Source: a virus
Taxonomy: Duplodnaviria > Heunggongvirae > Uroviricota > Caudoviricetes
DNA length: 64,000 bases
Virus record (IMG/VR): IMGVR_UViG_3300029736_000004
Direction: 5' to 3' (one strand)
The position numbers were made by a program, and so were the translations under genes. Positions within the stretch are counted from its first letter, which is position 1, and each line of letters begins with the position of its first letter. Below the pieces are notes generated by a model, which had not been told where the DNA came from, ran no database searches, and saw only the letters and a program-made list of their open reading frames with translations. Shown piece after piece: positions 1 through 64,000 of the stretch.

Positions 1-194
1 CAATTACACCAAAAAAACATGCCTGTGGAGCGGACAAGGATTCATCATGCCAACTCCGCGAATCGACGAGTCGTTAGGTGATCCAGACAACCGAATACAC
101 AAGGCACCGCCAGGACCTGAAAGAGCGAATTTTCGTAGCGCAACACCTTACGGTTTTGCAAGAGCTGTATTTGAAGCAAATAAGGAGGGAATCC

Positions 195-1112
195 GTGGCT
201 GATATTGGTGCTAAATTTATTTCTTATAGCGACAATCATCGTCCTGCGGCGGAAGCCACTATCAACCATATGCGACGTATTCGCTCGGAGGACGAATTTG
301 ATCGCCCCGTCTTTAAGTGGGTCGGCGGCAAATTTTCTGCACTGCCCATTATCTTCGAACACCTGCCCCACGGAAAACGGTTGATAGAACCTTTCGTTGG
401 AGGTGGCGCTGTTTTCACTAATGCCGGATTTAAAAGCAACCTGCTGAACGATATCAATAATGACCTGATTAACTTCTATCAGACATTGCAGCGTGAAGGG
501 CATTCTCTTATCACACTGGCATATCGTTTTTTTCAGGATTACAACTCTGCTGATGCATTTTTGAATGTTCGCAATGCATTCAACAATGGTGCTTATGATT
601 CTCTTCACCATGCGGCGGCGTTCCTGTATCTCAATCGTCATTGTTTTAATGGCGTCACTCGCTATAACCGTAAAGGAGAGTTCAACGTCGGATATGGAAA
701 GCAGAAATCTCCCTACTTCCCTCTCGCGGAAATGGAGGCGTTCCTGGATGACGATATTTCAAAGTATTCGGAGTTTGTGTCCGGCGATTTTGCTGGTGTA
801 ATTGAGGCTGCCGGGAATGATGATGTGATTTTCTGCGATCCCCCCTATGAACCATTGCCTGACACTACCGGATTTACAAATTACTCAGGGCATAGCTTTA
901 GGTTTGAAGATCAACAACGGCTGGTGTCACTGCTGGTGGATGCCCACAGACGCGGAGCGAAAATTGTGATAACAAACAGTGGTGCGCCTAACATTCGCGA
1001 ACTTTACGTTGGCAATGGCTTCAAGGTGTATCCTATGCCATCCCGTCGCTCTGTATCCTGTAAAGCATCAACGCGAATGATAGCTAACGACATTATAGCC
1101 ACGCTTAATTAA
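195..1112 (+). CDS. dam: DNA adenine methyltransferase (Dam family)
   Basis: Dam-like motifs FKWVGGK, EPFVGGGAVF and DPPY in ORF 78-1112; AAGGAGG SD 5-6 nt before in-frame GTG at 195. ATG at 78 or 270 are alternative starts. Confidence 0.8.
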   Translation: MADIGAKFISYSDNHRPAAEATINHMRRIRSEDEFDRPVFKWVGGKFSALPIIFEHLPHGKRLIEPFVGGGAVFTNAGFKSNLLNDINNDLINFYQTLQREGHSLITLAYRFFQDYNSADAFLNVRNAFNNGAYDSLHHAAAFLYLNRHCFNGVTRYNRKGEFNVGYGKQKSPYFPLAEMEAFLDDDISKYSEFVSGDFAGVIEAAGNDDVIFCDPPYEPLPDTTGFTNYSGHSFRFEDQQRLVSLLVDAHRRGAKIVITNSGAPNIRELYVGNGFKVYPMPSRRSVSCKASTRMIANDIIATLN

Positions 1113-1117
1113 GAAAA

Positions 1118-1137
1118 GCCCCATATGGGGCTTTTAT
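1118..1137 (+). terminator. rho-independent terminator after dam
   Basis: GCCCCA-TA-TGGGGC hairpin followed by TTTTAT. Confidence 0.5.
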
Positions 1138-1149
1138 AACATCAAACAA

Positions 1150-1240
1150 GCACCGTTACGGTACACTAATAACACCATTCTGGTACTAAAAAGGAACCAA
1201 AGCAGCCTCAAAATAACACATGGAACCAAAACGGTGTTAT
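1150..1240. repeat. repeat cluster downstream of parAG (GGAACCA / ACCAAAACGGTGTT motifs)
   Basis: GGTACTAAAAAGGAACCAAA and ACCAAAACGGTGTT here are mirrored by inverse copies at 2363-2400 on the other side of the operon. Confidence 0.3.
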
Positions 1241-1247
1241 TCCGGCG

Positions 1248-1535
1248 TCATTTTGTATCCTCAGACTCTGCAAGCATGAGGATAGCATGGCGGATCATAT
1301 TCAATTTGCTGCGATTATGCTTTTTGCTTAACGCATCAAGTACCTGGTACTCGTATTCATTGAAGCCAACACGAATGGATTTAAAATCACGTGGGGCGTC
1401 CTTATCGAGCACTTTGTTGTCTTCTGGTTGCTCACCCGGCACCAAATCAGCTTTGCTGGCAAAAGCCTCAATTCGGCGTTCAAGATCGAGGTCTTTTACT
1501 TCGGGGGCTTTTACCGATTTACGAGGCTTAATCAC
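1248..1535 (-). CDS. ribbon-helix-helix partition protein (ParG-like centromere binder)
   Basis: 95 aa; C-terminal strand-helix-helix pattern (KSIRVGF...EYQVLDALSKKH...LNMIRHAILMLAE); start overlaps parA stop by 8 nt. Confidence 0.5.
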   Translation of the reverse strand: MIKPRKSVKAPEVKDLDLERRIEAFASKADLVPGEQPEDNKVLDKDAPRDFKSIRVGFNEYEYQVLDALSKKHNRSKLNMIRHAILMLAESEDTK

Positions 1536-2169
1536 TTAATAACTCCTTAACCAACATCTGGATTTCACCTTTAGCTTTCCCGTTGTCCATCTCAACAACG
1601 CCCTTCCCTTCAGCCATACAATCGCGGTAAACCTTGCGATCGCGAATGATGGTTTTCAGCAACTTCAGTTGCGGATATTCAGCAAGGTACTCTTTGGCCT
1701 CATTGGCTTCATTCACAACCGGATTGGATGGGGCCATTGTTAAGACTGCGCACGCCTTAATGCTAGGATTAGGCATCAGATCCAAAGCCTCTTCAAAGAC
1801 TTCAACAAAATGCGCCAGCGTGTCTAAATCTGGCTGAGATGGCCTGAATGGAACAAGCAAAACATCCGCCGCAGTAATACCGGTGCGCATCTCTTTGCTA
1901 TCACGACCAGCGGTATCAACAACCACAAATTCATAACGCTTGTCCAGATCAAGAAGTGTTTCACGAATATTCCCAAACTTCTGGACGCAATGAATTACTG
2001 GAGAAACCTCTGCCGCATTACGGTCCGATGCCCAACGGGCAGATGTTCCTTGCTTATCTGCATCAAGTAGAACTACGTCCTTATTTGCGCGGGCAAGCTC
2101 CGCACAAATGTTTACGCTGGTGGTTGATTTGCCACAGCCACCTTTTTGGCTGGCTACCAATATAATCAT
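1528..2169 (-). CDS. parA: ParA/ParF-type partition ATPase (small, type Ib)
   Basis: 213 aa; deviant Walker A KGGCGKST near N-terminus; VVLLDADKQG motif. Confidence 0.8.
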   Translation of the reverse strand: MIILVASQKGGCGKSTTSVNICAELARANKDVVLLDADKQGTSARWASDRNAAEVSPVIHCVQKFGNIRETLLDLDKRYEFVVVDTAGRDSKEMRTGITAADVLLVPFRPSQPDLDTLAHFVEVFEEALDLMPNPSIKACAVLTMAPSNPVVNEANEAKEYLAEYPQLKLLKTIIRDRKVYRDCMAEGKGVVEMDNGKAKGEIQMLVKELLSD

Positions 2170-2194
2170 ATCCGTTCCTCGGTGTTATTTTGGT

Positions 2195-2410
2195 ATCAAA
2201 ATGGTTCCAAACAGAAGCCTTATTGATGCGGTTTTGGCTCTATAGTGGAGTCACTATGCTTTGCAAAAGTATAACACTAAACACTCTAAATTTGCCCTCT
2301 GTTGCATCCTGTTTAACACGAAATCAGCCTCAAAGTGGAACCAGACACAAAACAGCACCATAACAACACCGTTTTGGTACTAAAAGAACACCAAATTAGA
2401 ACCATAACAG
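2195..2410. repeat. repeat cluster upstream of parAG (candidate centromere/operator)
   Basis: TGGTTCCAAAC, GTGGAACCAGAC, AACACCGTTTTGGTACTAAAAGAACACCAAA; related motifs at 1150-1240. Confidence 0.3.
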
Positions 2411-2440
2411 TATAAAAAAGGCTGCAAATTGCAGCCTTTG
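2410..2440 (-). terminator. rho-independent terminator after parMR (minus strand)
   Basis: GGCTGCAAATTGCAGCC hairpin; minus strand reads hairpin then TTTTTTAT. Confidence 0.45.
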
Positions 2441-2454
2441 AAGATGTAGATTTG

Positions 2455-2820
2455 TTAATCAGGGAGTGAGTTTGCCAAATTCTGTGCAGAGCGGCTTTTC
2501 GAAACGCCAGGTTTTTTAACATCCGCTGAGGCAGAGGGGTTTCCTTCAGGGTTTTCCCGAACTTCAGGCGAAATTTCAAGAAATGAAACCAGCATTTTTC
2601 TGATCACTTCAGGGCTATTATCACCGGATAAAAGCGATGCCAACATGGGAGGTAATCTGCTATCAACCTCGCCAAGAGCGATACCTGCAAGCATCGCTGT
2701 GCGCGCCATATCATTGCGATCTCTTAATGGATGGCCCTCAAGTTTTGCATCAGCATATTGCTCACTGGCGTTAAGACCAGGACGAAGATAAAACAATACT
2801 TTTCGACGTTCCTGAGACAT
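2455..2820 (-). CDS. parR: ParR-like centromere-binding protein (type II partition)
   Basis: 121 aa directly downstream of parM; N-terminal RRKVLFYLRPG...MARTAMLAGIALG resembles R1 ParR KRRTIAFKLNP...NRAALTAGLAL (recalled). Confidence 0.6.
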   Translation of the reverse strand: MSQERRKVLFYLRPGLNASEQYADAKLEGHPLRDRNDMARTAMLAGIALGEVDSRLPPMLASLLSGDNSPEVIRKMLVSFLEISPEVRENPEGNPSASADVKKPGVSKSRSAQNLANSLPD

Positions 2821-2830
2821 GGCAACCTCA

Positions 2831-3790
2831 TCAACCGATAGATTTTAGACCATAGACAAGAGCAAGTTGTGGATCATCAGCAACGAAAAACCTATCGTCA
2901 CGAATGTTTACCTGCTCACGGATAGCATCAGCAACAAGCGGCGCGCCGCCACCAATGACCATAACATGCGTGTATCCTTTGAAATCACTGATCACATCCA
3001 GTACGCGTGTACGGAGTCGTTCTATGCTTGACGAAATGGCTTTCTTAACATCATCAATAGCAGACGGATCGTTAATATTGTCGGTCAAATAATCCTCATC
3101 ATCACGATTAATGATTAATTGATCGACATTATAATTAGAGGTTTCGGTATTCGCTTTTGCAAGTGCCTGTCTGACCTCTTTAGTTACCAGCGAAACGCCG
3201 AGATTAGAATCGCCAAATACGCGAGAAACGGCGGTCATTTGCCCGGCGACCATCGACACATCCAGAGTAGTCCCACCAAGATCAACAATAAGCACAGAAT
3301 GCGCTGGCACAAGGCTGTCGCACAGACCGATCCCTGCGGGTATTGACTCCGGGCGCACAGTCACTTTTTTGATAGTAAAAACCTGACCTTTGTTAAGGGT
3401 GACTGGTCGCATCAGGCTGGCCTTTTTCCGCTCAATATTTTTCATGTTGTATTGTGCGTCGTCGTCATAAAACTCTGCCAGTGGCAACGTGACAACTATT
3501 TCCACTTCTTGAGGCTCAATGCCACTTGTAAGCAGGGCATGATGAACAGCAAGCACATTAAGCGGGCTGTATTGCCATTCAACGTTATTCGTCGGCAGCA
3601 CATCCGGCGAGATCAAGTCATATGAATATTTTTCGTCATCAATGATGTAGTTAAACGGCTTTCCTGCGCCAAATGTGGCGGACCATCCACGTTTAAAACT
3701 GTTCGGACAGATATGGGTTCGAGTTTCCCCGTCTTGTTCCCACAGCATTTTGATATTGGTAGAACCATCGTCGATAAAAATGCGCATCAT
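2831..3790 (-). CDS. parM: ParM/StbA actin-like segregation ATPase
   Basis: MRIFIDDGSTNIK phosphate-1 motif, VLIVDLGGTTLDV, VMVIGGGAPL; start set at ATGATG 3790 with GGAG SD rather than upstream ATG 3847. Confidence 0.8.
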   Translation of the reverse strand: MMRIFIDDGSTNIKMLWEQDGETRTHICPNSFKRGWSATFGAGKPFNYIIDDEKYSYDLISPDVLPTNNVEWQYSPLNVLAVHHALLTSGIEPQEVEIVVTLPLAEFYDDDAQYNMKNIERKKASLMRPVTLNKGQVFTIKKVTVRPESIPAGIGLCDSLVPAHSVLIVDLGGTTLDVSMVAGQMTAVSRVFGDSNLGVSLVTKEVRQALAKANTETSNYNVDQLIINRDDEDYLTDNINDPSAIDDVKKAISSSIERLRTRVLDVISDFKGYTHVMVIGGGAPLVADAIREQVNIRDDRFFVADDPQLALVYGLKSIG

Positions 3791-3799
3791 ATTGCTCCA

Positions 3800-3990
3800 C
3801 TTCTGAGACACATTTGAGAAAGAATTGAATTTTATATGAGAAAACAAAATAAGACCAGAAGTTAGATAGCGTAAAAAGCATCAAACTAGAGACGTAAAAG
3901 AGACACAAAAGAGACTTAGATGATACATGATGTACCCACGATACCCATTTGAGACAAATCAGAGACAAATATGAGAAGTAAGAAATCTGA
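3800..3990. repeat. parC-like centromere: phased 11-bp AGAGACA repeats
   Basis: AGAGACgtaaaAGAGACacaaaAGAGACttaga at 3888-3920 and GAGACAAATCAGAGACAAATATGAGAAG at 3950-3978, immediately upstream of parM. Confidence 0.5.
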
Positions 3991-4039
3991 AGAGTGAAAA
4001 TCACAAAGTGGAGAAGATTTAAGAAAAAGGAGGTGTTAG

Positions 4040-4324
4040 ATGAGTGCAATAGCGACCAGTGACACAGTTTGTTCTGGTCATGGAGGATTCCCTCCGCGAC
4101 CTGTAGCAGAAACAGTTTCCTGGTTTACCGTAAATGGAAAGCCAGTGGTTGTAGATGGGGGAGCGTTCCCCAGCCATACAGACGGAAATAGCGCGCACCC
4201 CGGATCAGCCGTATCGACGCGCTCATGGTTTGCAATAGGCGGAAAAGGAGTTGTTTGTGTGGGAGATCCCCTTTCTTGTGGCTCAGTCATCGCCAATGGT
4301 GAGGCAATTTTTCAGGTGTCATAA
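4040..4324 (+). CDS. PAAR-like spike-tip protein (putative)
   Basis: 94 aa; TVNGKPVVVDGG and VGDPLSCGSVIANG segments resemble PAAR repeats; AAGGAGG SD. Confidence 0.4.
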   Translation: MSAIATSDTVCSGHGGFPPRPVAETVSWFTVNGKPVVVDGGAFPSHTDGNSAHPGSAVSTRSWFAIGGKGVVCVGDPLSCGSVIANGEAIFQVS

Positions 4325-5118
4325 TGCTTGATTCAATCGCTGAAGTTAATGCATTCAAAATTCTAAATGCATCAGGCACAACTACGCCTGCATCTATCAC
4401 GCTAAGTAAAACAGCGTCATCCAATGCCAGTTCTCTGGAAGAGAATATCCAGGCTCTTATCCTGAAGGATAAAGCATACCCGGCGTCGGTGGTTTCATGG
4501 GTCAATCAGCTTTCTGTCTTTTCAGAACAACTGAAAACTGTCAGTGCAGAAGCAACCAATTTAGCCGACTCGCTGTCTCCGTATACTTCGCCAACTGAAT
4601 TACTTCAGATGAAAATTGGCTGGGAATGTTACGTCAAAGGTAATGAGTTATCTCCTGCGCCAGAATTTGCTCTCGTAACAGTTATGGGAGATACCCTGCA
4701 TCCGCAATCGCTTATTGACGCGTTGGCTGCATTTGAACTGGTGCCAATCACTTCAGCCATGGCCGCTATAAATGCAAAAGTTCAGGCGTCAAGCGGGGAG
4801 GCTTCAGGCAACGGAAGTTCCACCGGAACAACACAGCAACCAGCACTAACAGAAGAAGAGATCAAAGCACTAAAAGACGCTGTGGAAGCAGCAACAGAAC
4901 AAATAAATGCAATAAACAACACGAGCAGTAGTCTCTCAACACTTGCACAGCAAGTTAAGGACTCTACCGGAAAAGCCAAACAGGGACTGGAAAATGCTGT
5001 AGCTATTACGTTAACCGGTTCTCTACTGGGCGATGAAGTAATGAGTCCGGCAATCAGTTTGATCATGCCACAAGGTGTAATCGATGCGCTCCAAAGCAAC
5101 ACTAAAAAGGAATCATAA
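4324..5118 (+). CDS. hypothetical protein (Ser/Thr/Ala-rich)
   Basis: 264-aa ORF; start overlaps PAAR stop (TAATG). Confidence 0.5.
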   Translation: MLDSIAEVNAFKILNASGTTTPASITLSKTASSNASSLEENIQALILKDKAYPASVVSWVNQLSVFSEQLKTVSAEATNLADSLSPYTSPTELLQMKIGWECYVKGNELSPAPEFALVTVMGDTLHPQSLIDALAAFELVPITSAMAAINAKVQASSGEASGNGSSTGTTQQPALTEEEIKALKDAVEAATEQINAINNTSSSLSTLAQQVKDSTGKAKQGLENAVAITLTGSLLGDEVMSPAISLIMPQGVIDALQSNTKKES

Positions 5119-5188
5119 CCACACCATTTAAGCCCATAAATGGTTACAAATTGGTACACATATCACACCAACAAAAAATCTGAAGAGG

Positions 5189-5647
5189 ATGGTTTTGAAA
5201 AAGATAATTTTGATAGTAGTTGCGCTTTTAGCCATTTATGGAATTTACCGTACTACGGCGGCAGTTATCGATCACATCAGGTATATCCGTTCCCTGGAAG
5301 ACTCAAAATCACAACTTGAAAGCGAGAACAACACGCTTTCTACCGCATTGCAGTTAAGTGAAAAATCGCGATCTGCCATGATGGCTGAAAACGAAAGAAT
5401 TAAAACACTGGAGAAGGAGTACCAGCGCAAAACAGCAGAACTGAATACCAGCCTGATCAAACAACGGGAGGAAAGCCAGAATGAAATCAATCGTCTTGAA
5501 ACTGCGTTACGTAATGCCGGGGTTAATGATGTGCGTGTGCCTGATGACGTTATCAGGATGCAGCGGGAACGGGCAAAAGAAATCAATCAGCGTGCCAATG
5601 CAAATTACCGTAGAAGCCACCAGCAAACCGCAGGGAAATCTGATTGA
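5189..5647 (+). CDS. i-spanin (Rz-like)
   Basis: N-terminal TM (KKIILIVVALLAIYGIY) followed by a long coiled-coil periplasmic domain. Confidence 0.5.
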   Translation: MVLKKIILIVVALLAIYGIYRTTAAVIDHIRYIRSLEDSKSQLESENNTLSTALQLSEKSRSAMMAENERIKTLEKEYQRKTAELNTSLIKQREESQNEINRLETALRNAGVNDVRVPDDVIRMQRERAKEINQRANANYRRSHQQTAGKSD

Positions 5648-5813
5648 TTATACCCCTTGCATAGTGCCAGAGGACACACCTGTGCTGTTAAACAAGTATC
5701 CGGCATACACTGAACAGTTATTCAGCACTATCGATGAATGCAACCAACGAAATGCACTGAATAACCAAAGGAACAGGGAAATTTGGGAAGGGAAGGGGGA
5801 TCACGGCTCCTGA
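5481..5813 (+). CDS. o-spanin lipoprotein (Rz1-like), +1 frame overlapping i-spanin 3' end
   Basis: Signal peptide with lipobox LSGC, Pro-rich mature part; overlapped with the Rz-like gene. Confidence 0.45.
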   Translation: MKSIVLKLRYVMPGLMMCVCLMTLSGCSGNGQKKSISVPMQITVEATSKPQGNLIDYTPCIVPEDTPVLLNKYPAYTEQLFSTIDECNQRNALNNQRNREIWEGKGDHGS

Positions 5814-6283
5814 AGCCAGATATCCTGGCTGTCAGCTTCTTCAAAACCGTGACAGACGTTAAAGTCACTCAAGCGATACTGGCGCTGACGGCCTCTATTT
5901 CGCTCATGCCAATGCATATATCCACCGGCAAATGCCAGCGGACAATCGCTATAGTCGATGTAGCCAATACCATTACCCAAACGCGCTTCGCGCGCCCCGG
6001 CTTTCCAGGACAGTAGAAAAGAGTCACGATCTGCCAGCATGACTACAAAATCATCTGGATCGCCTATGCAGTGAAGAATGCCTGCCTTGCATAACTGTTT
6101 GAGTGCCTTAGACTGGCTCAGGATGTCTTCACCGTAATACTGAAAACAATCATCAACAATAGCGGGATAGCCAGCGGGTGGATTCAGGCTGGTTGGTATA
6201 GCTGACGCGATAGCCAGCATTAAACGATATTGTGTTTTCGATGGGTTCGCGTGACTCATGTTTCCTCTACTCACTGTCTCCAT
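5801..6283 (-). CDS. hypothetical protein
   Basis: 160-aa ORF, second gene of a two-gene minus-strand operon (13-nt overlap with upstream gene). Confidence 0.45.
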   Translation of the reverse strand: METVSRGNMSHANPSKTQYRLMLAIASAIPTSLNPPAGYPAIVDDCFQYYGEDILSQSKALKQLCKAGILHCIGDPDDFVVMLADRDSFLLSWKAGAREARLGNGIGYIDYSDCPLAFAGGYMHWHERNRGRQRQYRLSDFNVCHGFEEADSQDIWLQEP

Positions 6284-6663
6284 GCATTTTTCAGCTCCGG
6301 AATATCAGCCATTTCCACTAACTTCCGAAGCCCCGCGCTGACCTTCCCATTACCAACCGCAGCAAGCCAATCCCTTACTGACTTCGGCATATAAAGAGTG
6401 GTCGTTACAGGATCTTCCACTCTTACAGGCGTGCCAATTTGAGGCCACTTAACAGATGCCAAAACGTCAGAAGGCGGGGTAAGCGCGGGAACATTAAGAA
6501 TAGCCTTTCCTGAATGGAGAATCACGATTCGTTCAGCCAGGGAAAGAATGTCTCTTTCAGTAAGGATTGATGACAGTTGAGCTTCTACAAGGCATCTGCT
6601 GCTTGTATTCAGAGAATGGCTTTTAGCACCATTTTTGTATGAAACGAAGATCTTGTACGCCAT
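6271..6663 (-). CDS. hypothetical protein
   Basis: 130-aa ORF, first gene of the minus-strand pair. Confidence 0.45.
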   Translation of the reverse strand: MAYKIFVSYKNGAKSHSLNTSSRCLVEAQLSSILTERDILSLAERIVILHSGKAILNVPALTPPSDVLASVKWPQIGTPVRVEDPVTTTLYMPKSVRDWLAAVGNGKVSAGLRKLVEMADIPELKNAWRQ

Positions 6664-6679
6664 TTGTTCTAATGTTTTA

Positions 6680-6742
6680 TGTTAGAAAATTAAGATTAAA
6701 ACATACTAACACAAGATTGTTAACGAAAATTATTTTTCTAAT
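6680..6742. promoter_or_regulatory. operator-like motif cluster (inverted pair plus extra half-site) upstream of capsid gene
   Basis: TGTTAGAAAATTAA at 6680-6693 with inverted partner ACTAACA at 6705-6711, plus TTTTTCTAAT at 6733-6742. Confidence 0.45.
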
Positions 6743-6822
6743 GCTATTGACTAAATAACAAAGTGAGTATTGTCACCTCGTCAAAAGAATCTTCACGCCG
6801 CGCCCGAATTTAGGGTTTAACC

Positions 6823-8520
6823 GTGAACAAGAACATTGAGCCAGCTCGTAAGCGCGAGCGCGAGATTATGAATCGGGCGGCAAGCGTCATGGCTATGACC
6901 GTCGATCCAACCACTGATGCTGCCGGTAACATGATTGCCGACAACGAAGTGATGATGGCTAACCTGGAAAAAGCTATCCAGAAAGAGCCTATGTTTGAAG
7001 GCGTTGAACCAGAAGCAGCTCGCCAGATCATTGGTAGCTGGGCCATGTCTATTCATGAATACAAACGCCAGTATGGGCATTATCCGGCAAGCGATGTATT
7101 AGCCAACGCCCATGTAGCACTTGAGCGCCTGATGATGGAGTCCGCTAAAGAGACTCATGAAGGCGCTGGCAAAGCCATGTTTGAATCAGTAGCCAAGGAC
7201 ATGCGCACCTCCGATGGTGTAATGAAGGTTGCACAATATGCCGCACTGATCCTGCCTGCTTCTCTCGGCGCAGCCACCAGCGACGCATGTACGTTTATCC
7301 CTTGTGATCGTGATGAAACCAATATTTACGAGCTGACCAACGTTGCTGGTACAAAATTCGGTACATTCGAGCAGGGCGATGAACTGAACATGCAGTCTGC
7401 TGGAGTGTATTCGCAGATGAAACGCCTGTACATCCTGACCGAAAAAGGAGATGGCAGCAAAACCACCTTCCAGTTTGATATCCAGAACTTCGAAGGCCAG
7501 GCCTGCCCACTGCGCCAGGGCTACAACAAACTGCTGATTAACCGCAAACCGTCCAAAGTAGATGATGGTGACGGCAACCTGTATTTCAACGACAAAGACG
7601 TCAACGGCAACTCTTTCTCTGTGACGGCAAAGGTTCGATACGATACCGGCGTTATCGATATCACCTTTAATGAAGCACCAGCAGAAGGCACAGAAATCGC
7701 TGTTCAGGTTGAAATCAACATTGAACGCAATCCGAACCTGATACCTGTCATTAACCAGTCCATGCGCAATTACGCCCTGCGCCCGTCGGAGTACGTGATC
7801 GCATCCGAACATACGGTTATGGCTGCATCTGACCTGAGCCGTGAACACGGACTCGAACTGGCAGCATTGCAATTCTCTGCAATGCGCAACTGGATTTCCC
7901 ACGAAATCGATATGATGCGCCTGCGCACTCTGGTATTCCACACCGTTTACGGTCGTGAATTTGATGTGGCACTGCCAGAAGCGCAGAACTACGAGTCGTG
8001 GGTTGGTTTAATTCGCCATGTTGTGAACGCGCTGTCACAGGAGATGGCTGACCGCACCCTGACTACCGGTATCCGTGGTGGCTTTGCTGGTGGCGATGCT
8101 GCTAACTTCCTGCGTTCCTTACCGCCGCAGCACTTCCAGTTGGCACCGGGCTATGTACAGTCGCCGTACATTCAATACATCGGCACCCTGTTTGGTTCCA
8201 TTCGTATCTACGAAGTGCCGAAGCCTATCTGCAAACAATTCCAGAAATATGGCTACGACTTCGGCCTGGACGACATCTATTTCTATGGTCGTGGCGAAGG
8301 CATTGGTAAAGCAGGCCTGGTCGCAGGTGATGCTGTGCCTGCTATTCCGTATGTCCACGAAACAAATCCAGCCCTGGTGAACCGCACCACTTTCTGGGGC
8401 AAAGCAATCAACGATGTGCATCCGCGCAACGGTGAGAACTATTTCACTCGCCTTCGCCTGACACGTTCGAAAGAAGGTGCGATTGACATGTTGAGCGGGC
8501 AAATCAACGAAAAAAAGTAG
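6823..8520 (+). CDS. major capsid protein precursor (putative, P1 gp23-like)
   Basis: 565 aa (~62 kDa), size and position next to sheath/tube genes as in P1 genes 23-22-21; assignment versus sheath not certain. Confidence 0.45.
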   Translation: MNKNIEPARKREREIMNRAASVMAMTVDPTTDAAGNMIADNEVMMANLEKAIQKEPMFEGVEPEAARQIIGSWAMSIHEYKRQYGHYPASDVLANAHVALERLMMESAKETHEGAGKAMFESVAKDMRTSDGVMKVAQYAALILPASLGAATSDACTFIPCDRDETNIYELTNVAGTKFGTFEQGDELNMQSAGVYSQMKRLYILTEKGDGSKTTFQFDIQNFEGQACPLRQGYNKLLINRKPSKVDDGDGNLYFNDKDVNGNSFSVTAKVRYDTGVIDITFNEAPAEGTEIAVQVEINIERNPNLIPVINQSMRNYALRPSEYVIASEHTVMAASDLSREHGLELAALQFSAMRNWISHEIDMMRLRTLVFHTVYGREFDVALPEAQNYESWVGLIRHVVNALSQEMADRTLTTGIRGGFAGGDAANFLRSLPPQHFQLAPGYVQSPYIQYIGTLFGSIRIYEVPKPICKQFQKYGYDFGLDDIYFYGRGEGIGKAGLVAGDAVPAIPYVHETNPALVNRTTFWGKAINDVHPRNGENYFTRLRLTRSKEGAIDMLSGQINEKK

Positions 8521-8661
8521 CAGTGGCGAACGTGTCAGTTTCACCAACGGCAATTGAAGTAAACGAAGGTGAAACTATCGCCGCGAGCACTTCAAAGACA
8601 CGAAAAACACCCAAAAAGAAGTAAAACCAGCCCCTGAATAGGGGGCTATATGGAGGAAAAA

Positions 8662-8940
8662 ATGGCTGATATCAAAGTAACTATTACCCCACCAAATGCG
8701 ACAGATAAAACTTTCACTGTCGAATCCGATCATCCGGAAATTGTGAGAGTTGATGGAACCACATGCACCGCAGTATCTGCTGGTACTGCGGTACTAACCA
8801 TCAAAACTACAGATGGAAATAAAACCGCAACGTGCACTGTAACGGTTAATGAAGCCGTAGTAAGTGTCGACTCTGTCAGCGTTGATCCGTCAACCAAAGA
8901 AGTGACGGTAGGTGACAGCTTCACGGTCGGCGAAGCCTGA
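8662..8940 (+). CDS. Ig-like (Big_2-type) domain protein, probable virion decoration
   Basis: Beta-rich T/V repeats (VTITPPNATDKTFTV...AVLTIKTTDG); GGAGGA SD before ATG 8662 (ORF track start 8650). Confidence 0.45.
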   Translation: MADIKVTITPPNATDKTFTVESDHPEIVRVDGTTCTAVSAGTAVLTIKTTDGNKTATCTVTVNEAVVSVDSVSVDPSTKEVTVGDSFTVGEA

Positions 8941-8944
8941 TAAA

Positions 8945-8976
8945 AGCCTCCCCATGCAAATGGGGAGGCTTCTCTC
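8945..8976 (+). terminator. terminator-like hairpin between Ig-like and sheath genes
   Basis: AGCCTCCCCA-TGCAAA-TGGGGAGGCT stem-loop followed by TCTCTC. Confidence 0.35.
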
Positions 8977-9005
8977 ATCCGCTCGATAAAGAGGAAAAGA
9001 GCAGC

Positions 9006-10661
9006 ATGAATAAAATTGGTTTTTCTGTTGGTCAGGCTGCGGGCGTTGCGGTAGCGGACGTTAATGCCGATGCTACTCTGACTAACACATCTGGCGGTGC
9101 TTCCGTCTTTGCCGGGCTGGTCATTTCCCGCAGAGGGGCGCCAGGTAAGGTTTTGCAGGTTACAGCAGCCAACTATCAGAGCGTGTTAGGTTCACCTCTT
9201 CACCCGCGCACCGGGGCCGCATTTGAACCATATCGCCACGTTGAACGCGCAGTAAAAGGCGGCAGCGGTTATGTGGTTCGCGTATGCGCAAAAGACATGA
9301 AAGTACCGGGCATTGCCGTTTCTGTTCAGGCCAAGTCGAAAAGCACTAAGTCTGCAAAAACTCTGCAAATTGCTCCGACCGAAGCAACGGTAAACATCGG
9401 CGATACACTGACCGTTCGTGCCGTTTCTGGTGCCACTTCTACGGTAACTTTCGCTGCAAGCGAAACACCTGAAATTTCCGGCAGTGAACTGGCTATTTTC
9501 TACATAAAGGACGGTGATGCTTCGACAAACCGCACGTTATCACTGACCCGTGAGGACGAAGAAAATGACCTGTTCACTCTGGAACTGAAAGAGACACAGA
9601 CCGATGGTTCTGTAGAAACTCTGGAAAGCTACCAGGTTTCTTTCGATCCGGATGCAACGAACGATATGGGCCAGCCAGCATGGATTCCTGCGTTGTTAGA
9701 AAGTCAGTCCACCAGGCTTGGAGCTGTACTGGCTGATGGTGCCGAAGACTCCGCTCACTTGCTGACTTTCGAAGATGTAGCGTTTGAAGGCGGTACAGAT
9801 GGCGATCTGTCCTCAATTGACGCTGATGATTATCTGAAAGCGTTAGAGGTTCTCGAAGCGTCAGAAGTTAATTATACCGCGCTGCTTTCTCTGGGCTGCT
9901 ACGACGCATCCGTGCTGGCAAAAATCAATTCGCTGGCAGAAGACGTTCGCGTGGATATGTTCTACGACCTGAAATGTGCTCAGACTGGTGAAAACGCTAT
10001 CGCAGAAGCTAAATCACATGGTTTCGGCAAATCCCACCAGGCTGCACGTTATCACTTCCCGTACTCATGCCGTGACACTTTCAGCGGTATGAATGTGGTT
10101 TACGGAATCAGTTGCGACGCATTTGTGGCAAAAGCGAAAGGCGTTGCGCTTGTGTCTGATGTAGGCGGCTGGCATTACGCCCCGGCTGGTCTGTCTCGCG
10201 CAATCATTGATCGCCAGAACATCACCAGACTCTCCGGGATTGGCACAATCGATCGTGAAGCGTATGTAACCGCTCGTATTAACCCTGTAAGCGTTGCAGC
10301 GGATGGTTCTGTCTACATCGACGACTCCCTGACGACATACAGCAAAAATAACCATCTGCGATTCCAGCACGTTTCATCACTGATGAATGCAATTGCCCGC
10401 AATTTCTATGAAGTTGCTCAGGCAATCAAGCATGAACCTGATGGCGTAACGCAGGAAAGTCTGACTAACGCACTGACAGATCTTCTGGACCGTTTTTATG
10501 CGGCTGGTGCGCTGGTTACACCACGCGATGAATCTCAAGGTTCAGACCCTTATGTGGTCAAGGTAACTCAAAAAGACATCGACTTGTGGGAAGTGGAATG
10601 GTCCGTGTGCCCAACAGGCACTGCTCGTCGAATCCTCGGCAAACCAATCCTGATGCGTTGA
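9006..10661 (+). CDS. tail sheath protein (putative)
   Basis: 551 aa (~57 kDa), acidic, with an Ig-like segment near the N-terminus; followed by tube-like gene; contractile-tail context. Confidence 0.45.
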   Translation: MNKIGFSVGQAAGVAVADVNADATLTNTSGGASVFAGLVISRRGAPGKVLQVTAANYQSVLGSPLHPRTGAAFEPYRHVERAVKGGSGYVVRVCAKDMKVPGIAVSVQAKSKSTKSAKTLQIAPTEATVNIGDTLTVRAVSGATSTVTFAASETPEISGSELAIFYIKDGDASTNRTLSLTREDEENDLFTLELKETQTDGSVETLESYQVSFDPDATNDMGQPAWIPALLESQSTRLGAVLADGAEDSAHLLTFEDVAFEGGTDGDLSSIDADDYLKALEVLEASEVNYTALLSLGCYDASVLAKINSLAEDVRVDMFYDLKCAQTGENAIAEAKSHGFGKSHQAARYHFPYSCRDTFSGMNVVYGISCDAFVAKAKGVALVSDVGGWHYAPAGLSRAIIDRQNITRLSGIGTIDREAYVTARINPVSVAADGSVYIDDSLTTYSKNNHLRFQHVSSLMNAIARNFYEVAQAIKHEPDGVTQESLTNALTDLLDRFYAAGALVTPRDESQGSDPYVVKVTQKDIDLWEVEWSVCPTGTARRILGKPILMR

Positions 10662-10704
10662 TTTATCTTCCCCGCTGAAACGCGGGGATGAATGAGGTTT
10701 CCTA

Positions 10705-11451
10705 ATGAAAAACTATTCTGTTGTTGATCCATTCATGCGCGCGCTATTTGCAGGCAAAACAGCCGATAACGCAGATACAGCCATACTGGAAAGCGCCAAA
10801 GATTCTGGTTGTTTTGAAAGTGGCGATAACGCCATCCTGGAAAGTGCCAAGAATGGAACCGATGGCGCGGATATCGAAGCCGCAATGATGGAAGCGGTGG
10901 AATCCCGTGCACAAAGTGACATCCGCAGTCTGGCAGCTTCAATGCTGGCGAGCTGGGTAGAAGATGGCGACCCTGAAGCGGATTCATTTGATGCGCTGGC
11001 AATCACAATGGCTGGCCTGGCCGACATTGACGAAGACACAGAACTGACCGACGAACAGGTTGACGCATATAACGACGCACTCGCGGCGTTGGCTAACGCG
11101 GCTGTGGCCCTGGGCGCTGATCAGGACGACGTCACCGAGATGATCGATGACGAAGATGACGCGGCAGCAGAACGCGTATTTGACGCACTGTCAGAAAGCG
11201 ATAGCGAAATGATGGAAGAAGCCATTGCAATTTACACCGTTGCTGGTGGCAATACAGCAATGCTCGAAGCTGTAAGCAAAAAAGTCGTCCGTGATGGCAA
11301 GGTTACTATCATCCGCAAACGCCCGCGCCCGCGTCGCATGACGTCCTTACAAAAGCAGGCGCTGAAAAAAGCGCGCCTTAAGGCGCATACGTCGATAGCT
11401 AACACTCGCCGCCGGAAGTCTATCCGCATTCGCAAAAAACGCGGCCTGTAA
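10705..11451 (+). CDS. hypothetical structural protein (acidic, basic C-terminal tail)
   Basis: 248 aa, very acidic body and Arg/Lys-rich C-terminus; GAGG SD. Confidence 0.45.
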   Translation: MKNYSVVDPFMRALFAGKTADNADTAILESAKDSGCFESGDNAILESAKNGTDGADIEAAMMEAVESRAQSDIRSLAASMLASWVEDGDPEADSFDALAITMAGLADIDEDTELTDEQVDAYNDALAALANAAVALGADQDDVTEMIDDEDDAAAERVFDALSESDSEMMEEAIAIYTVAGGNTAMLEAVSKKVVRDGKVTIIRKRPRPRRMTSLQKQALKKARLKAHTSIANTRRRKSIRIRKKRGL

Positions 11452-11469
11452 TTATGTAAGCCACCTGTA

Positions 11470-12087
11470 ATGGTGGCCTGTTTGGGAGAAATAGCAGTGA
11501 TTTGCGGCGCGATCATGGCAGACGGCATAAGCCCGCTAATGAAAGCCTACATCAAGTCAAGTGAGGATATGGTAGTCGGATATATCGGCGAAGGTTCCTC
11601 TGCCGAACTATCGTCTCTGTGGCAGTCGCCATTTGAAGATAAAGCGATGGGCAGCATGTTAGGCGCTATTAGCGAGGCTGCATCATCTCTTGCAGGCATC
11701 GTGCAGACATCATCAGGGTACACGAGTAAAAGCCGGTTCAACTCCACCCTCGTGTGGGAAGGGCAACAACCGCCGGAATTTACCCTTGTCCTGGATTTTT
11801 TAGCTACATCCAGCGCAAAAATTGAGGTGAATGACGCCATCACGACGTTGCTGAAAATGGCATCGCCAGAACTAAACGACATTACGCCTTTTGGTCGAGT
11901 CCCGGAGGCCGTAACGATAAATATCGGCAGGAACGTGATGTTAACGAACGTTGTGATCAAAAGCGTCAGCTATCAGCTTGACGCCCCGCGCACATCGGAA
12001 GGCTATTTCACCCACAACACGGTCACTCTGCAATGCAGTGGCAACACATCTATTAACCGCAGCAATATCTCATCTGTTTTTGTTTAG
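11470..12087 (+). CDS. hypothetical tail-associated protein
   Basis: 205-aa ORF inside the structural block. Confidence 0.45.
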   Translation: MVACLGEIAVICGAIMADGISPLMKAYIKSSEDMVVGYIGEGSSAELSSLWQSPFEDKAMGSMLGAISEAASSLAGIVQTSSGYTSKSRFNSTLVWEGQQPPEFTLVLDFLATSSAKIEVNDAITTLLKMASPELNDITPFGRVPEAVTINIGRNVMLTNVVIKSVSYQLDAPRTSEGYFTHNTVTLQCSGNTSINRSNISSVFV

Positions 12088-12095
12088 GAGTAATT

Positions 12096-12587
12096 ATGGC
12101 CGGTTTTTCAAACACAAAAGCCGATCTCGCCTTCCTGAAAGCCAGATTCAACAAGAACCTGGCAGCAGGCGAAAAATTAATTGGCACTGAATACTGGATG
12201 ACCATTAAGGGATACGAAAATCTGTCAGTGCTGATCCGCACTGCGCAGTTACCGGAAATGACGCGTGAAGACGTAGAAGATTACGCACCAGGCGGTATGA
12301 AGTTCAACCAACACGGTCCGCTGCGTAACTCAGGTGAATTTCAGGTTACCTGTGCGGAGACGATTGAAGGTGTTGTACTCGCTGCCGTCAAAGAGATGGT
12401 TTATCAGAAGAAATATCTGGATATCTCTTTCCAGGCTGCCGCTGAATCTAACAGCGGTGACAGCAAAGGTCTGTCACGTACTTACTCACACTGCAAAGTG
12501 TATTCCGATGCCGTTGATTTCTCATCAGAAGATGTAACGGCGGTTGTCAGACCGACCCTGCGTATTGTGTACAACTGGGTTGAGTAA
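12096..12587 (+). CDS. tail tube protein (putative)
   Basis: 163 aa, same length as T4 gp19 and similar C-terminal ending (RIVYNWVE vs LDYWE, recalled). Confidence 0.45.
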   Translation: MAGFSNTKADLAFLKARFNKNLAAGEKLIGTEYWMTIKGYENLSVLIRTAQLPEMTREDVEDYAPGGMKFNQHGPLRNSGEFQVTCAETIEGVVLAAVKEMVYQKKYLDISFQAAAESNSGDSKGLSRTYSHCKVYSDAVDFSSEDVTAVVRPTLRIVYNWVE

Positions 12588-12638
12588 TACCGATCCCGCT
12601 CAAAAGAGCGGGGTTATCCCCCTCCGTCCGGAGCATCT

Positions 12639-13190
12639 ATGACACCTTCTGAACTATTAGAAAGCGTTAAAGCGCGATTCAATCCTCTTCTTGTACGGGA
12701 AGAGGAGACACTGAAAGCATTCCTGATCAAAGCATTGACTACTTACCAGGACAGAGCGGGAGTAGTGAAGGCATTAAAGCTGGAGAAAGCAGACGGTACG
12801 GCGATCCCTGTTCCGGATGATTATCTGTCTCTGGTCCACGTCACTGACCACAACGGACTTCTGGTTTACGCCGACGAGATTGCCGGTTTTGTCGAACTTG
12901 AGCTTACCGGTTCTGAACGCTGGCCTTTCAAGATGCAATACCTTGTAAATCTCCGCGATCGCAACCTGGATGAGTGGCAAGTTCCACCTGCGATTATCGG
13001 AATGCTTGAGGAATATCTTGAAGCACTAATCAATGTCCGCAACGTTGCCCGCCAGCGAAGGGCGTCAATTGATGGCAAGTTTGATTACTCCGATCTTCCT
13101 GATGAGGCGACGCTCTACGCGCGTGTTCAGGAGATAGAAGAAAAAATGGCAGCCAACCGGGCCATTATCCCTGGTGCCACCATTTTTTAA
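12639..13190 (+). CDS. hypothetical protein
   Basis: 183-aa ORF in the structural block. Confidence 0.45.
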   Translation: MTPSELLESVKARFNPLLVREEETLKAFLIKALTTYQDRAGVVKALKLEKADGTAIPVPDDYLSLVHVTDHNGLLVYADEIAGFVELELTGSERWPFKMQYLVNLRDRNLDEWQVPPAIIGMLEEYLEALINVRNVARQRRASIDGKFDYSDLPDEATLYARVQEIEEKMAANRAIIPGATIF

Positions 13191-13203
13191 CACGGAGGGC
13201 TAC

Positions 13204-13911
13204 GTGAGTATTTTTAGTGCTACAACGCAAACGCTAGCCAGTGCGGTATCGTTTAGCGCGAAATCGTTCACCAGCAACCTTATCAGCGACATTCTGGATA
13301 GAGCGGTGTCTGGCAGTGGCGTTAGTGGGAGCTACGGCAATGACATCGCTTACGGAAAGAACGTAGTTGCTACGGCTATGCGTATCCGCTATGCCCAGGG
13401 CTGGCAGTGGACGGTAGACGTAGACGGATTAAGCGGCTTTGATATGTTCGTTAAGGACATCACTTACAGTAGCGGGAATATTGAAACAGAAAGCAAAATC
13501 ATTGGTAGCGTCGAGTTCAATAAGCCAACGCACGTAACCGCCGGACCGGTAACAATGACGGTCAGAGACACAGAAGACGGCAAAATAATGAATTGGTTCA
13601 AGGAGCGCCGCGCCCGTGTAACCAATAGCGATGGTACGCTAAACCTGCCGCCAGATTATCTCATGAATATCAGGCTATACCGCGTTACACAGGAAGGCGG
13701 GAAAGAGCTGGAAGAGGAAATGCGTGTATTTCCGACTCAGATAGGAGAGATCAGCCGCTCACGTGATCAGGTGTCCGAATTCTTGTCCTATCCGATCACG
13801 TTCCAGCGATACACATCTGCTGGTTCCGGCCTGTCCGCATTAGTCAATGGAGCTGCTGGTTTAGCAACAAGCGCACTTAAAAGCGCCGCCAGCAACGTGA
13901 TCAAGTTTTGA
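13204..13911 (+). CDS. hypothetical protein
   Basis: GGAGGG SD 4 nt before GTG 13204 (ORF track start 13174). Confidence 0.4.
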   Translation: MSIFSATTQTLASAVSFSAKSFTSNLISDILDRAVSGSGVSGSYGNDIAYGKNVVATAMRIRYAQGWQWTVDVDGLSGFDMFVKDITYSSGNIETESKIIGSVEFNKPTHVTAGPVTMTVRDTEDGKIMNWFKERRARVTNSDGTLNLPPDYLMNIRLYRVTQEGGKELEEEMRVFPTQIGEISRSRDQVSEFLSYPITFQRYTSAGSGLSALVNGAAGLATSALKSAASNVIKF

Positions 13912-13952
13912 AATGCAATATTAAAGTGCGAGAAGGAGAGGAAAGGACAAAC

Positions 13953-14245
13953 TTGAGGGCAATTTTTACACCAGCTATTTACACCAGTGATGGCATTTTT
14001 TACACACCACAACAAAATCAATGAGTTACATTCAAAAAACACTTAACAGGTGTGCTATAAAAATAGCTATAACATACGATGCTATCTGAGGGTGATTTTT
14101 ACACATTACTTATTAATCAATAAATTACAAATGATGTTAGCCGTTAAAGCTCCAACCAACTCACTAATGGTGTAAGAATTGCCCTCAATCTCCCATCTTT
14201 AAGGGCAAATCCTACACCTACAGAGAGGTGTAGAAATTGCCCTTA
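13953..14245. repeat. iteron cluster downstream of repA (inc/control-type locus)
   Basis: TGAGGGCAATTTTTACACC-type 19-bp repeats at 13953, 14087, 14200 plus inverted copies at 14169 and 14227. Confidence 0.6.
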
Positions 14246-14998
14246 AGACTGCTGATAGGTGAATTTTATTTTTGTAACTCTGCCACCTTCTGTAACCTCT
14301 GAGAAAACTATTTTCATTTTTGTGTTTTTTTCGATTTCAGCTACAGCTTTTGCCAGAAAGCTTCTCTTAAATTCGGCGTACCGTTGATAGCTTTTGGGAA
14401 GACCATAACGCTCCCGCATCCATTCAACGCCAAGTATAGCGAAGCCGCTCCCATCATCCTTTCTATACTGGCATAAGGACTCATAAAGCCGCATAGAATA
14501 AGGGTTTGTCAGGCGAGACACTTCAGTAAAATTCAGCCTCGTGAACCTCTTATCAAGCAGAGTAAAAAACGGCATGAGATATGGATTCAGATGAATAATG
14601 TAAGTCCCCCGGCGTGGTGAGTAAGCATCCTTAATCATCCAGGGATAAGACTCATAACTGTCTTCTGATTCGGTTGATTCATCAGGGTTATATATCGTGA
14701 CTTTCTTCTCACTAAGTCCGGAGATAGCTTTACGAATATCCTTGCTGGCTTCAGCAGAGGGCAAATTATACATCTCTGCATATTCGTTGACCGTCAACTC
14801 ACAGGCTCCTGAACCAAGAACGCCATCCTTAGAAGCATAGCGAAGTCTTCCCACCACAATAAACAACAGTCGCTTTTGGTCGCGTGTCAGGTGATAAGCC
14901 GCCTCTGTGATCTCATTGGCCTGCGCCAAGCTACGGCTAATTGGTGTCGCTGATTCAATCAGACTGACGGCTTTTGCCGTTAATTCCGCTCTGTTCAT
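14243..14998 (-). CDS. repA: iteron-binding replication initiator RepA
   Basis: 252 aa flanked on both sides by iterons; start set at ATG 14998 (MNRAELT) because the upstream ORF extension would be encoded by iteron sequence. Confidence 0.7.
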   Translation of the reverse strand: MNRAELTAKAVSLIESATPISRSLAQANEITEAAYHLTRDQKRLLFIVVGRLRYASKDGVLGSGACELTVNEYAEMYNLPSAEASKDIRKAISGLSEKKVTIYNPDESTESEDSYESYPWMIKDAYSPRRGTYIIHLNPYLMPFFTLLDKRFTRLNFTEVSRLTNPYSMRLYESLCQYRKDDGSGFAILGVEWMRERYGLPKSYQRYAEFKRSFLAKAVAEIEKNTKMKIVFSEVTEGGRVTKIKFTYQQS

Positions 14999-15020
14999 AA
15001 CCCTGTGTGATCCTTCAAAT

Positions 15021-15140
15021 GGTGAGGGCAATTTTTACATCACTTTGAGGGCAATTACTACACCTTTTGAGGGCAAATCTTACACCTGCTGAGGGCAAAT
15101 CTTACACCTCAATAGCTTAATTGAGGGCAAATCTTACACC
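15021..15140. repeat. origin iterons: five direct 19-bp repeats upstream of repA
   Basis: TGAGGGCAA(A/T)T(C/T)TTACACC at 15023, 15046, 15068, 15090, 15122; three spaced 22 bp apart. Confidence 0.7.
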
Positions 15141-15235
15141 TTGGTCCTCTACAAGCCCCGCCACACCTGACCTCCGCGATGCCTAAAAAGGATCTAAAAA
15201 GGATTAAAAAGAGAAAAAGGTTTATAAAAATACTC

Positions 15236-15244
15236 TGTGGATAT
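15236..15244 (-). promoter_or_regulatory. DnaA box in A-rich origin segment
   Basis: TGTGGATAT = ATATCCACA on the minus strand (8/9 to TTATCCACA) beside AAAAAGGATCTAAAAAGGATTAAAAAG; extra inverted iteron at 15262-15283. Confidence 0.4.
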
Positions 15245-15384
15245 GTGAATTGCGTCACTTAAGGTGTAAAAATCACCCTCAATAGTTGCTGTTCGATCGA
15301 CAAAGATCCTTATTCAATACTCCCACAAATCACACACTCCCTATCCTCTGAAAAACTAACTGAACCTAGCTTTCGGAGGAATCC

Positions 15385-16209
15385 TTGAACATTCCCAAAT
15401 TCCCATTGCCTTCACAGCCTGAAATGGAAATTCAGTTTCATGCACCTACTGTGAAAGATGCCCTGAAATATTCAGACATCAATCCGGCAGAAGACGAGGC
15501 AACCACAACAGAATACCTCAATGCCATGCAAGACGGCGAAATTAACGACAGCTCAAACTGGACAGTTCAGGATCGCAGAACCGCACTTTGGTGGATCTTT
15601 GTCAATTCCAGACCAGATGCCGTAATGACTTACTCATACGAGTGTGGTCACTGTGGAAGCGTTCATCACGCAGATATTAACCTTTCCGACCTTGCCGAAA
15701 CGGTAGAAATCCTGACTGTTCCGCCGTTTATTAAAACTATGGTCCCAATAAACGGAGTACCAACCGAGTGGACGCTTAAACCACTAACAGGGAAAGGCGC
15801 TGAATTGCTTGAGCGTATGCGCGCCACTCTGCCTGATATGAAAACTCCAGAGTACAGTGCTAAGGTTGCTCGTCTCCGCATAGCTGAGTTGGCCTTGTGT
15901 ACATCTCTGAACGACGATCCAGAAGACTTCACACAAGCTGCAAACAGACGATTCGATATCATTGAAAACATGGCACTGGAAACCGAGTTTACCCCTCTGG
16001 TAGCTCGCATTCAGCTCATGCAGAAAGACCTTCGCCACGGCTTAAAAATGGCTATTGAACGAGGCACAAGCCGCCTGATCCTACCGCCACAACGTTGCAA
16101 AAACGCTAAGGAGGGTGCAGACGTGACTACCACGCTGTACGCCCCATTTCTCAATAGAGAGTTTATCCCATCAATTAGATCTGAATGGATGGCTAACCAT
16201 TATCAATAA
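15385..16209 (+). CDS. hypothetical protein
   Basis: 274-aa ORF; TTG start with GGAGGA SD at optimal spacing. Confidence 0.5.
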   Translation: MNIPKFPLPSQPEMEIQFHAPTVKDALKYSDINPAEDEATTTEYLNAMQDGEINDSSNWTVQDRRTALWWIFVNSRPDAVMTYSYECGHCGSVHHADINLSDLAETVEILTVPPFIKTMVPINGVPTEWTLKPLTGKGAELLERMRATLPDMKTPEYSAKVARLRIAELALCTSLNDDPEDFTQAANRRFDIIENMALETEFTPLVARIQLMQKDLRHGLKMAIERGTSRLILPPQRCKNAKEGADVTTTLYAPFLNREFIPSIRSEWMANHYQ

Positions 16210-16260
16210 CCTGACGTTATACGGCTACCAGCCAGTTAGTGACGTTGAACAATTACCGCA

Positions 16261-19200
16261 GTGGCGGGCACTCCATATGGAAAAAGCACTGGAAGAGAAA
16301 TACAAAGCCCACGCCAAAAAAACAGGGTGATCACCGCCGATGTAAGTGAGGTTATTTTGAACGATAAAAAAGACCGAATAGCGATAATCGACGCAATACA
16401 AACGGCAAACGCGAAAGAGCTAGCTGCGCTTTCAGAAATAAAAAAAGCACTTGAGTCTTACGGACGCAATCCTGATACCAGCGACGCACCACAAGGACGC
16501 GTAAGTCGTCGCCTGGCCCGAACAGGGAAAGCAGGGGCGCAACGCAACAGTTTCACACAGGGGCCGTATAAAGACCGGCTCCCTGCCAAGAAACAGAGAT
16601 TACGTATAAACAACGCTAGCGAGATAGATAATCCGCAAAAAGCAGCAGCAGATCACCGCACCGCTCATTCGGAATCAAAAACAGCACCGCTGGCTGAAGG
16701 CAAAGCCACGAAGTCATCACCTGAGCGCATTCAGTCGCTCACTTCTGACATTCAGCCTGCAAGGCAAGAACAACCAGTTAGAGAAAACCAGAGTATCGCT
16801 GGTGCACCGTTACGGGATAGCAACGGACGATTTGCCTCTCAGAAAAAAAACGAGGATCTCGCACGCCAGAATGAGCTACGCGCACAGGCAAAACTACAGG
16901 TTGGGTTCCTGCGAAAACTCGGTTCCATTATGGGGGTTGATGGTTCAGGGAAAGTCGACGATGGAGCTGTAACCGATGCTGCTGGGGTAGGTGCTGGTGG
17001 TCCACTATGGATGGCAGCACGGGGCGTATTTGATATCAGCCGCGAGATTACTGGTAAGGCTAAATCATTGAAAGAATGGATAGATAATGGCAACGACAAG
17101 GCGGCTGGCGCACCGGTGGTCGCAAAATCCCCCGCCATTACTTACCCGGCACCTGACAATGAAAGGAAGACTCCAGATAACGCGCCCGGTTCAGCAAAGG
17201 CATTTACTGAAGCCGTTAAAGAAAAATCTGTACGTGCGATCGAAGAACAAACGAAAGTTCTTCAACGCAACGACAGCCAGATAATTGATGAGCTGGAAAC
17301 TGTATCCGAAGAGATCCGGAAACTACGAAAGTCGCAGGAGAGTGGGCTAAAACTGAGCGACCTCCTCGGCGGTGGCGGATTACGTACCAAAATATCCCCT
17401 ACACGCGGTCGTAGCAGTGCACGTGGTGGCAACACGGGCCGCACTGGAGACAGTAAAGAAAACAAGGGCAAGAAGGGAAAAAACACCAGCAAACCTACTG
17501 AGACGGGCAGGAGTCAGGAAGGCAAAGAGGGGAAAAAAAATCAGCCAGGCAAAAACAACAGTGCGGGCGAGGAAAAAAATCGGACAAAAAATGCTGGTGG
17601 GAACGAGGGTAGTACCTCACCAAAATCATCGGGTGATAAATCTTCAGTTAAAACCAGAGCAGGTAAGGTCACTGAAGAAAGTGTAGCCAAAACGGTGACT
17701 GGTGGAGCGGCAGGGAAAGACGCTGGTAAAGCGGCAACTTCCGCTGGGGAAAGCCTTACCAGGAAAGAGGCGGGTAAGGTTGCCGTTGCCACTGGTGAAA
17801 ACATCGCGAAAAAAGAAGCTGGAAAAGTGGCTCTCAAAGCTGCCGGAGGTGTTGCCGCAAGGGCCGGATTCAGGGCGATTCCAGTCATCGGCCAGGTGGC
17901 TATGGTTGGTTATGATGCCGTAGACGGCTACAGCGACACAGAAGCGCAGAGGGCGACTTATAACCTGAAGGAAGGGCAGGACGTTACAACACAGCAAAAG
18001 AGCGCCTACGCCGCTGCTAACGTCCTGGATATGGGCGGTCTGGTGACGGGAGCGGCTAACCTCATTGGCGAGGGGATGTCCGCGCTAGGCTTTGAAGGTG
18101 TCGGACAAAAACTTCAGAGTCTTGATACCAGCAATATCGCTCGCGGCATAAATAGTTCTATCGACGCGTCGAAGAACGCATTCAGCAGCCTAAAAGAATC
18201 GTTCTCATCAAGCAGCGAAGGCACTGCGCAGGTTAAGAAAGCCGTTGAAGATGGCACCAAGCAAACGGTAGCCGCAATTAATGATCTGGCCCGACAGCTA
18301 CAGGGCGGGCGCAGAGGTGAGGATGGCGTGGGTGAACACGGCTACAAATCGCCAGACGAATTTAAAGCGCCTGAAAAAAATACAATAACGGCTGATCTGA
18401 ATATAGGCGGAAGCAACGCCAAGAACAGGAATTACCGGAATAACAACCTGGGGAACCTGGTTTTTGCAAATCAGGAGGGGGCGGTACTGGAAGCGCCGAA
18501 CGCGAAAGGCGAACAGCGTTTTGCGCGGTTTAATACGCCCGAAGAAGGGATTCGGGCATTGGCAAACCAGGTATCGAGTTATTACAACGGTACAAGTGCT
18601 GCCGCCGGGTATCAGAAGCTGCAAACAGTATCCAGCATCATTTCAAAATGGGCACCACCAACAGAGAACAACACCAATCAGTACATTGAAAACGTCAGCA
18701 AATATCTCGGGGTATCCCCCAACGATAAAATAGACGTTAGCAACCCTGAAGTTATGACGCACCTTGTTCGCGCCATTGCGACGAAGGAGGGGGGTAACCC
18801 GGCGGTTAACAACAATTTCATCAAAACAGCTCTTGGTTCATTCAACGCTAAAACTGGGCGTTGGGAAGGGCAATTCAATGATGAAACGCTGGAACACATT
18901 AATAAAATCCAGAAGGAAAAGGGCGGTCCTCTAATCGCTCGCAACTCCCAATATAGTGTCGGTAGCAAAGTCAAATACGCCAACGGCTCATCTTCTGCTA
19001 TTCCTGCGTCAAGCGTAGCCCAGGCTGTAATGCCTAGCCCTACTGACGTGGTTCAACACGCACAGGCAGCTAAAAAACCGAAGGCAGCTCAACAGGAAAA
19101 TGCCCAGGCGATCAGCCACGCGAAAGCTAGTGGCAATTCTTCCGCCGCAGCCGGATTGACGGAGCGGTTAATGAGTGCAGACGGTGTTGGGGGCGTCATC

Positions 19201-20124
19201 GCCGGGATAGTTGGGGGAGATCCCAATATGGGGCTAAATCTCGGCCCTGTCAGTTCTCCGGAAGAGATGTCCTCGTTAGCAGCAAAAGCCAAGCAATTGG
19301 ATAAGTTTCTTGTTGAAAAAATATCCAGAGCAACGGGCAAAAACTTTAGTTTCCAGAAGGCGGAACAGATCGCCGATATCACTACGGCTATACAGCAAAA
19401 GCGCAACGTTAACCGCGATACAGAAACCATTGGCCTGCTTCCGGAGAGTCCGGCAACCATCAGCGAGAAGCGTGCCACATCGACACCGGCGGGTGTGCAG
19501 ATGTACGACAACGGCTACAAGGTGGTTGAAGGTGAGGACAGGGGCTTCTTTGGCTCGCTATTTGATTCAACTGTGTCAGGGCTTAACCAGGTAGGCTCCG
19601 CCGTCCTCCCCGCCGTTGGAGATAACCTCTCGCGACTTGTGGGCGGTATTGATAGCACCGGAATGTTAAATGACTTTGTATTGCAGTCCTCTGGACAGAA
19701 TACCGATGTTGCTCGCGCTATTAGTCCGTTAACAAGGAGTGTTGGCGGTTGGCTGAATGGTGGCATACAGAAAACGGCGGATACGATCAGGGACACAACT
19801 GGCGCAATCAATCAAAGCCTGTTTGCTTCGGGCGTGGCTGCTAAAGAACCGTTCCTTGCAATGCCTCCGCAGCTACCAATCGTCACGGACCTCGCACGAA
19901 GCGGAATAAGGCAGATGCTAACAACAGATACCGCAAATAACGATCCGGCTATGTTGAAAGCACTGGAGAACGTTTATTCCGTTCTCAAAGAGATTCTTGG
20001 CGTAAGCAAAGACAACCGAAAAGGCGATCAGGACAAAGTTGTGAACACATCACAACCACAACCTCGTCAGCGTGCCAGCACGACTATCAATGACCCATCT
20101 CTTGACAAATTACTGGAGGATTAA
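16261..20124 (+). CDS. tail tape-measure / injection protein (Sit-like)
   Basis: 1287 aa, Lys/Gly/Ala-rich, directly upstream of baseplate genes; start uncertain (GTG 16261 or GTG 16327 coupled to a 17-codon upstream ORF). Confidence 0.5.
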   Translation: MAGTPYGKSTGREIQSPRQKNRVITADVSEVILNDKKDRIAIIDAIQTANAKELAALSEIKKALESYGRNPDTSDAPQGRVSRRLARTGKAGAQRNSFTQGPYKDRLPAKKQRLRINNASEIDNPQKAAADHRTAHSESKTAPLAEGKATKSSPERIQSLTSDIQPARQEQPVRENQSIAGAPLRDSNGRFASQKKNEDLARQNELRAQAKLQVGFLRKLGSIMGVDGSGKVDDGAVTDAAGVGAGGPLWMAARGVFDISREITGKAKSLKEWIDNGNDKAAGAPVVAKSPAITYPAPDNERKTPDNAPGSAKAFTEAVKEKSVRAIEEQTKVLQRNDSQIIDELETVSEEIRKLRKSQESGLKLSDLLGGGGLRTKISPTRGRSSARGGNTGRTGDSKENKGKKGKNTSKPTETGRSQEGKEGKKNQPGKNNSAGEEKNRTKNAGGNEGSTSPKSSGDKSSVKTRAGKVTEESVAKTVTGGAAGKDAGKAATSAGESLTRKEAGKVAVATGENIAKKEAGKVALKAAGGVAARAGFRAIPVIGQVAMVGYDAVDGYSDTEAQRATYNLKEGQDVTTQQKSAYAAANVLDMGGLVTGAANLIGEGMSALGFEGVGQKLQSLDTSNIARGINSSIDASKNAFSSLKESFSSSSEGTAQVKKAVEDGTKQTVAAINDLARQLQGGRRGEDGVGEHGYKSPDEFKAPEKNTITADLNIGGSNAKNRNYRNNNLGNLVFANQEGAVLEAPNAKGEQRFARFNTPEEGIRALANQVSSYYNGTSAAAGYQKLQTVSSIISKWAPPTENNTNQYIENVSKYLGVSPNDKIDVSNPEVMTHLVRAIATKEGGNPAVNNNFIKTALGSFNAKTGRWEGQFNDETLEHINKIQKEKGGPLIARNSQYSVGSKVKYANGSSSAIPASSVAQAVMPSPTDVVQHAQAAKKPKAAQQENAQAISHAKASGNSSAAAGLTERLMSADGVGGVIAGIVGGDPNMGLNLGPVSSPEEMSSLAAKAKQLDKFLVEKISRATGKNFSFQKAEQIADITTAIQQKRNVNRDTETIGLLPESPATISEKRATSTPAGVQMYDNGYKVVEGEDRGFFGSLFDSTVSGLNQVGSAVLPAVGDNLSRLVGGIDSTGMLNDFVLQSSGQNTDVARAISPLTRSVGGWLNGGIQKTADTIRDTTGAINQSLFASGVAAKEPFLAMPPQLPIVTDLARSGIRQMLTTDTANNDPAMLKALENVYSVLKEILGVSKDNRKGDQDKVVNTSQPQPRQRASTTINDPSLDKLLED

Positions 20125-20129
20125 GACCG

Positions 20130-20504
20130 ATGCTTTATGAGATTGATGCCCGCCTTCAGACAAACGAGAGCGGGGTGGTGATCGCTGAAGGCGACACAAA
20201 CGCCTGGATAGCCCGACTCGATGAATGGCTACGGACACCAAATGGCAGCGTTTACGGATTGCCGTCATGGGGGAATCCGATGGAGGAGTTCAAACACGAA
20301 CCCTTCGGTTCTGATACGTCACACATTGTTGAAGTGGCGATTGAAGCGCGAATGATGACGAAGCTACAGCAGGACTTACCAGGGCTTGGACTCCAGGCGA
20401 TCCGCTGCGCGACTGTCTCTGAAGACCAGTTACTAATTAGCTTCCAGGCAAAAGGAGGCACCGTGAATGTTGTTATGCAGAAAGATAGCGGAGATACAGC
20501 GTGA
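20130..20504 (+). CDS. baseplate protein (gpW/gp25-like)
   Basis: 124 aa immediately before the J-like gene, matching the P2-type W-J-I order; GGAGGA SD. Confidence 0.4.
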   Translation: MLYEIDARLQTNESGVVIAEGDTNAWIARLDEWLRTPNGSVYGLPSWGNPMEEFKHEPFGSDTSHIVEVAIEARMMTKLQQDLPGLGLQAIRCATVSEDQLLISFQAKGGTVNVVMQKDSGDTA

Positions 20505-21931
20505 GTATTACCGAATTACTGGACAAGTTTAATGCCAAGCTGAACGAAAACCCCTGGTGGGCGCGATTTGTAAACAGCCAGTTTATTCAAATGCAGTCCG
20601 TTTTGGGCGCGCAGATTGTTTATATTGCGCGTACATTTGCAAGCCGTGCACTTACAGAAGGATTCATTTCCACCGCGACGCGTAGAGCAAGTATTCTCGC
20701 GGCAGCGGAAGACCGTGGCTATGTCGGTCGTTTGGTCGATGCGTCATACGGCACTGTTTCCATCACCAACAAAACCGACAGGGATATTACTCTACCCGGA
20801 GGGGCTGAATTACTGACAAGTGACCAGACACCAATTGCAACCAGCAGTAGTGTTGTTATCCCTGCTGGTGAAACAGTACCCGGCATAGAAGTAAAACAGC
20901 ATGAAGCAGTCAGCGTAACGTTCGACGTGGTGCAAGAAACACCATTCTTGACGCTGTTACTTTCCCGTGAGTTAACAGCAGAAGTCGCCAGCCTGGAAGT
21001 TGTCGTGATAACTAATGGTGTCGAGGAAAAATGGACACATAACCCCCTGTTCCGCATGTCCAGGGATAACAGTAAACATTATGTGTTGGTTTATAAGCCG
21101 ACAGAACAGATCGGCGTGCGCTTCGGTGATGGATCAATGGGGATGATGCCAGCGGCAGGGAGTCAGGTACGCATTGACATTATGGCAAGCCTCGGTGATT
21201 ACACGCTGGCTGAAGGCCAGAAACTTGAACCAGCAGGGAACATCTCCGGGTATGTCGAATCACTGGAAGTAAAAACCGATTCGATCATTTCTGGCGGTGG
21301 TGGCATGGAAACTACCGAGGAAACCCGAAACAGGGCGCAGTATTATGTGGCCTACGATGAGCAGGTTGTTTGGGGCGGTGATTACCGCCAGTTCATTCAG
21401 AACGTGGTCAGTGGCACGTCATGGCTTAACGTGTGGGGGGAGGCGCTACAGGAGAAAATAACGGGCTTTGATGTGCGTAATATCAACAAAATTTTCTTTT
21501 GTGGGCATAAGCCCGGCGTAACACAGGAAGCTCTGAAAACAGAGATATTATCAGCCCTTGAGAGTATCCCTAATGAGCTGAATAAGAAGTTCGAATACGT
21601 CGCCACCAATGAACAGCCGTTCAATATCAAATTTACCGGTATCGTAAAAAAGAGTGTGCTGGTGGATGACGCGCTAACTGCAATTAAAGCGGCACTGGAG
21701 GAGAACTTCGGTAAAGACTCCATGTCATTTAACCAGCTATTGCAGAGTGATGACGACTCACAGCAATGTTATGCACAGGTCAAAGTAAAAGATATCTGGC
21801 GAGTAATCGAATCGCTGGATATGTTCCTGTCTTATGACGTGGCTACGCAGAACATGAAAGAAGCAGTGTACTTTAATGATTTTGTTTATCTGGACGTGGA
21901 ATCATCAACGTTCAGCATAACCTATCCGTAA
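20501..21931 (+). CDS. baseplate J-like protein
   Basis: 476 aa; GTG start overlaps upstream stop (GTGA); position between W-like and I-like genes. Confidence 0.5.
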   Translation: MSITELLDKFNAKLNENPWWARFVNSQFIQMQSVLGAQIVYIARTFASRALTEGFISTATRRASILAAAEDRGYVGRLVDASYGTVSITNKTDRDITLPGGAELLTSDQTPIATSSSVVIPAGETVPGIEVKQHEAVSVTFDVVQETPFLTLLLSRELTAEVASLEVVVITNGVEEKWTHNPLFRMSRDNSKHYVLVYKPTEQIGVRFGDGSMGMMPAAGSQVRIDIMASLGDYTLAEGQKLEPAGNISGYVESLEVKTDSIISGGGGMETTEETRNRAQYYVAYDEQVVWGGDYRQFIQNVVSGTSWLNVWGEALQEKITGFDVRNINKIFFCGHKPGVTQEALKTEILSALESIPNELNKKFEYVATNEQPFNIKFTGIVKKSVLVDDALTAIKAALEENFGKDSMSFNQLLQSDDDSQQCYAQVKVKDIWRVIESLDMFLSYDVATQNMKEAVYFNDFVYLDVESSTFSITYP

Positions 21932-21940
21932 GAGGTCACA

Positions 21941-22783
21941 ATGCAGAATAACTGGCTAAAAGAGCGTCTGACGCAATTTAAACAGGATTCTAAATTGTGG
22001 GCCGCCTTTGTTGATACGATTCAGGACGTGTGGAATGAATCGGTTGAACCTATTCTCACGCGAATAAGCAACCGTAAATCGTTTTTCACAATGGCAAGCG
22101 AGGATATGGACACTCGCATTGCTGAATATGGTCGTTTCTTTGTTATCACAGAAACGGACAAAACACGCAGGCCAATGCTATTAGCTCAACGACTGGATGA
22201 GGTGCACTTCAAAGGAACAGTAAGGCCGATAGAGCAAACGTTCTGGCGTGAATTTGGCACAATCCCCGTCTCATGGGAACCTTTGTATGCGCCTGTCGAT
22301 ACAGAAAAACATCCCTATGGTTCATTCTTCGCGACTGCAAATGAAATACCGACTGCTCAGGCACAATATGGTGAGTTTTTCCTGACATCCAGAGGGCTGG
22401 TTGTCGTCAACCAAAATAAGCTGTATCGAGCTTATGATAGCGATGACAGAGACGTTGCTGTACAGAAGCTACTTGCTGATTTTGATACGGTTATAGCGCC
22501 GCTATTGCCATTGCATATCGTGTTTGATGGTGTTTCTTTCCAGTTGAGCGCAACATTGCCGGAAATGGCGGAGATCCTGAATTGCTTATCTGCGGAAGTG
22601 TCCTTTATTGAGGGGGTGTACACGACGCAAGAGATGGTCGATGAACTATCTATTAGCGATACGATCATTCAATTAGACGGCATCCAGTTCGCAGGAAGGC
22701 CAGACCGGACGACGGAAAGAGTGCTTCATCTCGATGAACTCCCGCTCGACGCCTGGGCGCTGGATTATAATTTTGCACCTTAG
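21941..22783 (+). CDS. baseplate/tail protein (gpI-like)
   Basis: 280 aa following the J-like gene; hairpin terminator at 22791-22820. Confidence 0.4.
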   Translation: MQNNWLKERLTQFKQDSKLWAAFVDTIQDVWNESVEPILTRISNRKSFFTMASEDMDTRIAEYGRFFVITETDKTRRPMLLAQRLDEVHFKGTVRPIEQTFWREFGTIPVSWEPLYAPVDTEKHPYGSFFATANEIPTAQAQYGEFFLTSRGLVVVNQNKLYRAYDSDDRDVAVQKLLADFDTVIAPLLPLHIVFDGVSFQLSATLPEMAEILNCLSAEVSFIEGVYTTQEMVDELSISDTIIQLDGIQFAGRPDRTTERVLHLDELPLDAWALDYNFAP

Positions 22784-22790
22784 CAAACCA

Positions 22791-22820
22791 GGCCCCACCA
22801 ACCTGGGTGGGGCCATTTCT
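22791..22820 (+). terminator. rho-independent terminator
   Basis: GGCCCCACC-AACCT-GGGTGGGGCC hairpin followed by ATTTCT. Confidence 0.45.
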
Positions 22821-22899
22821 CAAAACAAAAGACCACTGGAAATCACAAACTGAACATACTGCCCTTCGATTTATTGCTTGTTAAAGGGGCTATGTTCGT

Positions 22900-23346
22900 A
22901 TGGCTGAAACTTTAAAATCCCAAAGCGATTCAAGTATTTACAAGGCGCAACTCCTTTCTTACTACTACTCTCGCCGTGCAGAGTCTGCAATCGGCAGGGG
23001 TGAGCGTTTTGTTATGACAAAGGCTTATTGGTGCAAGTCCGATCTTGTGACGGTAAATAGTGCTGGTGGCTGGACTATTTCTGATATTCCGCTCGACTTC
23101 AAGTTAAGTGATGCACAGCATTTTGCTGAATCCAATCTCATTCTTTCCAGCCTCGATGGTGTCATTACGATTAATGCCGCTTTTCCACAAGAAACGATGC
23201 CGGACGATACACCTTACGATTTCAATACGCTGGTTCTCGTAGATGCAGAGGATCAGGCTTTTGGGGTTGTTTGTACTCAACAGGACACCTTATTCAAAGG
23301 TAAGCGATACAGCTTGCTCATGACCATTGAACAGGTCGAGGGATAA
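22900..23346 (+). CDS. hypothetical tail-fibre-associated protein (P1 R position)
   Basis: 148-aa ORF immediately upstream of the tail fibre gene. Confidence 0.35.
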   Translation: MAETLKSQSDSSIYKAQLLSYYYSRRAESAIGRGERFVMTKAYWCKSDLVTVNSAGGWTISDIPLDFKLSDAQHFAESNLILSSLDGVITINAAFPQETMPDDTPYDFNTLVLVDAEDQAFGVVCTQQDTLFKGKRYSLLMTIEQVEG

Positions 23347-23348
23347 TT

Positions 23349-26300
23349 ATGTGCGCAGATAAAGTAAAGAATATTGTCACCTTATCTTCGGACATTTCCG
23401 CTCCACTAATTGCAGACATGCAATACTTTGAGCTGTATAGCACCGAAGCTCTAAACAGGAAGATGAAAAATATCGTTCTGCCCGGAGTGTACTGTGGGTT
23501 TGAACCGGTGCCAGGGGATGGTCTGTTTGTGCGTATTACATCCGAGAAAACAGAGGGAAGAGGGGCGGCTTCAATTGACGTGGGTAAATGTCAGATATCC
23601 GTGCAGCAAGTCAGTGATGTTCTTGTTCCTGTAGAAGCTGGTGTAACGACAATCATCGTTCTTGAAGCTAATTACGAACATGGAGTGAAAACCAGCCAGG
23701 TAGATAGCTCATCGGATATTAGCGCAGCGAGAATTATTGCTCTCGTTGATGAGGAAATAGCATCTAACCAGATTGAGCTATGCCGCGTGATCGTGCCTGA
23801 CAATGCTCAAGCCGTTACCGCAGATATGATTAGCACTGAATATCGTGCTAATCGTGCTGTTGGTGTTGAGTTTTCCAGTGCTTTGGATAGTGACGAAGAA
23901 TATAAAGCCGCAACACCTCTTGCTATCAGCACGTTAAACAAACTAAAAGCTCCGGTTGATAGCCCGGAGTTTATTGGTATACCTAAATCTCCAACTCCGG
24001 AACAAGGTACAAACAGTACACAAATCGCAAACACTGCCTTTGTTCAGGCCGCAATAACCGCCCTTATTGATGGTTCTCCTTCAGCGTTGGATACGCTGAA
24101 AAAAATTGCAGATGCAATTAACAATGATCCTCAGTTTAGCCAGACGATTAATGCTGCTTTAGCTCTTAAAGCACCGTTATTAAGCCCGGCATTTACAGGG
24201 GTGCCAACAGCGCCTACAGCGTCACAAGGTACGAACAACACTCAGATTGCAACAACCGCTTATGTTCGTGCCGCTATTTCTGCATTGGTCGGCTCATCAC
24301 CAGAAGCTCTTGATACTCTTAATGAGCTTGCTGCGGCGCTGGGCAATGACCCGAACTTTGCGGCTACAATGACAAATGCCCTGGCAGGTAAGCAGCCTCT
24401 CGACGCAACCTTAACCGCGCTCGCTGACCTGGCGACGGGGGCAAATAAATTACCGTACTTTACCGGAACAGACACTGTAGCCCAGACTGATTTAACGTCA
24501 GTCGGTCGCGATATTCTTGCTAAAACAAGCACACTGGCTGTTATCCAATACCTTGGTTTAAGAGAACTCGGAACCAGCGGAGAAAAGCTCCCCCTGTTGA
24601 GCACAGCTAATACCTGGAGTGCACGCCAGACTTTCAGCGCGGGGATCACTGGTACGCTGACCGGGAACGCCGATACTGCGACGAAATTAAAAACAGCCAG
24701 AAAGATTAACGGTGTGGCATTTGATGGGTCGGCAGATATTACTCTGACCCCTGAAGATCTTGGCTTAACGGATATTGCTTCTCAAGCTGGTAACGCAGTT
24801 CAGCGTTCTGGCGACACAATGGGGGGGCAGCTAAAAATTGGCACAATAAATGCCCTTCGAATATTTAACCAGGACTTTGGCCTTATCTTCAGGAGATCCG
24901 AGGAATATCTTCATCTTATCCCGACAAATGAAGGTGAGGGAGAAAATGGTGACATCGGCCCATTAAGACCTTTTGCTATAAATTTAAGAACCGGGTTGGT
25001 GTCCATCGGTAATGGGGTAACAGTTAGTGGTGGCATTACAGGTAATTTGACGGGAAACGCAGATACTGCCACAAAGCTCAAGATGGCCCGAACGATCGGC
25101 GGGGTGGCATTTGATGGCACCGCCAATATCGACCTGCCGGGTGTGAACATTGCCGGTAACCAGAACACAACAGGTAATGCTGCAACCGCTACAAAACTTC
25201 AGACGGCACGCACAATCAACGGTGTTAAGTTTGATGGTTCTGCGAACATTTCGATACCAACAATTACGTCCAGAGGGCGTGTTACTGCGCTCACCGGTAC
25301 AACGCAAGGTGCTGCTGCTGGATTGCAGATGTATGAGGCGTACAACAACGGCTATCCTTCTGCTTACGGGAATGTGCTTCATCTTAAGGGCGCAACGGCA
25401 GTTGGTGAAGGCGAGTTGTTCATAGGCTGGAGCGGTACAAGTGGCGCTCATGCCCCGGCTTTTATTCGCTCTCGCAGGGATTCAACAGATGCTGCATGGT
25501 CTGAGTGGGCGCAGGTCTACACATCGAAGGATTCCATCCCTGGTGTAAATACAACAGGCAACCAGAACACAACCGGAAACGCAGATACTGCCACAAAGCT
25601 CAAGATGGCCCGAACGATCGGCGGGGTGGCATTTGATGGCACCGCCAATATCAACCTGCCGGGCGTTAATAAAACAGGTAATCAGAGCACAACCGGTAAT
25701 GCTGCAACCGCAACAAAACTTCAGACGGCACGCACAATCGGCGGGGTGGCATTTGATGGCAGCGCCAATATCAACCTGCCGGGTGTGAACATTGCCGGTA
25801 ACCAGAACACAACAGGTAATGCTGCAACCGCTACAAAACTGCAAACAGCCCGCACAATCAACGGTGTTAAGTTTGATGGTTCTGCAGATATCACATTAAC
25901 GGCAAGTCATGTTGGTGCGTTACCAACAACAGGTGGTACTGTTACCGGTGAAATTATATCCAGCAGCCAAAATGCTATACGCCTAACTTATAATAATAAC
26001 TATGGATTCCTAATAACTAATACTGGATATAGTTTCCAGATATCAACCACTGGGCAAAATGTTAATGGTGATGTCGTTTACACTCCATTAAAGATAGATG
26101 GCGGTGATGGTCGCGTAGAATTAGGACGTGCTGATGGTCATGTAAGGGTTATGGGGAATTTATCTGCCGCTGGTCAGATTACCCCTGGTAACTATAGTAA
26201 TTTCAACACGAAATATCAGGCTAAAAACACAGCATATGCCAACATTCATGGATGGCATAAGGATACATCAACTAAGGTGATGATGCAGTGGGGGATTATA

Positions 26301-26498
26301 GCGGCTGTTACTCCAGGAAGCGTAGTTAAATTTCCGACTGCTTTTCCTGAGGCGTGTGCGGTAGTTGTGATTTCACCTAATAGCGGGAATGCTGTTAATG
26401 CAATTCTTTATACATACAACAACTCAGCCACTGGTTTTACAGTAAAAAGTAGCTCTACTGATAAAGTATATGCACAGTATGTTGCTTATGGGTATTAA
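23349..26498 (+). CDS. tail fibre protein with internal repeats
   Basis: 1049 aa; repeated TGNQNTTGNAATATKLQTARTI(N/G)GV(K/A)FDG(S/T)ANI and GNADTATKLKMARTIGGVAFDG units; followed by Tfa gene. Confidence 0.75.
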   Translation: MCADKVKNIVTLSSDISAPLIADMQYFELYSTEALNRKMKNIVLPGVYCGFEPVPGDGLFVRITSEKTEGRGAASIDVGKCQISVQQVSDVLVPVEAGVTTIIVLEANYEHGVKTSQVDSSSDISAARIIALVDEEIASNQIELCRVIVPDNAQAVTADMISTEYRANRAVGVEFSSALDSDEEYKAATPLAISTLNKLKAPVDSPEFIGIPKSPTPEQGTNSTQIANTAFVQAAITALIDGSPSALDTLKKIADAINNDPQFSQTINAALALKAPLLSPAFTGVPTAPTASQGTNNTQIATTAYVRAAISALVGSSPEALDTLNELAAALGNDPNFAATMTNALAGKQPLDATLTALADLATGANKLPYFTGTDTVAQTDLTSVGRDILAKTSTLAVIQYLGLRELGTSGEKLPLLSTANTWSARQTFSAGITGTLTGNADTATKLKTARKINGVAFDGSADITLTPEDLGLTDIASQAGNAVQRSGDTMGGQLKIGTINALRIFNQDFGLIFRRSEEYLHLIPTNEGEGENGDIGPLRPFAINLRTGLVSIGNGVTVSGGITGNLTGNADTATKLKMARTIGGVAFDGTANIDLPGVNIAGNQNTTGNAATATKLQTARTINGVKFDGSANISIPTITSRGRVTALTGTTQGAAAGLQMYEAYNNGYPSAYGNVLHLKGATAVGEGELFIGWSGTSGAHAPAFIRSRRDSTDAAWSEWAQVYTSKDSIPGVNTTGNQNTTGNADTATKLKMARTIGGVAFDGTANINLPGVNKTGNQSTTGNAATATKLQTARTIGGVAFDGSANINLPGVNIAGNQNTTGNAATATKLQTARTINGVKFDGSADITLTASHVGALPTTGGTVTGEIISSSQNAIRLTYNNNYGFLITNTGYSFQISTTGQNVNGDVVYTPLKIDGGDGRVELGRADGHVRVMGNLSAAGQITPGNYSNFNTKYQAKNTAYANIHGWHKDTSTKVMMQWGIIAAVTPGSVVKFPTAFPEACAVVVISPNSGNAVNAILYTYNNSATGFTVKSSSTDKVYAQYVAYGY

Positions 26499-26529
26499 AA
26501 ATATAGTTAATTAGAATGAAGGCTTTTAA

Positions 26530-26952
26530 ATGGCAAAGTATTACAGCAAAGATACTGGTGGTTTCTACGACGATAGACTAAAAGAAGATTACGATAAAAA
26601 CGGTTCATGGCCGTCCGATGCTGTACATATACCTGATGACTTATATGATGAATTGTTATCAGGGTATGGCAATGGGAAAATAATAATTGCAAATGGCGAT
26701 GGTTATCCAATGTTATCTGACCCACAACCTATGAGCTTAGAGGATAGAGTCAGCATTGCTGAAAACACCAAAAGTAGTCTTATGAATGATGTGAGCATAA
26801 AAATATCAACGCTTCAGGATGCTGTTGATATGGATATTGCCACTGATGAGGAAATAGAAATGTTGACAAAGTTAAAGAGGTATAGAGTTCTTCTTAATAG
26901 AGTTGACACTTCTGTTGATGCAGATATCTCATGGCCTGAGATGCCTGCATAA
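26530..26952 (+). CDS. tfa: tail fibre assembly chaperone (Tfa)
   Basis: C-terminus KSSLMNDVSIKISTLQDAVDMDIATDEEIEMLTKLKRYRVLLNRVDTS matches lambda Tfa C-terminal region (recalled). Confidence 0.8.
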   Translation: MAKYYSKDTGGFYDDRLKEDYDKNGSWPSDAVHIPDDLYDELLSGYGNGKIIIANGDGYPMLSDPQPMSLEDRVSIAENTKSSLMNDVSIKISTLQDAVDMDIATDEEIEMLTKLKRYRVLLNRVDTSVDADISWPEMPA

Positions 26953-26996
26953 ACAATCATAACAATCCAATCAGCACTGCTTTTTTGATATTTCAA

Positions 26997-27021
26997 GCCC
27001 TCTTTTGTTGAGGGCTTTATT
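26997..27021 (+). terminator. rho-independent terminator after tfa
   Basis: GCCCTC-TTTTGTTG-GAGGGC hairpin followed by TTTATT. Confidence 0.55.
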
Positions 27022-27412
27022 AGTGAGTGCTTTTGTGACCTTTTTTAGTAATACAATCCTTTGGTACAAAAAAGCCGCCGTCCAGTCAATGACGGCGGGC
27101 AAAATGAACACTCAGTTAGTGGTATCTGAGAGGGGGGCATTATATTCACTGAATGACGCTTGTGAAGACTCACATGTCATCATTTTGTCCTCAAGAATCA
27201 GCTCACATCTTGCGCATTCAAGCGTATTTCTCTTTAAAGCCGTGTTTGGACCATTTTGTTGATACGCGAATTTGGCATCCTCCACGCTCTGAGTGACGAG
27301 GTTTACGGACCACCGGGCCATCATATGCATCCATTTTGTGTGAATGGCATTTAGTCGGGAAATAACAAACTGGATAAGTTGAAGCCGCGTTAAACGTCAT
27401 TTCTGGAGGGGT

Positions 27413-27739
27413 ATGTTTGCAGATTATGAAAATCTGGCTGTAGCAGTCATAACATCCCTGCTGAGTGGAACCGGCGTATTCCTTCTCGGAGTTAGAGACG
27501 GGCGCATTTCTGCGTCACTGCTCAACCTCGCGAGTGAATTGTTTACTGCGGTAACTGCCGGGCTTGCGGGGTTTTGGGTGGCTGATAGCTATGAATGGCC
27601 GGAAGGCATCATTTACTGCGTTGTTCTGATTGCCAGTAACAACGGAAGTGAAATTTTACAGGGCTTGAAGTCCAGAGCTAGTAACGTCTTGAATCTCTTA
27701 AGCGTAATAGCGAGTGGGGGAAAAGGTGGAGAGAAGTAA
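27413..27739 (+). CDS. holin-like small membrane protein (P1 LydA position)
   Basis: 108 aa with two or three hydrophobic helices; GGAGGGG SD. Confidence 0.4.
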   Translation: MFADYENLAVAVITSLLSGTGVFLLGVRDGRISASLLNLASELFTAVTAGLAGFWVADSYEWPEGIIYCVVLIASNNGSEILQGLKSRASNVLNLLSVIASGGKGGEK

Positions 27740-28185
27740 TGGGTGACTTTGGAAATTATTTCATTTTTATCATGGCATTTGTTGCCGTTATTGACCGTTT
27801 CTTATTTCGTCGCAAGAGTGTTGATATTTTGAGCATTGGCGAAGCTGTAGTGAAAGAGTCTGCTATAGCGTTTCCTGTGTCGCTTCGCGTTAAACGAAGC
27901 TGGGTAAGCAATGCACAAATCGAATATTGGTTGCAGGACTTGAAAAATCCATCTGTGGTTATTTCGGGGAAAACCAGACCAGTTGACGCGTCAAAACGCG
28001 GTGAGAGAGAAGAATATTTGCTCATCGACACGAAATATCTTGAGCCAGCGAAGTGGGATCTAAAGGTCACATTGACTAACGGTAATTGCCGCCTGAATCC
28101 GCTTTATCGCATTTTCCCTATCAATGACTGCATAGAACGTCAGTTTATGATTGAAAAGTGTGAAGGAGACTGGAATGTCAAATAA
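27739..28185 (+). CDS. hypothetical protein (P1 LydB position), N-terminal TM
   Basis: 148 aa; start overlaps upstream stop (TAATG). Confidence 0.35.
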   Translation: MGDFGNYFIFIMAFVAVIDRFLFRRKSVDILSIGEAVVKESAIAFPVSLRVKRSWVSNAQIEYWLQDLKNPSVVISGKTRPVDASKRGEREEYLLIDTKYLEPAKWDLKVTLTNGNCRLNPLYRIFPINDCIERQFMIEKCEGDWNVK

Positions 28186-28792
28186 GTCTAATTATGTTCT
28201 TCTTAATTATGATGAGTTAAACGAAAAGGGGCTGGCAAAACTCGTCAAAGAAATCGGTAAAGGAGGCTACAAGATAGCGAGGGTGATCCCCGCCAGTAAT
28301 GGCAGGAAGAAAGACGGGATCATGACGCGCACGTTTACCCTTATCGGAATCGATGAGCAGACGATGGACGTTCAGGTTAATGATACTGGTGATATTTCTG
28401 GTGTAAAACTGAACGGAAAAATTGTTCCTTTCAAGCCAGTTAAAACGCTGATGGCTTTAGGGCAATCACTGGCTGCTTTATTTAATAAAGGCGCATCATC
28501 ATTTCAGAAATCATTGGCGCGTAAGTTAGCTCGTGCGGCGAAAGATATTGATGATGGGAATAAGAAAATAAAAGGCGTTAAGTCCAATGCGCAGAAACTA
28601 GCAGAGGCAAAGGAATCTCGCGATGCGATCCGCGAGGATATTGAAAGGGCCAAAGAAAAATTAAATCAGGTGCAAGGTAATTCAGACCGCGCAACAAGAG
28701 AAACTGAAATCATTAGAACCGAGATGGCGCAGGAACTGGCGAAAACTCGCGTATTGAAAGAAGAAATAGCGCGCCTGGAGGAAGATGCATGA
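28175..28792 (+). CDS. coiled-coil protein of Dar-operon-like block (Hdf-like by position)
   Basis: GGAGAC SD before ATG 28175 (ORF track TTG start 28151); Lys/Glu-rich coiled coil. Confidence 0.35.
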   Translation: MSNKSNYVLLNYDELNEKGLAKLVKEIGKGGYKIARVIPASNGRKKDGIMTRTFTLIGIDEQTMDVQVNDTGDISGVKLNGKIVPFKPVKTLMALGQSLAALFNKGASSFQKSLARKLARAAKDIDDGNKKIKGVKSNAQKLAEAKESRDAIREDIERAKEKLNQVQGNSDRATRETEIIRTEMAQELAKTRVLKEEIARLEEDA

Positions 28793-30741
28793 TAAAGAAA
28801 CCTATTCGAATAAATATCCAGTCCACTTTTGCAGATACGCTCACTGGATATACGCCTAATCGTTGGGTGGCGGAAGATATCACCGAGGATGATTTACTTA
28901 TCGAGCCTGCGACGCTGGAAGATATCGAGCTGGCCTATATGGGCAACGAAATTTTGGTAACTACCAATGAGGCAATGTTCGAAGCCATAACCACAACAAA
29001 ATTGCGGTTAGCGCAAACAATGCGAGCATTTGTCCGGGCGCTTAATCGCGGCCTGAATGGCACTGACATTGCTGCGGGTACGGATGAGGCAGGTGAATAT
29101 GAAGACGGACGTAATAGTATCGGTGGGGCAATCATTGGGCGCGTGCGCCGGGTTGCTAATATCCCTGTTGTAACAGCACAAATACCTCTAACCGATGGAC
29201 AAACGACAAGCATAATTTTCCATTCTCCAACCGCAGACGGCACAAGAATTAAAGGGGATGACGAGCTGGTTGCGTTTCAGTTTCTTCTTAACAAAAGAAA
29301 CGTTACGCATGTTGTTGCGCCAATCGGTGGGCGTGATGTATCTCTGAGCCAGGTGTGTCAGGCGCTTTCTAACCTCATTGAGCGTAACAGTGCAAAATTC
29401 AAAAAAGCAAAGGAGCGCCAGGACAAAATGAAGGCTGATATTGAGGGGTATCTCAATGAAGCCGACAAGCTGGCAGAAGAACGTTCTGTGCTGATTGAGC
29501 AGGTTGAAGACGCACAGCGGGGGCTGGCAGAGAAACGCTCAACACTCAATGATATGCAGAATAAATTAGACGCACAAAAAGCCCTTAACGCGGAATTGCA
29601 GGCTAAACGCGATAATTTATTGTCAGCTAAGAGCCAAGGAACTAAAGAGCGTGCCTTCAATGATCAACTGCGACACATAAAACATAATCTTGCTACAGAA
29701 GGCCAAACAACGCTGGATAATGGTGCTGTAGTTAAGTATGTCACGTCAGGCAGTGATAGCTTTGTCACGATTGAGGCACCAGAAGGCAATTTCAGTATTG
29801 ATGTCAGTGCTGTTAAAGGTGGGAGTTCAGCGGACGCTGCAACCAAATTACTTAAAGCCTATCGTGAACATAATGCTGATCAATACAAAGTGGATGTGTT
29901 GCCGGGCCAGCCTGAGCCAACTGATCAGCCGCAGCCTGAACAGGAGCCACAACCAGCATCACATCCTGATCCCCTGGAGGTTGGTAAATATCGCTATGCG
30001 CTCCAATCTCGCCCGGCGGGTGTTGGTGCGGTTCCTGAAGGAAATAAAGCTGTACTTGACCGTCCTGATCAGGCTGATCCGTATTACGAATATGCTCGTC
30101 ACGGAATCATTACGTATGACCGCAAACTGACAGACGAAGAAGTCAGTCAGTACGAGTTGCTATATCTCCCTGGTGACGATGAATTGAAAGAGATTGCAGG
30201 CGAATTGGTTGCGTCCAGTATGTCGAACCATATTGATGGCTATGTTGATCTGTTTAGAAGCGACTTGAAAACCTTTAAGGCGCAGATAAAAATCCTCTTC
30301 CGCAAAGCATTTCCTAACGTCGCTTATCCACTTGGAGATGGGGAGAACCTTTTTATAATGGATATCTATGACGCGCTTCAGAATCAATCAGAAGTAGTCG
30401 AAGCTGAACAGACATTAGATCAGGCACCGGAAGCAGTACAAGAACCAGAACCTGAGTCTGAACCTGAATCCCCCCAAGAGTCTGATACAGGTTCAGATGG
30501 GCCAGTAGTTAGTGAGGCTGATCAGGAGGCGGACAGTGCGCTGGAATATCTGAAATCCGTGCCGTTGCAGTTTACGTCCCGTGATTTGACGGTGATTAGA
30601 GCGGAGTTTGATCGCATTCAGGAGGCAGCTAATGTTCTTATCAACGCAGGTCGATATGATGAGAACGAGTCACTTGTTGGTGCGGCAGCCGATCACCTGA
30701 TCAACATTCTGGCAGAGATACAACAAGGGGGCGTGTGGTGA
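28789..30741 (+). CDS. DarA-like internal head / antirestriction protein (by size and position)
   Basis: 650 aa (P1 DarA is about 640 aa), acidic Pro/Glu-rich C-terminal region; GGAGGA SD. Confidence 0.35.
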   Translation: MIKKPIRINIQSTFADTLTGYTPNRWVAEDITEDDLLIEPATLEDIELAYMGNEILVTTNEAMFEAITTTKLRLAQTMRAFVRALNRGLNGTDIAAGTDEAGEYEDGRNSIGGAIIGRVRRVANIPVVTAQIPLTDGQTTSIIFHSPTADGTRIKGDDELVAFQFLLNKRNVTHVVAPIGGRDVSLSQVCQALSNLIERNSAKFKKAKERQDKMKADIEGYLNEADKLAEERSVLIEQVEDAQRGLAEKRSTLNDMQNKLDAQKALNAELQAKRDNLLSAKSQGTKERAFNDQLRHIKHNLATEGQTTLDNGAVVKYVTSGSDSFVTIEAPEGNFSIDVSAVKGGSSADAATKLLKAYREHNADQYKVDVLPGQPEPTDQPQPEQEPQPASHPDPLEVGKYRYALQSRPAGVGAVPEGNKAVLDRPDQADPYYEYARHGIITYDRKLTDEEVSQYELLYLPGDDELKEIAGELVASSMSNHIDGYVDLFRSDLKTFKAQIKILFRKAFPNVAYPLGDGENLFIMDIYDALQNQSEVVEAEQTLDQAPEAVQEPEPESEPESPQESDTGSDGPVVSEADQEADSALEYLKSVPLQFTSRDLTVIRAEFDRIQEAANVLINAGRYDENESLVGAAADHLINILAEIQQGGVW

Positions 30742-31106
30742 AAATATCAGTAACGGAGCGCCTTAGCTTAGGCAAAGAACTGTCTGAGCTGATGTCAGCG
30801 CAAAAAAGCGCGACTGCGGTACAACGTGTCACTATTGGCGTGCGGATAGTTGAAGTGATGATGAAGCTGGGGCTTGGTTCATCGAATAATCCAGCACAAC
30901 AGCAAGAAGAGGAAGTGCAACCGGCGGCACAAGAAACGCCTAAAATTGTTGCTGACTTCCTTAGTGGTGCATTTACTAAATCATCACAAATGGAGTTCAT
31001 CGATGCTTTGAGAGGCATATCTCAATATATTGGTGAATTTTTGACACTCGACCAGGCCAAAGAACAGACCGTAAACTGGGTTTCAGCTAACGGGTATGCA
31101 GCGTAA
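30735..31106 (+). CDS. hypothetical protein (DdrA position)
   Basis: 123-aa ORF overlapping upstream stop; terminator-like hairpin follows. Confidence 0.35.
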   Translation: MVKISVTERLSLGKELSELMSAQKSATAVQRVTIGVRIVEVMMKLGLGSSNNPAQQQEEEVQPAAQETPKIVADFLSGAFTKSSQMEFIDALRGISQYIGEFLTLDQAKEQTVNWVSANGYAA

Positions 31107-31112
31107 AAGAGA

Positions 31113-31136
31113 GGGGCAGAATGCCCCTTTCTTCTT
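31113..31136 (+). terminator. terminator-like hairpin
   Basis: GGGGCA-GAA-TGCCCC then TTTCTTCTT. Confidence 0.4.
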
Positions 31137-31197
31137 AAAATAGTCACCGAAATAACACACTTTTTACACTGCCTTTTTTACAGAAAGGTGGTTAATT

Positions 31198-32583
31198 GTG
31201 ACTCAAAACGTAACATCAGCACTTCTGGCCGCAGCGAACATTGAGGGGGTTATCGCTGTGGTGTCATCTCTTGAAAAGCAAGAGACGAAGTTGGGGCGTA
31301 GCAGCTATGTCGTCACCAGCAAAGGCGACGAAGTTAAAACAGCGTTCAAGGTTATTGATGCCAAAAAGCTCATCATTTCTAACAACCTGGACGGAAGTAT
31401 AAATCCGTCATTTCCGGAGGAACTCCAGCCTCGCGATCGCACCCGACTGTCAAGTAAGCTCCAGGTTAACCGTATCGCCGCCAATTTACGCCCGGCACAG
31501 CTCACTGATTCGGGTATGAGTAGTCATGGTTCCCCGATTGTTGGTCCGGATAATGTCGTTGAGTCTGGTAATGGTCGAAGCATGGGAATCTGGCGTGCTT
31601 ATGAACAAGGACAGGCTGAAGATTACCGACAATATCTTATCGATCACGCTAAAGAGTTTGGCCTTAATCCCGAAGACGTCAGGGCAATGGTGATGCCTGT
31701 ACTGGTTCGCGAGCGCCTCACTGACGTTGATCGTGCTCAATTTGCACGCGACTCAAACATCAGCGATCTGCAAGAGATGGCTGCAAGTGAGAAAGCGTAT
31801 GCGGATGCGCAATTTCTCACTGAGAGCGTCATGGCGCTATTTAATCCTTCAGATGATGGAAATCTACTGGCGCGGTCCAATGATGCGTTTATTCGTGCGT
31901 TTTTGCACGAAATAGGCGATACCGCGACGGCAGGTTTGCTTACAGCCGATGGACGTCCAACGAAACAGCTTATCGATCGCATTCAGAATGCGATTTTTGC
32001 CAAAGCCTATAAGGATGAGCGACTTGTTCGGCTTGTGGCGGAAGAACCGGATCCGGAAATGCGCAATATCCTGACCGCGCTTAATACAGCAGCCAGTGAC
32101 TTTGCGCAAATGCAGTCGATTTCTGGCGATGCACATCATGATGCTGTAACTGGTCTGGTTGATGGTATAGAGCAGGTGAACGGTCTGGATAAACAGGCTA
32201 TAGCAGCACTCCAGGACGCGATTAACCTTGTTCGTGAAGCCAAAGACAACGGTCAGGCAGTGGAAGAGGTGATAGCCCAGCGCGGACTCTTCGGTGATAG
32301 CACGCCGGAAGCCGAGGCGTTGGCGCTATTCATCGTGGCAAATAATCGAAGCGCGAAGCGCATGGGGGCTGCATTCAAAAAAATGGCACAAAAAATCAAC
32401 GACGAACTGATTCATAAACAGCAGGCGTTGGGCGATATGTTCGGCGGTGGAGATGTCGATCTACGTAGTATTTTGACCGCTGTTTCTAATGAGATTGAAC
32501 TGGAACATGGAGAGGGGAAAGGGCTTAACTTCACGATGTTCGAAGCCAAAACAGAACAAAGCGATTTTGGGCTGGAAACCTGA
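31198..32583 (+). CDS. hypothetical protein (DdrB position)
   Basis: 461 aa; GTG start with AAAGGTGG SD. Confidence 0.35.
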   Translation: MTQNVTSALLAAANIEGVIAVVSSLEKQETKLGRSSYVVTSKGDEVKTAFKVIDAKKLIISNNLDGSINPSFPEELQPRDRTRLSSKLQVNRIAANLRPAQLTDSGMSSHGSPIVGPDNVVESGNGRSMGIWRAYEQGQAEDYRQYLIDHAKEFGLNPEDVRAMVMPVLVRERLTDVDRAQFARDSNISDLQEMAASEKAYADAQFLTESVMALFNPSDDGNLLARSNDAFIRAFLHEIGDTATAGLLTADGRPTKQLIDRIQNAIFAKAYKDERLVRLVAEEPDPEMRNILTALNTAASDFAQMQSISGDAHHDAVTGLVDGIEQVNGLDKQAIAALQDAINLVREAKDNGQAVEEVIAQRGLFGDSTPEAEALALFIVANNRSAKRMGAAFKKMAQKINDELIHKQQALGDMFGGGDVDLRSILTAVSNEIELEHGEGKGLNFTMFEAKTEQSDFGLET

Positions 32584-32695
32584 CCTGGCGACCGGACACC
32601 CCGGATAACCTCCGGGGGATTCGGTATTTCTTCTTTGAATAGAGCGTTTTTAACAAATACCCCGTAAATCCTCGCCCAGCCAGGGCGGGGAGCAG

Positions 32696-33127
32696 TCACC
32701 GCATTGGTGTGACAGATACGGCGATATTTTTATTCAGTTGATGCAGTGCCAGCTCGACAGTTTCAACTTTCGATGAATGTTCGACGTCGAGAAGCCGATC
32801 AATCTGTGTTCCATTTTTTCCGAGTTTGCGCGCCAACTCTGCTTTGCGTGTGCCGGTTTCTATCATCGCGTTGTGGAGTGCAGCCTTCATTGCTGGTAGC
32901 ACTGGCAAAGAGACAACGTACTCACCTTCTTTTGGCTCGCTACCAGTGGGAACAGGTCGGCGTTCTTCAATCTCAATCGCAACCGCTGCGACCAATCCAT
33001 AACCAGCCTCAAGCAACGCTTCTTCAACTGAGTCACCCACGGAATTAAACAATGGTAGGTCGCGGCATGATACGACATACGCGCCGGTTTTGTCGTCGCG
33101 CTCCAGTTTTACCGGATAGTTAAACAT
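32696..33127 (-). CDS. hicB: HicB antitoxin
   Basis: 143 aa immediately downstream of the HicA-like gene; C-terminal HTH-like segment (TRKAELARKLGKNGTQIDRLL). Confidence 0.7.
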   Translation of the reverse strand: MFNYPVKLERDDKTGAYVVSCRDLPLFNSVGDSVEEALLEAGYGLVAAVAIEIEERRPVPTGSEPKEGEYVVSLPVLPAMKAALHNAMIETGTRKAELARKLGKNGTQIDRLLDVEHSSKVETVELALHQLNKNIAVSVTPMR

Positions 33128-33157
33128 AGAGAAGCTCCTAGTGAAAAAGGCTGGGGC

Positions 33158-33340
33158 TTAAAGCCCCAGGTCCTTCATTATTTTCTTGCGTAGCGGTTCA
33201 GGCATTTCCTTTGAACCGTGGTCCGGGAAAACCGACCGCTTTCCGTTCAGGTTCACTTTCTGATGACTGCCGCCACCAGGCGCTTTCCTGAACTCTGCCC
33301 CTTGCTGGATTAACCAGCGTTTGAACTCTGAATACTTCAC
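33158..33340 (-). CDS. hicA: HicA mRNA-interferase toxin
   Basis: 60 aa; MKYSEFKRWL...GGSHQKV...RSVFPDHG...PLRKKIMKDLGL matches the HicA pattern. Confidence 0.8.
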   Translation of the reverse strand: MKYSEFKRWLIQQGAEFRKAPGGGSHQKVNLNGKRSVFPDHGSKEMPEPLRKKIMKDLGL

Positions 33341-33572
33341 AAGTTTCCTTATGCAATTTATCCATCATGGGCGATAAGAATAGTAACACAAAAGATATAA
33401 AACACAACAAAAATGTTTATAAACATAACTTCCTTGTTTGGTGGTTGCGTTTTTGGAAAAGCATTTCCGCATATGAAAAAACATCAGCATATGGTGAAAA
33501 CAACGAAAAATTACTGATGAAATCACACACTGGATAAGCTGCCACGAAATCGGAAACCTTTTGCGGTGAATC

Positions 33573-35258
33573 ATGGCAACGAAAGACAAAAACAAGGGCT
33601 TTCTGTCGGCATTGAAGAAAGCCTTCAGCGGTGGTGATGTTACGCCTGCCGATCCGGTCGTATTTGCGAGCGGGCATAGCGTCGTTGCTCGTTCTGGCCT
33701 GTCCGCCTTGCGTCCTGGCATCCTGGGGAGCAATAGCGATGGCATGACAAGCGCGGCGGATACTGTATCTATATCGGCAGAATTACCGAGTGACCGCCTG
33801 CAAAAATACAACATACTGGAGACGATGGCGAAAAGTCCGACTATCTCCACAGCATTAAACATTCACATTGCGCATTCTCTGGCTCCATCAAAAAAAACAG
33901 GCCTCGCATTTATTCTCTCTCCGAAAAATGGGGCGGATAAGGAGGCTGTAAGTCGATGTGAGGAATTGACCGCTGATTTAAGCTCAATGATTAATGATGG
34001 CCTGCCATCGTGGGCCATGATCATGGCTATTTTCGGTGTGTCGTATATCCGTCCATATGCAGAGCAAGGGAAGGGGATAACTGGAATTGAGTCGAGCTAT
34101 TACACGCTCCCTCATTTCGTTCAGGAGTTTTATCGCGGTAGCCAACTTGTCGGATTCAGCGGTGATTATATTCTGGATACGCATACTTTGCGCAGAGTTA
34201 TAACCGAACCGTGGAATCTGGTTTCCATGAAAAACCCGTACTGGATGCCTCAGCATAAAGTAATGCCAGTAACTTACGGCACTAACGGCTATTCCTTGCT
34301 TAGTGAACAGCAGGACAAGCCGTTAATGGAGACGCAGAACTACGGTACGTCGTTTCTTGAATACAGTTATGAACCCTACCTGAATTTATGTGCCGCGCTT
34401 GCTGCGCTGAAAGCAACGCGAAACAACGCTGCAAAAATTGATCGCCTGATTGCACTCACAACGAACACGATAGATCCGGTAAACGCGGCGAATTATACGC
34501 GCGGGGTCAGCCAGGCACTGAAGCGTCATAGCGACCTCGTAGCGCAACGGTCGATTAATTCTAATGCTCTCCCATCTGTACTTAACCATCTGATACCCGT
34601 CATGGGGGATGGGAAGAACGGGATCACCATTGATACGCAATCTATACCCGCAGATATCAGTGGTATCGAAGACGTTATGTTTCATCTCCGACAGCTCGCG
34701 GCAAGCCTCGGTATTGACGCAACAATGCTTGGCTGGGCTGATCAGATGAGTGGTGGACTTGGAGAAGGCGGTTGGCAGCAAACAGCTATCCAGGCCGCCT
34801 TACGCGCGAACTGGATCAGACAGGCCGCCCAGCGGACTATTTATCGGCTTCATGACATTCACCTCGCTTATAAATACGGGAAGGTTTACACCGAAAAAAA
34901 CCGTCCTTATGACGTGCAATTCAACTCAATGAACACAGCTATCCAGGAAGAGGAAAACCGAGAGCTGGATGCGCGCGCCAACTTCGTAGCTGTCATCTCG
35001 CAAATAATGGACCAGATCCAGAACAACCCGAAACTGGCGGGTAGCGACGCGTTTATGCGTTATCTGTTCACCGAACAGCTTCGTATCGACGATGACACTC
35101 TCAACGTAATGATCAAAGAGTTTAAGGCGAATGAATCAGAGCAAAACAACGAGCATGGTATGTACGAATCCGCGCCGTTGTCGTCCGGTGACGATCCGGA
35201 AAACTGGACGCAAGAACAATTAATCAACTTTGCAAAATTTGTGATGAGCAATAATTAA
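33573..35258 (+). CDS. portal protein (putative)
   Basis: 561 aa immediately upstream of the prohead protease/scaffold gene. Confidence 0.5.
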   Translation: MATKDKNKGFLSALKKAFSGGDVTPADPVVFASGHSVVARSGLSALRPGILGSNSDGMTSAADTVSISAELPSDRLQKYNILETMAKSPTISTALNIHIAHSLAPSKKTGLAFILSPKNGADKEAVSRCEELTADLSSMINDGLPSWAMIMAIFGVSYIRPYAEQGKGITGIESSYYTLPHFVQEFYRGSQLVGFSGDYILDTHTLRRVITEPWNLVSMKNPYWMPQHKVMPVTYGTNGYSLLSEQQDKPLMETQNYGTSFLEYSYEPYLNLCAALAALKATRNNAAKIDRLIALTTNTIDPVNAANYTRGVSQALKRHSDLVAQRSINSNALPSVLNHLIPVMGDGKNGITIDTQSIPADISGIEDVMFHLRQLAASLGIDATMLGWADQMSGGLGEGGWQQTAIQAALRANWIRQAAQRTIYRLHDIHLAYKYGKVYTEKNRPYDVQFNSMNTAIQEEENRELDARANFVAVISQIMDQIQNNPKLAGSDAFMRYLFTEQLRIDDDTLNVMIKEFKANESEQNNEHGMYESAPLSSGDDPENWTQEQLINFAKFVMSNN

Positions 35259-35271
35259 CCGGAGGGAAATA

Positions 35272-36270
35272 ATGCAATCACTGAATACCGTTACGGATCG
35301 CTTCTCCCTGGTAGAGAAAATCCGCAAACACACACCTCAGAACAATCGCAATTACGTTATCCAGTCGGTACGAGACACATTCAACTCGCCAGAAACAAAA
35401 GAGCGTATCGCACTGGGTGAGATGTATGGTTATTACGGTCATGGTCGCCGGGCGATGCACTATAACAAAACGAAAAGCCTGGACTTGCCGGAAGTCTCTG
35501 TTGTGATGGTAGATGGGAAGCCTGTTGTATTGGAGAACGTGCCGTCAAACAGGACTATCGACATTTCAATTGACGACAACGGCATTGTTACCCATACACA
35601 GGAAATACTGGATACGGACACCGGACGTATTGTTCAGGGTATGATTAATTCTGGCGCAGGTGGTTGGTCATGGGCTACATCTGGTCCAGATTACTCTGTA
35701 TCCCTGGTAAAGTCTTTTCACGGTTTTGATTACGTAACTGTGCCTAACTATATCAGCCTCGACAAGAAAAGCCTGATGCTTGAATCAGCAGAAGAACGCG
35801 ACGCGGCGATTCATGCGGCACTTATCGAACAAGGTTTTACCGATAATGCTGCTACGGATCTGGTTCACCACTTTTCAGCAATGAAGAGTCAGCAAGCCAT
35901 ATTCGAATCAGCACAACGTGAAGTTCTGGAGTCGGAACTGATACATCTTGAAGTGGAAAATATGCAGCTTCGCGACAAACTACGCGACCAGGCCGCGATG
36001 ATGGAAAGCCAGGGGGAGAACGCGAAGAAATGCCGCCGTATTTTGCGTGATGCTATCCAGGAAATGCCTGTTTTTATCAGCGCAGAACAGCGCCGGGCGC
36101 TCTGCCGTATGCAGTCAGAGGATGATGCACGCATTGTCGCAGCGATGCTTGAATCCCTGGGGGCTAATGCCACTTATGGTCTGCCAATATCAGCCAATAA
36201 ACAACAAGAAATACCGGTGAAAGAGAACAAGACGGTGACTCCGCTGATCTTTGTGTCTAAGAGGATGTGA
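35272..36270 (+). CDS. prohead protease / scaffold (putative)
   Basis: 332 aa; N-terminal domain followed by C-terminal coiled coil; GGAGGG SD. Confidence 0.45.
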   Translation: MQSLNTVTDRFSLVEKIRKHTPQNNRNYVIQSVRDTFNSPETKERIALGEMYGYYGHGRRAMHYNKTKSLDLPEVSVVMVDGKPVVLENVPSNRTIDISIDDNGIVTHTQEILDTDTGRIVQGMINSGAGGWSWATSGPDYSVSLVKSFHGFDYVTVPNYISLDKKSLMLESAEERDAAIHAALIEQGFTDNAATDLVHHFSAMKSQQAIFESAQREVLESELIHLEVENMQLRDKLRDQAAMMESQGENAKKCRRILRDAIQEMPVFISAEQRRALCRMQSEDDARIVAAMLESLGANATYGLPISANKQQEIPVKENKTVTPLIFVSKRM

Positions 36271-36283
36271 GCTAAAAGATAGC

Positions 36284-36297
36284 TTAATTTTCTAACA
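36284..36297. promoter_or_regulatory. operator-like site (TTAATTTTCTAACA)
   Basis: Reverse-orientation perfect copy of the TGTTAGAAAATTAA 14-mer. Confidence 0.45.
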
Positions 36298-36385
36298 CAG
36301 TGTGTTTTTATACACTGTTGATCCGACGGCGCGTGATCGAGTAGGATCGCGGTCACTGCTCCGGTAGCGACTGCCAAAAAAGCAA

Positions 36386-36409
36386 AAGCCGCTGAGAAGC
36401 GGCTTTTGG
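36386..36409 (+). terminator. rho-independent terminator
   Basis: AAGCCGCT-GAGA-AGCGGCTT followed by TTGGG. Confidence 0.4.
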
Positions 36410-36468
36410 GTGTATAAATCTCCGGACATAGATTTATACGGTAGATAGATTTTTCACGGTACTATCTG

Positions 36469-37428
36469 GTGAGTATTTTAAATTCAGTTTCAGTAACTTT
36501 CAACACTTCTGAGTATAAAAACAACACTGAATACCACAAAAAAATCAAAGGTCATCAGTTGAGTTTTTTTGCTCGTCATAGCGGTTTTCTTTCCCCTTCA
36601 CATAGCGCCATTATTGCCGAGTTCGCCAACCTGGCAGGAGCTACCGATGAATACATGATCCGTCGCTCATATGCTGATATGTCCGAGATTACAGGACGCA
36701 GTATTTCTACTGTGCGCCGGGCATTTACCGAAGCGACGAAGTGCGGAATGCTTGTTAAGCAGCATCAGGTAGCGAATAACAATGCTCAGGTGTGTAACGT
36801 GTACCGGTTTACAACACAATTTCTCCACTTCATTCATGTAGCAATGGAGATAGGGAGTAAGCAGGGCATCAAATTTGCCAACGCCACAAAACTGGTTAAG
36901 CAGTTGATTTCAAAGGTTCGTTATTTTTTTGAAACTGGGAACCCCCTGTTCAAATTGAACAAGTCCCCCCATGTTCAAAATGAACAGCCAATAGAAAATA
37001 AGAGTCACTCTATAGCCAAAAGAAGAGAAAGATCATGCGCGGTTCAGCCAAAGGCTTCACCAGCAGATAGTTCTCAAGCGGATAATGGCTTGCTGGATAA
37101 AAAAACAGTAATCAGGGAAGAACATACCAACCACTGCCTGGCGGCAGCAAAAGCGAGAGCTGCAAAGCGTCGTTCAGACGAGGGGTACGCAAAACGGCAG
37201 GCTCTGTATCGTACCGCTGAAAAACTGGCAAAAAAATTTGCATGGTTACGTAGTGCTACCACAGTGAATAAGCCCAAACGATCCAGCGCCCTGGATTTCT
37301 CTATGGATTATTCTGCTTCCCAGGGATGTGCAACCATCAATGAAGCATTTGACCTGATGAAACAGCGTGGCTATCGGTCTGAATTTGACCGGGAAGACTG
37401 GTCAATTCCGGAGGGCTTTCGGGGATGA
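36469..37428 (+). CDS. HTH DNA-binding protein, possible RepL-like replication initiator
   Basis: 319 aa; HTH-like ISTVRRAFTEATKCGMLVK; preceded by operator-like site and palindromes. Confidence 0.3.
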   Translation: MSILNSVSVTFNTSEYKNNTEYHKKIKGHQLSFFARHSGFLSPSHSAIIAEFANLAGATDEYMIRRSYADMSEITGRSISTVRRAFTEATKCGMLVKQHQVANNNAQVCNVYRFTTQFLHFIHVAMEIGSKQGIKFANATKLVKQLISKVRYFFETGNPLFKLNKSPHVQNEQPIENKSHSIAKRRERSCAVQPKASPADSSQADNGLLDKKTVIREEHTNHCLAAAKARAAKRRSDEGYAKRQALYRTAEKLAKKFAWLRSATTVNKPKRSSALDFSMDYSASQGCATINEAFDLMKQRGYRSEFDREDWSIPEGFRG

Positions 37429-37485
37429 TGTTGCGATTGACTGTACAATAACCGTGCGGCGGGAATTTCATCGCTCGAAAATGTA

Positions 37486-37514
37486 TGTTAGAAAATTAAA
37501 TTGATGTTTCTAAT
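37486..37514. promoter_or_regulatory. operator-like inverted pair
   Basis: TGTTAGAAAATTAAATTGATGTTTCTAAT; additional half-site CTTTCTAATGTT at 37574-37585. Confidence 0.45.
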
Positions 37515-37599
37515 CAAGAATGTATGATTTATATCGTCACTAAAAAACAGCATCTGATAAAAATTCTGTTGATCTTTCTAATGTTCAGGCTTATATTCA

Positions 37600-37830
37600 T
37601 GCCGTCGTAGCAAATTCTGCGACCGGGTTTAGCAGCCTGAATGTTAGTGCGGACAACCGCAGATATCCGATATTGCGGTATTTTTGTGTCCGTAAAACCG
37701 CGTTACGCCCAAATTATGGTGGGGCGTGATGGGGAGGCTTCGGCCTGCTGGTTTCACTAACGCCAGTCTGCTAACCCCGTCACGTCCTGCCACCTGTTTA
37801 GCAGCGGGTAGCAGGTTGTTAAACCTGTTA
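37600..37830 (+). ncRNA. candidate c4-like antisense RNA / structured leader
   Basis: TTTAGCAGC at 37628 and 37798 is complementary to CTGCTAA at 37768; GAGGCTTCGGCCTGC tetraloop hairpin; lies upstream of icd-like and Rha-family genes. Confidence 0.3.
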
Positions 37831-37844
37831 GTGAGGCCGTAACT

Positions 37845-38069
37845 ATGGTTAATGCCAATCCTTGCTCACGTCCAGAATTCATCTGGCGTTTTCACTCCCT
37901 GCAAAAACACTGCGATCACTTCGCAATTGCCGCAACTGAAAAAGAAGCCCGTTCTCTGATCCCGGATCAGTATGGCGTTCTCACTGGTCGTTTCTCTACT
38001 TCCCCACAACCAAACACCAATCCCTGGTATCGCAATATTACCAATCCCGGCATTGTGGAGGCTCACTGA
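37845..38069 (+). CDS. small protein translationally coupled to antirepressor (icd-like position)
   Basis: 74 aa; stop overlaps the start of the Rha-family gene (TGATG). Confidence 0.35.
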   Translation: MVNANPCSRPEFIWRFHSLQKHCDHFAIAATEKEARSLIPDQYGVLTGRFSTSPQPNTNPWYRNITNPGIVEAH

Positions 38070-38776
38070 TGGATATCTGCATTCTCGAAAAGCCATCAAT
38101 GACAAGCATTGAGATCGCGGAGCTGGTGGGAAAACGTCATGACAATGTGAAACGCACTATTGAGACATTAGCCAAAGGTGGCGTTATTGTTCGTCCTCAA
38201 ATTGAGGTTTTCGAAAAAATCAATAACTTAGGACTACGACGTAGTGTTGAGGCTTACGTCTTCGAAGGCGAGCAAGGCAAGCGCGATAGCATTATCGTCG
38301 TCGCGCAGCTCTCTCCCGAATTCACCGCCCGGCTGGTGGACCGCTGGCGCGAACTGGAAGAACAAGTACGCCAGCCGTTGACCGAAATAGAGATGATCGC
38401 TGCAATGGCTGCAAATGCAGTTCAGCAGCAAAAGCGGCTTCATGTTGTTGAGTCAAAGGTTAGCCAGGTTGCTGAAACCGTCGAGCAGATCAAGAAAGGC
38501 AATATTCCGGAAGGCTACATTGGCTATCGCCAGTTGGCGGCAAAATGCGGCCTGACTGAAGCCAAATGCCGCAACCTGGTCAACGCTTACCGGATACCCA
38601 CTGATACGCATGAGTTTTTGACGCCAGAGGGGGTATTGTCGCGTCGTACTATTGTGGCCTTATCTCCCTTCATGAATGCCTTTACCCTGATGATGTCGGA
38701 GGCTGAACACCGAGGAAAACGCTGGTATCACCCAAGGATGGGACAATTCCAGGTGATCGGTTGGGGAGGCGAGTGA
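38069..38776 (+). CDS. Rha-family phage regulatory protein / antirepressor-like
   Basis: N-terminus MTSIEIAELVGKRHDNVKRTIETL matches the Rha-domain signature. Confidence 0.6.
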   Translation: MDICILEKPSMTSIEIAELVGKRHDNVKRTIETLAKGGVIVRPQIEVFEKINNLGLRRSVEAYVFEGEQGKRDSIIVVAQLSPEFTARLVDRWRELEEQVRQPLTEIEMIAAMAANAVQQQKRLHVVESKVSQVAETVEQIKKGNIPEGYIGYRQLAAKCGLTEAKCRNLVNAYRIPTDTHEFLTPEGVLSRRTIVALSPFMNAFTLMMSEAEHRGKRWYHPRMGQFQVIGWGGE

Positions 38777-38973
38777 TGGACATCATGCAGGCGGTAAAAA
38801 AAATCAGGGAAGGACAGGCTGAAGTGTGCCGCCGTAAAGCATGGAGTGTTGGTATATGGATCTGGCCTGATAATTGCTCTACTACCGGATGGTTTTGTAT
38901 TAATGGATGCCAGATCCGGGAAGTCGATTTATCGATGGCGGATGCAGTCGGTAATGATTGGATCGTAACTTGA
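38776..38973 (+). CDS. small protein with W..G..V.RR..W and C-terminal DWIV signature
   Basis: 65 aa; GGGGAGG SD; start overlaps upstream stop; one of four paralogous domains in the window. Confidence 0.4.
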   Translation: MDIMQAVKKIREGQAEVCRRKAWSVGIWIWPDNCSTTGWFCINGCQIREVDLSMADAVGNDWIVT

Positions 38974-38982
38974 AGTGTGATG

Positions 38983-39005
38983 CCCCGGCCTGGCCGGGGC
39001 TTTTT
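38983..39005 (+). terminator. rho-independent terminator
   Basis: GCCCCGGCC-T-GGCCGGGGC hairpin followed by TTTTT. Confidence 0.6.
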
Positions 39006-39490
39006 CATGCCTCATTAGTTGAGGTTGCTGCGTCTCCGACAGGTAACAGAGCTGTATTGCGTGGTTCGCCAGCAGGCCAGCGATAGCCAGACACTCTTGA
39101 TGTTGGGAATGCGCGAATATTAACAGCATCCCCCTGGTTCCCACCCAAGACAAGCAGATCGCCATTGGCGCGGCGTCCGACAACAAAGCCTACATGCCCA
39201 CCGCCTGCGCGAGTAAATACAACGATACATCCGTATGCCGGTGTATCTAATTTCTCGCCCCAATCCAGATAGGATTTTGCCGACTCAAATCTTGTTGAGC
39301 GGATACCTACACGTTCCAGCATTGCACCAACAAATGCAGCGCACCACGGCGTTTCGTCGTCTTTAATTCCGCTGCGCTTAATATCCCGCCAGAACTGGAC
39401 GATCTCAGGATTGTGTTTCGCTCCTTTTATTTCGGTGACTCCAATATTTTTACGGGCCTCAATAAGCCAACGAGGTTCATTGTTTGCCAT
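39005..39490 (-). CDS. peptidoglycan hydrolase (CHAP/NlpC-P60-like, TIGR02594-type)
   Basis: 161 aa; conserved Cys (ETPWCAAFVG) and His (GGHVGFVVG) spaced as in cysteine-peptidase cell-wall hydrolases; GGGAGA SD. Confidence 0.45.
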   Translation of the reverse strand: MANNEPRWLIEARKNIGVTEIKGAKHNPEIVQFWRDIKRSGIKDDETPWCAAFVGAMLERVGIRSTRFESAKSYLDWGEKLDTPAYGCIVVFTRAGGGHVGFVVGRRANGDLLVLGGNQGDAVNIRAFPTSRVSGYRWPAGEPRNTALLPVGDAATSTNEA

Positions 39491-39627
39491 ATATTTCTCC
39501 CGGTCATGGGTTAATAAGTAGGCAAACTATGGTGAGTATATGATTTTGACGGTAGTATCGTTCATCCCTGAAAATAACATTCTCCATACCCTCTCAAACC
39601 GTACCGCTTAAGGCGGATTTAACGGTT

Positions 39628-42600
39628 TTGAGGGGGCTTCCTTTGGACAAAATAATTGATTCAATTAGCCAGGCCACCAGCATTGGGGCGCTGATTGAAA
39701 TTGTTAGTCGGTTGCATAAACCGCGAGCTGTAGTGACCTTTGGCGTTAAGAAAGTCGATGGCGTCAGTATTCAGAAAACACGCCGGGCAGCAAACAACGC
39801 CGCAGTAAATCTTCTTAATTCCCTTCCGCCTGGCTTCGATGGGGCGAAATTAACTGACGAACAGCGTCAGATTCTTGCCGGGTATACCGGTGAAGGCGGC
39901 CTGACAGATGGTGAGGGCAGCCAATACGAATACTATACGCCACAGTTTATGGCAGAAGGTATATGGGATCTCTTCGGCGACTACGGTATTGATAGCGGTC
40001 ACGTACTGGAACCGTCAGCAGGCACAGGTATTTTCCAGGAGACAAAACGGCAGGGCATGATAATGACCAGCGCCGAACTGTCTCCGATCTCCGGTCGAAT
40101 AAACCAGCTTTTGCACCCGGAAGATGATGTGAATATCGGGGCGTTTGAGGCGCTGGCGGCGAAAGATGCAATGTATGACCACGCAGTTGGTAACGTACCG
40201 TTTGGCGAAGGGCGTTCCGGCGTCGCCGGGCTTGATCCGGCATATGCAAACGAGAAGAACGTTGGCAATTATTTTGTGCTGCGCACGATCGACAAGGTTA
40301 AGCCTGGTGGACTAATTGTATTGGTGGTGCCGAATGGCATGACCGATGGTACGAAATACAAAAAATTGCGCGATAAAGTCAGCCGTAAAGCGGAATTTTT
40401 GGGCGCGCATCGTATGCCTTCTGGTACGTTCAGCGAATCCGGTACAGATACCGTGGTGGACGTATGGGTATTGCGTAAACACCCGGAAACCTTCCTGGAG
40501 ATGATCCCCGACACGGATGATGCAACGCTCAAATCGGCAAACGTCCTTTGGGATACCTTCCTCAAAGGGAAATGGTTTACAACCGAAGGGAAGCGATTTG
40601 TTTACGGCGACATGGAACGCACCAGCTTCCGCAATACCCTGGTGGTGAAAAAGGACGGTCGTGTATCCAATGAGTCGATGAAAACCGCGTTATCACGCCG
40701 CTTTGAAAGCCGTATTAATTGGGATTTGCTCGGAGTAACTACCCAGGCATGGCAGGGCGCAAAAGTAGGGGATAAGCGTCTTGTAGGCGGTATCTGGCAT
40801 GAGTTTGATGGCCTGAAATGGGTTAAGGACACGACAACCAAATCCTCCGCGCTTGATGTAAGTCGATATGGTGTTTCGACGTTTGGCGATCTGCAGATCG
40901 CGTTCCAGTCAACAAACGGGATTCTGGCTTTGTCATGGGACCAGATATCGGCGATCGCGTCCGACTATCCATCGGTTGTCAGTGATGAAGTGGCAGCAAT
41001 GATTCGCTTTGCTGGCAAACAGCGAGAAAAAGACAGGGAGCGCGTTATGCGCGGTGCACTGATAGGTCAGTTGATCAACAAGGCACTTGATTTGCGTAAC
41101 CTGGGGGGGAACGTTGATGACAAACTGGCAGATGCATCCCGCCTGGCGGCAGCAGAAGTTGCGAAGTATGGACCACCGCACGCGATTAAGCTGAATGGGC
41201 TTGCAGAAGCTGGAGCTAAAAACTGGATGACGTTCACTGGCAATGTGAAACAGGATGGTTCCACTTCTGACCTTCTGGCAGGGCGACTTGATGTAACGGA
41301 TGGTGCTGCCGGTATTGACTTTACACGTCCGGAACAAGTGATAGCACATCTTTTCAGTGATGTAGCCCTTAATCCTATAACGCTGGGCGACTTTCGTGAG
41401 GCGTTTGCTGGTGAACTGCCAGAGGACGACGACGCGGCCCTTGAATACCTGGCGAAATTTGATGATATCGCTATTGATGGGTATGGCTGCCTGCTGCCGA
41501 TGGACCGCGCCACCAGCGGCGATATTGCAACCAAAACAACATTGCTGGTGGGCTGGCGTGATGCGTCAACAGGTGAACAGAAAGCGAACTTTGAGCGTCA
41601 GTTGGCGAAAATCGAAGAGAAACGCATTTTCACGCCACTAAATAAAGTCACCGTTAATCTGAACGCCCGCTGGCTGGATCGCCGCTTGATAAAAGAGTTC
41701 CTGGCAGAGCAGGGCTATGACGAGTTTAAGTACACTGAACCTGATCTGAAGGTCGTCGATGGCATTCTGGTATCTCCGGACGATTACGAAGGTAAGGACG
41801 GGGTATTTACCGGCTATCAGCTACGAACCGTAAACGGCAAAAACGGGAATGAGTTCAAGAAGGCCAACAATAAAGACGGCTTCCTGAACCAGTTAGAAAA
41901 CTACCTGAACGGTGTTAAACCGCGTGGGCAGAACGCTAACGAGTACCTGGATAAAATTGCTCAACTGGAAGTTAGCTTTAACGACTGGTTACGCACCCAC
42001 CCGCAGGCGGATCAGATAGCCCGTGACTATAACGACGCATTCAATGGCTTCATTCCGTTCACGCACTCTAACGCACCGCTTGGCCTGGAAGGGATTAGTG
42101 GAAAGCGCATTCCTCTGACTTATCAGAATGAAGAAGTTCGTCGCTTGTCAGAAGATGGGCGCGGCATCATGGGATTTGGTACCGGGCTGGGTAAAACCAC
42201 GACCGCGCTTGCGCTTGAGGCGTATAACTTCGAAACAGGTCGTACTAAACGCACGTGTATTGTTGTTCCGAAGGCGGTTTATCAGAACTGGTATCACGAG
42301 GCACAGAGCTTCTACAGTGCTGATGCCTTCGCCAATATGATGTTTATCGGTCTGGATGAAGTTCGTGATGAAGACGGCAATATTCTGACCGCGCCGGTGC
42401 TTGATGAAAATGGCGAACCCCGCCTCGACAGTAACGGGCAGCCTCTTACCAGAAATGTTGTGAAAGAGTCCGCCAGCGCCGTTATCGTTCAGCGCATGAA
42501 CATGATCCCGTCGTCAAATTGGCGAACGGTCATCATGACAAAAGAACAATTCGCGTCTATCCCGCTACGAGAAAAAACCATCGAGGAGAACTCACAGCAA

Positions 42601-45600
42601 GCTGTCTTTAATGCTGTGGAAATGGGGCGTCTTGACCTGGCGTCTGGTAAACACCGTGATGCGCAGAAGAAGAACAAGATTAAGGATCAGGCCGCGAATA
42701 CCGGTACAACGAAGAAGCAGAATATCCCGTACTTTGAGGATATGAACTTCGATAGCGTGATTGCCGACGAGGGGCATAACTACCGCAACTCCTTTAATGC
42801 CGGGCGTGAAGCGGGACAACTGGCATATTTGCCTAACCCGGCAGTATCCAAGATGGCCCGCGACATGGCTGTAAAAGCTGCGTACATGATGAAACGCAAC
42901 AACGGGCGTGGTGTAGTCATGCTGACGGCAACTCCGCTGGTGAACAGTCCGATTGATGCCTTCAACATGCTGTCTACTGTCATTCCGCAGGAAGAGTGGA
43001 TGCGCATGGGCATTATTACGCCGGATGATTTCGTTCGCGTGTTCGGCAAAACAGCCACAGTTCAGGTTCAGAAAATTTCCGGTGAGGTGGAAGAGAAGCA
43101 GGGGCTGGTGGGCTTCCAGAACCTTGATGGTCTGCGTGGTATTTTCCACCGTTGGACCACTCTGAAGACTGCCGCAGATGTCGGAGCGACGGTTAAAATT
43201 CCCGACATCATCGAGAACACCTTGCAGATCCCGATGACAGGGGAGCAGGAGGCTGCTTATGAAGAGCTTCGTAAGCGTGCTCAGGAGTTAAGTCGCAATG
43301 ATGAGCTGACAGTCGATGAAAACGGGCATATCACTAACGACAAACCGGATGATTTCATCTTCTCCATCATCCGCGACATGGATAAGGTTGCTATAGATCC
43401 GGATCTGTATGCCAGTGCGATTACATTCCAGTTCCCCGTTGAGCTTGCAGACAAGGTAAAAGCTATTGCGGATGCCCTGCCAAAAGTCGCAGGCGGTAAA
43501 GTGGCAGATGATGCAGACGAGGCCGAAGAAGACGGCGCTGGTGGACTGGTCAGTACGCGTACCAGCAAGGTAGTGAAGACCACCTTTAGTGAACATCCGG
43601 CGCATGTTGAAATACGCGCCAGCATTGAACTGGAAGCTGAAATACTGAAGGCCATTGCTGCCGCCGGGATTGATCTGCAGCAGGTATCACACCCCATCCC
43701 GCCGAAGTATGCCGCGCTGATCGAAAACCTTCGTGAAGGTTTGAAGAACGGTAAACAAATTGTCTTCATTGATGAAAAAGCCCAGCACCAGAAGCTGCGC
43801 CGTATTATCGCCAGTGCACTGCAAATGCCGGAGCAGGAGATAGGCATTATCAATGCGACGACCGTTAGCCAGGCTGGCGGCATCAAGCTGAAGAAGGTGA
43901 ATAAGCCGACTGAACCTACTCCGAATAAAAACGGTGAATACAAAGAAGGGGCATGGGAAACCTACTACAGCAAACTTGCCCAATATGAGGATTATCTCTC
44001 AGCTAAAAATGATGCTGGCCTTGAGGGTATGGAAGGCATTGCCGCCGACTATAACGAAGGGCGCACGCGCATCATTATCTGTAACAAGAAGGCTGAAGTA
44101 GGTATTAACCTGCATATCGGGACAACCGATATCCACCACCTGACACTACCCTGGACACCAGCCAGTATCGACCAACGAAATGGGCGCGGTGCGCGCGTAG
44201 GTTCACCGCAAGAGAAGGTCAATGTTCACTACTATTGTGGCAAAGGCACATTCGACGACTTCCGTCTGGATACGCTGAAACGTAAGAAAGACTGGATCAA
44301 GATGGTGATGACCTCCGACATGTCAGAGATCGCCAATGGTGATGCGGATGATGCTGATGAACGCGCCATTATGCTGGCGGCAAACCCGGAAGAACGCCGC
44401 GCAATCATGGCTCGCCAGGCGCAAGAGCGCGAAGAACGTCTGAAACTGAAAGCACAGCGCGAGGCCAACAATGCTCTCGATATCTACCTGAAAGCGGCAA
44501 ACGCCGCTGGAAAAGATATCGGCATGATGGAGACAGAACTGAAAAGCGCGATGGAACAGATAGAGTATTACCAGCGAAATCTTGACGACCTGATAAAAGC
44601 GGGTACGAACAGGAATGGGCAAAAATTCGCGCTTGAGCAGTTGAGTAGCTACAGAAAACGTGCGCGGGTGCTGCGGTTTGCGATCACCAGGGCAAAAGAC
44701 GCGGATACCATAATGAAACGCTCTCGTGGTGATGTGGAGCGAGCTATTAAGTCTGGTGTGCTGGATATCAGTATCGATGTTATTCAGAACCCACAGGAAT
44801 ATATGCGCACTGACAAGAATATCCTGTTGCATAAAGGTAGTTATTACCGTGCAGTCATTGATGATCGCGAAACAACAGCGATTGTCCGGGTGGAAAAAAT
44901 TGACGGTGAAAAAGCACAATACCTCTGCCGTATCGCCTGGCTGGATAGAGCAAGTCGTTACGCTCGATCACCGGGGTCAATCGTTACATTGCCGTTTGAC
45001 TCTGTGATTGAAGCGGTAACTTTTGAAGAGGGGGTAGCTGAATCGCGCGCAACGGCTGCGCGTGGTGTTCAGTGCCACCAGCTATCAACAATACTTACTC
45101 GCGATCAGTTCTATGATGCTATTCGCAATGGGGTAATGAATGTTATTGCTGGTAAACCTGGTAATGCATGGGGCGGTGGGTCAGCTATTAAATACTGGGC
45201 ATATCGCACAGATGATGGTCAGATCGCGCTGTCATCGGCCTATGATGGCGTGATAGGCCAAAAAATCGGGCGAGCATCGGATATAGCACCTGAACGATGG
45301 ATATATCCAGATGGCAACGATGAGGCGCTGAAGCGTGAAGTGGCAAAAATACAAGCCAGTGATAACCCGCTGAATATCGTGGACGGCGAGGGATTCCTCC
45401 AGGCATTGTATGGGTATGATTACATCCAGGGAATGCAGGCATGGGGCGCACAGGCAACGATGGATGATGTTGTCCAGGAGTTCGAAAACTGGATGGCTGG
45501 GCGTGGTCTGTCAGGTCGTTCGCTTAATAAAGTCACTTCTGAAGATATTCTTAGCTTGTTCCGCAAACCGTCCGGAGAAGGTCTGGAATCATTCTGGAGG

Positions 45601-46479
45601 ACCGTGCTGGCATACCGTTTATTCAAGGGCAGAATGAAAGCCTTTAGCAATATCGATGATATTGAACGGATGTTTAATCAGGTCAAGATCGCGAAAATTA
45701 AGACGAAGATCGAAAAAACACGTTCTGCGCTGGTGGCCTGGCGCGATGCATTGTTTGAGCAATATAAATCACTCAGTGATGCAGATGGATGGGCGGCATT
45801 GGAACAGTTGGCGAATAATGGGGTAGATGGAGCGAAACTCGCCATAGTCCAGGCTGATAACCCCCTGGAATCACCGGCAGCACAGTGGATTAAGGTGGGG
45901 GCTGTCATCAATGCATTTGATGAAAAACACATTAGTAAGGACGATTTTGCTGATGCTGTTTCTGTTAATCGCCTGGTAGAAATGGCTACCCGCCGCGCCC
46001 GTGAGTTGAAAGACGGTGACTATGTGAATGAGTTGCCGGATGCGCTCAAATCAGCAACGTGGCAAGACTATGTATCGCTGAAAAACGGCGGGGCCACCGA
46101 ATCAGAGATCGCGGAAAGGCTTGAACAGGCTGAAAGCAAAAGAGAAGAGCAGGCGGCAGTGGCTGAAGCCAGAGCTGATGAAGCGGCGAATGATGACTAT
46201 ATCATTGTGGTTAATGATAAGCCGATTCGCGCTAAGGCGCGTGTTCGCGGGCGCTGGTGGAGTGTCAGCGAGGACGTCGGTGCGGTTTATCTCATTGCCG
46301 ACCAACCTGGTTCCTCGACAATACGGAACGCCAAAGACGCGATTAAGAAGATTGGCGGGCGTTTCTGGAATTTTGAAGCAAACCCGGTTGCTGATGTGAA
46401 CTTTGACCGTCCGGCATGGATGGTATCTACGCGTTACTCGGTAGATGAACTGCGTAAAATAATCGCCGATGCGGCCTAA
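39628..46479 (+). CDS. DarB-like N6-adenine methyltransferase / SF2 helicase fusion
   Basis: 2283 aa; MTase motifs EPSAGTGIF and GNVPFGEG; helicase Walker A GFGTGLGKTT, DEGH box, motif VI QRNGRGARVG; start may be TTG 39628 or 39643. Confidence 0.7.
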   Translation: MRGLPLDKIIDSISQATSIGALIEIVSRLHKPRAVVTFGVKKVDGVSIQKTRRAANNAAVNLLNSLPPGFDGAKLTDEQRQILAGYTGEGGLTDGEGSQYEYYTPQFMAEGIWDLFGDYGIDSGHVLEPSAGTGIFQETKRQGMIMTSAELSPISGRINQLLHPEDDVNIGAFEALAAKDAMYDHAVGNVPFGEGRSGVAGLDPAYANEKNVGNYFVLRTIDKVKPGGLIVLVVPNGMTDGTKYKKLRDKVSRKAEFLGAHRMPSGTFSESGTDTVVDVWVLRKHPETFLEMIPDTDDATLKSANVLWDTFLKGKWFTTEGKRFVYGDMERTSFRNTLVVKKDGRVSNESMKTALSRRFESRINWDLLGVTTQAWQGAKVGDKRLVGGIWHEFDGLKWVKDTTTKSSALDVSRYGVSTFGDLQIAFQSTNGILALSWDQISAIASDYPSVVSDEVAAMIRFAGKQREKDRERVMRGALIGQLINKALDLRNLGGNVDDKLADASRLAAAEVAKYGPPHAIKLNGLAEAGAKNWMTFTGNVKQDGSTSDLLAGRLDVTDGAAGIDFTRPEQVIAHLFSDVALNPITLGDFREAFAGELPEDDDAALEYLAKFDDIAIDGYGCLLPMDRATSGDIATKTTLLVGWRDASTGEQKANFERQLAKIEEKRIFTPLNKVTVNLNARWLDRRLIKEFLAEQGYDEFKYTEPDLKVVDGILVSPDDYEGKDGVFTGYQLRTVNGKNGNEFKKANNKDGFLNQLENYLNGVKPRGQNANEYLDKIAQLEVSFNDWLRTHPQADQIARDYNDAFNGFIPFTHSNAPLGLEGISGKRIPLTYQNEEVRRLSEDGRGIMGFGTGLGKTTTALALEAYNFETGRTKRTCIVVPKAVYQNWYHEAQSFYSADAFANMMFIGLDEVRDEDGNILTAPVLDENGEPRLDSNGQPLTRNVVKESASAVIVQRMNMIPSSNWRTVIMTKEQFASIPLREKTIEENSQQAVFNAVEMGRLDLASGKHRDAQKKNKIKDQAANTGTTKKQNIPYFEDMNFDSVIADEGHNYRNSFNAGREAGQLAYLPNPAVSKMARDMAVKAAYMMKRNNGRGVVMLTATPLVNSPIDAFNMLSTVIPQEEWMRMGIITPDDFVRVFGKTATVQVQKISGEVEEKQGLVGFQNLDGLRGIFHRWTTLKTAADVGATVKIPDIIENTLQIPMTGEQEAAYEELRKRAQELSRNDELTVDENGHITNDKPDDFIFSIIRDMDKVAIDPDLYASAITFQFPVELADKVKAIADALPKVAGGKVADDADEAEEDGAGGLVSTRTSKVVKTTFSEHPAHVEIRASIELEAEILKAIAAAGIDLQQVSHPIPPKYAALIENLREGLKNGKQIVFIDEKAQHQKLRRIIASALQMPEQEIGIINATTVSQAGGIKLKKVNKPTEPTPNKNGEYKEGAWETYYSKLAQYEDYLSAKNDAGLEGMEGIAADYNEGRTRIIICNKKAEVGINLHIGTTDIHHLTLPWTPASIDQRNGRGARVGSPQEKVNVHYYCGKGTFDDFRLDTLKRKKDWIKMVMTSDMSEIANGDADDADERAIMLAANPEERRAIMARQAQEREERLKLKAQREANNALDIYLKAANAAGKDIGMMETELKSAMEQIEYYQRNLDDLIKAGTNRNGQKFALEQLSSYRKRARVLRFAITRAKDADTIMKRSRGDVERAIKSGVLDISIDVIQNPQEYMRTDKNILLHKGSYYRAVIDDRETTAIVRVEKIDGEKAQYLCRIAWLDRASRYARSPGSIVTLPFDSVIEAVTFEEGVAESRATAARGVQCHQLSTILTRDQFYDAIRNGVMNVIAGKPGNAWGGGSAIKYWAYRTDDGQIALSSAYDGVIGQKIGRASDIAPERWIYPDGNDEALKREVAKIQASDNPLNIVDGEGFLQALYGYDYIQGMQAWGAQATMDDVVQEFENWMAGRGLSGRSLNKVTSEDILSLFRKPSGEGLESFWRTVLAYRLFKGRMKAFSNIDDIERMFNQVKIAKIKTKIEKTRSALVAWRDALFEQYKSLSDADGWAALEQLANNGVDGAKLAIVQADNPLESPAAQWIKVGAVINAFDEKHISKDDFADAVSVNRLVEMATRRARELKDGDYVNELPDALKSATWQDYVSLKNGGATESEIAERLEQAESKREEQAAVAEARADEAANDDYIIVVNDKPIRAKARVRGRWWSVSEDVGAVYLIADQPGSSTIRNAKDAIKKIGGRFWNFEANPVADVNFDRPAWMVSTRYSVDELRKIIADAA

Positions 46480-46515
46480 CAGATAAGGAGCGGCCCCAAC
46501 CGGGGCCGAATTTGA

Positions 46516-46950
46516 ATGACGACATTAATTGACACTGTAAAACCGACGGAATCCTACCTTGAGGACATTTTGCCGCAGGCGCTCAATGGCAGGAGTGAAG
46601 AGGCGTTTCTGGATGCATATCTGGATGGCATGGCGGAAAGGCTGAAAAGAGATCCACAGCTTTATCATCTTTATGGGCCGTGGTGGCCTGCGCTTAAAAC
46701 GTTATTGCTGGAGCGCGGCGACATATCATTTGGACAAGTTGTAGATAGTGATGTGGCAGAAATCTACAAAATGAGTCGCCCGGCGCTTACGGTTTTAGCC
46801 GGGCATCTGTATTCGAGCGATCGCCTGGAAAATGACGCGGTATACAATCCCGTTCATGCTCTGGAAGTCGCGCCTTATGCTGATGATACAGAGCCATACG
46901 TATACACAAGTTACGACGAGTCTATAGAGAAATATCGAATCGTGGGGTAG
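46516..46950 (+). CDS. hypothetical protein
   Basis: 144-aa ORF. Confidence 0.45.
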   Translation: MTTLIDTVKPTESYLEDILPQALNGRSEEAFLDAYLDGMAERLKRDPQLYHLYGPWWPALKTLLLERGDISFGQVVDSDVAEIYKMSRPALTVLAGHLYSSDRLENDAVYNPVHALEVAPYADDTEPYVYTSYDESIEKYRIVG

Positions 46951-46952
46951 CC

Positions 46953-47213
46953 ATGCGAAAGAATCGTAGGTTTACGATCGACGACTTAAAAGCGTACTCA
47001 CAAGGGAAGGGATACGCCCTTGAATACCACCGTTATAAGCGGGTATTTACCCTGCGGCATATAGAAAACCCTTCGAAATGGGGATGGATTTATTTTCCGC
47101 ACACTGACGATAAGCTGGTGGGGCTTGTTGATGATTTATCCTATGAAGGATGGATGATTGCTATCGACAAGGCGGTTACGGAAATTAACGAACCGGATAA
47201 AATAAACCATTAA
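46953..47213 (+). CDS. hypothetical protein
   Basis: 86-aa ORF, tightly spaced after the upstream gene. Confidence 0.4.
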   Translation: MRKNRRFTIDDLKAYSQGKGYALEYHRYKRVFTLRHIENPSKWGWIYFPHTDDKLVGLVDDLSYEGWMIAIDKAVTEINEPDKINH

Positions 47214-47389
47214 AAATAACAAGTTGGGTAAATGACATACAATTTACCCGGCTTGTTGACCCGCATCACCATTTACTCTAAAAACAAGTCCGACCTGTTG
47301 CATCCGCTTATCTCTTCAGTAGTATTCCCCTCGGTTTTGATAAAACTAACGCTCTTGTTATTATCGTTTTCATGATTTCAGGAAGTTTG

Positions 47390-47400
47390 TGTTAGAAATT
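47390..47400. promoter_or_regulatory. operator-like half-site (TGTTAGAAATT)
   Basis: Overlaps the start region of the VRR-NUC gene. Confidence 0.4.
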
Positions 47401-47402
47401 TG

Positions 47403-47846
47403 ATGCGAAGACGCAGGCATCATAGTGCGTATTCTGAAATATCCCCGCACGCTGCTGCACTAAGAGAGTTAGAAAGAAATCCTGACTTATTAAAACGGAA
47501 TTACGAACATTACGAACAGGTTCGCGTTCTGGATTGGCTGTATCGCAACATGCGATACGTGTATGAGCACACACACTCAACACCGAACGGCGGCCTGAGA
47601 GGCAAAAGGACAGCCATTAAGATGGTGGCAGAAGGTCAGAAGAAGGGCTATCCGGACCTTTCTATTGACCTTGCTCGTGGTGGGTATCACGGAATGCGCA
47701 TTGAGATGAAGCACGGGAGAAACCGTCTGACTCCCGAACAGCTCGTCTGGATGACCCGCCTCACGGAAGCAGGCTATTACTGCTTTGAGGCGCGCAGTGC
47801 CGATGAAGCCATAAAAGCTATCACGGAATATGTAAATCTTGATTAA
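47403..47846 (+). CDS. VRR-NUC domain nuclease
   Basis: GYPDLSIDLARGGYHGMRIEMKHGRNRLTPEQLVWMTRLTEAGY matches the VRR-NUC signature. Confidence 0.5.
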   Translation: MRRRRHHSAYSEISPHAAALRELERNPDLLKRNYEHYEQVRVLDWLYRNMRYVYEHTHSTPNGGLRGKRTAIKMVAEGQKKGYPDLSIDLARGGYHGMRIEMKHGRNRLTPEQLVWMTRLTEAGYYCFEARSADEAIKAITEYVNLD

Positions 47847-47860
47847 ACGGAGAAATAGTT

Positions 47861-48061
47861 TTGCGTTTACTTAACGTGGCTGAACTTATCCCTGCCGGTG
47901 CTAACGTTGTTGCTCGTCGCTGCTCATGGCCTCATTCTTTCTGTATAGAGCTTAAAAAGATGGATGATGGGGCATTAGAAGCCCGAAACATAGTTACCGG
48001 CGACAAGGTATGCATTACCCCGGAAAGCGCGAAAGCCAATGATTGGGAGTTTGTTCATTGA
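47861..48061 (+). CDS. small protein with W-domain signature (AGANVVARRCSW ... NDWEFV)
   Basis: 66 aa; paralogous to 38776-38973. Confidence 0.35.
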   Translation: MRLLNVAELIPAGANVVARRCSWPHSFCIELKKMDDGALEARNIVTGDKVCITPESAKANDWEFVH

Positions 48062-48369
48062 GCAGAAAACACCACGTAAATCTGACGTTTGCTGATGACG
48101 CCGGAAGAACCAGAAGCATAACCATGAAAGTTGCTTCCAGGAAAGTAACCGCTCCACTTATACGAGAGGCCGTAAGTGAACTTGATATGAGTGAGAATGC
48201 AGCTCTGTTATCGGTAAGCTGGCTTGGGAAAATGACGGATCAGGAATACTCGGATGGTATACCCCACGGTGAGCGGCAGATAGTAAAGCGCGCGTTTAGA
48301 ATTTCAGAGGTAGTTGTCGTACTGATAGCTTTGATTTATATGGCATACATGCTACTCCAACACGTCTAA
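48043..48369 (+). CDS. hypothetical tail-anchored membrane protein
   Basis: C-terminal hydrophobic helix VVVVLIALIYMAYMLL; start uncertain (possibly ATG 48124); terminator follows. Confidence 0.3.
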   Translation: MGVCSLSRKHHVNLTFADDAGRTRSITMKVASRKVTAPLIREAVSELDMSENAALLSVSWLGKMTDQEYSDGIPHGERQIVKRAFRISEVVVVLIALIYMAYMLLQHV

Positions 48370-48380
48370 ACGGTCATAAA

Positions 48381-48404
48381 CCCGCCAGTTGGCGGGTTTT
48401 TTGT
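48381..48404 (+). terminator. rho-independent terminator
   Basis: CCCGCC-AGTT-GGCGGG followed by TTTTTTGTT. Confidence 0.6.
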
Positions 48405-48444
48405 TGCCTGAGTCTTTTTATTGAAATTGCATACTAATAAAATA

Positions 48445-48458
48445 TGTTAGAAAACTAA
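48445..48458. promoter_or_regulatory. operator-like site (TGTTAGAAAACTAA)
   Basis: 20 bp upstream of the 48479 gene; ATACTAATA variant half-site at 48431. Confidence 0.4.
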
Positions 48459-48478
48459 TTTCAAGAAAGGGAACAAAC

Positions 48479-49687
48479 ATGAGTCAGCAAGTAGAATCAT
48501 CAAGCCTGGAGATCATCTCAACCGCAATTGAAACGCTGCGGACACAAATCGCGCTTATACAGAAACGAAATCCGGGCGATGACCTGTCAAAGCGACTGCA
48601 TGAGAGCGTCATTGCCACTACAGATAACCTGGTGGCGGAAATCAACCAGCTCCTTGATGATGGGGCAGTTGATTACAATAAGCTGGTGGATCAGTTTGAG
48701 GAGTATCAGCAAGCCGTTAATGATGGCTTGATCCGTTTTTCTCAAGTCACTGGTGTATCAGCGACAGTTGAAAGCCTGGGGGATGCAGTTAATCAATTTG
48801 CCGCGAATATGCGTAATGAGATCGGCAATCTGGAGGCGCGTCTTGAGCAGGCAAATACACTGCGCAAATCTGCTGAAGTCGATTTGAGTCGTTACAAAAA
48901 AGACTATCCGCCAAGCCTGACAAAACGACTGGATGTTGCGGAGAAAGATAACCGCACGCTGAAAAGAGAGCGTCGCGAACTAAAAGAGCGTTTAACCAAG
49001 CTAAATCAGCAATGCGTTGAGTATCAAGGCGAACTCGTCACACTGCGTAAAAAGTTAGCAGCGGCGCAGAGCATTATTGAAACATTGAAACGAGAGTGCT
49101 CAGAGCTTGGTCATGATCTGAATCGCGCCTGTGGCATGGGGCAAAGGCCAGAGACATTCCCGCTAATGTATGACGGAAGAGAAGCTATTGCCTATATCCA
49201 TGAGTTTCCGCATGGTCTGGTCGCGGAGACTGGGCAACGTGGCGAAGCGTTGCTGACGGCAAATTACCATCAGCAAATCAGAACCAGCCGCCTGCTGACG
49301 ATGGATGTGATCCCGTCAGTATGGGGAACGCCGCTTTACTACCGAATTCCTGGCTTCGAAACTGACTGGAATACCGACATAGACGAATGTCTGGCAGATA
49401 AAATTATGGCGTACCTTGAAACGGATTTTCCACGCTTGCATCGCCGGATTATGGACTCTAAGGATGCACCGATCGACGAATTGAAAATGCGTCCAGAGAC
49501 GTTGGAGGCAATCAAGCAGACTGAGTTTGATACAGTGTTCAGTGTGGCCTGCATTCCAAGCAGCTTTCATGAAAGCATTCCGTTCATGCAGGGCGATCGC
49601 CGTCAGGAAATAATTGATGCTTGCCGGGTATGGGCGAACGAGTGGGATAAGAAGAACGGTGGAGTTGAAAATCTTTACGGGAAATAA
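48479..49687 (+). CDS. hypothetical coiled-coil protein
   Basis: 402 aa; N-terminal half predicted coiled coil, C-terminal globular part. Confidence 0.45.
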   Translation: MSQQVESSSLEIISTAIETLRTQIALIQKRNPGDDLSKRLHESVIATTDNLVAEINQLLDDGAVDYNKLVDQFEEYQQAVNDGLIRFSQVTGVSATVESLGDAVNQFAANMRNEIGNLEARLEQANTLRKSAEVDLSRYKKDYPPSLTKRLDVAEKDNRTLKRERRELKERLTKLNQQCVEYQGELVTLRKKLAAAQSIIETLKRECSELGHDLNRACGMGQRPETFPLMYDGREAIAYIHEFPHGLVAETGQRGEALLTANYHQQIRTSRLLTMDVIPSVWGTPLYYRIPGFETDWNTDIDECLADKIMAYLETDFPRLHRRIMDSKDAPIDELKMRPETLEAIKQTEFDTVFSVACIPSSFHESIPFMQGDRRQEIIDACRVWANEWDKKNGGVENLYGK

Positions 49688-49688
49688 T

Positions 49689-49720
49689 ATGTTAGAAAAT
49701 TAAAATTGTTTTTCTAACAT
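49689..49720. promoter_or_regulatory. operator-like perfect palindrome
   Basis: ATGTTAGAAAATTAAAATTGTTTTTCTAACAT; another site TGTTAGAAAGTAAA at 49840-49853. Confidence 0.5.
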
Positions 49721-50548
49721 ATTGATTATGGGGTTAACTTAACATAGAATTTTTCGTGCTGGTGGGGAGCTTCCCATGTCGCTTGCGGGTTTGATAGTCA
49801 CTTCATTGTCTTTCCCCACCAGCATCAAACAAATTTAAGTGTTAGAAAGTAAATTTTAAGGTAAGGGAAAGCTCCGGCACCGTGCAAATACATGCCCGGC
49901 AGGTTTAGTGCGTAAAGTGGCTTCAGCGAGAGCATTTTACGGAGTAAACGACAGTGACTTGAGCCACGGAAGGTCTTTTTATGGTGTTCATTGATGATGA
50001 TCTGGCAGTGAGTATGTTAAGTGGGCCAGGCTGCATCGGGTCATCATCAGTGCACATCCTCAACGTTAAGGAGGCGCAGAGTTGGGTTTTCCTCTTATTT
50101 TGCTGACTCTGAGTCTCCTTAACGTTGCGGTAATGCACCTATGCGGATGTGGCCTTGCATTGTGTCTTGAAAGAATGGGGTAAGGCCGGGGATATCCCCA
50201 GGGGGAGGCACCCCCGCTGCAACGAACAGCCACAGACGGCAGTCGAGTGATGGAAACGTGCAAAGACTTTAAACCTCGTTACGGCTGGCGTGGCAAACGC
50301 GACAACCGAGACAGAGCGGTGACGGGCGGAGAGAGAGCCGCTTCAAGATAAAAGCCGACTATGGATTCCTTTCTGCGGGCCTTTGAAAGTGAATCTTGCT
50401 CAGGCAGTCGGCTTTTATGTTGATACGTAGCGATAGCCGCGACAGGCGCGGCGGCAAGTATGGCGGGGTAGTGACTCCTTCCCCCTTATGACGCCGATTT
50501 GCCAGGCTGGCCATACGCCTAAGTGGCAATACCGCGAGTGGGATATTT

Positions 50549-50574
50549 GCCCACCTTCGGGTGGGTGTTTTTTC
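50549..50574 (+). terminator. rho-independent terminator inside non-coding region
   Basis: GCCCACC-TTCG-GGTGGGT followed by GTTTTTTC. Confidence 0.6.
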
Positions 50575-51034
50575 AGGGTTTTCGTCATGGTTAGCGACTT
50601 TGCGGCGGTTTAGAACCCGACCATTAAAGTAAATGCAAACGATGATCTGATGATGGTAGCGGCCTAAGAAGCCTGACGCCACGGGGTATGAGTCGTCCCC
50701 CGTCAAAAAATCGACCGCAGAGTGTCCCCGTCTGTGTATTAGGGAACGGGGAGGCATAACAGGCAAGGGCGCTGGTGTGATTAACCAGATGAATGAGAAG
50801 GGTCAGGTCTTTCTGGTCAGCGCCCTTACCTGTTACGTCCTTACCGCGTAACAGCCATTGGTTAATGGCTTTCTGGAATAATGTCTTGTAACGGGTATAT
50901 CCCGTCATGCTGAAGGCGCTAATCACGCTGGAAGCCAGGGTTATGCATCCCCTGTTACCGAATTGCAGCCAGGGCGCGGTGCGCCGAAAAGCATACGGAG
51001 GTGGAAGCCCTCGCCGGAGACGTACCCGGCAAGT

Positions 51035-51111
51035 GATGGTGTAGCTCAGTAGGATAGAGCAGCAGCCTTCTAAGCTGTCGGTCGGTGGTTCGAATCCACC
51101 CACCATCGCCA
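51035..51111 (+). tRNA. tRNA-Arg (anticodon TCT)
   Basis: Cloverleaf: acceptor GATGGTG/CACCATC, D-arm TAGCTCAGTAGGATAGAGC, anticodon loop CTTCTAA, T-arm GGTGGTTCGAATCCACC, CCA end. Confidence 0.85.
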
Positions 51112-51116
51112 ATTTA

Positions 51117-51203
51117 GGGGAGTTAGTCCGTAGGGGTAGCGGGGTAGACTGTAAATCTACTGTCATTGCGACTCGGATGGTTCGACTCCATCACTCCCCA
51201 CCA
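51117..51203 (+). tRNA. tRNA-Tyr (anticodon GTA)
   Basis: Acceptor GGGGAGT/ACTCCCC, anticodon stem-loop GTAGA-CTGTAAA-TCTAC, long variable arm, T-loop TTCGACT, CCA. Confidence 0.8.
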
Positions 51204-51207
51204 AATT

Positions 51208-51283
51208 GCCGGTTTAGCTCAGTTGGTAGAGCAGTCGCTTTGTAAGCGAATGGTCAGCGGTTCGATCCCGTTAACCGGCACCA
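51208..51283 (+). tRNA. tRNA-Thr (anticodon TGT)
   Basis: Acceptor GCCGGTT/AACCGGC, D-arm GCTCAGTTGGTAGAGC, anticodon loop TTTGTAA, T-loop TTCGATC, CCA. Confidence 0.8.
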
Positions 51284-51296
51284 ACACAACAGGTAA

Positions 51297-51361
51297 GGGT
51301 ATTTTGCGACATCGGAGATCGCCGAGCTTGGCAGAGGGTTCGAATCCCTACGAAGTACCCT
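51297..51361 (+). other. tRNA-like element lacking a canonical anticodon arm (possible degenerate tRNA)
   Basis: Acceptor-like GGGTATT/AGTACCC, D-arm-like GCGA...TCGC, T-arm GAGGGTTCGAATCCCTA, but only 11 nt between D and T arms; extended outer stem CACAACAGGTAAGGG/CCCTTGCCGTTGTG. Confidence 0.25.
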
Positions 51362-51471
51362 TGCCGTTGTGATGAATGCACAGGCTGATGTGCCGCAACT
51401 ACAGTAGTGCGCGCTTTGCGGGGCTTGCTACAACCCTGTGTCGGAGTTCAGCACCGACCATCACAATCACT

Positions 51472-51558
51472 GGAGAGTAGGGAGCATGGTGCTCAAGCGG
51501 TCTTGAAAACCGTCCCATTGCGCAAGCGATGATGGTTCGATTCCATTACTCTCCGCCA
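51472..51558 (+). tRNA. tRNA-Ser (anticodon TGA)
   Basis: Acceptor GGAGAGT/ACTCTCC, anticodon stem-loop GCGGT-CTTGAAA-ACCGT, long variable arm, T-arm GATGGTTCGATTCCATT, CCA. Confidence 0.8.
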
Positions 51559-51849
51559 GCGCAACGTTAAGAGTATTTGGCTAATTAAGCGAATGCCGGA
51601 AGCAGAACCGGATCACCAAATGCGTACAGGCGTCATCGCCGCCCAGTCAGCCAAATGCTCTTACCATTGCGGTGAATGCGGCTAAGCGCACGCGGAACAG
51701 TTAAAACAGTAAAGGTGGTCTTTTTACTGGCGTAACGAGCATCCATAAGTGATCCGGCGTTAATTGTTAACTGGTTAACGTCACCGGGAGGCACCCGGCA
51801 CCGCAACCTAACAGCAATGGCGTTTTGTCTTAAAAGGTGGCTGCAAGTG

Positions 51850-51978
51850 ATGGATTTTTGGGCGTTTGCCGATAAAAACCCGGAGTGGACATTATTGTTT
51901 CTGCTGGTGGTTGCATACGGGGTAGAGCAAGCGGCAAAAGCCTTACGCGGTTCTGGCAAAAAGCGTAAGCGTAATTAA
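51850..51978 (+). CDS. small hydrophobic ORF (42 aa) between tRNA genes
   Basis: MDFWAFADKNPEWTLLFLLVVAYGVEQAAKALRGSGKKRKRN; not in the ORF track (under 60 aa); AAAGGTGG upstream. Confidence 0.25.
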   Translation: MDFWAFADKNPEWTLLFLLVVAYGVEQAAKALRGSGKKRKRN

Positions 51979-51987
51979 CAGTAATCT

Positions 51988-52063
51988 GGCCCTTTAGCTC
52001 AGTGGTTAGAGCGGGCGACTCATAATCGCACGGTCACCGGTTCAAGTCCGGTAGGGGCCACCA
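51988..52063 (+). tRNA. tRNA-Ile2-like (anticodon CAT; Met not excluded)
   Basis: GGCCCTTTAGCTCAGTGGTTAGAGCGGGCGACTCATAATCGC...GGTTCAAGTCCGGTAGGGGCCACCA closely resembles E. coli ileX-type tRNA (recalled). Confidence 0.8.
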
Positions 52064-52517
52064 CATTTGGTTGTAACACGGCGTATGGCACATGCGTCGT
52101 TAGCGGTCTGGTGTAGCTGTTAGGTGCCTTACTAACACTGCATGGGCACACCAGGTAGCCGGAATGTGCAAGTCACCGTTGGAGGGATAGCGGACTCAGG
52201 GACTCACCATCCTGGCGATTCGGTGTGACAGCCGGAATAGCACGGCGTACAACAGGAAAAGGTGTTTAATTAATACGAGCGCCTTCTCCGTTGTGGTAAT
52301 TGCGGCTATGCGCTCGTGACGAAGCCATTTTCATTCACTACGTTCTGATAAGTGTCGTCGCCGGGCGTGGCTAACCTGGCAGGTGGAGGCACCACCGCCA
52401 CAACTCCTTTCAATTCATCATATAGCCGCTCAGGCTGTAACCCTTAATTAATACGAAGTTACGACGTCACTACCGGTTCAGCCGGGGGATAGTCGCGCGT
52501 GTAAAAAAGGAGACGTT

Positions 52518-53093
52518 ATGTTAACGGCGAACGATAACGCGTATTCAGAAGATGATCTCGTTTTGAGTGACTTTATAGGGCGACGAGAATGCTGGACGCA
52601 AAAGCGCGAGGAGCTTTATGCAGCGTTAGTTCGTAAAGGCGTCAACATCGAAACCGCACAGAACGGTGATATGACAGTGGTAAGTGTTGGACTGCACGGC
52701 GTAAGCGTGTCAGCAATCAATCATGAGCCGTACATTGCGTTATCCGAGTCAATGGTAAGGTTAGTTAAGTTCCTGAAGTACACAGAAGCGAATAACGTGC
52801 TCATCGCCAAAAAGAACATCCCGTTCTCATCGGCCTTTTACTGGATGATGAAGGGGCTTGATGCCCGGCGAACATCATGGCCTAAAGGGAGCTATATATC
52901 GATGCTCCGTGGCAGTGTTGGCAGCAAAGAAAAGCTCGTCGAATTCCTGCCGGAAGAGGCATTCGATATTGTTGAAGGTTGTGATGTGATGGTTATGCCT
53001 CGCCTGGTAATGATGAATGGGGATTTACAGGCACAGACAGACTGGTTTGCAACTGGTGTTGATATTATCGCTACTGACTGGGAGGTTTTTTGA
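52518..53093 (+). CDS. hypothetical protein with C-terminal W-domain (FYWMMKGLDARRTSW ... TDWEVF)
   Basis: 191 aa; GGAGAC SD; same signature as 38776, 47861 and 60733 proteins. Confidence 0.45.
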   Translation: MLTANDNAYSEDDLVLSDFIGRRECWTQKREELYAALVRKGVNIETAQNGDMTVVSVGLHGVSVSAINHEPYIALSESMVRLVKFLKYTEANNVLIAKKNIPFSSAFYWMMKGLDARRTSWPKGSYISMLRGSVGSKEKLVEFLPEEAFDIVEGCDVMVMPRLVMMNGDLQAQTDWFATGVDIIATDWEVF

Positions 53094-53473
53094 TGTACGA
53101 GGCTACTAAATTACGCATTGAGGATGCGATGCACATTGGTTGGGACATCATCACCTGCAAGATAACATCATGCAAGGCTACACGCACAGACGCCGGACAC
53201 AAGAGCACAATATCAGGTTATGTCGTGATGTCAGTCAGGAGTGTGCGCATACGCTTCAGATGGAAAGCCTGCCAGGTTACATCATCAATGCCGCTTACCG
53301 TCGAGCAGGATTACTTATGCTTACCTGAAATAGACGGAGCGTTGCTGGTGGGTAATAGTGGTCGAAAAGCCGATTTTGAAGCCAGTCTGAAGATGGCCCA
53401 GACGGTGATCAACAAACATAAAGGGAAGTGGGAGGCAAAAGTTAAGCATGTTGTTCGTTTATCCCGCTGGTAG
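53090..53473 (+). CDS. hypothetical protein
   Basis: 127-aa ORF overlapping upstream stop. Confidence 0.4.
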   Translation: MMYEATKLRIEDAMHIGWDIITCKITSCKATRTDAGHKSTISGYVVMSVRSVRIRFRWKACQVTSSMPLTVEQDYLCLPEIDGALLVGNSGRKADFEASLKMAQTVINKHKGKWEAKVKHVVRLSRW

Positions 53474-53505
53474 TGTTAGTAAATTAATATTAATTTTCTA
53501 ATACA
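53474..53505. promoter_or_regulatory. operator-like inverted pair upstream of Lpa-like gene
   Basis: TGTTAGTAAATTAATATTAATTTTCTAATACA. Confidence 0.45.
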
Positions 53506-53580
53506 TCATGTTTTTGACAGTCTTCTCAGTATTAACAAGCTGATTATCATCCCCTCGGTCTTTTTCTATCCGGGGGATAA

Positions 53581-53973
53581 ATGGAGCAAATCAGTAGCGC
53601 CGAAATAGCGGATATCATGATCAGGGCTGACTGCTATCTGACGGTCACCGAAATCACCAGCCGTGCAAAAGCACAATATCCTCACCTTCATGTGTCGCGC
53701 GTAAACGTAAATAACATCATACGTTTTTTTGTTCGTTCCAGTCGTGCCATTTGCGAAATAGACGACCGCGTATACCCCCGGAAATATTGGTTACATGGCC
53801 TGAATGGATACCAGTTCAAGGTGCGCGGGCGCACTCCTGAATTCGGTCGGCTGTTGGTGAAAAACACCAACCGAAAGATAGAAGCTCAATTACGAAAGGA
53901 GCAGCGTCAGTTGGTGGCGATGACTAACCAGCTATGGAACGCCGCTGTGAAAAAACGTGAGGCTTCCCTATGA
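53581..53973 (+). CDS. putative late-gene activator (Lpa-like, by position)
   Basis: 130 aa immediately upstream of pacA with an operator-like palindrome in its promoter region; no motif-level support. Confidence 0.3.
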   Translation: MEQISSAEIADIMIRADCYLTVTEITSRAKAQYPHLHVSRVNVNNIIRFFVRSSRAICEIDDRVYPRKYWLHGLNGYQFKVRGRTPEFGRLLVKNTNRKIEAQLRKEQRQLVAMTNQLWNAAVKKREASL

Positions 53974-55334
53974 CGTTAATTAACTGGGAAGCGCATCGAG
54001 CTAAGTTCCTGGAGTTAAGAGAAGAAACCGGGATCACCATAAAAGAATATTGCGAGCAGCATGACCTCAGCTTTAACACCGCCAGAAAGCATCTCAATAT
54101 GAAAAAAAATGAGGTTAAGGCGAAAGCAAAGGCTGCCGGGAAAAGTACAAAACAGCGCGCAAAAAGCAGCGCCACCGGCTCAAAAAAAGAGCAAAAAAAG
54201 GCTGATAAAAGCACAGAATTTACAAAAACTGACAAATCGTTAGCTGGTGGACGGTTCCGCGCCATGCCGCAAAAACAAAATGCGGATCACAAAGAAAAGC
54301 CAAGTAATAACAACAAGATACACAAGGATGTGAAGGGATCATTTTGTGATGAAATGGGAGAAATGATCCCTAAAAGCAGCGAAAAAGCCCAACGAAACAA
54401 GGGATCATTGCAAATGATCCCTGACTCATCAGCTCAAAGCGCCACTTTGCCTGCCACCAACGTCGCCCGTGAGATGATGAAGAACGGCGCGACTGAACAT
54501 TTACGACTTGCGATACAGATGGCGCAGGAACGAGCAATTCAGTATCAGGCCATCGTTGACCAGGAAGCGGAGCGACTACAGGAAGAGATTGACGCCCTCG
54601 GCGATACACAGCCAGAGGGGATGCACCCAGGGCAGCGTCTTCTCGGCCTAATAAGCGATGCGGCCTACTACATGAATGACTTTATCAGTAGGTTGGCAGC
54701 CATCTACCAGACCGAGCAGAAGCTACGCCAGGGGGATGAAAAACTTGCGCAGGGCGCGCGTCAGCAGGCATTCAGGGAGGCTGAGGCCAGAGAAAAACTG
54801 GCGATTGCCCGCCTGCAGGCCGAGCAGCGTGGCAAGGAGATTGAGTATCGCATTGGCGCTGACGCACGCGCCGCCAGGGTTATCGCCGCCGCTATACGTA
54901 TGCGTGAGCGCGAGGAGCTGGACGATATAGGCGTAGCTGAATATATCGAGCGGCAGGGCGTCAGTGTCCCAGCTATCCTGGCGGCACGAGCGGCAAAAGC
55001 GATCTCACTTCTGGAGCCTCCGGTTTCTGACGTTAACGATGTTGATGATGAGCAACTGGATAAAGAGGCGAAGCAGTTTGCCGAGCAACAAGCTGGACTA
55101 CCACAATGGCTTGCACAACGCCGGGCTGAAGTAGCGAAAATCGTTGATAGGCTTGGGATGGGGGATTACGACCGGAACGGAGAACGTAAAGCCGGTGAAT
55201 TTGAGGCCAATGATGAAGACCTGAATATAGACCCTTCCGCCACGGCTGATATCTACGGTGATTATGACGCGGGGGATACCGGTTTTGATGCTGTAGATGA
55301 CGAGATTGTGATAGACCAGCCGGAGGATGACTAA
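53970..55334 (+). CDS. pacA: terminase small subunit (PacA-like)
   Basis: 454 aa directly upstream of the large terminase; N-terminal HTH-like region, Lys-rich linker, internal GATC-hexamer cluster. Confidence 0.6.
   Translation: MTLINWEAHRAKFLELREETGITIKEYCEQHDLSFNTARKHLNMKKNEVKAKAKAAGKSTKQRAKSSATGSKKEQKKADKSTEFTKTDKSLAGGRFRAMPQKQNADHKEKPSNNNKIHKDVKGSFCDEMGEMIPKSSEKAQRNKGSLQMIPDSSAQSATLPATNVAREMMKNGATEHLRLAIQMAQERAIQYQAIVDQEAERLQEEIDALGDTQPEGMHPGQRLLGLISDAAYYMNDFISRLAAIYQTEQKLRQGDEKLAQGARQQAFREAEAREKLAIARLQAEQRGKEIEYRIGADARAARVIAAAIRMREREELDDIGVAEYIERQGVSVPAILAARAAKAISLLEPPVSDVNDVDDEQLDKEAKQFAEQQAGLPQWLAQRRAEVAKIVDRLGMGDYDRNGERKAGEFEANDEDLNIDPSATADIYGDYDAGDTGFDAVDDEIVIDQPEDD
54333..54422. 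other. pac-like site: four GATC hexamers as two inverted pairs inside pacA
   Basis: GGGATCATT...AAATGATCCC at 54335-54370 and again at 54401-54420; GATC at 54337, 54365, 54403, 54416. Confidence 0.45.
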
Positions 55335-56842
55335 TGGCTGGTGGTCGTAAGATTAAGTGCGTCACCAGTGATCCACGTTGGCGCGATATGGTTATCAGGT
55401 ATCGATACAACTTTACCCAGGCGGTTGTCGATATTTTTGGGATGTTCCCCTCCCATCAGCAGCAGCAGATCATTCAGTCAGTGCAGGAGACGGGGAGCAG
55501 GACGACCGTTACGTCCGGACACGGAACGGGTAAGTCATCCCTTACCGCGATGTTGCTACTAATTTTTATGATCCTGTTCCCCGACGCCCGCGTCATTATT
55601 GTTGCGAACAAAATAGGCCAGGTAAAAACAGGCGTATTCAAATACGTGAAACAGTTTTGGGCGAATGCTGTTAAGCGCCACGGCTGGTTACAGACCTATT
55701 TTGTCCTGTCTGACACCATGTTTTATGAGCGTTCCCGTAAAGGGATATGGGAAGTGCTCTGTAAAGGTTATCGACTCGGTAACGAAGAGGCACTGGCGGG
55801 GGAGCACGCGGAGCATTTACTGCTAATCCTTGATGAAGCATCGGGCATATCCGATAAGGCGATTAACGTCATGACGGGGGCGTTAACGCAGAAAGATAAC
55901 CGTATGCTCATGCTTTCCCAGCCTACGCGTCCAAGCGGTTACTTTTATGAATCCCACCATTCAAGGGCAAAGGCAGAAGGCAATCCGGAAGGAGTCTGGA
56001 CGGCAATAGTCCTTAACTCTGAAGAATCTCCATTCGTTGAACCGAGCTTTATTCGTGAGAAATTGCTGGAGTACGGCGGCAGGGATTCGCTGGAGTACAT
56101 GGTTAAGGTGCTGGGCCAGTTCCCGCGTGCAATTAACGGGTATTTGCTTGGTCGTGATGAGTGCGACCGCGCCGCACGGCGTAAAGTGTTGCTGGAGAAA
56201 GATTGGGGCTGGGTAGCGACCGCTGACGTCGGTAATGGTCGCGACAAATCGGTGCTCAATATATGCAAAGTATCCGGTTATCGTGAGAAACGACGCGTTG
56301 TGAACTTTAAGATACTGGAGATGCCAGGCACTATGGACCCGTTGGCTTTTGCCGACTTTATCTATAACGAATGCACTCCTGATAAATACCCGAACATCAC
56401 CATTGCTGTGGATGCTGATGGCTTTGGTTCAGATACGTGTGCGCAGCTTGTCCGCCGTGGTGCTAATCCCGTTCGCATCCGTTGGGGTAAGCCTATGTTT
56501 GCGCTAAGAGACAGAGAACGCTTTGTCAATCAGCGTGCTTACGCCAATATTATGGCAGGGGATGCCATTAAATCAGGGCGTATGCGTATCGATAGTGACC
56601 CCAAAACCGCAGATCAGGCATCAAAAATCCCGTATATGCTTAACGAAGAAGGGAAGGTAGCGATGATGCGCAAGGAGCACATGCGGCAGAAGTTAAACAT
56701 CAAGTCGCCGGACAGATGGGATACCTACTGCTTCACTATGCTGGTGGATTACGTGCCTGCTAATGAAGACATTGGCGCAGAACTCGCAACATTCCGCGAT
56801 CAGGTGTTGGCAGAAGTGGATATTCCTGATATTGACATTTAA
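55334..56842 (+). CDS. pacB: terminase large subunit (PacB-like)
   Basis: Walker A SGHGTGKS, Walker B LLLILDEA, C-terminal nuclease-like acidic residues; GGAGGA SD. Confidence 0.75.
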   Translation: MAGGRKIKCVTSDPRWRDMVIRYRYNFTQAVVDIFGMFPSHQQQQIIQSVQETGSRTTVTSGHGTGKSSLTAMLLLIFMILFPDARVIIVANKIGQVKTGVFKYVKQFWANAVKRHGWLQTYFVLSDTMFYERSRKGIWEVLCKGYRLGNEEALAGEHAEHLLLILDEASGISDKAINVMTGALTQKDNRMLMLSQPTRPSGYFYESHHSRAKAEGNPEGVWTAIVLNSEESPFVEPSFIREKLLEYGGRDSLEYMVKVLGQFPRAINGYLLGRDECDRAARRKVLLEKDWGWVATADVGNGRDKSVLNICKVSGYREKRRVVNFKILEMPGTMDPLAFADFIYNECTPDKYPNITIAVDADGFGSDTCAQLVRRGANPVRIRWGKPMFALRDRERFVNQRAYANIMAGDAIKSGRMRIDSDPKTADQASKIPYMLNEEGKVAMMRKEHMRQKLNIKSPDRWDTYCFTMLVDYVPANEDIGAELATFRDQVLAEVDIPDIDI

Positions 56843-56843
56843 A

Positions 56844-56870
56844 AGCCCCGGCGATTCGGGGCTTGTGGGT
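56844..56870 (+). terminator. terminator-like hairpin between convergent pacB and c1 candidate
   Basis: AGCCCCG-GCGATT-CGGGGCT hairpin. Confidence 0.4.
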
Positions 56871-56879
56871 GGTTTGCGA

Positions 56880-57917
56880 TTACCAGAGTTTTGCCGCGTA
56901 CATCGTTTGTGTGAATGTGTACCCATAGCGTTCTTCAACGCTTTTACCGTATTTTTTCCTGGCTTCAGTAAGGCGGATGCCTGTCAGGTCATCGCCGGAG
57001 GCAATCATAACTTCCAGTAGTTCCAGGTCCATTTTATCCAGCCTTGCCATTGCATCTTTAGCCTCTTGAATTTTCCGGCTAACGATCTGGTGTATGGCTG
57101 GATCGGCTTCGGCCAGCATTTTATCTGATTTGTTTTTTAAACTCTGATTGCGGATATCAATGTTTCTCAGGATATATGACTTCACGACATAGCTTGGCTG
57201 CTGCTTTTCCAGATCACGAACCCGATAAAGGTCAAATTCGCCGAGAAGTCCGCACGGAAGCGGTTTAATGCCAGTGTAAATGGTAAGGGTACGGCGCTCA
57301 CCAACGTTGTTAACAACGGGAATCTCTGTGTTTGCTTTTCTTGCAAAGATCAGCGCACCGTGCGCACCCACTCGGAAGCGTGAAAGTCCATTGTTGCCCT
57401 CGATATTGGTGGTAATCACCACATCGGTATAACCTTCTTTTCTTGCGCGGTATACCTCGCCCTCACGTTCAGCGGCGAAGAATCTGCGTTCTTCTTCAAG
57501 CGCACCGACAACCTGTGAAAATATCCTGTTTTTCATGCTTTTCTTTATAGTTTTATCGTATTTTTTCAGCAGGTCTTCGCGCGTAAATGTTCTCGTTGTG
57601 GTTGCGCTTTGCATAACGATATGCGTACTCTGATTAGTATCCTCAACAATGAATGGGATCGGTAAATAAACCGACTCAACAATGTTTGAGGCTTTGTCAT
57701 CATCCTTGCGACACAGATCAACAAAGGCTTTCCATTCGGCTATGCATTTTTCAGCTTCTTCTAATACAGCCGGATCATGTGTTAATGCAACATGGCGAAA
57801 TTCCTCGCCAACATAACTGGTATCATGGAAAACAGAGTTTGCGACCACCAGCTCTTTCCACCGTTCGGCGGTTTGCAGGAACCGTTTGTACTCATTCTCG
57901 ATCGACTTCTTACTCAT
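56880..57917 (-). CDS. candidate immunity repressor (c1 position)
   Basis: 345 aa between pacB and the rox-like site, as c1 lies in P1-family pac-c1 regions; operator-like sites at 57936-57946 and 58021-58030 in its upstream region. Confidence 0.35.
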   Translation of the reverse strand: MSKKSIENEYKRFLQTAERWKELVVANSVFHDTSYVGEEFRHVALTHDPAVLEEAEKCIAEWKAFVDLCRKDDDKASNIVESVYLPIPFIVEDTNQSTHIVMQSATTTRTFTREDLLKKYDKTIKKSMKNRIFSQVVGALEEERRFFAAEREGEVYRARKEGYTDVVITTNIEGNNGLSRFRVGAHGALIFARKANTEIPVVNNVGERRTLTIYTGIKPLPCGLLGEFDLYRVRDLEKQQPSYVVKSYILRNIDIRNQSLKNKSDKMLAEADPAIHQIVSRKIQEAKDAMARLDKMDLELLEVMIASGDDLTGIRLTEARKKYGKSVEERYGYTFTQTMYAAKLW

Positions 57918-57931
57918 TATTCCTACTCGAT

Positions 57932-57946
57932 TTAGTTTTCTAACAT
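57932..57946. promoter_or_regulatory. operator-like site (TTAGTTTTCTAACAT)
   Basis: 15 bp upstream of the c1-candidate start; variant ATTAGAAAAT at 58021-58030. Confidence 0.45.
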
Positions 57947-58102
57947 AAAAGTCCTGTGACAAATTTATGCTGAATAACAAGGTGAGTAAAGGATAAAACC
58001 GCTTTTTTTTGATTGTTCCTATTAGAAAATGTAGCCAGGAACGGCTACCGCATGGCTGACGGATTTGCGAAGTGATCTGGTCGGTGTTTTTTTGGGAAAA
58101 AA

Positions 58103-58134
58103 GCCCCGATTCCAACTTTAAATAATTGGCATTA
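58103..58134. other. rox-like site-specific recombination site
   Basis: CAACTTTAAATAAT-TGGC-ATTATTTAAAGTTA: 14-bp inverted arms with 4-bp spacer; 31/32 identical to the reverse complement of the D6 rox site as I recall it. Confidence 0.65.
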
Positions 58135-58296
58135 TTTAAAGTTAGGCTATAATCTCCAGTAAACAGGTAGTATTGACAAGGATGAAAAATCATGCCTCGA
58201 ATCAAAGGCTTGAATTTTGAAAATTAACTTATAACTACCCTGTCAGTTTTCTATTTTTCATGTAGCGTTATCTGTATATAGAGGTTTAATAGTTTC

Positions 58297-59325
58297 ATGG
58301 GTGAACTAGTTATCTCCGGCGGTTCTGGTGGTTTTCTGCGCGATATTGGCACCGAATACCAGGAAGCTGCAAAAAACTTTATGCAGTTCATGAACGACCA
58401 GGGAGCTTATGCCCCAAATACGCTTCGAGATCTCCGTCTGGTGTTTCATTCCTGGGCGCGGTGGTGTAACTCGCGCCAGCGCCCCTGGTTCCCGATTACG
58501 CCGGAAATGGCCCGCGAGTATCTTCTCCAGTTGCATGAGGCCGATCTGGCTTCGACCACCATTGATAAGCACTATGCCATGCTTAACATGCTGCTTTCGC
58601 AATGTGGCCTCCCGCCGCTCTCGGACGATAAAAGTGTGTCTCTGGCCATGCGGCGCATCCGGCGCGAAGCGGCAACGGAAAAAGGCGAGCGAACAGGCCA
58701 GGCTATACCGTTGCGGTGGGATGATCTGAAATTGCTCGACGTGTTGCTGTCCCGTTCCGAGCGGCTGGTGGACCTGCGCAATCGGGCGTTTCTCTTCGTG
58801 GCATACAATACCCTGATGCGTATGTCAGAAATCTCGCGCATCCGCGTCGGAGATCTGGAACAAACAGGTGACACTGTAACGCTGCATATTTCACACACGA
58901 AGACCATCACGACCGCCGCCGGACTTGATAAGGTGCTTTCTCGTTACACTACCGCCGTACTGAACGACTGGCTGGAGGTGTCCGGACTTCGAGAACATCC
59001 GGACGCGGTGCTATTCCCGCCAATACACCGCAGTAATAAGGCCAGAATCACGACAACGCCCCTTACTGCACCTGCAATGGAGAAAATATTCAGCGATGCC
59101 TGGGGGTTGCTGAACAAACGAGATGCCACGCCGAACAAAGGAAGATACCGGACGTGGACAGGCCATAGTGCGCGTGTTGGTGCGGCAATTGATATGGCTG
59201 AGAAACAGGTGTCAATGGTCGAGATCATGCAGGAAGGCACATGGAAAAAGCCCGAAACACTTATGCGATATTTGCGCCGTAGCGGGGCATCCGTTGGTGC
59301 AAATAGTCGCCTGATGGATTCATAA
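58297..59325 (+). CDS. dre: Cre-family tyrosine recombinase (Dre-like)
   Basis: WARWCNSRQRPWFPITPEMAREYLLQL...LPPLSDDKSVSLAMRRIRRE aligns with Cre WAAWCKLNNRKWFPAEPEDVRDYLLYL...SNAVSLVMRRIRKE; C-terminal WTGHSARVGAAIDMA catalytic region; rox-like site 160 bp upstream. Confidence 0.7.
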   Translation: MGELVISGGSGGFLRDIGTEYQEAAKNFMQFMNDQGAYAPNTLRDLRLVFHSWARWCNSRQRPWFPITPEMAREYLLQLHEADLASTTIDKHYAMLNMLLSQCGLPPLSDDKSVSLAMRRIRREAATEKGERTGQAIPLRWDDLKLLDVLLSRSERLVDLRNRAFLFVAYNTLMRMSEISRIRVGDLEQTGDTVTLHISHTKTITTAAGLDKVLSRYTTAVLNDWLEVSGLREHPDAVLFPPIHRSNKARITTTPLTAPAMEKIFSDAWGLLNKRDATPNKGRYRTWTGHSARVGAAIDMAEKQVSMVEIMQEGTWKKPETLMRYLRRSGASVGANSRLMDS

Positions 59326-59326
59326 A

Positions 59327-59340
59327 TTAATTTTCTAACA
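59327..59340. promoter_or_regulatory. operator-like site (TTAATTTTCTAACA)
   Basis: Perfect reverse-orientation 14-mer just after the dre stop. Confidence 0.45.
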
Positions 59341-59397
59341 ATCTTTTTAGACAGTGCATTTTAATGTAAAGTACCCTCGCCTATTGCGGAGGGTACT

Positions 59398-59742
59398 TTG
59401 CACAATCGTATTACGGAATCAAAACGCTTCACTGTTGACGGTTACACCATAACCTTCACTGCGGGCGTTAAGCGCGACCAGGCGGTCGTGGTGTTCGGTG
59501 TTATGACCGGACTTGATGCCGTTCCCGTATTTACCCTCGAAAAAAACTGGCGAAATCTGGAGGAAGCTGAACGCTACGTCCGGAAAGTAACCGTCATTGC
59601 TGCTGAAAAACTCCTGGCCCACTATCAGGAAAATTATCGCGCTATGACCGAGAAAATTAACCATGTTTTCACTCGCCCCACCAGCGGCTTCATTGCCCCT
59701 GATGCGAATGCCGGGCGCTATCCGGCAAGGGGGCGCAAATGA
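59398..59742 (+). CDS. hypothetical protein
   Basis: 114-aa ORF. Confidence 0.45.
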   Translation: MHNRITESKRFTVDGYTITFTAGVKRDQAVVVFGVMTGLDAVPVFTLEKNWRNLEEAERYVRKVTVIAAEKLLAHYQENYRAMTEKINHVFTRPTSGFIAPDANAGRYPARGRK

Positions 59743-60227
59743 AAACTTACTACCCATCTCTGAACTGCTATCCAACCACTAATCCTGAGCTGTCAGGGAA
59801 ACTTCTGTCCCTCCTGGCTGATAGTCCTGATGAATGGCATAAGCCTGGTGATATCAACACACAGTTCCCTGAGTACGGGTGTATCCGCACCCGAAATGAG
59901 CTGAAGAACCTCATTGCTCACGGTTTTGTCCGTCACCGTAGCGGGAAAGGCTATCAGTTGGCTATCCCACAAGGAGAGGCAAGAGAACTCTTTGGCTATC
60001 GAGAAAGCCAGACGCAAGCGCGGGTGATCGCAGAAATTATCCGTAATGGCAGCGTCTATGCCCGCAAATTCTGGCTGTCTGGCGGTGGCGATGCATCACA
60101 GTTCTTGCGTGCTGTGCGATCGCTGGAGGAACAAGGTGTAATCGAGAATACCTGCGTCTCCGTTCCGACCGCTCCGCATATCAAACGCCGGATTTATACA
60201 TTTACCCGGAGAGCTAAAAAGCAATGA
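59739..60227 (+). CDS. hypothetical protein
   Basis: 162-aa ORF overlapping neighbours by 4 nt. Confidence 0.45.
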   Translation: MKTYYPSLNCYPTTNPELSGKLLSLLADSPDEWHKPGDINTQFPEYGCIRTRNELKNLIAHGFVRHRSGKGYQLAIPQGEARELFGYRESQTQARVIAEIIRNGSVYARKFWLSGGGDASQFLRAVRSLEEQGVIENTCVSVPTAPHIKRRIYTFTRRAKKQ

Positions 60228-60718
60228 TTAACGTGAAAGTGAAACGCCTTCATCCGGCGGCAAAACTCCCCGTTTACGCCACCGCCGGATCGGCGGCGAT
60301 GGATTTTGTTGCTGTTGAAATAACGCCTGGTATCGATAGCAATGGCGCTATTTCCTCAAGCTGGTGGGTGCATACCGGCCTCGCTATGGCGATCCCTCCT
60401 GGCTGGTGTCTGAAACTTTATCCTCGTTCCGGATTGGGCTGCAAAAAGCATACGCGCCTGGCTAACTGCGTAGGAATTATCGACGCCGATTATCGCGGTG
60501 AAATCATGGCAAAACTGATTACAGATCCTGGTGGTGAAGGTGTTTGCCTCAAGCCTGGAATGGCGGTCATGCAAGGCATTTTTGAGCGTGTTGAACCGGT
60601 ATCGCTGGTAGAAGTTGATGAACTCGATGAAACAGAGCGAGGTGCTGGTGGCTTTGGTAGCACATCGGAAGACCGCATTGAAATCAAGCGTACACCGCTT
60701 CAGTACGAAAAGTTTTAA
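60224..60718 (+). CDS. dut: dUTP diphosphatase (dUTPase)
   Basis: dUTPase motifs AGSAAMD, GIIDADYRGEI and RGAGGFGSTS. Confidence 0.75.
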   Translation: MINVKVKRLHPAAKLPVYATAGSAAMDFVAVEITPGIDSNGAISSSWWVHTGLAMAIPPGWCLKLYPRSGLGCKKHTRLANCVGIIDADYRGEIMAKLITDPGGEGVCLKPGMAVMQGIFERVEPVSLVEVDELDETERGAGGFGSTSEDRIEIKRTPLQYEKF

Positions 60719-60732
60719 GTAGAGGAAAGATT

Positions 60733-61419
60733 ATGGCCAGCACTTTTCAGGTGTTCCCCAAATACAAAAGCCACAGCATCATTCGGGCATCGAAAATCAA
60801 AGATATTGTTATTGTCGGCGAAGCTTATGCGCCCATTTTTGGCAGTATCGAAGTCGTGGAGCCAAAAGGAATGACGCTTCGTGTTGATGGTGTGTTCTTG
60901 GAAAAATTCCGACCGCAAATAGGAGGATATCTCGTCACTGCTGAAAATGGCTATCTGGTCTATGTGCCAGAGAAAGCATTTGAAAAATGCTATAGCCGGG
61001 TTAACGACGCCTCCGAAAATGGGGTATCGCTCAGCATTGAAGGTCACAATGGGGTGACATTCATTACAGCCAGGGACGTAACTATTTCTGCAGGCGGTAT
61101 CGCTACTCTACAAGAAGAAATCGACCTTGAAGCAGCCGACTTTTCTGACGCGCTGATGTGGCTGAAGGATGGCAAGAAAGTTGCCCGGCGCGGGTGGAAT
61201 GGCGAAAACCAATTCTGCTGGCTGGTTCCAGACAAACAGGGCGCTTCAAGACTAACCCCTATAAAACATGCCATCAATGGAGAGCTTGAAATCAATTTCG
61301 ACTCTCCTCTTGCTCCTTATGGTACGCATTTCGCTTTGAAAAATGCACAAGGTGTAGTTGTTCCGTGGGTGCCTTCAGTTGGCGACCTGCTGGCCTGTGA
61401 CTGGTTTGTTGTGGAGTGA
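60733..61419 (+). CDS. hypothetical protein with C-terminal W-domain (MWLKDGKKVARRGW ... CDWFVVE)
   Basis: 228 aa; C-terminal domain shares the signature of three other proteins in the window. Confidence 0.45.
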   Translation: MASTFQVFPKYKSHSIIRASKIKDIVIVGEAYAPIFGSIEVVEPKGMTLRVDGVFLEKFRPQIGGYLVTAENGYLVYVPEKAFEKCYSRVNDASENGVSLSIEGHNGVTFITARDVTISAGGIATLQEEIDLEAADFSDALMWLKDGKKVARRGWNGENQFCWLVPDKQGASRLTPIKHAINGELEINFDSPLAPYGTHFALKNAQGVVVPWVPSVGDLLACDWFVVE

Positions 61420-61425
61420 TTTAAC

Positions 61426-62223
61426 GTGGAAAATACCAAGAACATTCAATATCGCCTGCGTAACGGCCTGCTGGTGGATGTAAACGATGATATGTCCCTG
61501 CCCTTTGCCACCATTGAGCGAACCATCCTTACATACCTGGGTTTAGACGAAGAGTTAGATAGTGAGAATGGCATTGCTATCTGGCGTGACGGAAAAACGG
61601 GAGTCAGACGTTTTATTACGGCAAGAGGCATTCAGTGCACACAGGAAGAATTGTTTGAACTGGCGCAGTCTTATGGATGCATCGCGTTAGATCCCCTGCA
61701 TGACCCAGCCATAGCGCAACAACTCATTCGAGAGCTGTCGCTTTCGGTCACGCCAATAATCTTCCGCCAGGGAACCTTAACCGGCACATGGCGTGTAGAA
61801 CGCATCTCTAAATATCAGCCATATAATATCCATTTGAACGGCACTATTACTGGTGTGGATCAACCAGTAGCAGGTGAAAACAAAGACCTGGAACTTGCAG
61901 TAATGATGGCTGCTTGTCGCGTGCTTGGCCTGGGCAAGCAGATGTTTATCCATTTCCCAAACGGCGCGGAAGGCGAAGTAGAGCTGATTTCCTGCGACTT
62001 TTCCTTAACCTGGATGCTTGATGAATTCCTGGACAAAACAGTATTCCGTGCTGAAGAACTGGATATGTATGTCACCTCAAGTATTCCTAATGACGTGAAA
62101 GTTGAGGCCATCGCTACAGCCAGGGCGAAATGCCGTGCGGCGATTGCAGAACAGGCCAAAGAAGAACAGTCCGATGAAGTCGCGGCAGATGTGGAAGCAG
62201 AGGATGCTGATGCTGACGCCTAA
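61426..62223 (+). CDS. hypothetical protein (acidic C-terminus)
   Basis: 265-aa ORF; hairpin terminator follows. Confidence 0.45.
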   Translation: MENTKNIQYRLRNGLLVDVNDDMSLPFATIERTILTYLGLDEELDSENGIAIWRDGKTGVRRFITARGIQCTQEELFELAQSYGCIALDPLHDPAIAQQLIRELSLSVTPIIFRQGTLTGTWRVERISKYQPYNIHLNGTITGVDQPVAGENKDLELAVMMAACRVLGLGKQMFIHFPNGAEGEVELISCDFSLTWMLDEFLDKTVFRAEELDMYVTSSIPNDVKVEAIATARAKCRAAIAEQAKEEQSDEVAADVEAEDADADA

Positions 62224-62273
62224 AAGCAAGAAATTAGCTGGCTGACAGCAGAAAAAATCATTGAGTGATAGTA

Positions 62274-62305
62274 GGAAGCCCGCTTGGTTGAGCGGGCTTC
62301 TTTTC
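62274..62305. terminator. bidirectional terminator-like hairpin between convergent genes
   Basis: GGAAGCCCGC-TTGGTTGA-GCGGGCTTC followed by TTTTC. Confidence 0.5.
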
Positions 62306-62684
62306 AAATATTGGAACCATATAGTTCACGTAGTTTTTCCGCTACTGAAGATACGGGGATTTCACCAGTTGCAGCCCCCACCGCAAGTTCCACCAGCACG
62401 GGAGAATCATATACCTGTATACCGTTACGGCGTAGAAATAGCAGCGCACTGTTTAGCGCGGTACGCTTATTGGCATCATTGAATATATGCCCTCTCGCAG
62501 TAGCCACCAGGTAGGTGGCGGAGACTTCGAAAAGGCCGGTGATCTCTTCGTAGGCAACTCTGGCCTGAACTCTCCCGATAATGGCCTCTGCCCTACCCGG
62601 ATCTGACATTCCCGGCAGGCCGCCGTAGCGGTTTATATTCGCATCATGAAGCGCAATAAGTTCTTCCGGTGATATATGCCTCAT
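62304..62684 (-). CDS. doc: Doc toxin (Fic/Doc family)
   Basis: [11 protein letters not shown] Fic/Doc motif; sequence near-identical to P1 Doc as I recall it; start overlaps phd stop. Confidence 0.85.
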
Positions 62685-62905
62685 TATCGGTTAACCAGTT
62701 CCTTGTTAGTGGAGTCCAGGGTGTCAAACAGGGATGCAAATTCAGCATCCAGCGCCGCTTTTTTGTAGGCTTCGAAAGTAGCCTTGCTGACAATTACTGC
62801 TGGCTCACGGCCTCTGCGGGTGATTTCAACCTCTTCACCGGCTTCAACATTGTTGAGCACTTCAGAAAGGTTGCCACGCGCGGTACGGAAGTTAATGGAT
62901 TGCAT
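62684..62905 (-). CDS. phd: Phd antitoxin
   Basis: [49 protein letters not shown]... matches P1 Phd as recalled; GAGGTG SD; start set at second Met. Confidence 0.85.
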
Positions 62906-62977
62906 AAACACCTCGTGTACTCGTTATGTGTACACAATTATAAACTTCACAGGCATAAAGCACCAGCACTTTGCAGC

Positions 62978-63367
62978 TTAAATAACCGGACAATCATCAA
63001 ATTCCCCACTCCGGGCATCATTGATGATGTGAGTGATCACGCCAAACACAGCATTGCTACCAGTATATCCATCATCATCCACTGGCAACGCCTCTTTCTT
63101 CCCGGTGCTTAAATCTTCCAGGTGCTGGCTCGGATGCTTCCGGTATCTCTTTATGCGATATTCCCCCTCTATAGCGCATACAAGCAGTGAACCATCAACC
63201 GGAGTAAGTGAGGAATCAACCACCAGCAAAGCACCTTGCAATATTCCCTCACGGTGATGGCTGTCTGCCGCCCGCATGAAGTAGGTCGCTGAAGGATGTC
63301 TGATTAGTTGCTGATCAAGAGAAATACGGCTCTCTGCATAATCCGCCGCAGGAGAAGGGAAGCCCAT
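62978..63367 (-). CDS. humD: UmuD-like SOS protein (HumD-like)
   Basis: 129 aa, GFPSPAADY N-terminus, S24 peptidase-like; LexA box directly upstream; humD-phd-doc order as in P1. Confidence 0.7.
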   Translation of the reverse strand: MGFPSPAADYAESRISLDQQLIRHPSATYFMRAADSHHREGILQGALLVVDSSLTPVDGSLLVCAIEGEYRIKRYRKHPSQHLEDLSTGKKEALPVDDDGYTGSNAVFGVITHIINDARSGEFDDCPVI

Positions 63368-63387
63368 AGCGTTTTACCTCAATGATA

Positions 63388-63403
63388 CTGTTTATTCATA
63401 CAG
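63388..63403. promoter_or_regulatory. LexA box (SOS operator)
   Basis: CTGTTTATTCATACAG = CTGT-N8-ACAG, ending about 20 nt upstream of the humD start. Confidence 0.65.
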
Positions 63404-63466
63404 TATACATTGAAAAGGCATAGTTTGTGAAAGCGGGGTTTGTACGCGCGCCACGCTGGGGGCTAA

Positions 63467-63817
63467 TCACATTGGTGGCGTGAACGTGCCATTCATATAT
63501 TGCAAAATGCTTGACTCGATTTTTTCATTAAAATCAGAATGATGCTCCTCAAGGACAAAGCGCGCCTTATTGTTGCGCACAATAACCTCCGCCAACGGCT
63601 TAACCAGAGATGTGGAGTTAGAGATTTTCTCGGCGCGCTCTACATCGCTTTTAAACGTTACGATGAAGTGCTGGTGGCCTGGTGACCGGCGACACAACAT
63701 GCGTCGCACTTCCACGGTATCTTCACGGCCTTGAGTATGTACAGGAAAGCTATCGACCACCGCTGTATTGGTGCGGATTGTCTGCATAGAACGCGTGTTG
63801 TCGTGATAGTTAAGCAT
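63467..63817 (-). CDS. hypothetical protein
   Basis: GGGGGAG SD before ATG 63817 (ORF track lists a longer 63467-63964 frame). Confidence 0.4.
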   Translation of the reverse strand: MLNYHDNTRSMQTIRTNTAVVDSFPVHTQGREDTVEVRRMLCRRSPGHQHFIVTFKSDVERAEKISNSTSLVKPLAEVIVRNNKARFVLEEHHSDFNEKIESSILQYMNGTFTPPM

Positions 63818-64000
63818 GTTTAATGTCTCCCCCATCTTGCCGTTATTTTTTTGGTGCATCCTCGTTCTGATACACCGGATCGCTCCCTTTTGGCAACTGG
63901 AGGGGGTTCCGTGGGAATTTCTGCGATAACACCCGCTAAGCGATTCCTCCCTGACGGAAATCACTTGTTTTCCGTCAGGTCCTGCAGTTGAAGAAAATTG

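Follow-up and report, generated by a model that had tools for sequence, protein, structure and literature searches.

A probable set of four Tad2-family proteins, two of them minimal relatives, in a D6-like phage-plasmid of Escherichia coli

Introduction

The protein family PF11195, previously DUF2829, is now named "Tad2-like" (Thoeris anti-defence 2). Members of the Tad2 family that have been assayed experimentally are sponges of Thoeris signals; Tad2 of SPO1 is a tetrameric sponge, and its ligand pocket includes residues W25, N26, W73, S76 and D79 (bioRxiv 10.1101/2023.05.01.538930). In the Tad2 fold an N-terminal helix leads into an antiparallel sheet of five strands, the last of which is preceded by a short helix, and two V-shaped dimers make up the homotetramer. 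An additional CDN pocket has been described in Tad2 (bioRxiv 10.1101/2023.11.15.567273), and His-ADPR is the ligand of ModTad2 (bioRxiv 10.1101/2024.01.03.573942). N7-cADPR and cUMP/cCMP are also within the ligand range of the family, and type I, type II and type IV Thoeris, CBASS and Pycsar are each neutralised by some Tad2 homologs (bioRxiv 10.1101/2025.08.24.671296). Tad2 has been reported from 93% of D6-like phage-plasmids and from 56% of P1-like phage-plasmids (bioRxiv 10.1101/2025.09.12.675607).

The DNA analyzed here, referred to as the window, is a stretch of 64,000 nt. By nucleotide comparison it is assigned to a D6-like (P1-family) phage-plasmid of E. coli; identity to D6 is 80–92%, and identity to E. 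coli plasmids of ~90 kb is 98–99%. Phage-plasmids of the D6 and P1 types are frequent in clinical E. coli, Shigella and Salmonella. Since the presence of Tad2 in D6-like phage-plasmids has already been published, the finding of Tad2 in the window is mostly ordinary and less new than a prior sequence-only reading of this DNA had scored it. What is new is the set of four genes (termed p1 to p4), together with the addition of p1 and p2, which are "hypothetical" in the annotations checked and are probably members of the Tad2 family.

The four open reading frames and their shared motif

The loci discussed below are as follows.

38069..38776, + strand: Ant/Rha/Roi-like antirepressor gene (phrog_63 "anti-repressor Ant", 1.5e-48; Pfam Phage_pRha)
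38776-38973, + strand: p1, 65 aa, probable minimal Tad2-like protein; last gene of the icd-ant (immI-like) operon
47861-48061, + strand: p2, 66 aa, TTG start, probable minimal Tad2-like protein; flanked by VRR-NUC (pmgM-like) and pmgR-like genes
52518-53093, + strand: p3, 191 aa, with a C-terminal divergent Tad2-like domain; a tRNA cluster on one side and the lpa-pacAB genes on the other
52815-53090, + strand: Tad2-like domain of p3 (PF11195), residues ~100-191, preceded by a separate N-terminal domain
60224..60718, + strand: dUTPase gene (Pfam dUTPase, 7.3e-13; phrog_135), followed after a 14-nt gap by p4
60733-61419, + strand: p4, 228 aa, with a C-terminal canonical Tad2 domain; flanked by dut and an IsaA-like gene
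p4 residues ~1-95, + strand: N-terminal domain (phrog_11049), followed by a linker
61138-61416, + strand: Tad2 domain of p4 (PF11195), residues 136-228

All four open reading frames are found in the window at the starts and lengths that the sequence-only reading had given, with the peptide strings it had quoted, and a Shine-Dalgarno-like GGAG/AGGA is located 7–9 nt 5′ of each. The signature proposed for them, W-x2-G-x2-V-x-RR-x-W, needs two corrections. The leading W is found in p3 and p4 and is absent from p1 and p2; the RR-x-W spacing is that of p4, and p1, p2 and p3 display RR-xx-W. A loose pattern, RR.{1,2}W.{25,95}DW, occurs in 4 of the 1128 six-frame open reading frames of at least 30 aa, and these are exactly p1 to p4. 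By residue shuffles (n = 500) the pattern shared by the four proteins is beyond chance: the loose pattern occurs 0.13 times per shuffle on average and never more than twice, and a fuller pattern (upstream G and C-terminal DW.[VF]) does not occur at all, although these statistics are generous because the pattern was defined post hoc, with the data already seen.

Pairwise comparison of p1 to p4 as single sequences gives nothing significant (phmmer E-values of at least 0.9; tblastn E-values of at least 0.1, within the window), and the apparent kinship of the four segments is visible at the profile level only. The copies are ~15–25% identical and are placed in different PHROG families, so the term "paralogous" used for them does not hold if recent duplication is meant.

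Three different HMMs find no fifth copy in the window. The open reading frame at 27685-28182 has the C-terminal DWNV and lacks the N-terminal motif, and those at 19131-19301 and 58394-58726 have the N-terminal motif alone, at the frequency expected by chance. NCBIfam and PADLOC match none of the four proteins. The P1 C1 operator consensus has no match anywhere in the window, and a late-promoter pattern built from three late promoters annotated in P1 has one match, which is distant from p1 to p4.

p4 displays a canonical Tad2 domain

The assignment to DUF2829 in the sequence-only reading proved correct: in the HMM search, p4 matches PF11195 with an E-value of 1e-21 and 77.7 bits, where the gathering score is 25 bits, and p3 also exceeds this score (see below). 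The RefSeq name of the p4 homolog is likewise "DUF2829 domain-containing protein". A phmmer search of PDB with p4 retrieves five solved sequences, with matches to ModTad2 (9eib/8v3e, 3e-13), SptTad2 (8e-9), SPO1 Tad2 (2e-7) and HgmTad2/AcrIIA7 (7e-7). Positions 136–228 of p4 can be aligned over the full length of the Tad2 chains of known structure, at ~40% identity to ModTad2 and ~39% to SPO1 Tad2, and share with them the elements of the gcADPR pocket, i.e. the GWN loop and the W-x-P-S-x-x-D helix. In the alignment, the equivalents of all five SPO1 Tad2 pocket residues (W25, N26, W73, S76 and D79) are kept. Family membership and pocket conservation are directly supported here, and by these alignments p4 is classed unambiguously as Tad2.

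Characterised Tad2 proteins are stand-alone and have chain lengths of ~90–105 aa; p4 and p3 instead carry N-terminal extensions of ~135 aa and ~100 aa. The beta2-beta3 insertion is longer in p4 of the window than in its SJ46-type relatives. The description of the domain as modular, both free and fused, is a reasonable one, as relatives of p4 bear many different N-terminal and C-terminal partner modules. An anti-defence role was also a reasonable suggestion, given that the Tad2 family includes experimentally characterised Thoeris sponges (bioRxiv 10.1101/2023.05.01.538930).

AcrIIA7 is a DUF2829 protein, and p4 matches the AcrIIA7/HgmTad2 chains 8kbi and 9kzr with E-values of ~1e-6, which might suggest that the domains are anti-CRISPRs. 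This is highly improbable, as the anti-Cas9 activity of AcrIIA7 was not reproducible in vitro or in vivo and the protein has been reassigned as a gcADPR/cGG sponge (bioRxiv 10.1101/2023.11.15.567273).

p4 is not the IsaA protein of P1; the IsaA homolog is the next gene, at 61426-62223. Interruption of a Tad2 gene by IS1 in P1 was also considered and rejected, as the ssb-isaA-IS1-isaB region of AF234173.1 is without a Tad2 domain. A Tad2 domain is present in SJ46.

p3 displays a divergent Tad2 domain

p3 matches PF11195 with an E-value of 4.4e-10 and 40.4 bits, again above the gathering score. Comparison of the p3 family with the Tad2 alignment by hhalign gives P = 3.1e-9 and a probability of 96% over 83 columns, and a search of the window with the p4-family HMM retrieves p3 with an E-value of 4.7e-5. 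Relative to the SPO1 Tad2 pocket, the equivalents of W25, W73 and D79 are kept and there are three changes (N26 to P, S76 to T and T78 to V). An Enterobacter-type phage-plasmid has a p3 homolog that is 44% identical and syntenic, and in which the W/W/D residues are kept. Membership, partial pocket conservation and synteny are observed directly, and at the level of sequence p3 is placed in Tad2 as a divergent but secure member.

The homolog of p3 in the RefSeq/PLSDB entry NZ_LR890273.1, a plasmid of 98.7% identity, is named "MW1434 family type I TA system toxin". MW1434 is an 81 aa prophage protein listed among computationally predicted type I toxins of S. aureus (PMC6266405, the sole mention in the literature searched). 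A small, toxic, membrane-active peptide under antisense-RNA control would be expected for such a toxin, but p3 has 191 aa and a secure Tad2 domain, shows by eye no obvious hydrophobic stretch of transmembrane length, and has no match in NCBIfam or PADLOC. The toxin label on the p3 homolog looks wrong, and there is very little likelihood that p3 is a toxin of a type I toxin-antitoxin system.

p1 and p2 are probable minimal relatives

Of the four proposed copies of the domain, only p3 and p4 are firmly established. p1 matches PF11195 with an E-value of 0.007 and 17.3 bits, which is below the gathering score of 25, yet the match is end to end (positions 1–64 on 1–72/73 of the profile). p2 has no match to PF11195, and 2 of 12 members of the p2 family match it, with a best E-value of 0.15. 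Direct hhalign comparison with the Tad2 alignment is weak (P = 0.012 for p1 and 0.046 for p2), as it is for p1 with the p3 family (P = 0.15). By the same method p1 aligns with the p2 family without gaps over 64 columns (P = 3.8e-5, probability 71%), from which p1 and p2 are judged to be related to each other.

PHROG 643 has 84 positions and the label "transcriptional regulator". p1 matches it end to end (E = 0.0046), about as well as does SPO1 Tad2 (E = 0.0037), and ModTad2 also matches (E = 3.2e-5). Some short DUF2829 proteins fall in the length class of p1 and p2, e.g. A0A1L2CVD1 of Pectobacterium phage CBB (66 aa) and A0A8S5M8A0 of Siphoviridae sp. (65 aa). The first of these, with 26% identity, is the top BFVD structural match of the p2 model. 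Unlike such proteins, p1 and p2 are below the Pfam threshold and belong to narrow PHROGs of their own (7385 and 7206). An AF2 model of p1, from a two-sequence alignment, has a pLDDT of 51.5 and was set aside.

PDB sequence searches with p1, p2 and the profile of the 12-member p2 family find no Tad2. Against 1.84 billion representatives, the p2-family HMM retrieves seven small clusters (66–76 aa) and three repeat-protein false positives, and no intermediate to canonical Tad2. p1 is found in D6-like elements only and is intact at 65 aa in all 21 of the IMG/VR D6-like loci from which the open reading frame was extracted; its dN/dS is 0.7, at low divergence. p2 is found in D6-like elements and in related enterobacterial phage-plasmids of ~90 kb, and is under purifying selection.

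At the positions of SPO1 Tad2 W25, N26, W73, S76 and D79 the alignment places W, S, V, S and D in p1 and W, P, V, T and S in p2. The second tryptophan of the canonical pocket (the W73 equivalent) is Val in both proteins. Both are also without the beta2-beta3 insertion and alpha2, which form the dimer interface in SPO1 Tad2, and this argues against an assembly of the SPO1 Tad2 type.

It might be that only p3 and p4 are Tad2 proteins; p1 and p2 would then form an unrelated SH3-like pair in which the RR..W and DW motifs arose by chance or convergence. Small SH3-like beta-barrels (the DtxR/IdeR C-terminal domain, FeoA, Tudor/PWWP) show no sequence signal to p1 to p4, and have neither the N-terminal helix that carries G-x(3-5)-RR-x(1-2)-W nor the DW motif at the C-terminus. 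A p2-family HMM that was built without p1 and p3 ranks these two second and third among the 1128 open reading frames of the window, i.e. as the best non-self matches. Tad2-like and phrog_643 are the only families that recur among the weak Pfam and PHROG matches, and validated Tad2 proteins match the latter. The DUF2829 identity of the best BFVD match and the enrichment of the motif over residue shuffles also count against an unrelated pair, which is a doubtful but still appreciable alternative. These several weak but concordant signals suggest that p1 and p2 are probably Tad2 relatives.

p1 and the antirepressor gene

The Ant/Rha gene ends in a stop codon that shares one base with the ATG of p1, and the ant-p1 arrangement is also present in D6. 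In phrog_63 (431 positions), Ant spans positions 127–358 and p1 spans 382–430, with the order preserved. These features would fit a p1 that is a detached C-terminal module of a translationally coupled antirepressor and acts in the immI-like immunity switch, not as a sponge. However, the match of p1 to phrog_63 is weak (E = 0.0048), and in 556 phage records the close homologs of Roi/Ant stop near residue 234 without a p1-like extension; D6 alone matches the p1 part, and an Ant fused to a p1-like tail is not found in these records. In the Enterobacter-type relative the entire icd-ant-p1 block is absent. A detached antirepressor module is considered improbable, and a minimal Tad2 relative is preferred for p1.

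Proposed function

The preferred reading, with a probability of about 0.7, is that the D6-like element encodes a Tad2-family set made up of p4 with a canonical domain, p3 with a divergent one, and the minimal relatives p1 and p2. On the best reading of the analysis p4, and probably p3, would be tetrameric sponges for TIR-derived immune signals. For oligomeric state, the identity of ligands and any activity of p1 and p2, what follows is what we infer.

p4 carries its Tad2 domain C-terminal to an unrelated module and, because it is homologous to Tad2, is expected to form a homotetramer with pockets between protomers. These pockets may sequester an ADP-ribose-derived signal from Thoeris TIR proteins, candidate ligands being 3′cADPR (= 1′′-3′ gcADPR), His-ADPR and N7-cADPR. 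With the signal sequestered, the effector would stay untriggered. p3, where both pocket tryptophans and the aspartate are kept and the phosphate-contacting Asn is changed to Pro, most likely also acts as a sponge, but one whose ligand preference has shifted. Only helix alpha1 and the beta-barrel core are predicted to remain in p1 and p2, which lack the second tryptophan of the pocket as well as the dimer element (beta2-beta3 insertion/alpha2) and in which canonical gcADPR binding is probably absent.

Significance

Tad2 sponges are unusually versatile, and one homolog has served as the tool that revealed His-ADPR. If one element has two canonical yet differently tuned Tad2 domains together with two stripped-down relatives, this suggests diversification of sponges within a genome. 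The analysis also corrects database labels, i.e. "type I toxin" for homologs of p3 and "hypothetical protein" for p1 and p2 in all annotations checked.

A further proposal is speculative and rather unlikely. p1 and p2 may be a minimal branch of the Tad2 superfamily that had gone unrecognised and that has lost the canonical ADPR pocket and the dimerisation insert, and the four proteins may form a sponge-like repertoire in four separate operons, with every member specific for an immune signal of its own, some of these signals perhaps still undiscovered. p1 to p4 are four small proteins that are easy to test, and if the proposal is true they could act as baits to capture such signals, as ModTad2 did for His-ADPR.

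Open reading frames sharing the RR..W ... DW motif

Four open reading frames, here termed p1 to p4, share the motif RR..W ... DW; their positions, lengths and peptides are as the sequence-only reading gave them. Each is preceded by a Shine-Dalgarno-like sequence.

38776–38973: p1, 65 aa
47861–48061: p2, 66 aa, TTG start
52518–53093: p3, 191 aa
60733–61419: p4, 228 aa

In a relaxed version (RR, 1–2 residues, W, 25–95 residues, DW) the pattern is present in 4 of 1128 six-frame open reading frames and these are exactly p1–p4, compared with a mean of 0.13 in residue shuffles; a stricter pattern gives 0 occurrences in 500 shuffles. The pattern was written after the data had been seen and its significance is thus overstated, however the enrichment is real. 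Direct pairwise sequence comparisons among p1–p4 are at chance level, thus their relation, whatever its kind, is old. Judging from identities of about 15%–25% and assignment to separate PHROGs, they are not recent duplicates. Each gene has a transcription context of its own: immI-like for p1, the pmg cluster for p2, upstream of lpa for p3 and downstream of dut for p4. The window has no P1-type C1 operators, and the one match to a late-promoter-like pattern is distant from the p1–p4 genes.

No fifth copy was found in the window by HMMs of the p4 clade, the p2 family or p1 and p2 combined. The N-terminal domain of p3 displays a second string resembling RR..W, GRRECW (residues 20–26, window 52575–52595). 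Its score with the p2-family HMM is only 2.3 bits, and chance probably accounts for it.

Identity of the element

The window comes from a P1-family phage-plasmid of the D6-like type. Its nucleotide identity to phage D6 is 80%–92% in all stretches tested, and several ~90-kb plasmids of E. coli and E. marmotae match at 98%–99%. The gene order is that of D6: icd-ant, a CHAP/TIGR02594 hydrolase, darB, ulx-like, pmgM-like VRR-NUC, pmgR/S-like, a tRNA cluster, lpa, pacA, pacB, c1, a Cre-like (Dre) recombinase, dut, an IsaA-like gene and phd/doc.

39628–46479: DarB-like methyltransferase/helicase, 2283 aa (anti-restriction)
51035–52063: five tRNA genes (Arg-TCT, Tyr-GTA, Thr-TGT, Ser-TGA, CAT-anticodon), just upstream of p3
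58297–59325: Cre-like tyrosine recombinase (Dre of D6)
62304–62684, minus strand: doc toxin of the phd/doc pair

Equivalents of the CAT-anticodon tRNA are annotated as Ile or Met in related phage records. A more distant P1/D6-like element is the Enterobacter-type phage-plasmid (Logan SRR34892557 contig). It retains p2, at 76 aa, and p3, at 191 aa and with 44% identity, in synteny; the CHAP hydrolase comes straight after RepL, and the icd-ant-p1 block is missing.

p4 and p3 are Tad2 domain proteins

The sequence-only reading likened the shared domain to DUF2829, and this is the correct family: DUF2829 is Pfam PF11195, renamed "Tad2-like, Thoeris anti-defence 2-like domain" (Pfam). Both p4 (residues 136–227, 77.7 bits) and p3 (residues 103–190, 40.4 bits) match PF11195 above its gathering score of 25 bits. 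p4 also matches five solved Tad2 sequences: ModTad2 (9eib and 8v3e, E about 3e-13), SptTad2, SPO1 Tad2 and HgmTad2/AcrIIA7. As a single sequence p3 matches SptTad2 weakly (E = 0.54); a three-member p3 family alignment, including the 44%-identical syntenic Enterobacter-type homolog, matches the Tad2 alignment with an hhalign P of 3.1e-9 (probability 96%). phrog_872 and phrog_1048 take in p4, p3 and validated Tad2 proteins alike. The Tad2 assignment of p4 and p3 is secure.

Tad2 is a much-studied family of anti-defence proteins. The core of this finding is already known, as a 2025 survey lists "Tad2 AcrIIA7 (anti-Thoeris)" for 93% of D6-like phage-plasmids and 56% of P1-like ones (10.1101/2025.09.12.675607) and the RefSeq name of the p4 homolog is DUF2829. 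The p3 homolog (NZ_LR890273.1, positions 15515–16090; window 52518–53093) carries the RefSeq product name 'MW1434 family type I TA system toxin'. MW1434 is a computationally predicted S. aureus prophage toxin (PMC6266405, the sole mention in the literature searched). A type I toxin label does not fit a 191 aa Tad2 domain protein, and it is probably a mis-annotation that has since spread.

Among p4 relatives the partner modules are freely shuffled. Some have quite different N-terminal extensions, and others begin with the Tad2 domain and have a C-terminal domain related to crAss001_48 (PF21825) after it. The p4 insertion between beta2 and beta3 (domain at window 61138–61416), DKQGASRLTPIKHAINGELEINFDSPLAPYGTH, is longer than and different from the EGQYPARMEAIKGYFPGDLVPYGAY of SJ46-type proteins. 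The equivalent insertion of HgmTad2 makes up its second pocket, the one for cyclic dinucleotides.

The Tad2 gene is variable among P1-like elements, since SJ46 (2806–4440) has a 281 aa Tad2 domain protein between ssb and its 'isaA', while the phage P1 record examined (AF234173.1, 7570–10133) has ssb, isaA, IS1 and isaB, with no Tad2 domain in either IsaA or IsaB. This agrees with the reported 56% prevalence. The window gene at 61426–62223 is a homolog of P1 IsaA.

Ligand pocket

In SPO1 Tad2, a homotetramer, 1''-3' gcADPR lies in a pocket between two protomers, held by W25 and W73 with contributions from N26, S76, T78 and D79 (bioRxiv 10.1101/2023.05.01.538930). Equivalent residues of p1–p4 were assigned by alignment.

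Table. Residues of p1–p4 at SPO1 Tad2 pocket positions
Protein: W25, N26, W73, S76, T78, D79
p4: W, N, W, S, G, D
p3: W, P, W, T, V, D
p1: W, S, V, S, A, D
p2: W, P, V, T, E, S

By these residues the p4 pocket looks canonical and functional. p3 is changed to P at the phosphate-contacting Asn; joint mutation of the equivalent Asn and a Trp in HgmTad2 abolished binding (10.1101/2023.11.15.567273). Of the two stacking tryptophans, p1 and p2 each have just one, and neither protein has the beta2-beta3 insertion with its helix alpha2, the element that builds the V-shaped dimer.

Relation of p1 and p2 to Tad2

The p1 and p2 families both have a narrow distribution. In searches p1 is restricted to D6 and D6-like elements (85%–97% identity), and all 21 related loci that yielded its open reading frame keep it intact at 65 aa; dN/dS is 0.70, i.e. 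weak constraint, at low divergence. p2 occurs in D6-like elements, and an exhaustive profile search adds six diverged clusters of 66–76 aa, at least three of them on ~86–90-kb contigs, with synteny kept in the one examined. p2 is under purifying selection (dN/dS 0.20). Every named member of the two families is labelled "hypothetical protein".

A relation of p1 and p2 to each other is supported by profiles: the two families align without gaps over 64 columns (hhalign P = 3.8e-5, probability 71%), and among window open reading frames the p2-family HMM finds p1 at E = 0.0022. The signals that tie the pair to Tad2 are each weak, yet concordant. With the p2-family HMM, p3 comes third among the window open reading frames (E = 0.016), and hhalign of the p2 and p3 families gives P = 0.0065. 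p1 matches PF11195 end to end (E = 0.007) and phrog_643 (E = 0.0046), the sole recurring foreign PHROG for p1/p2, which is also matched by ModTad2 (3.2e-5), SPO1 Tad2 (0.0037), p4 (0.029) and three p2-family members (0.12). PF11195 is matched by 2 of 12 p2-family members and is alone among Pfam families in being matched more than once; 2C_adapt has a weak match to one member. Among predicted viral structures the top match of the p2 model is a 66 aa protein annotated as DUF2829 (E = 0.011, 26% identity), and a 65 aa Tad2-like protein ranks ninth.

Counting against the link, hhalign probabilities of the p1 and p2 families with the Tad2 alignment are just 1%–4%, and the p1 structure model (AF2) failed (pLDDT 51.5). 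The p2-family profile found no Tad2 among PDB sequences, and Foldseek against the PDB gave nothing significant. On balance p1 quite probably belongs to the Tad2 superfamily, and p2 does so with somewhat lower probability, membership being still favored. The proposal of four copies of one domain thus stands firmly for p3 and p4, and for p1 and p2 it depends on these weak signals; the sequence-only observation holds, DUF2829 was the right family, and the interpretation is partly supported.

In window 38069–38973 the p1 ATG overlaps by one base the TGA stop of an Ant/Rha (Roi-like) gene. On the phrog_63 antirepressor profile Ant covers positions 127–358 and p1 positions 382–430, consecutively, a hint of a split protein or of an earlier fusion. 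A fused Ant-p1 protein was not found among 556 phage records.

Likely mode of action

By homology, p4 would most likely assemble into a tetramer and block Thoeris by sequestering a TIR signal derived from ADP-ribose. ModTad2, the solved protein nearest to p4, binds His-ADPR of type II Thoeris (10.1101/2024.01.03.573942) and has a second pocket for cUMP/cCMP (10.1101/2025.08.24.671296); ligands of other homologs are 3'cADPR, N7-cADPR or cGG/cGAMP (10.1101/2023.11.15.567273; 10.1101/2025.08.24.671296). Most simply, p3 would be a second sponge of shifted specificity. The canonical mechanism appears unlikely for p1 and p2, which may bind another ligand or act via protein contacts.

Three points add a little to the published picture. 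Each genome carries two secure Tad2 domains that differ in pocket and in N-terminal fusion module, and the RefSeq toxin name of the p3 homolog does not suit that protein. The 65–66 aa "hypothetical" proteins p1 and p2 are probably minimal Tad2 relatives.

What the first reader, a model, noticed from the sequence alone, without database searches (positions are those of the whole stretch)
39628..46479. Giant 2283-aa methyltransferase-helicase (DarB-like)
An N-terminal N6-adenine methyltransferase module is fused to an SF2 helicase core and a long C-terminal region. The size and domain order match P1 DarB, a capsid-packaged antirestriction protein; the start codon is uncertain (TTG). This is a likely anti-defence component, and its divergence from P1 DarB would be worth measuring.
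Basis: partly seen in the sequence, partly recalled or inferred. Interest (0 to 1): 0.45.

Follow-up and report, generated by a model that had tools for sequence, protein, structure and literature searches.

The report
DarB antirestriction gene of D6-like phage
This giant gene is the already-annotated DarB homologue of a phage D6-like (P1-family) plasmid prophage of E. coli. It encodes a methyltransferase-translocase that, by analogy with phage P1, is probably packed into the phage head and injected with the DNA to protect it from host type I restriction, so it is a real but ordinary, known feature.

Summary
The ORF is real (39628-46479, + strand). The likely start is the second in-frame TTG at 39643. 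It follows a GAGGGGG ribosome-binding site and aligns with Met1 of P1 DarB. It is also the start used in the D6 and RefSeq annotations, which gives 2278 aa rather than 2283.

The window is a phage D6-like, P1-family plasmid prophage. The protein is 98.2% identical to D6 orf15, annotated as "defense against restriction, similar to P1 darB". It is 99.3-99.6% identical to "SNF2-related protein" entries on E. coli plasmids.

It is collinear with P1 DarB along its whole length, at 41% identity overall. By region: N-terminus and methyltransferase 48-55%, helicase blocks 57-68%, C-terminal third 15-26%.

All catalytic motifs of a gamma-class N6-adenine methyltransferase and of an SNF2 ATPase are invariant across 37 relatives. 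No nuclease was detected by profile scans or in the two modelled regions.

The five other Dar genes (hdf, darA, ddrA, ddrB, ulx) are all in the window, with ulx directly downstream.

Virion packaging and antirestriction activity remain inferred, and the biochemical mechanism is unknown even for P1. Novelty: already known. Interest is low.

The parts
39643..46479 (+). darB coding sequence (2278 aa plus stop) with the most likely TTG start. The maximal ORF starts at the TTG at 39628.
39630..39636 (+). Shine-Dalgarno-like GAGGGGG, six bases upstream of the TTG at 39643
   Evidence: Read directly from the sequence
39643..39732 (+). N-terminal 30 residues, the positional equivalent of the P1 DarB capsid-targeting sequence. 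Poorly conserved against P1. 11 of the 41 amino-acid differences from D6 fall in residues 4-38.
   Evidence: P1 experiments in PMC9024508
39733..39927 (+). Rest of the helical N-terminal domain (LPD36 of Iyer et al. 2017), with the G-x-G-[GAS] motif GEGG at aa 83-86. G83, G85 and G86 are invariant in 36 sequences.
   Evidence: definition from PMC5512222
39928..40542 (+). Gamma-class N6-adenine DNA methyltransferase core (aa ~96-300). Motifs: TP cap T99-P100, SAM motif EPSAGTG 123-129, catalytic N-V-P-F 184-187. All are invariant or nearly so.
40543..42102 (+). Middle region (aa ~301-820), mixed alpha/beta and confidently modelled, with no family assignment. Moderately conserved.
42103..44322 (+). 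SNF2-type SF2 ATPase/translocase (aa ~821-1560). Motifs: Walker A GTGLGKT 846-852, DEGH 1042-1045, TATP 1095-1098, QRNGRGAR 1511-1518. All are invariant or nearly so across 37 sequences.
44323..46476 (+). Fast-evolving C-terminal module (aa 1561-2278). It contains long antiparallel helices (~1565-1703), a small Tudor/SH3-like beta barrel (~1720-1792, weak support), helical bundles, and a terminal alpha/beta domain (~2186-2277). No enzymatic fold was detected. The module is restricted to DarB-like proteins.
46516..46950 (+). ulx homologue (144 aa). In P1, Ulx is needed for DarB localisation to the capsid.
   Evidence: PMC9024508
28175..28792 (+). hdf homologue with a DarA_N domain (40% identity to P1 Hdf)
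28789..30741 (+). darA homologue (650 aa; DarA_N + DarA_C; NCBIfam anti_RE_DarA, 1083 bits)
30735..31106 (+). ddrA homologue (35% identity to P1 DdrA). The start is uncertain: PGAP uses 30738.
31198..32583 (+). ddrB homologue (461 aa). It covers only the first ~442 of the 995 residues of P1 DdrB and includes the ddrB-ParB domain.

Best explanation
This is the darB gene of a phage D6-like, P1-family plasmid prophage.

Proposed mechanism, by analogy with P1:
1. The 2278-aa protein is made during lytic growth.
2. It is recruited into the prohead through its N-terminal ~30-residue targeting peptide, after the Hdf/DarA/DdrA/DdrB scaffold and together with Ulx, at tens of copies per head.
3. It is ejected with the DNA into the next host.
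4. There it acts in cis on the entering genome. An SNF2-type dsDNA translocase moves a HsdM/TaqI-like N6-adenine methyltransferase along the DNA.
5. As a result, type IA restriction enzymes (the EcoKI/EcoBI class) do not cleave the DNA, either because their sites are methylated or because their complexes are blocked or displaced.

Shown here: homology, domain architecture, invariance of both catalytic motif sets, lack of any detected nuclease, and the complete Dar gene set in the window.

Inferred: packaging, ejection, cis action and the target spectrum (all from P1 experiments), and the translocating-methylase step (the proposal of Iyer et al. 2017, which has not been demonstrated in any system).
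For: Identity and homology:
- 97.1% nucleotide identity to D6 darB and 98.2% protein identity to D6 orf15, annotated as a darB homologue.
- Collinear homology to P1 DarB over the whole length.
- PHROG 'DarB-like antirestriction' and a full-length match to phrog_1685.

Catalytic capacity:
- SNF2-rel_dom and Helicase_C.
- Invariant EYYTP, EPSxGTG, GNVPFG, TGLGKT, DEGHNYRN, TATP and QRNGRGARVG across 37 homologues spanning 36-96% identity. This argues that both activities are under purifying selection.

Context:
- ulx lies immediately downstream, and hdf-darA-ddrA-ddrB is present.
- The same darB/ulx-position gene, DarA and DdrB context occurs in a 40%-identical Aeromonas relative.
- The homologues found sit mostly on ~80-100 kb contigs typical of P1-like phage-plasmids.
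- The window still carries EcoKI (4) and EcoBI (21) sites, so it is a potential type I target.

P1 experiments from the literature:
- DarB is a head protein detected by LC-MS/MS, at ~40 copies per virion, and its N-terminal 30 residues are sufficient for capsid targeting (PMC9024508).
Against: - No experiment on this protein or on D6 DarB was found.
- The N-terminal targeting region is poorly conserved relative to P1.
- No promoter could be assigned, so late expression is not shown. No P1-type late-promoter box lies upstream of darB, and the candidate D6-type box found upstream of lydA and prt is absent there.
- DdrB, a partner needed for DarB function in P1, is half-length here.
- The biochemical mechanism of P1 DarB is undefined. 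Plasmid-based antirestriction attributed to darB was shown to be a DNA effect (Chi plus an EcoKI site triggering restriction alleviation), independent of the protein and of its catalytic residues (PMC11109961).
- The C-terminal third is only 15-26% identical to P1, so the target spectrum may differ.
Confidence: 0.8

Rival explanations
1. The protein is a prophage-encoded defence or restriction-modification-like enzyme (type ISP, type IIG/L, BREX PglX-like or DISARM DrmD-like). On this reading it protects the lysogen against other phages, rather than being an injected counter-defence protein.
For: - A methyltransferase plus an SF2 motor in one polypeptide resembles type ISP and type III logic.
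- There are weak local hits to DrmD, ZorD, DpdE and BrxH helicase motifs.
Against: - The hits to defence models are only 16-45 bits, against curated cut-offs of 500-1100, and cover only generic helicase motifs.
- The domain order (methyltransferase before helicase) differs from type ISP enzymes.
- The context is ulx plus head and Dar genes.
- The P1 orthologue is a virion head protein.
Confidence: 0.04
2. The protein is essentially a structural internal head or ejection protein, acting as filler, DNA-condensing protein or pilot protein. On this reading the enzymatic domains are vestigial, and any protection is passive shielding of the entering DNA.
For: - Reviews describe Dar as possibly occluding DNA physically (PMC12707154).
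- DarA and Hdf are coupled to head morphogenesis (PMC12810830).
- About 40 copies of a 250 kDa protein is a large internal mass.
- The long coiled-coil C-terminal module has no enzymatic fold.
Against: - Every catalytic motif of both the methyltransferase and the SNF2 ATPase is invariant across relatives down to 36% identity, whereas the C-terminal third drifts to ~20%. Vestigial domains would not be conserved like this.
- According to the cited papers, P1 darB mutants have an antirestriction defect, not a head-morphogenesis defect.
Confidence: 0.1
3. The gene's contribution to restriction evasion comes partly or wholly from its DNA. It carries many Chi sites which, together with type I sites, can trigger host ClpXP-dependent restriction alleviation, independent of the encoded protein.
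For: - PMC11109961 showed that plasmid-borne P1 darB, even with premature stop codons, alleviates EcoKI restriction through Chi plus an EcoKI site.
- The window has 38 Chi sites against 1.8 expected, 8 of them inside darB.
Against: - That effect was described for resident plasmids acting in trans. Dar protection during infection is strictly in cis and depends on virion proteins.
- Chi enrichment is genome-wide here, not specific to darB.
- An intact 6.8-kb ORF with strong purifying selection (146 synonymous versus 41 non-synonymous codon differences from D6) indicates a functional protein.
Confidence: 0.04

Closest known systems
Escherichia phage D6 orf15 (ASR76325.1, 'defense against restriction; similar to P1 gene darB'), and 'SNF2-related protein' entries on D6-like E. 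coli plasmids (e.g. WP_077543357.1, WP_261629114.1)
   Same: - Same length (2278 aa), same TTG start and same neighbours (CHAP hydrolase gene upstream on the opposite strand, ulx downstream).
- 98.2% identity to D6 and 99.3-99.6% identity to the plasmid alleles.
   Different: - 41 amino-acid differences from D6, 11 of them in residues 4-38.
- The window carries a second N-terminal allele, found in 8 of 107 PLSDB records.
- Some relatives have an extra 166-aa gene inserted just upstream of darB.
Phage P1/P7 DarB (YP_006479.1, 2255 aa), the archetype of the methylase-SNF2 helicase dyad of 'polyvalent proteins' (Iyer et al. 2017)
   Same: - Full-length collinearity and the same domain order: LPD36, gamma N6-adenine methyltransferase, middle region, SNF2 ATPase, C-terminal module.
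- The same catalytic motifs, including the unusual N-V-P-F.
- ulx lies immediately downstream, and the Hdf/DarA/DdrA/DdrB partners are present.
   Different: - Only 41% identical overall. The C-terminal third is 15-26% identical and the N-terminal targeting peptide is barely alignable.
- Different local gene order: in P1, prt-pro are divergent from darB; here prt-pro-repL-immI lie upstream on the same strand.
- The partner DdrB is 461 aa here against 995 aa in P1.
- No experimental data exist for the D6-type protein.
Type I HsdM and TaqI-like gamma-class N6-adenine DNA methyltransferases (e.g. EcoKI M protein 2ar0, M.BseCI 7qw5, M.TaqI 1aqi)
   Same: - TP cap, SAM-binding glycine motif and an NPPY-type catalytic loop.
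   Different: - Only 13-21% identity.
- No HsdS-type specificity partner or recognisable target-recognition domain.
- Fused to an SNF2 motor.
- The catalytic tetrad is N-V-P-F.
Type ISP restriction-modification enzymes (LlaBIII/LlaGI)
   Different: - No Mrr/PD-(D/E)xK nuclease was found.
- The domain order is reversed (methyltransferase before the motor).
- The motor is SNF2-type rather than the RecA-type motor with coupler.
- The context is phage head genes.

Membership tests
P1 DarB family (methylase-SNF2 dyad, virion-borne antirestriction protein) | Full-length collinear sequence homology to P1 DarB | tested here: met
   BLASTP gives 43% identity over 2000 aa (1524 bits). The C-terminal 719 aa align at 23% (E 1e-15), and the last ~130 aa at 27% (E 0.002). 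Global identity is 41%.
P1 DarB family (methylase-SNF2 dyad, virion-borne antirestriction protein) | Domain order of Iyer et al. 2017: LPD36 (helical, G-x-G-[GAS] motif), then an EcoKI/TaqI-like adenine methyltransferase with TP cap and NPP(Y/F)-type motif, then a SWI2/SNF2 ATPase | tested here: met
   - GEGG at aa 83-86, with the glycines invariant.
- T99-P100 invariant, and N184-V-P-F187 invariant.
- SNF2-rel_dom 46.6 bits (cut-off 24.9).

P1 DarB family (methylase-SNF2 dyad, virion-borne antirestriction protein) | Genomic context: ulx directly downstream, and hdf-darA-ddrA-ddrB and P1-type head genes in the same element | tested here: met
   - tblastn with the P1 proteins finds all of them in the window.
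- Ulx matches phrog_1629.
- DarA matches NF052326 with 1083 bits.
- DarA_N, DarA_C and ddrB-ParB Pfam domains are present.
P1 DarB family (methylase-SNF2 dyad, virion-borne antirestriction protein) | Packaged into the capsid through an N-terminal targeting sequence and ejected with the DNA | not testable with these tools
   The N-terminus aligns in position with P1 but shares little sequence with it. The P1 data come from PMC9024508.
P1 DarB family (methylase-SNF2 dyad, virion-borne antirestriction protein) | Protects virion DNA in cis from EcoK/EcoB-type type I restriction | not testable with these tools
   Known only for P1. The window does contain EcoKI and EcoBI sites.
Type ISP / type IIG-L restriction-modification enzymes | A nuclease domain (Mrr or PD-(D/E)xK) in the same polypeptide | tested here: not met
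   - No nuclease family in Pfam, NCBIfam or PADLOC scans.
- aa 830-1560 was not modelled; only profile searches cover it.
DISARM DrmD / Zorya ZorD / Dpd DpdE defence helicases | Whole-protein score above the family's curated cut-off | tested here: not met
   Scores against cut-offs: DrmD 45.4 bits against 610; DpdE 31.6 against 500. PADLOC hits are at most 38 bits and confined to helicase motifs V-VI or motif I.

The most novel reading that the evidence does not exclude
The fast-evolving parts of DarB may be its specificity determinants.

- The C-terminal third (aa ~1600-2278) is 15-26% identical to P1 and occurs in only 165 of 1.84 billion representative clusters, essentially always at the C-terminal end of ~2000-2570-aa DarB-like proteins. 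It could be the module that engages particular host restriction systems. If so, D6-type DarB would have a different antirestriction spectrum from P1 DarB.
- The N-terminal ~40 residues exist as discrete alleles that mostly travel with matching Hdf/DarA alleles. They could be co-adapted to the capsid scaffold.

A more speculative extension, based on my recollection of which adenines are methylated in these sites and not tested here: EcoKI and EcoBI sites share 5'-GCA-3' on one methylated strand. A translocating methylase with a short specificity of that kind could therefore hemimethylate both classes of site in cis.
Probability: 0.15. Interest if true: 0.5.

Novelty: already known. Interest (0 to 1): 0.2.

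Why it matters
DarB is the largest component of the classic P1 defence-against-restriction system, and its mechanism is still undefined about 40 years after its discovery. This window adds no new kind of element. The same gene is annotated in phage D6 and is present on over a hundred sequenced E. coli and Salmonella plasmids.

Its practical value is comparative. A 41%-identical orthologue, together with a graded series of relatives, shows which residues are untouchable (both catalytic centres) and which parts evolve quickly (the targeting peptide and the C-terminal third). That tells an experimenter where to mutate or swap domains.

Tried and rejected
1. **First TTG at 39628 as the start.** Rejected in favour of 39643. 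The nearest purine-rich stretch upstream of 39628 (AAGG at 39610-39613) lies 14 bases upstream, too far for a ribosome-binding site; the GAGGGGG at 39630-39636 precedes the second TTG; and homologues and annotations start at the second TTG.

2. **Homologue search with the C-terminal 719 aa.** It returned only 12 close fragments because of the word pre-filter. I replaced it with a full-length search and a profile search of 1.84 billion representatives.

4. **Profile of the family against PDB sequences.** No hit. A single-sequence search gave only marginal HsdM and INO80 hits.

5. **P1-type late promoter upstream of darB.** Not found. A candidate D6-type box, ACA[AC]ACTGGATAAG, lies upstream of lydA and prt but not of darB. 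Consensus sigma-70 hits are no more frequent than in shuffled sequence. Expression timing therefore remains unresolved.

6. **The 86-aa gene after ulx as an Lxc equivalent.** No similarity to P1 Lxc.

7. **Co-variation of the DarB N-terminal allele with Hdf/DarA.**
   - Perfect in 8 fetched elements.
   - In PLSDB, 7 of 8 records with the window-type allele have the matching hdf, and one recombinant (NZ_AP019805.1) does not.
   - The records are closely related to each other, so this is suggestive only.

8. **Defence-system membership (PADLOC, NCBIfam).** Rejected, because only weak local motif hits were found.


Full report
**Observation.** The window contains an uninterrupted + strand ORF from 39628 to 46479, 2283 codons from the first TTG. 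Nothing on the opposite strand exceeds 220 aa.

The start codon is TTG in either case, but the second in-frame TTG at 39643 is the better candidate:
- It is preceded by GAGGGGG at 39630-39636.
- It aligns with Met1 of P1 DarB and with the N-termini of most of the 36 homologues. Two of them are also recorded with a leucine start.
- It is the start chosen in the phage D6 GenBank record and by PGAP on a 99%-identical plasmid.

The product is therefore most likely 2278 aa.

**What the element is.** The gene is 97.1% identical in DNA to Escherichia phage D6. The surrounding 24 kb is 99% identical to ~90-kb non-mobilizable E. coli plasmids. The window is thus a D6-like member of the P1 family of plasmid prophages.

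In D6 the gene is orf15, annotated 'defense against restriction; similar to P1 gene darB'. RefSeq calls it 'SNF2-related protein'. The window's protein differs from D6 at 41 positions (98.2% identity) and from the closest plasmid alleles at 9-17 positions.

Global identity is 41%, and the proteins are collinear from end to end. The divergence is uneven:

| Region | Identity to P1 DarB |
|---|---|
| N-terminus and methyltransferase (aa 1-300) | 48-55% |
| Middle region (aa 301-800) | 29-46% |
| Conserved helicase blocks | 57-68% |
| C-terminal third (aa 1600-2278) | 15-26% |

The C-terminal third is still significantly alignable (E 1e-15; the terminal domain E 0.002).

**Anatomy.**
- *Profile hits.* Pfam finds N6_Mtase/Eco57I-type, SNF2-rel_dom, ResIII and Helicase_C. 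It finds nothing for aa 301-820 or 1560-2278.
- *Conserved motifs.* In a 37-sequence alignment spanning 36-96% identity, these motifs are invariant or nearly so:
  - Methyltransferase: EYYTP (96-100), EPSxGTG (123-129), GNVPFG (183-188).
  - SNF2: TGLGKT (847-852), DEGHNYRN (1042-1049), TATP (1095-1098), QRNGRGARVG (1511-1520).
- *LPD36 signature.* The N-terminal helical domain carries the G-x-G-[GAS] signature of the LPD36 domain defined by Iyer et al. 2017 (GEGG 83-86).
- *Distribution of the C-terminal module.* A profile of this module finds only 165 representative clusters among 1.84 billion. Apart from short fragments and a few intermediate-length proteins, these are 2000-2570-aa proteins carrying the module at their C-terminal end. 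It is a lineage-restricted, fast-evolving part of DarB-like proteins.

**Context.** All six components of the P1 Dar system are present:
- Hdf (40% identity to P1) at 28175-28792.
- DarA (39%; NCBIfam anti_RE_DarA 1083 bits) at 28789-30741.
- DdrA (35%) at 30735-31106.
- DdrB (64%, but only the first ~442 of 995 P1 residues) at 31198-32583.
- DarB.
- Ulx (46%; PHROG 'Ulx-like anti-restriction') at 46516-46950, 36 bases downstream of darB.

A 40%-identical Aeromonas homologue has the same neighbourhood: a 140-aa gene in the ulx position, with DdrB and DarA nearby. The full-length homologues found are ~2200-2320 aa, and many lie on 80-100-kb contigs from Enterobacterales and Aeromonas. DarB appears to be a widespread gene of P1-like phage-plasmids.

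**How it most likely works.** The P1 literature establishes the following:
- DarB is a head protein present at ~40 copies, the last Dar component to be incorporated. Its N-terminal 30 residues suffice to target a reporter protein to the capsid (PMC9024508).
[quoted passage not shown] DarB, Ulx and DdrB are needed against EcoB and EcoK (PMC12810830).
- Protection acts only in cis on DNA from the same virion (PMC12707154).

Given orthology, synteny and strict conservation of both catalytic centres, I infer the same life history for this protein. I also commit to the model of Iyer et al. (PMC5512222): an SNF2 dsDNA translocase carries an HsdM-like adenine methyltransferase along the entering genome, making it refractory to type IA restriction.

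The enzymatic step is not demonstrated in any system. The motif invariance argues only that both activities matter. One caveat: antirestriction by plasmid-borne P1 darB was shown to be a DNA effect (Chi plus an EcoKI site triggering ClpXP-dependent restriction alleviation), independent of the protein (PMC11109961). The window's darB likewise contains 8 Chi sites.

**Rivals.**
- *A defence or restriction-modification enzyme of the prophage.* Unlikely. No nuclease was found, hits to defence models are only generic helicase-motif hits, and the context is head and Dar genes.
- *A purely structural or shielding protein with vestigial enzymes.* This conflicts with the motif invariance.
- *A DNA-only (Chi) effect.* This does not fit the cis requirement. 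It also does not fit purifying selection on a 6.8-kb ORF (146 synonymous versus 41 non-synonymous codon differences from D6).

**Side observation on the N-terminus.** Of the 41 substitutions relative to D6, 11 lie in residues 4-38, the equivalent of the P1 targeting peptide. Two discrete N-terminal alleles exist.
- In eight fetched elements, the allele co-segregates with the Hdf allele (100/99.5% versus 80%) and largely with DarA. The DarB body stays 98-99.6% identical, and the intervening genes assort differently.
- In PLSDB, 8 of 107 records carry the window allele. Seven of these carry the matching hdf, and one (NZ_AP019805.1) does not.
- The records are closely related, so this is only a hint of co-adaptation between the targeting peptide and the scaffold.

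**Verdict.** The feature is already known and annotated in phage D6 and in many plasmids. Interest is low. Its residual value is as a divergent orthologue for dissecting the still-unknown mechanism of DarB.

Noticed in passing
whole window; inside darB at 39674(-), 41510(-), 41544(+), 43104(+), 43537(+), 45075(-), 45729(+), 46253(+): Chi sites (GCTGGTGG) occur 38 times in the window against 1.8 expected from shuffles, 28 of them on the + strand. Eight lie inside darB. Strong Chi enrichment is reported for P1 (PMC11109961), and it is relevant to the reported Chi-dependent restriction-alleviation artefact of cloned darB.
   Followed up: partly
39643-39760 (DarB aa 1-40), versus 28175-30741 (hdf, darA): The DarB N-terminal ~40 residues exist as two discrete alleles among D6-like plasmids. 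The window allele occurs in 8 of 107 PLSDB records, and 7 of these also carry the window-type hdf (>=99%). One recombinant, NZ_AP019805.1, has the other hdf allele. This may reflect co-adaptation of the targeting peptide and the capsid scaffold, or it may simply be lineage structure.
   Followed up: partly
31198-32583: DdrB is 461 aa here (as in D6) against 995 aa in P1. Only the N-terminal part, with the ddrB-ParB domain (aa 42-173), is present, although in P1 DdrB aids DarB addition to the capsid.
   Followed up: partly
37591-37797: Rfam finds the C4 antisense RNA (70 bits) and its a1/b1 target element (53.9 bits) just upstream of icd and the antirepressor gene. This is the immI immunity region of P1-like phages.
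   Followed up: no
51035-52063: A cluster of five tRNA genes lies on the + strand (Arg-tct, Tyr-gta, Thr-tgt, Ser-tga, Met-cat). The D6 record annotates a different set (Asn, Thr, Ser) in the corresponding region.
   Followed up: no
27365-27378 and 33525-33538: The box ACA[AC]ACTGGATAAG occurs exactly twice, upstream of the lydA/dar operon and upstream of the portal gene (4 matches with <=2 mismatches against 0.83 expected). It is a candidate D6-type late promoter element. No copy lies upstream of darB, and P1-type late-promoter boxes are essentially absent from the window.
   Followed up: partly
about 32696-33340, - strand: A HicA-family toxin gene and a 143-aa partner (as annotated on the 99%-identical plasmid NZ_LR890273) sit between ddrB and the portal gene. 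D6 has two unrelated + strand ORFs (orf23/24) there, so this is a variable cargo slot inside the head/Dar gene block.
   Followed up: no
L010 (CP099081.1) 11702-18541; L004/L006 upstream of darB: Allelic variation in relatives. One plasmid has a premature stop at darB codon 601, and the gene is annotated there as two genes. Two others carry an extra 166-aa 'carboxypeptidase-like regulatory domain' gene between the CHAP hydrolase gene and darB. That gene is absent from the window.
   Followed up: partly
whole window: EcoBI sites (TGA N8 TGCT) occur 21 times against 10.6 expected (1 of 100 shuffles reach 21), mostly on the - strand. EcoKI sites occur 4 times against 9.1 expected. Type I target sites are therefore not purged from this genome.
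   Followed up: no
39005-39490, - strand: A 161-aa CHAP-domain peptidoglycan hydrolase gene is transcribed divergently from darB. It resembles the C-terminal lysozyme part of 'baseplate hub subunit and tail lysozyme' PHROG 1259 (E 2.4e-47). P1 has no such gene at this position.
   Followed up: no

What the first reader, a model, noticed from the sequence alone, without database searches (positions are those of the whole stretch)
49688..51034. 1.3-kb apparently non-coding, GC-rich structured region bracketed by operator sites and a terminator
No plus-strand ORF of 60 codons or more lies between the 48479 gene and the tRNA cluster. The region starts with a perfect operator palindrome and a second site at 49840, contains long inverted repeats (GCTGGTGGGGA/TCCCCACCAGC at 49770-49825; CAACGTTAAGGAG/CTCCTTAACGTTG at 50060-50126; AAGCCGACT/AGTCGGCTT at 50351-50416) and ends in a strong terminator at 50549-50574. 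That fits a repressor-controlled structured RNA or a cis-acting element such as a lytic origin. The overlapping minus-strand ORFs in the track look like GC artefacts.
Basis: seen in the sequence. Interest (0 to 1): 0.6.

Follow-up and report, generated by a model that had tools for sequence, protein, structure and literature searches.

The report
Phage RNA array targeting host tmRNA
This 1.3-kb stretch of a P1/D6-like phage-plasmid encodes no protein but a repressor-controlled string of structured RNAs, and one of them looks like the message part of the bacterial ribosome-rescue RNA (tmRNA) joined to an arm antisense to the host's own tmRNA, which suggests that many enterobacterial phages tamper with ribosome rescue.

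Summary
Window 49688-51034 has no conserved reading frame and folds far better than chance on the + strand.

It is the counterpart of the leader of the P1 ban operon (Op72/Pban, then the 'dicF-like region', then tRNAs). It is a mosaic of RNA modules that are shared separately with other phages.

The best-defined module is 50577-50752, also present in P1, P7 and D6. Related copies occur in N4-like, Ackermannviridae, Drexlerviridae and lambdoid phages, and it is never annotated. It consists of:
- a 5' arm whose reverse complement aligns to E. coli ssrA nt 67-105, covering the PK1 3' strand, the resume codon and codons 1-5;
- a UAAAU|GCA resume context;
- a strictly 10-codon tag frame (ANDDLMMVAA*), with its stop codon in a hairpin loop;
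- two covarying H-type pseudoknots.

It has no tRNA-like domain, and neither Rfam nor ARAGORN recognises it.

My best reading is a trans-acting RNA that anneals to host tmRNA. It would then either block tagging or substitute its own tag template. That function is inferred, not shown. The lytic-origin and protein-coding readings are rejected.

The parts
49665..49750 (+). Two overlapping sigma70-like promoter candidates: TTGAAA-17-TATGTT at 49665-49693 and TTGATT-17-TAGAAT at 49722-49750. They straddle the operator palindrome.
   Evidence: The number of promoter-like sites in the scan is not above the shuffle expectation. The assignment therefore rests on position, by analogy with P1 P1ban/P2ban overlapping Op72ab.
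49686..49723 (.). Bivalent operator: a perfect 14-nt inverted repeat, AATATGTTAGAAAA / TTTTCTAACATATT.
   Evidence: It occupies the same position as the P1 C1 operator Op72ab upstream of the homologous leader.
49838..49856 (+). Third operator-like site, GTGTTAGAAAGTAAATTTT, about 90 nt downstream of the likely transcription start.
   Evidence: (repeat I3).
49757..50425 (+). Leader RNA specific to the D6 lineage, made of long hairpins: 49757-49824, 49903-49949, 49983-50058, 50059-50129, 50151-50187 and 50344-50422. The last is followed by UUUUAUGUU.
   Evidence: 22 distinct homologues at 74-98% identity. Helices are 95-100% paired, with compensatory pairs in three long stems. Substitutions show no codon periodicity (95/96/107), and 1-, 2- and 4-nt indels are present. 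This stretch is absent from P1.
50225..50334 (+). Separately mobile module 'b', with core GCTGGCGTGGCAAACGCGACA at 50284-50304.
   Evidence: Missing from E. fergusonii pEF-4. Present in a Pantoea plasmid, in Klebsiella phage Kp4865-1 and in 64 IMG/VR contigs. In those it lies in the non-coding gap after a cI-like repressor. Its function is unknown.
50434..50547 (+). Module 'c', which covers most of P1's annotated 'dicF-like region'. It is shared with P1/P7 and with lambdoid/Stx phages but absent from D6.
   Evidence: In an Stx2c phage the homologue is framed by GUUGUGGU...ACCACAAC and sits just upstream of a sequence that resembles DicF as I recall it. Rfam's DicF model does not match here.
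50548..50575 (+). Intrinsic terminator, TGCCCACCTTCGGGTGGGTG followed by TTTTTT.
   Evidence: Conserved in P1 and D6.
50577..50612 (+). Antisense arm against host tmRNA, in three blocks. B1 GUUUUCGUC (50578-50586) matches ssrA nt 96-104. B2 GUUAGCGACU (50590-50599) matches nt 86-95. B3 UUGCGGC (50600-50606) matches nt 74-80. A final UUUA follows.
   Evidence: Model R1 hits the E. coli ssrA locus only on the minus strand. The reverse complement of the arm aligns to ssrA nt 67-105 with scores of 26-42. Shuffled arms give 16 +/- 2 with maxima of 23-28, and sense alignment scores 13-17. The two lowest arms, L071 and L072 at 26, sit at the shuffle maximum.
50613..50634 (+). Invariant linker GAAC.CGACCA..AAAG and the frame-setting context UAAAU before the resume codon.
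   Evidence: Invariant columns in alignment A2. U at -5 and A at -4 match E. coli U85/A86; the role of those two bases is from my own knowledge.
50635..50667 (+). tmRNA-type tag frame: GCA AAC GAT GAT CTG ATG ATG GTA GCG GCC TAA, which reads ANDDLMMVAA*.
   Evidence: 143 copies comprising 28 distinct sequences, always 10 codons followed by a stop. Single-step changes are 10 synonymous to 7 non-synonymous, against 22.5% synonymous expected (p about 0.009 once stop-codon changes are excluded).
50654..50681 (+). Helix-5-like hairpin that holds the stop codon in its loop.
   Evidence: Helices 1-2. The outer helix is 100% paired, and all 4 of its pairs change on both sides.
50682..50715 (+). H-type pseudoknot PK2. 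Stem S1 pairs 50682-50686 with 50698-50702. Stem S2 pairs 50692-50695 with 50712-50715.
   Evidence: Stem variants: CAAGG/CCUUG, CGGGG/CCCCG, UGAGG/CCUCA for S1; CCGA/UCGG, GUCG/CGAC, CCAG/CUGG, CCAA/UUGG for S2.
50716..50752 (+). H-type pseudoknot PK3. Stem S3 pairs 50716-50721 with 50731-50736. Stem S4 pairs 50725-50730 with 50747-50752.
   Evidence: S3 variants: CGCACU/GGUGUG, CGCAGA/UCUGUG, CGCAUU/GAUGUG. S4 has 14 stem variants of 3-8 bp.
50753..50839 (+). Hairpin of 20 bp built on the recurring junction motif (ACAGGYAAGRGC... / ...GCYCTTWCCTGT). It is long enough to be an RNase III substrate.
   Evidence: (repeat I5) and 82: 98% paired with 2 compensatory pairs. The same motif frames modules in other phages. 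RNase III cleavage is inferred only.
50846..51034 (+). Structured 3' modules specific to the P1 group, running up to the first tRNA. Hairpins at 50891-50905, 50909-50935, 50973-50985, 50998-51012 and 51013-51030.
   Evidence: 37 distinct homologues. Helices are 97-100% paired, with 261 G-U cells against 15 A-C cells, and there are many 1- and 4-nt indels. It shares an 11-mer, GUGGAAGCCCU, with E. coli ssrA nt 202-212, but at E = 0.27 that is not significant.
51035..51111 (+). tRNA-Arg(UCU), the first gene of the tRNA cluster and the right-hand boundary of the finding.

Best explanation
The region is the non-coding 5' part of an early operon controlled by a C1-type repressor, the counterpart of the P1 ban-operon leader. 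It is transcribed rightward as a long precursor of structured RNAs and tRNAs.

**Shown.** It does not encode protein. It is a + strand RNA whose helices are conserved and covary. It is a mosaic of modules shared independently with other phages. The module at 50577-50752 combines four things:
- an arm of about 36 nt complementary to host tmRNA nt 67-105. That stretch covers the PK1 3' strand, the -4 to -1 context, the resume codon and the first five tag codons;
- its own resume context, UAAAU|GCA;
- a strictly 10-codon tag frame whose stop codon lies in a hairpin loop;
- two pseudoknots.

It has no tRNA-like domain.

**Inferred.** After derepression the precursor is cut at the long stems and at the tRNAs. 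The released tmRNA-like RNA then anneals through its 5' arm to the single-stranded start of the host tmRNA message and on into PK1. That masks the host tag template. The result is either that tagging is blocked, or that the phage's own template is offered to ribosomes that the host's Ala-tmRNA-SmpB has entered.
For: **Synteny with P1.** The order is operator/promoter, then leader, then tRNAs.

**Non-coding and structured.**

**Mosaic make-up.**

**Tag frame.**
- 143 copies, always 10 codons followed by a stop.
- At least 18 different peptides, all AN[DE]...A.
- An excess of synonymous and third-position changes.

**Pseudoknots and helix 5.**
- 26 pairs are 89.6% paired, against 79.4% in shuffles (0 of 500 reach the observed value).
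- 19 pairs change on both sides.
- Slid controls give 34-43%.
- Explicit compensatory variants are listed.

**Antisense arm.**
- The covariance model hits ssrA only on the minus strand.
- Antisense alignment scores are 26-42, against 16 +/- 2 for shuffled arms and 13-17 for sense alignment. The two lowest arms, at 26, only reach the shuffle maximum.
- The arm pairs better with host ssrA than with its own message in 73 of 73 copies (-34.5 against -17.9 kcal/mol).

**Arm and tag frame are coupled.** A scan for the arm alone returned 84 distinct copies. 81 carry the frame. One more carries an N-to-K variant of it. Two are chance matches.

**Target conservation.** The target sequence is invariant across most Enterobacterales genera sampled.

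**Own promoter.** In 17 of 95 distinct copies a sigma70 promoter places the arm at the very 5' end of the RNA.

**Precedent for antisense inhibition.** Oligonucleotides complementary to tmRNA suppress trans-translation in vitro (PMC3384345).

**Distribution.** The module is in 660 of 5426 complete E. coli genomes and in several phage families.
Against: - No expression, processing or interaction data were available.
- The strong terminator at 50548-50575 lies directly upstream in P1-type copies, and no promoter-like site was found after it. Expression therefore needs read-through.
- The predicted net gain on dimer formation with full-length ssrA is -8 to -15 kcal/mol. Shuffled-arm controls give a mean of -6.7 and a minimum of -18, so the gain is not distinguishable from them.
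- No phage copy with an arm re-matched to a divergent host ssrA (Yersinia type) was found, so there is no host-phage covariation.
- The complementarity could be a fossil of an inverted ssrA fragment.
- The function of the other modules is unknown.
Confidence: 0.55

Rival explanations
1. It is purely a cis-acting leader. The hairpins and terminators serve attenuation, antitermination or processing of the tRNA/early operon. The tmRNA-like piece is an inert fossil of a captured ssrA fragment.
For: - The position between the operator/promoter and the operon genes fits a leader.
- Two terminator-like hairpins lie inside the leader.
- The long stems look like processing sites.
- Many prophages integrate next to ssrA, so capture of a fragment is plausible.
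Against: - The module occurs in unrelated operon contexts, sometimes with its own promoter and without tRNAs.
- A 10-codon frame preserved in 143 copies, with a synonymous excess and covarying pseudoknots, is not what a fossil shows.
- The arm is conserved although it no longer matches the phage's own tag codons.
Confidence: 0.15
2. It is a self-sufficient phage tmRNA in two pieces. The coding piece here would work with a phage-encoded tRNA-like piece, one of the T-arm minihelices of the array, independently of host tmRNA.
For: - Tag frame, helix 5 and pseudoknots are present.
- T-loop-bearing tRNA-like elements occur in the arrays, within 360 nt downstream in 57 of 95 copies. In the window one lies at 51289-51375.
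- Two-piece tmRNAs exist in nature (my own knowledge).
Against: - ARAGORN finds no tmRNA in 34 loci, and no Rfam tmRNA model reaches its threshold.
- 38 of 95 copies have no T-loop element nearby.
- The T-arm elements are closed by their own stems, the one examined has no G3-U70, and no CCA end is encoded (sequences).
- The coding piece has no acceptor strand; in Akira-type copies the RNA starts at the arm.
- This reading does not explain an arm antisense to host ssrA.
Confidence: 0.1
3. The region encodes protein: the minus-strand ORFs (135 aa and 180 aa; PHROG 27020) or small + strand ORFs.
For: - Residues 87-154 of the 180-aa minus-strand ORF match phrog_27020 at E = 2e-46.
- The minus strand of 50740-51040 is free of stops in D6-like copies.
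Against: - The 180-aa ORF runs antisense through a tRNA gene.
- Frame-breaking 1- and 4-nt indels separate the clades, and in P1-type copies the open stretch falls to 47-65 aa.
- Predicted helices hold 261 G-U cells against 15 A-C cells on the + strand.
- There are no Pfam hits.
- The leader shows no 3-periodicity.
- PHROG 27020 is most simply a family of over-called ORFs in P1-like genomes.
Confidence: 0.03
4. It is a DNA-level element, such as a lytic origin, a packaging site or a cruciform.
For: Many inverted repeats lie next to repressor operators.
Against: - The helices use G-U pairs, which would be A-C mismatches on the other strand.
- The + strand folds 54 kcal/mol better than the - strand.
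- The modules always share the orientation of the tRNAs.
- P1 oriL is known to lie in repL (my own knowledge).
Confidence: 0.02

Closest known systems
tmRNA (SsrA, Rfam RF00023)
   Same: It has the resume codon GCA preceded by U(-5) A(-4). Its 10-codon tag begins AND/ANE and ends in Ala. The stop codon sits in a helix-5-like hairpin loop, and H-type pseudoknots follow.
   Different: It has no acceptor stem, T-arm or CCA. There are two pseudoknots after the tag instead of three. The place of PK1 and P2 is taken by an arm antisense to host tmRNA. Rfam and ARAGORN do not detect it.
Two-piece (permuted) tmRNA of alpha-proteobacteria, cyanobacteria and others
   Same: The coding function and the tRNA-like function lie on separate RNA molecules held together by base pairing.
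   Different: In two-piece tmRNA both pieces come from one gene, and they pair through the acceptor and P2 helices. Here the presumed partner is the host's complete tmRNA, and the pairing covers its message start and PK1.
Phage-encoded tmRNAs: mycobacteriophages of the Bxz1 group, Bacillus phage G, and the TLD-only RNA of DS6A (Hudson et al. 2014, PMC4131195)
   Same: These are phage genes derived from ssrA. The authors suggest that the DS6A RNA interferes with host trans-translation.
   Different: Those RNAs keep the tRNA-like domain. This one keeps only the message and pseudoknot part and adds an antisense arm. P1 was in the RefSeq virus set that survey covered, and it was not flagged.
Anti-ssrA oligonucleotides used in ribosome display and cell-free systems (PMC3384345; the oligonucleotide sequence is from my own memory)
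   Same: They are antisense to the start of the tmRNA tag template. Blocks B1 and B2 of the arm (GUUUUCGUC..GUUAGCGACU) correspond to part of the standard oligonucleotide as I recall it. Such oligonucleotides suppress trans-translation in vitro.
   Different: They are synthetic DNA, carry no surrogate message, and are contiguous rather than built of three blocks.
DicF and other prophage-encoded trans-acting sRNAs and anti-sRNAs
   Same: They are encoded in non-coding stretches of early prophage operons, and DicF is excised from a longer transcript. The lambdoid homologue of module 'c' lies next to a sequence that resembles DicF as I recall it.
   Different: Those sRNAs target mRNAs or sRNAs, not tmRNA. 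The Rfam DicF model does not match here.
P1 ban-operon control region (Op72ab / P1ban, P2ban) and its unannotated leader
   Same: The order of elements is the same, and sequence identity from 50434 to the tRNAs is 85-89%.
   Different: The window and D6 carry an extra 740-nt leader between the operator and the P1-like part. The operator sequence differs from the P1 C1 consensus. The genes downstream here are a Tad2-like gene and lpa, whereas P1 has tciA-C and ban.

Membership tests
tmRNA (one-piece) | A tRNA-like domain: a 7-bp acceptor stem with G3-U70, a T-arm, and a 3' (A)CCA | tested here: not met
   ARAGORN finds no tmRNA in the window or in 34 related loci. In Akira-type copies the promoter places the RNA start at the arm. 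38 of 95 copies have no T-loop motif within 360 nt downstream.
tmRNA (one-piece) | A resume codon with a frame-setting upstream context, followed by a short tag ORF ending in Ala-Ala and a stop | tested here: met
   UAAAU|GCA is invariant. All 143 copies have 10 codons and a stop, and there is a synonymous excess.
tmRNA (one-piece) | Stop codon in helix 5, with pseudoknots downstream of the tag | tested here: met
   Helix 5 and two H-type pseudoknots show covariation. There are two pseudoknots, not three.
tmRNA (one-piece) | PK1 and the P2 helix upstream of the tag | tested here: not met
   No covarying helix was found upstream. That segment is instead antisense to ssrA nt 67-105.
tmRNA (one-piece) | Reaches the gathering score of an Rfam tmRNA model | tested here: not met
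   The best matches are tmRNA_permuted at 24.1 bits (gathering score 47) and beta_tmRNA at 9.1 bits (gathering score 84).
Two-piece tmRNA | An acceptor piece ending in CCA encoded upstream, which pairs with the 5' end of the coding piece | tested here: not met
   Upstream lies a terminator, a promoter or a junction stem. A T-loop motif occurs upstream in only 2 of 95 copies.
Trans-acting antisense RNA against a host RNA | Extended, conserved complementarity to a conserved host transcript | tested here: met
   for the complementarity, and for conservation of the target.
Trans-acting antisense RNA against a host RNA | Demonstrated duplex formation and an effect on the target in vivo | not testable with these tools
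   This needs RNA-RNA interaction mapping and tagging assays.
DicF (RF00039) | A match to the DicF covariance model | tested here: not met
   No DicF match at E up to 1 or up to 10, although P1 labels the homologous stretch 'dicF-like'.
C1-repressed early operon of P1-like phages | A bivalent operator overlapping the promoter, with a multi-copy operator motif in the genome | tested here: met
   plus positional homology to Op72ab. Repressor binding itself could not be tested.
HK022 put-type antiterminator RNA | Sequence and structure similarity to putL/putR | not tested
   This was considered for module 'b' because it sits downstream of an early promoter in prophages. No put sequence was retrieved for comparison.

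The most novel reading that the evidence does not exclude
The module is a natural trans-acting surrogate message for host tmRNA.

Its arm would zip onto host SsrA nt 67-105. That replaces PK1 with an intermolecular helix and buries the host resume codon. Ribosomes entered by the host's Ala-tmRNA-SmpB would then resume on the phage frame. Stalled proteins would be tagged with (A)ANDDLMMVAA, or in other phages with tags ending LMAA or LAVA, instead of (A)ANDENYALAA.

The phage would keep ribosome rescue while rewriting the fate of the tagged proteins. This would in effect be a three-way split tmRNA assembled from host and virus parts.
Probability: 0.25. Interest if true: 0.95.

Novelty: new variant of a known kind. 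Interest (0 to 1): 0.8.

Why it matters
**Why trans-translation matters here.** Trans-translation is the main ribosome-rescue pathway of bacteria. It is required by some phages and is a drug target. I found no description of a viral RNA that pairs with tmRNA in the held literature.

**What is new.** The element sits unannotated in the reference genomes of P1, P7 and D6, in 12% of complete E. coli genomes, and in several virulent phage families used in therapy collections. If it blocks or re-programmes tagging, that is a new layer of phage-host conflict. It would also be a ready-made natural tool for redirecting SsrA tags.

**The wider pattern.** These phages carry long arrays of separately mobile structured-RNA modules. 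The arrays are framed by conserved stems and interleaved with tRNAs. They occupy what is usually treated as intergenic space.

Tried and rejected
- **Rfam** at E-value and gathering thresholds found only tRNAs, C4 RNA and sub-threshold noise.
- **ARAGORN** found no tmRNA.
- **DicF identity** of the 'dicF-like region' is not supported by the covariance model.
- **HK022 put-type antiterminator** was considered for module 'b'. I did not pursue it because no put sequence was in hand.
- **A small ORF in module 'b'** (34 aa, 50247-50351). One-nt indels between homologues and non-synonymous first- and second-position changes argue against coding.
- **An unconstrained pseudoknot search** scored no better than shuffles and also had a frame bug, so I discarded it. 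Anchored extraction replaced it.
- **One helix was entered one column off** and in model R1. I corrected it for the pair count, but R1 was not rebuilt, so its scores are slightly pessimistic.
- **Sense homology of the 5' arm to the 5' part of ssrA** is at noise level.
- **A search for arms matched to Yersinia-type ssrA** returned only host ssrA genes at prophage ends.
- **Dimer-folding energy** does not discriminate real arms from shuffled arms.
- **blastn of the whole region against ssrA** found nothing significant apart from the arm.
- **The P1 genome paper** was not held, and other literature searches found no prior description.
Full report
**Context.** The window comes from a phage-plasmid related to P1 and D6. 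Megablast of 49600-51100 finds D6 over 89% of the query at 89% identity. It finds P1, P7 and SJ46 only from 50428 onward.

In P1 the homologous stretch follows the C1 operator Op72ab and the P1ban/P2ban promoters. It carries only a 'dicF-like region' annotation and runs into trnA, trnT, tciA-C, trnI and ban. In D6 it lies between the pmgS-like gene and the tRNAs, unannotated.

In the window the array continues past five tRNAs to about 52.4 kb. A Tad2-like gene and lpa follow it.

**Checking the observation.**
- There is no + strand ORF longer than 45 aa.
- The operator palindrome is perfect, with 14-nt arms at 49686-49699 and 49710-49723.
- A third operator site lies at 49840. The core motif occurs 12 times in the window against 0.63 expected.
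- The three listed inverted repeats are there, plus two more.
- The terminator is at 50548-50567, followed by a T-run.

The + strand of 49757-50575 folds at -325 kcal/mol (z -6.4), 54 kcal/mol better than the - strand. The terminator is internal, not terminal. GC content is only slightly raised, 51% against 48%.

**Coding or not.** For 49660-50440 I collected 22 distinct homologues at 74-98% identity.
- The 298 variable columns fall 95/96/107 across the three phases.
- Indels of 1, 2 and 4 nt are common.

For 50740-51040 I collected 37 distinct homologues.
- They show 55 one-nt and 19 four-nt indels.
- Predicted helices contain 261 G-U cells but only 15 A-C cells, which fixes the + strand as the functional one.

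The 180-aa minus-strand ORF runs antisense through a tRNA. Its match to phrog_27020 is best explained as a family of over-called ORFs. Pfam finds nothing. The region is therefore + strand RNA.

**Mosaic structure.** Local alignments and database searches split the region into modules.
- **49725-50425.** Found only in D6-like plasmids, pSa1423 and pEF-4. It consists of long hairpins that stay 95-100% paired and show compensatory changes.
- **Module 'b', 50225-50334, inside that stretch.** It is absent from pEF-4. It is present in a Pantoea plasmid, a Klebsiella phage and 64 IMG/VR contigs. In those it lies in the gap after a cI-like repressor.
- **Module 'c', 50434-50547.** Shared with P1 and with lambdoid/Stx phages but absent from D6. 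In an Stx2c phage it sits immediately upstream of a sequence that resembles DicF as I recall it. That probably explains P1's label, although the DicF model itself does not match.
- **50577-50770.** Conserved at 70-85% in Gamaleyavirus (N4-like), Ackermannviridae, Drexlerviridae, Akiravirus and other phages, and always unannotated.

A recurring junction motif forms long stems between modules in all these phages. In the window they lie at 50753-50839 and around 51289-51375.

**The tmRNA-like module.** Immediately after an invariant UAAAU comes GCA AAC GAT GAT CTG ATG ATG GTA GCG GCC TAA.
- In 143 copies (28 distinct sequences, at least 18 peptides) the frame is always 10 codons plus a stop. It begins AN[DE] and ends in Ala.
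- Single-step differences are 10 synonymous to 7 non-synonymous, with ten of the 17 at third positions. Random substitution predicts 22.5% synonymous. The binomial p is 0.009 once stop-codon changes are excluded.
- The stop codon lies in the loop of a covarying hairpin, as in tmRNA helix 5.
- Two H-type pseudoknots follow. All four of their stems have fully compensatory variants.
- On a plain MAFFT alignment of 73 distinct copies, the 26 pairs are 89.6% paired against 79.4% in shuffles (0 of 500). 19 pairs change on both sides, and slid controls give 34-43%.

This is the architecture of the message and pseudoknot part of tmRNA. The tRNA-like domain is missing. ARAGORN and Rfam find no tmRNA. 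In Akira-type phages a sigma70 promoter puts the RNA start only a few bases upstream of the conserved GUUUUCG of the arm. 38 of 95 copies have no T-loop element nearby. An exhaustive 2014 ssrA survey of RefSeq phages, which included P1, reported only mycobacteriophages and Bacillus phage G (PMC4131195).

**The antisense arm.** A covariance model of the phage module hit the E. coli ssrA locus only on the minus strand.
- The reverse complement of the 5' arm aligns to ssrA nt 67-105, UAAAAAGCCGCAA[AAAAU]AGUCGCAAAC GACGAAAAC. Scores are 26-42, against 16 +/- 2 for shuffled arms (maxima 23-28). The two lowest-scoring arms, at 26, only reach that maximum.
- Sense similarity is at noise level, 13-17.
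- The arm has three conserved blocks separated by variable linkers. In the window, B1 is 50578-50586 (ssrA 96-104), B2 is 50590-50599 (ssrA 86-95), and B3 is 50600-50606 (ssrA 74-80).
- It matches the host codons GAC GAA AAC, not the phage's own GAU GAU CUG. It pairs better with host ssrA than with its own message in 73 of 73 copies.
- A scan anchored only on the arm returned 84 distinct copies. 81 carry the 10-codon frame, one more carries an N-to-K variant of it, and two are chance matches. Arm and frame are therefore strictly coupled.
- The target is invariant in most Enterobacterales genera sampled through smpB-linked loci.
- Antisense oligonucleotides to this part of tmRNA are used to suppress trans-translation in vitro (PMC3384345).

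**Mechanism.** The RNA features and the complementarity are shown. The following steps are inferred.
1. The transcript is made from the operator-controlled promoter after derepression, and it must read through the internal terminator in P1-type copies.
2. It is excised at the long stems and at the tRNAs.
3. It anneals to the single-stranded start of the host tmRNA message and extends into PK1.
4. It then either blocks tagging or substitutes the phage frame.

For the substitution, the intermolecular helix would sit where PK1 sits, followed by an A-rich linker and a UA-containing resume context. This geometry is what makes the tag-swap reading attractive. It would also explain why a frame, helix 5 and pseudoknots are conserved alongside an antisense arm.

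**Caveats.**
- There are no expression or interaction data.
- The net dimer-folding gain is not better than with shuffled arms.
- No arm re-matched to a divergent host ssrA was found.
- The roles of the other modules remain unknown.

**Comparison and novelty.** The element is not a member of the tmRNA family, because the tRNA-like domain, PK1/P2 and the model score all fail. It is clearly derived from tmRNA, and it plausibly works like a natural anti-ssrA antisense RNA, possibly like the coding piece of a split tmRNA.

Literature searches in the held library found no description of such an RNA. I rate it a new variant of known kinds. If the tag-swap reading proves true, it would be a categorically new mechanism.

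Noticed in passing
window 37591-37797: C4 antisense RNA (70 bits) and its a1/b1 target element (53.9 bits). This is the immI-type immunity region of P1-like phages.
   Followed up: no
window 52518-53093 and 53581-53973: A protein with a Tad2-like (Thoeris anti-defence 2) domain, and the late-promoter activator Lpa, lie directly downstream of the RNA/tRNA array. The array therefore sits in an early operon that also carries an anti-defence gene.
   Followed up: partly
window 51289-51375: A tRNA-like minihelix, with a D-like hairpin GCGACAUCGGAGAUCGC and a T-arm GGUUCGAAUCC, closed by a stem of about 18 bp built on the junction motif. ARAGORN and Rfam do not call it. Similar elements recur in many of the related phage arrays.
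   Followed up: partly
window 51366-51468, 51650-51810 and 52270-52400: Further modules with a common frame: GUUGUG(A/G)UGAAUGC..hairpin..variable core..CCGGAG.UCAGCACCGG..CACAAC. One of them overlaps a sub-threshold STnc100 match at 51668-51805 (40.8 bits, gathering score 47).
   Followed up: no
window 51035-51111 against P1 (L001 3120-3195) and D6 (L002 3822-3897): The first tRNA of the cluster is tRNA-Arg(UCU) here but tRNA-Asn(GUU) at the same position in P1 and D6. The window also has an extra tRNA-Tyr.
   Followed up: no
L022 6693-6750; L071 (Bp4) downstream of 1750: Another short module, CCAGACGAUAUCUGAGUGG...GGGAGCCGGUGGAAGCCCGGC, is conserved at 85-90% in N4-like Gamaleyavirus, 9NA, DS8 and Klebsiella phages. 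It is unannotated and absent from the window.
   Followed up: no
L071 1673-1751 (phage Bp4): The annotated 'tRNA-Cys(ACA)' directly after the tmRNA-like module does not reach the Rfam tRNA threshold. It looks like a tRNA-like array element rather than a decoding tRNA.
   Followed up: partly
window 50705-50908, minus strand: PHROG 27020 (68 aa, function unknown) matches a minus-strand ORF that overlaps PK3 and the 20-bp stem. The family is probably built from over-called ORFs in P1-like genomes.
   Followed up: partly
window 48443-48460 and nine other sites: The operator motif ATRTGTTAGAAAAYTAA also precedes the pmgS-like gene at 48479 and occurs at 6680, 36297, 37486, 47390, 57945 and 59340, among others. 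This outlines the repressor regulon of this phage.
   Followed up: no
window 51001-51011: The 11-mer GUGGAAGCCCU in a hairpin loop is identical to E. coli ssrA nt 202-212 (PK3 region). A related GGUGGAAGCCC occurs in L022. It is not significant on its own, at E = 0.27.
   Followed up: no
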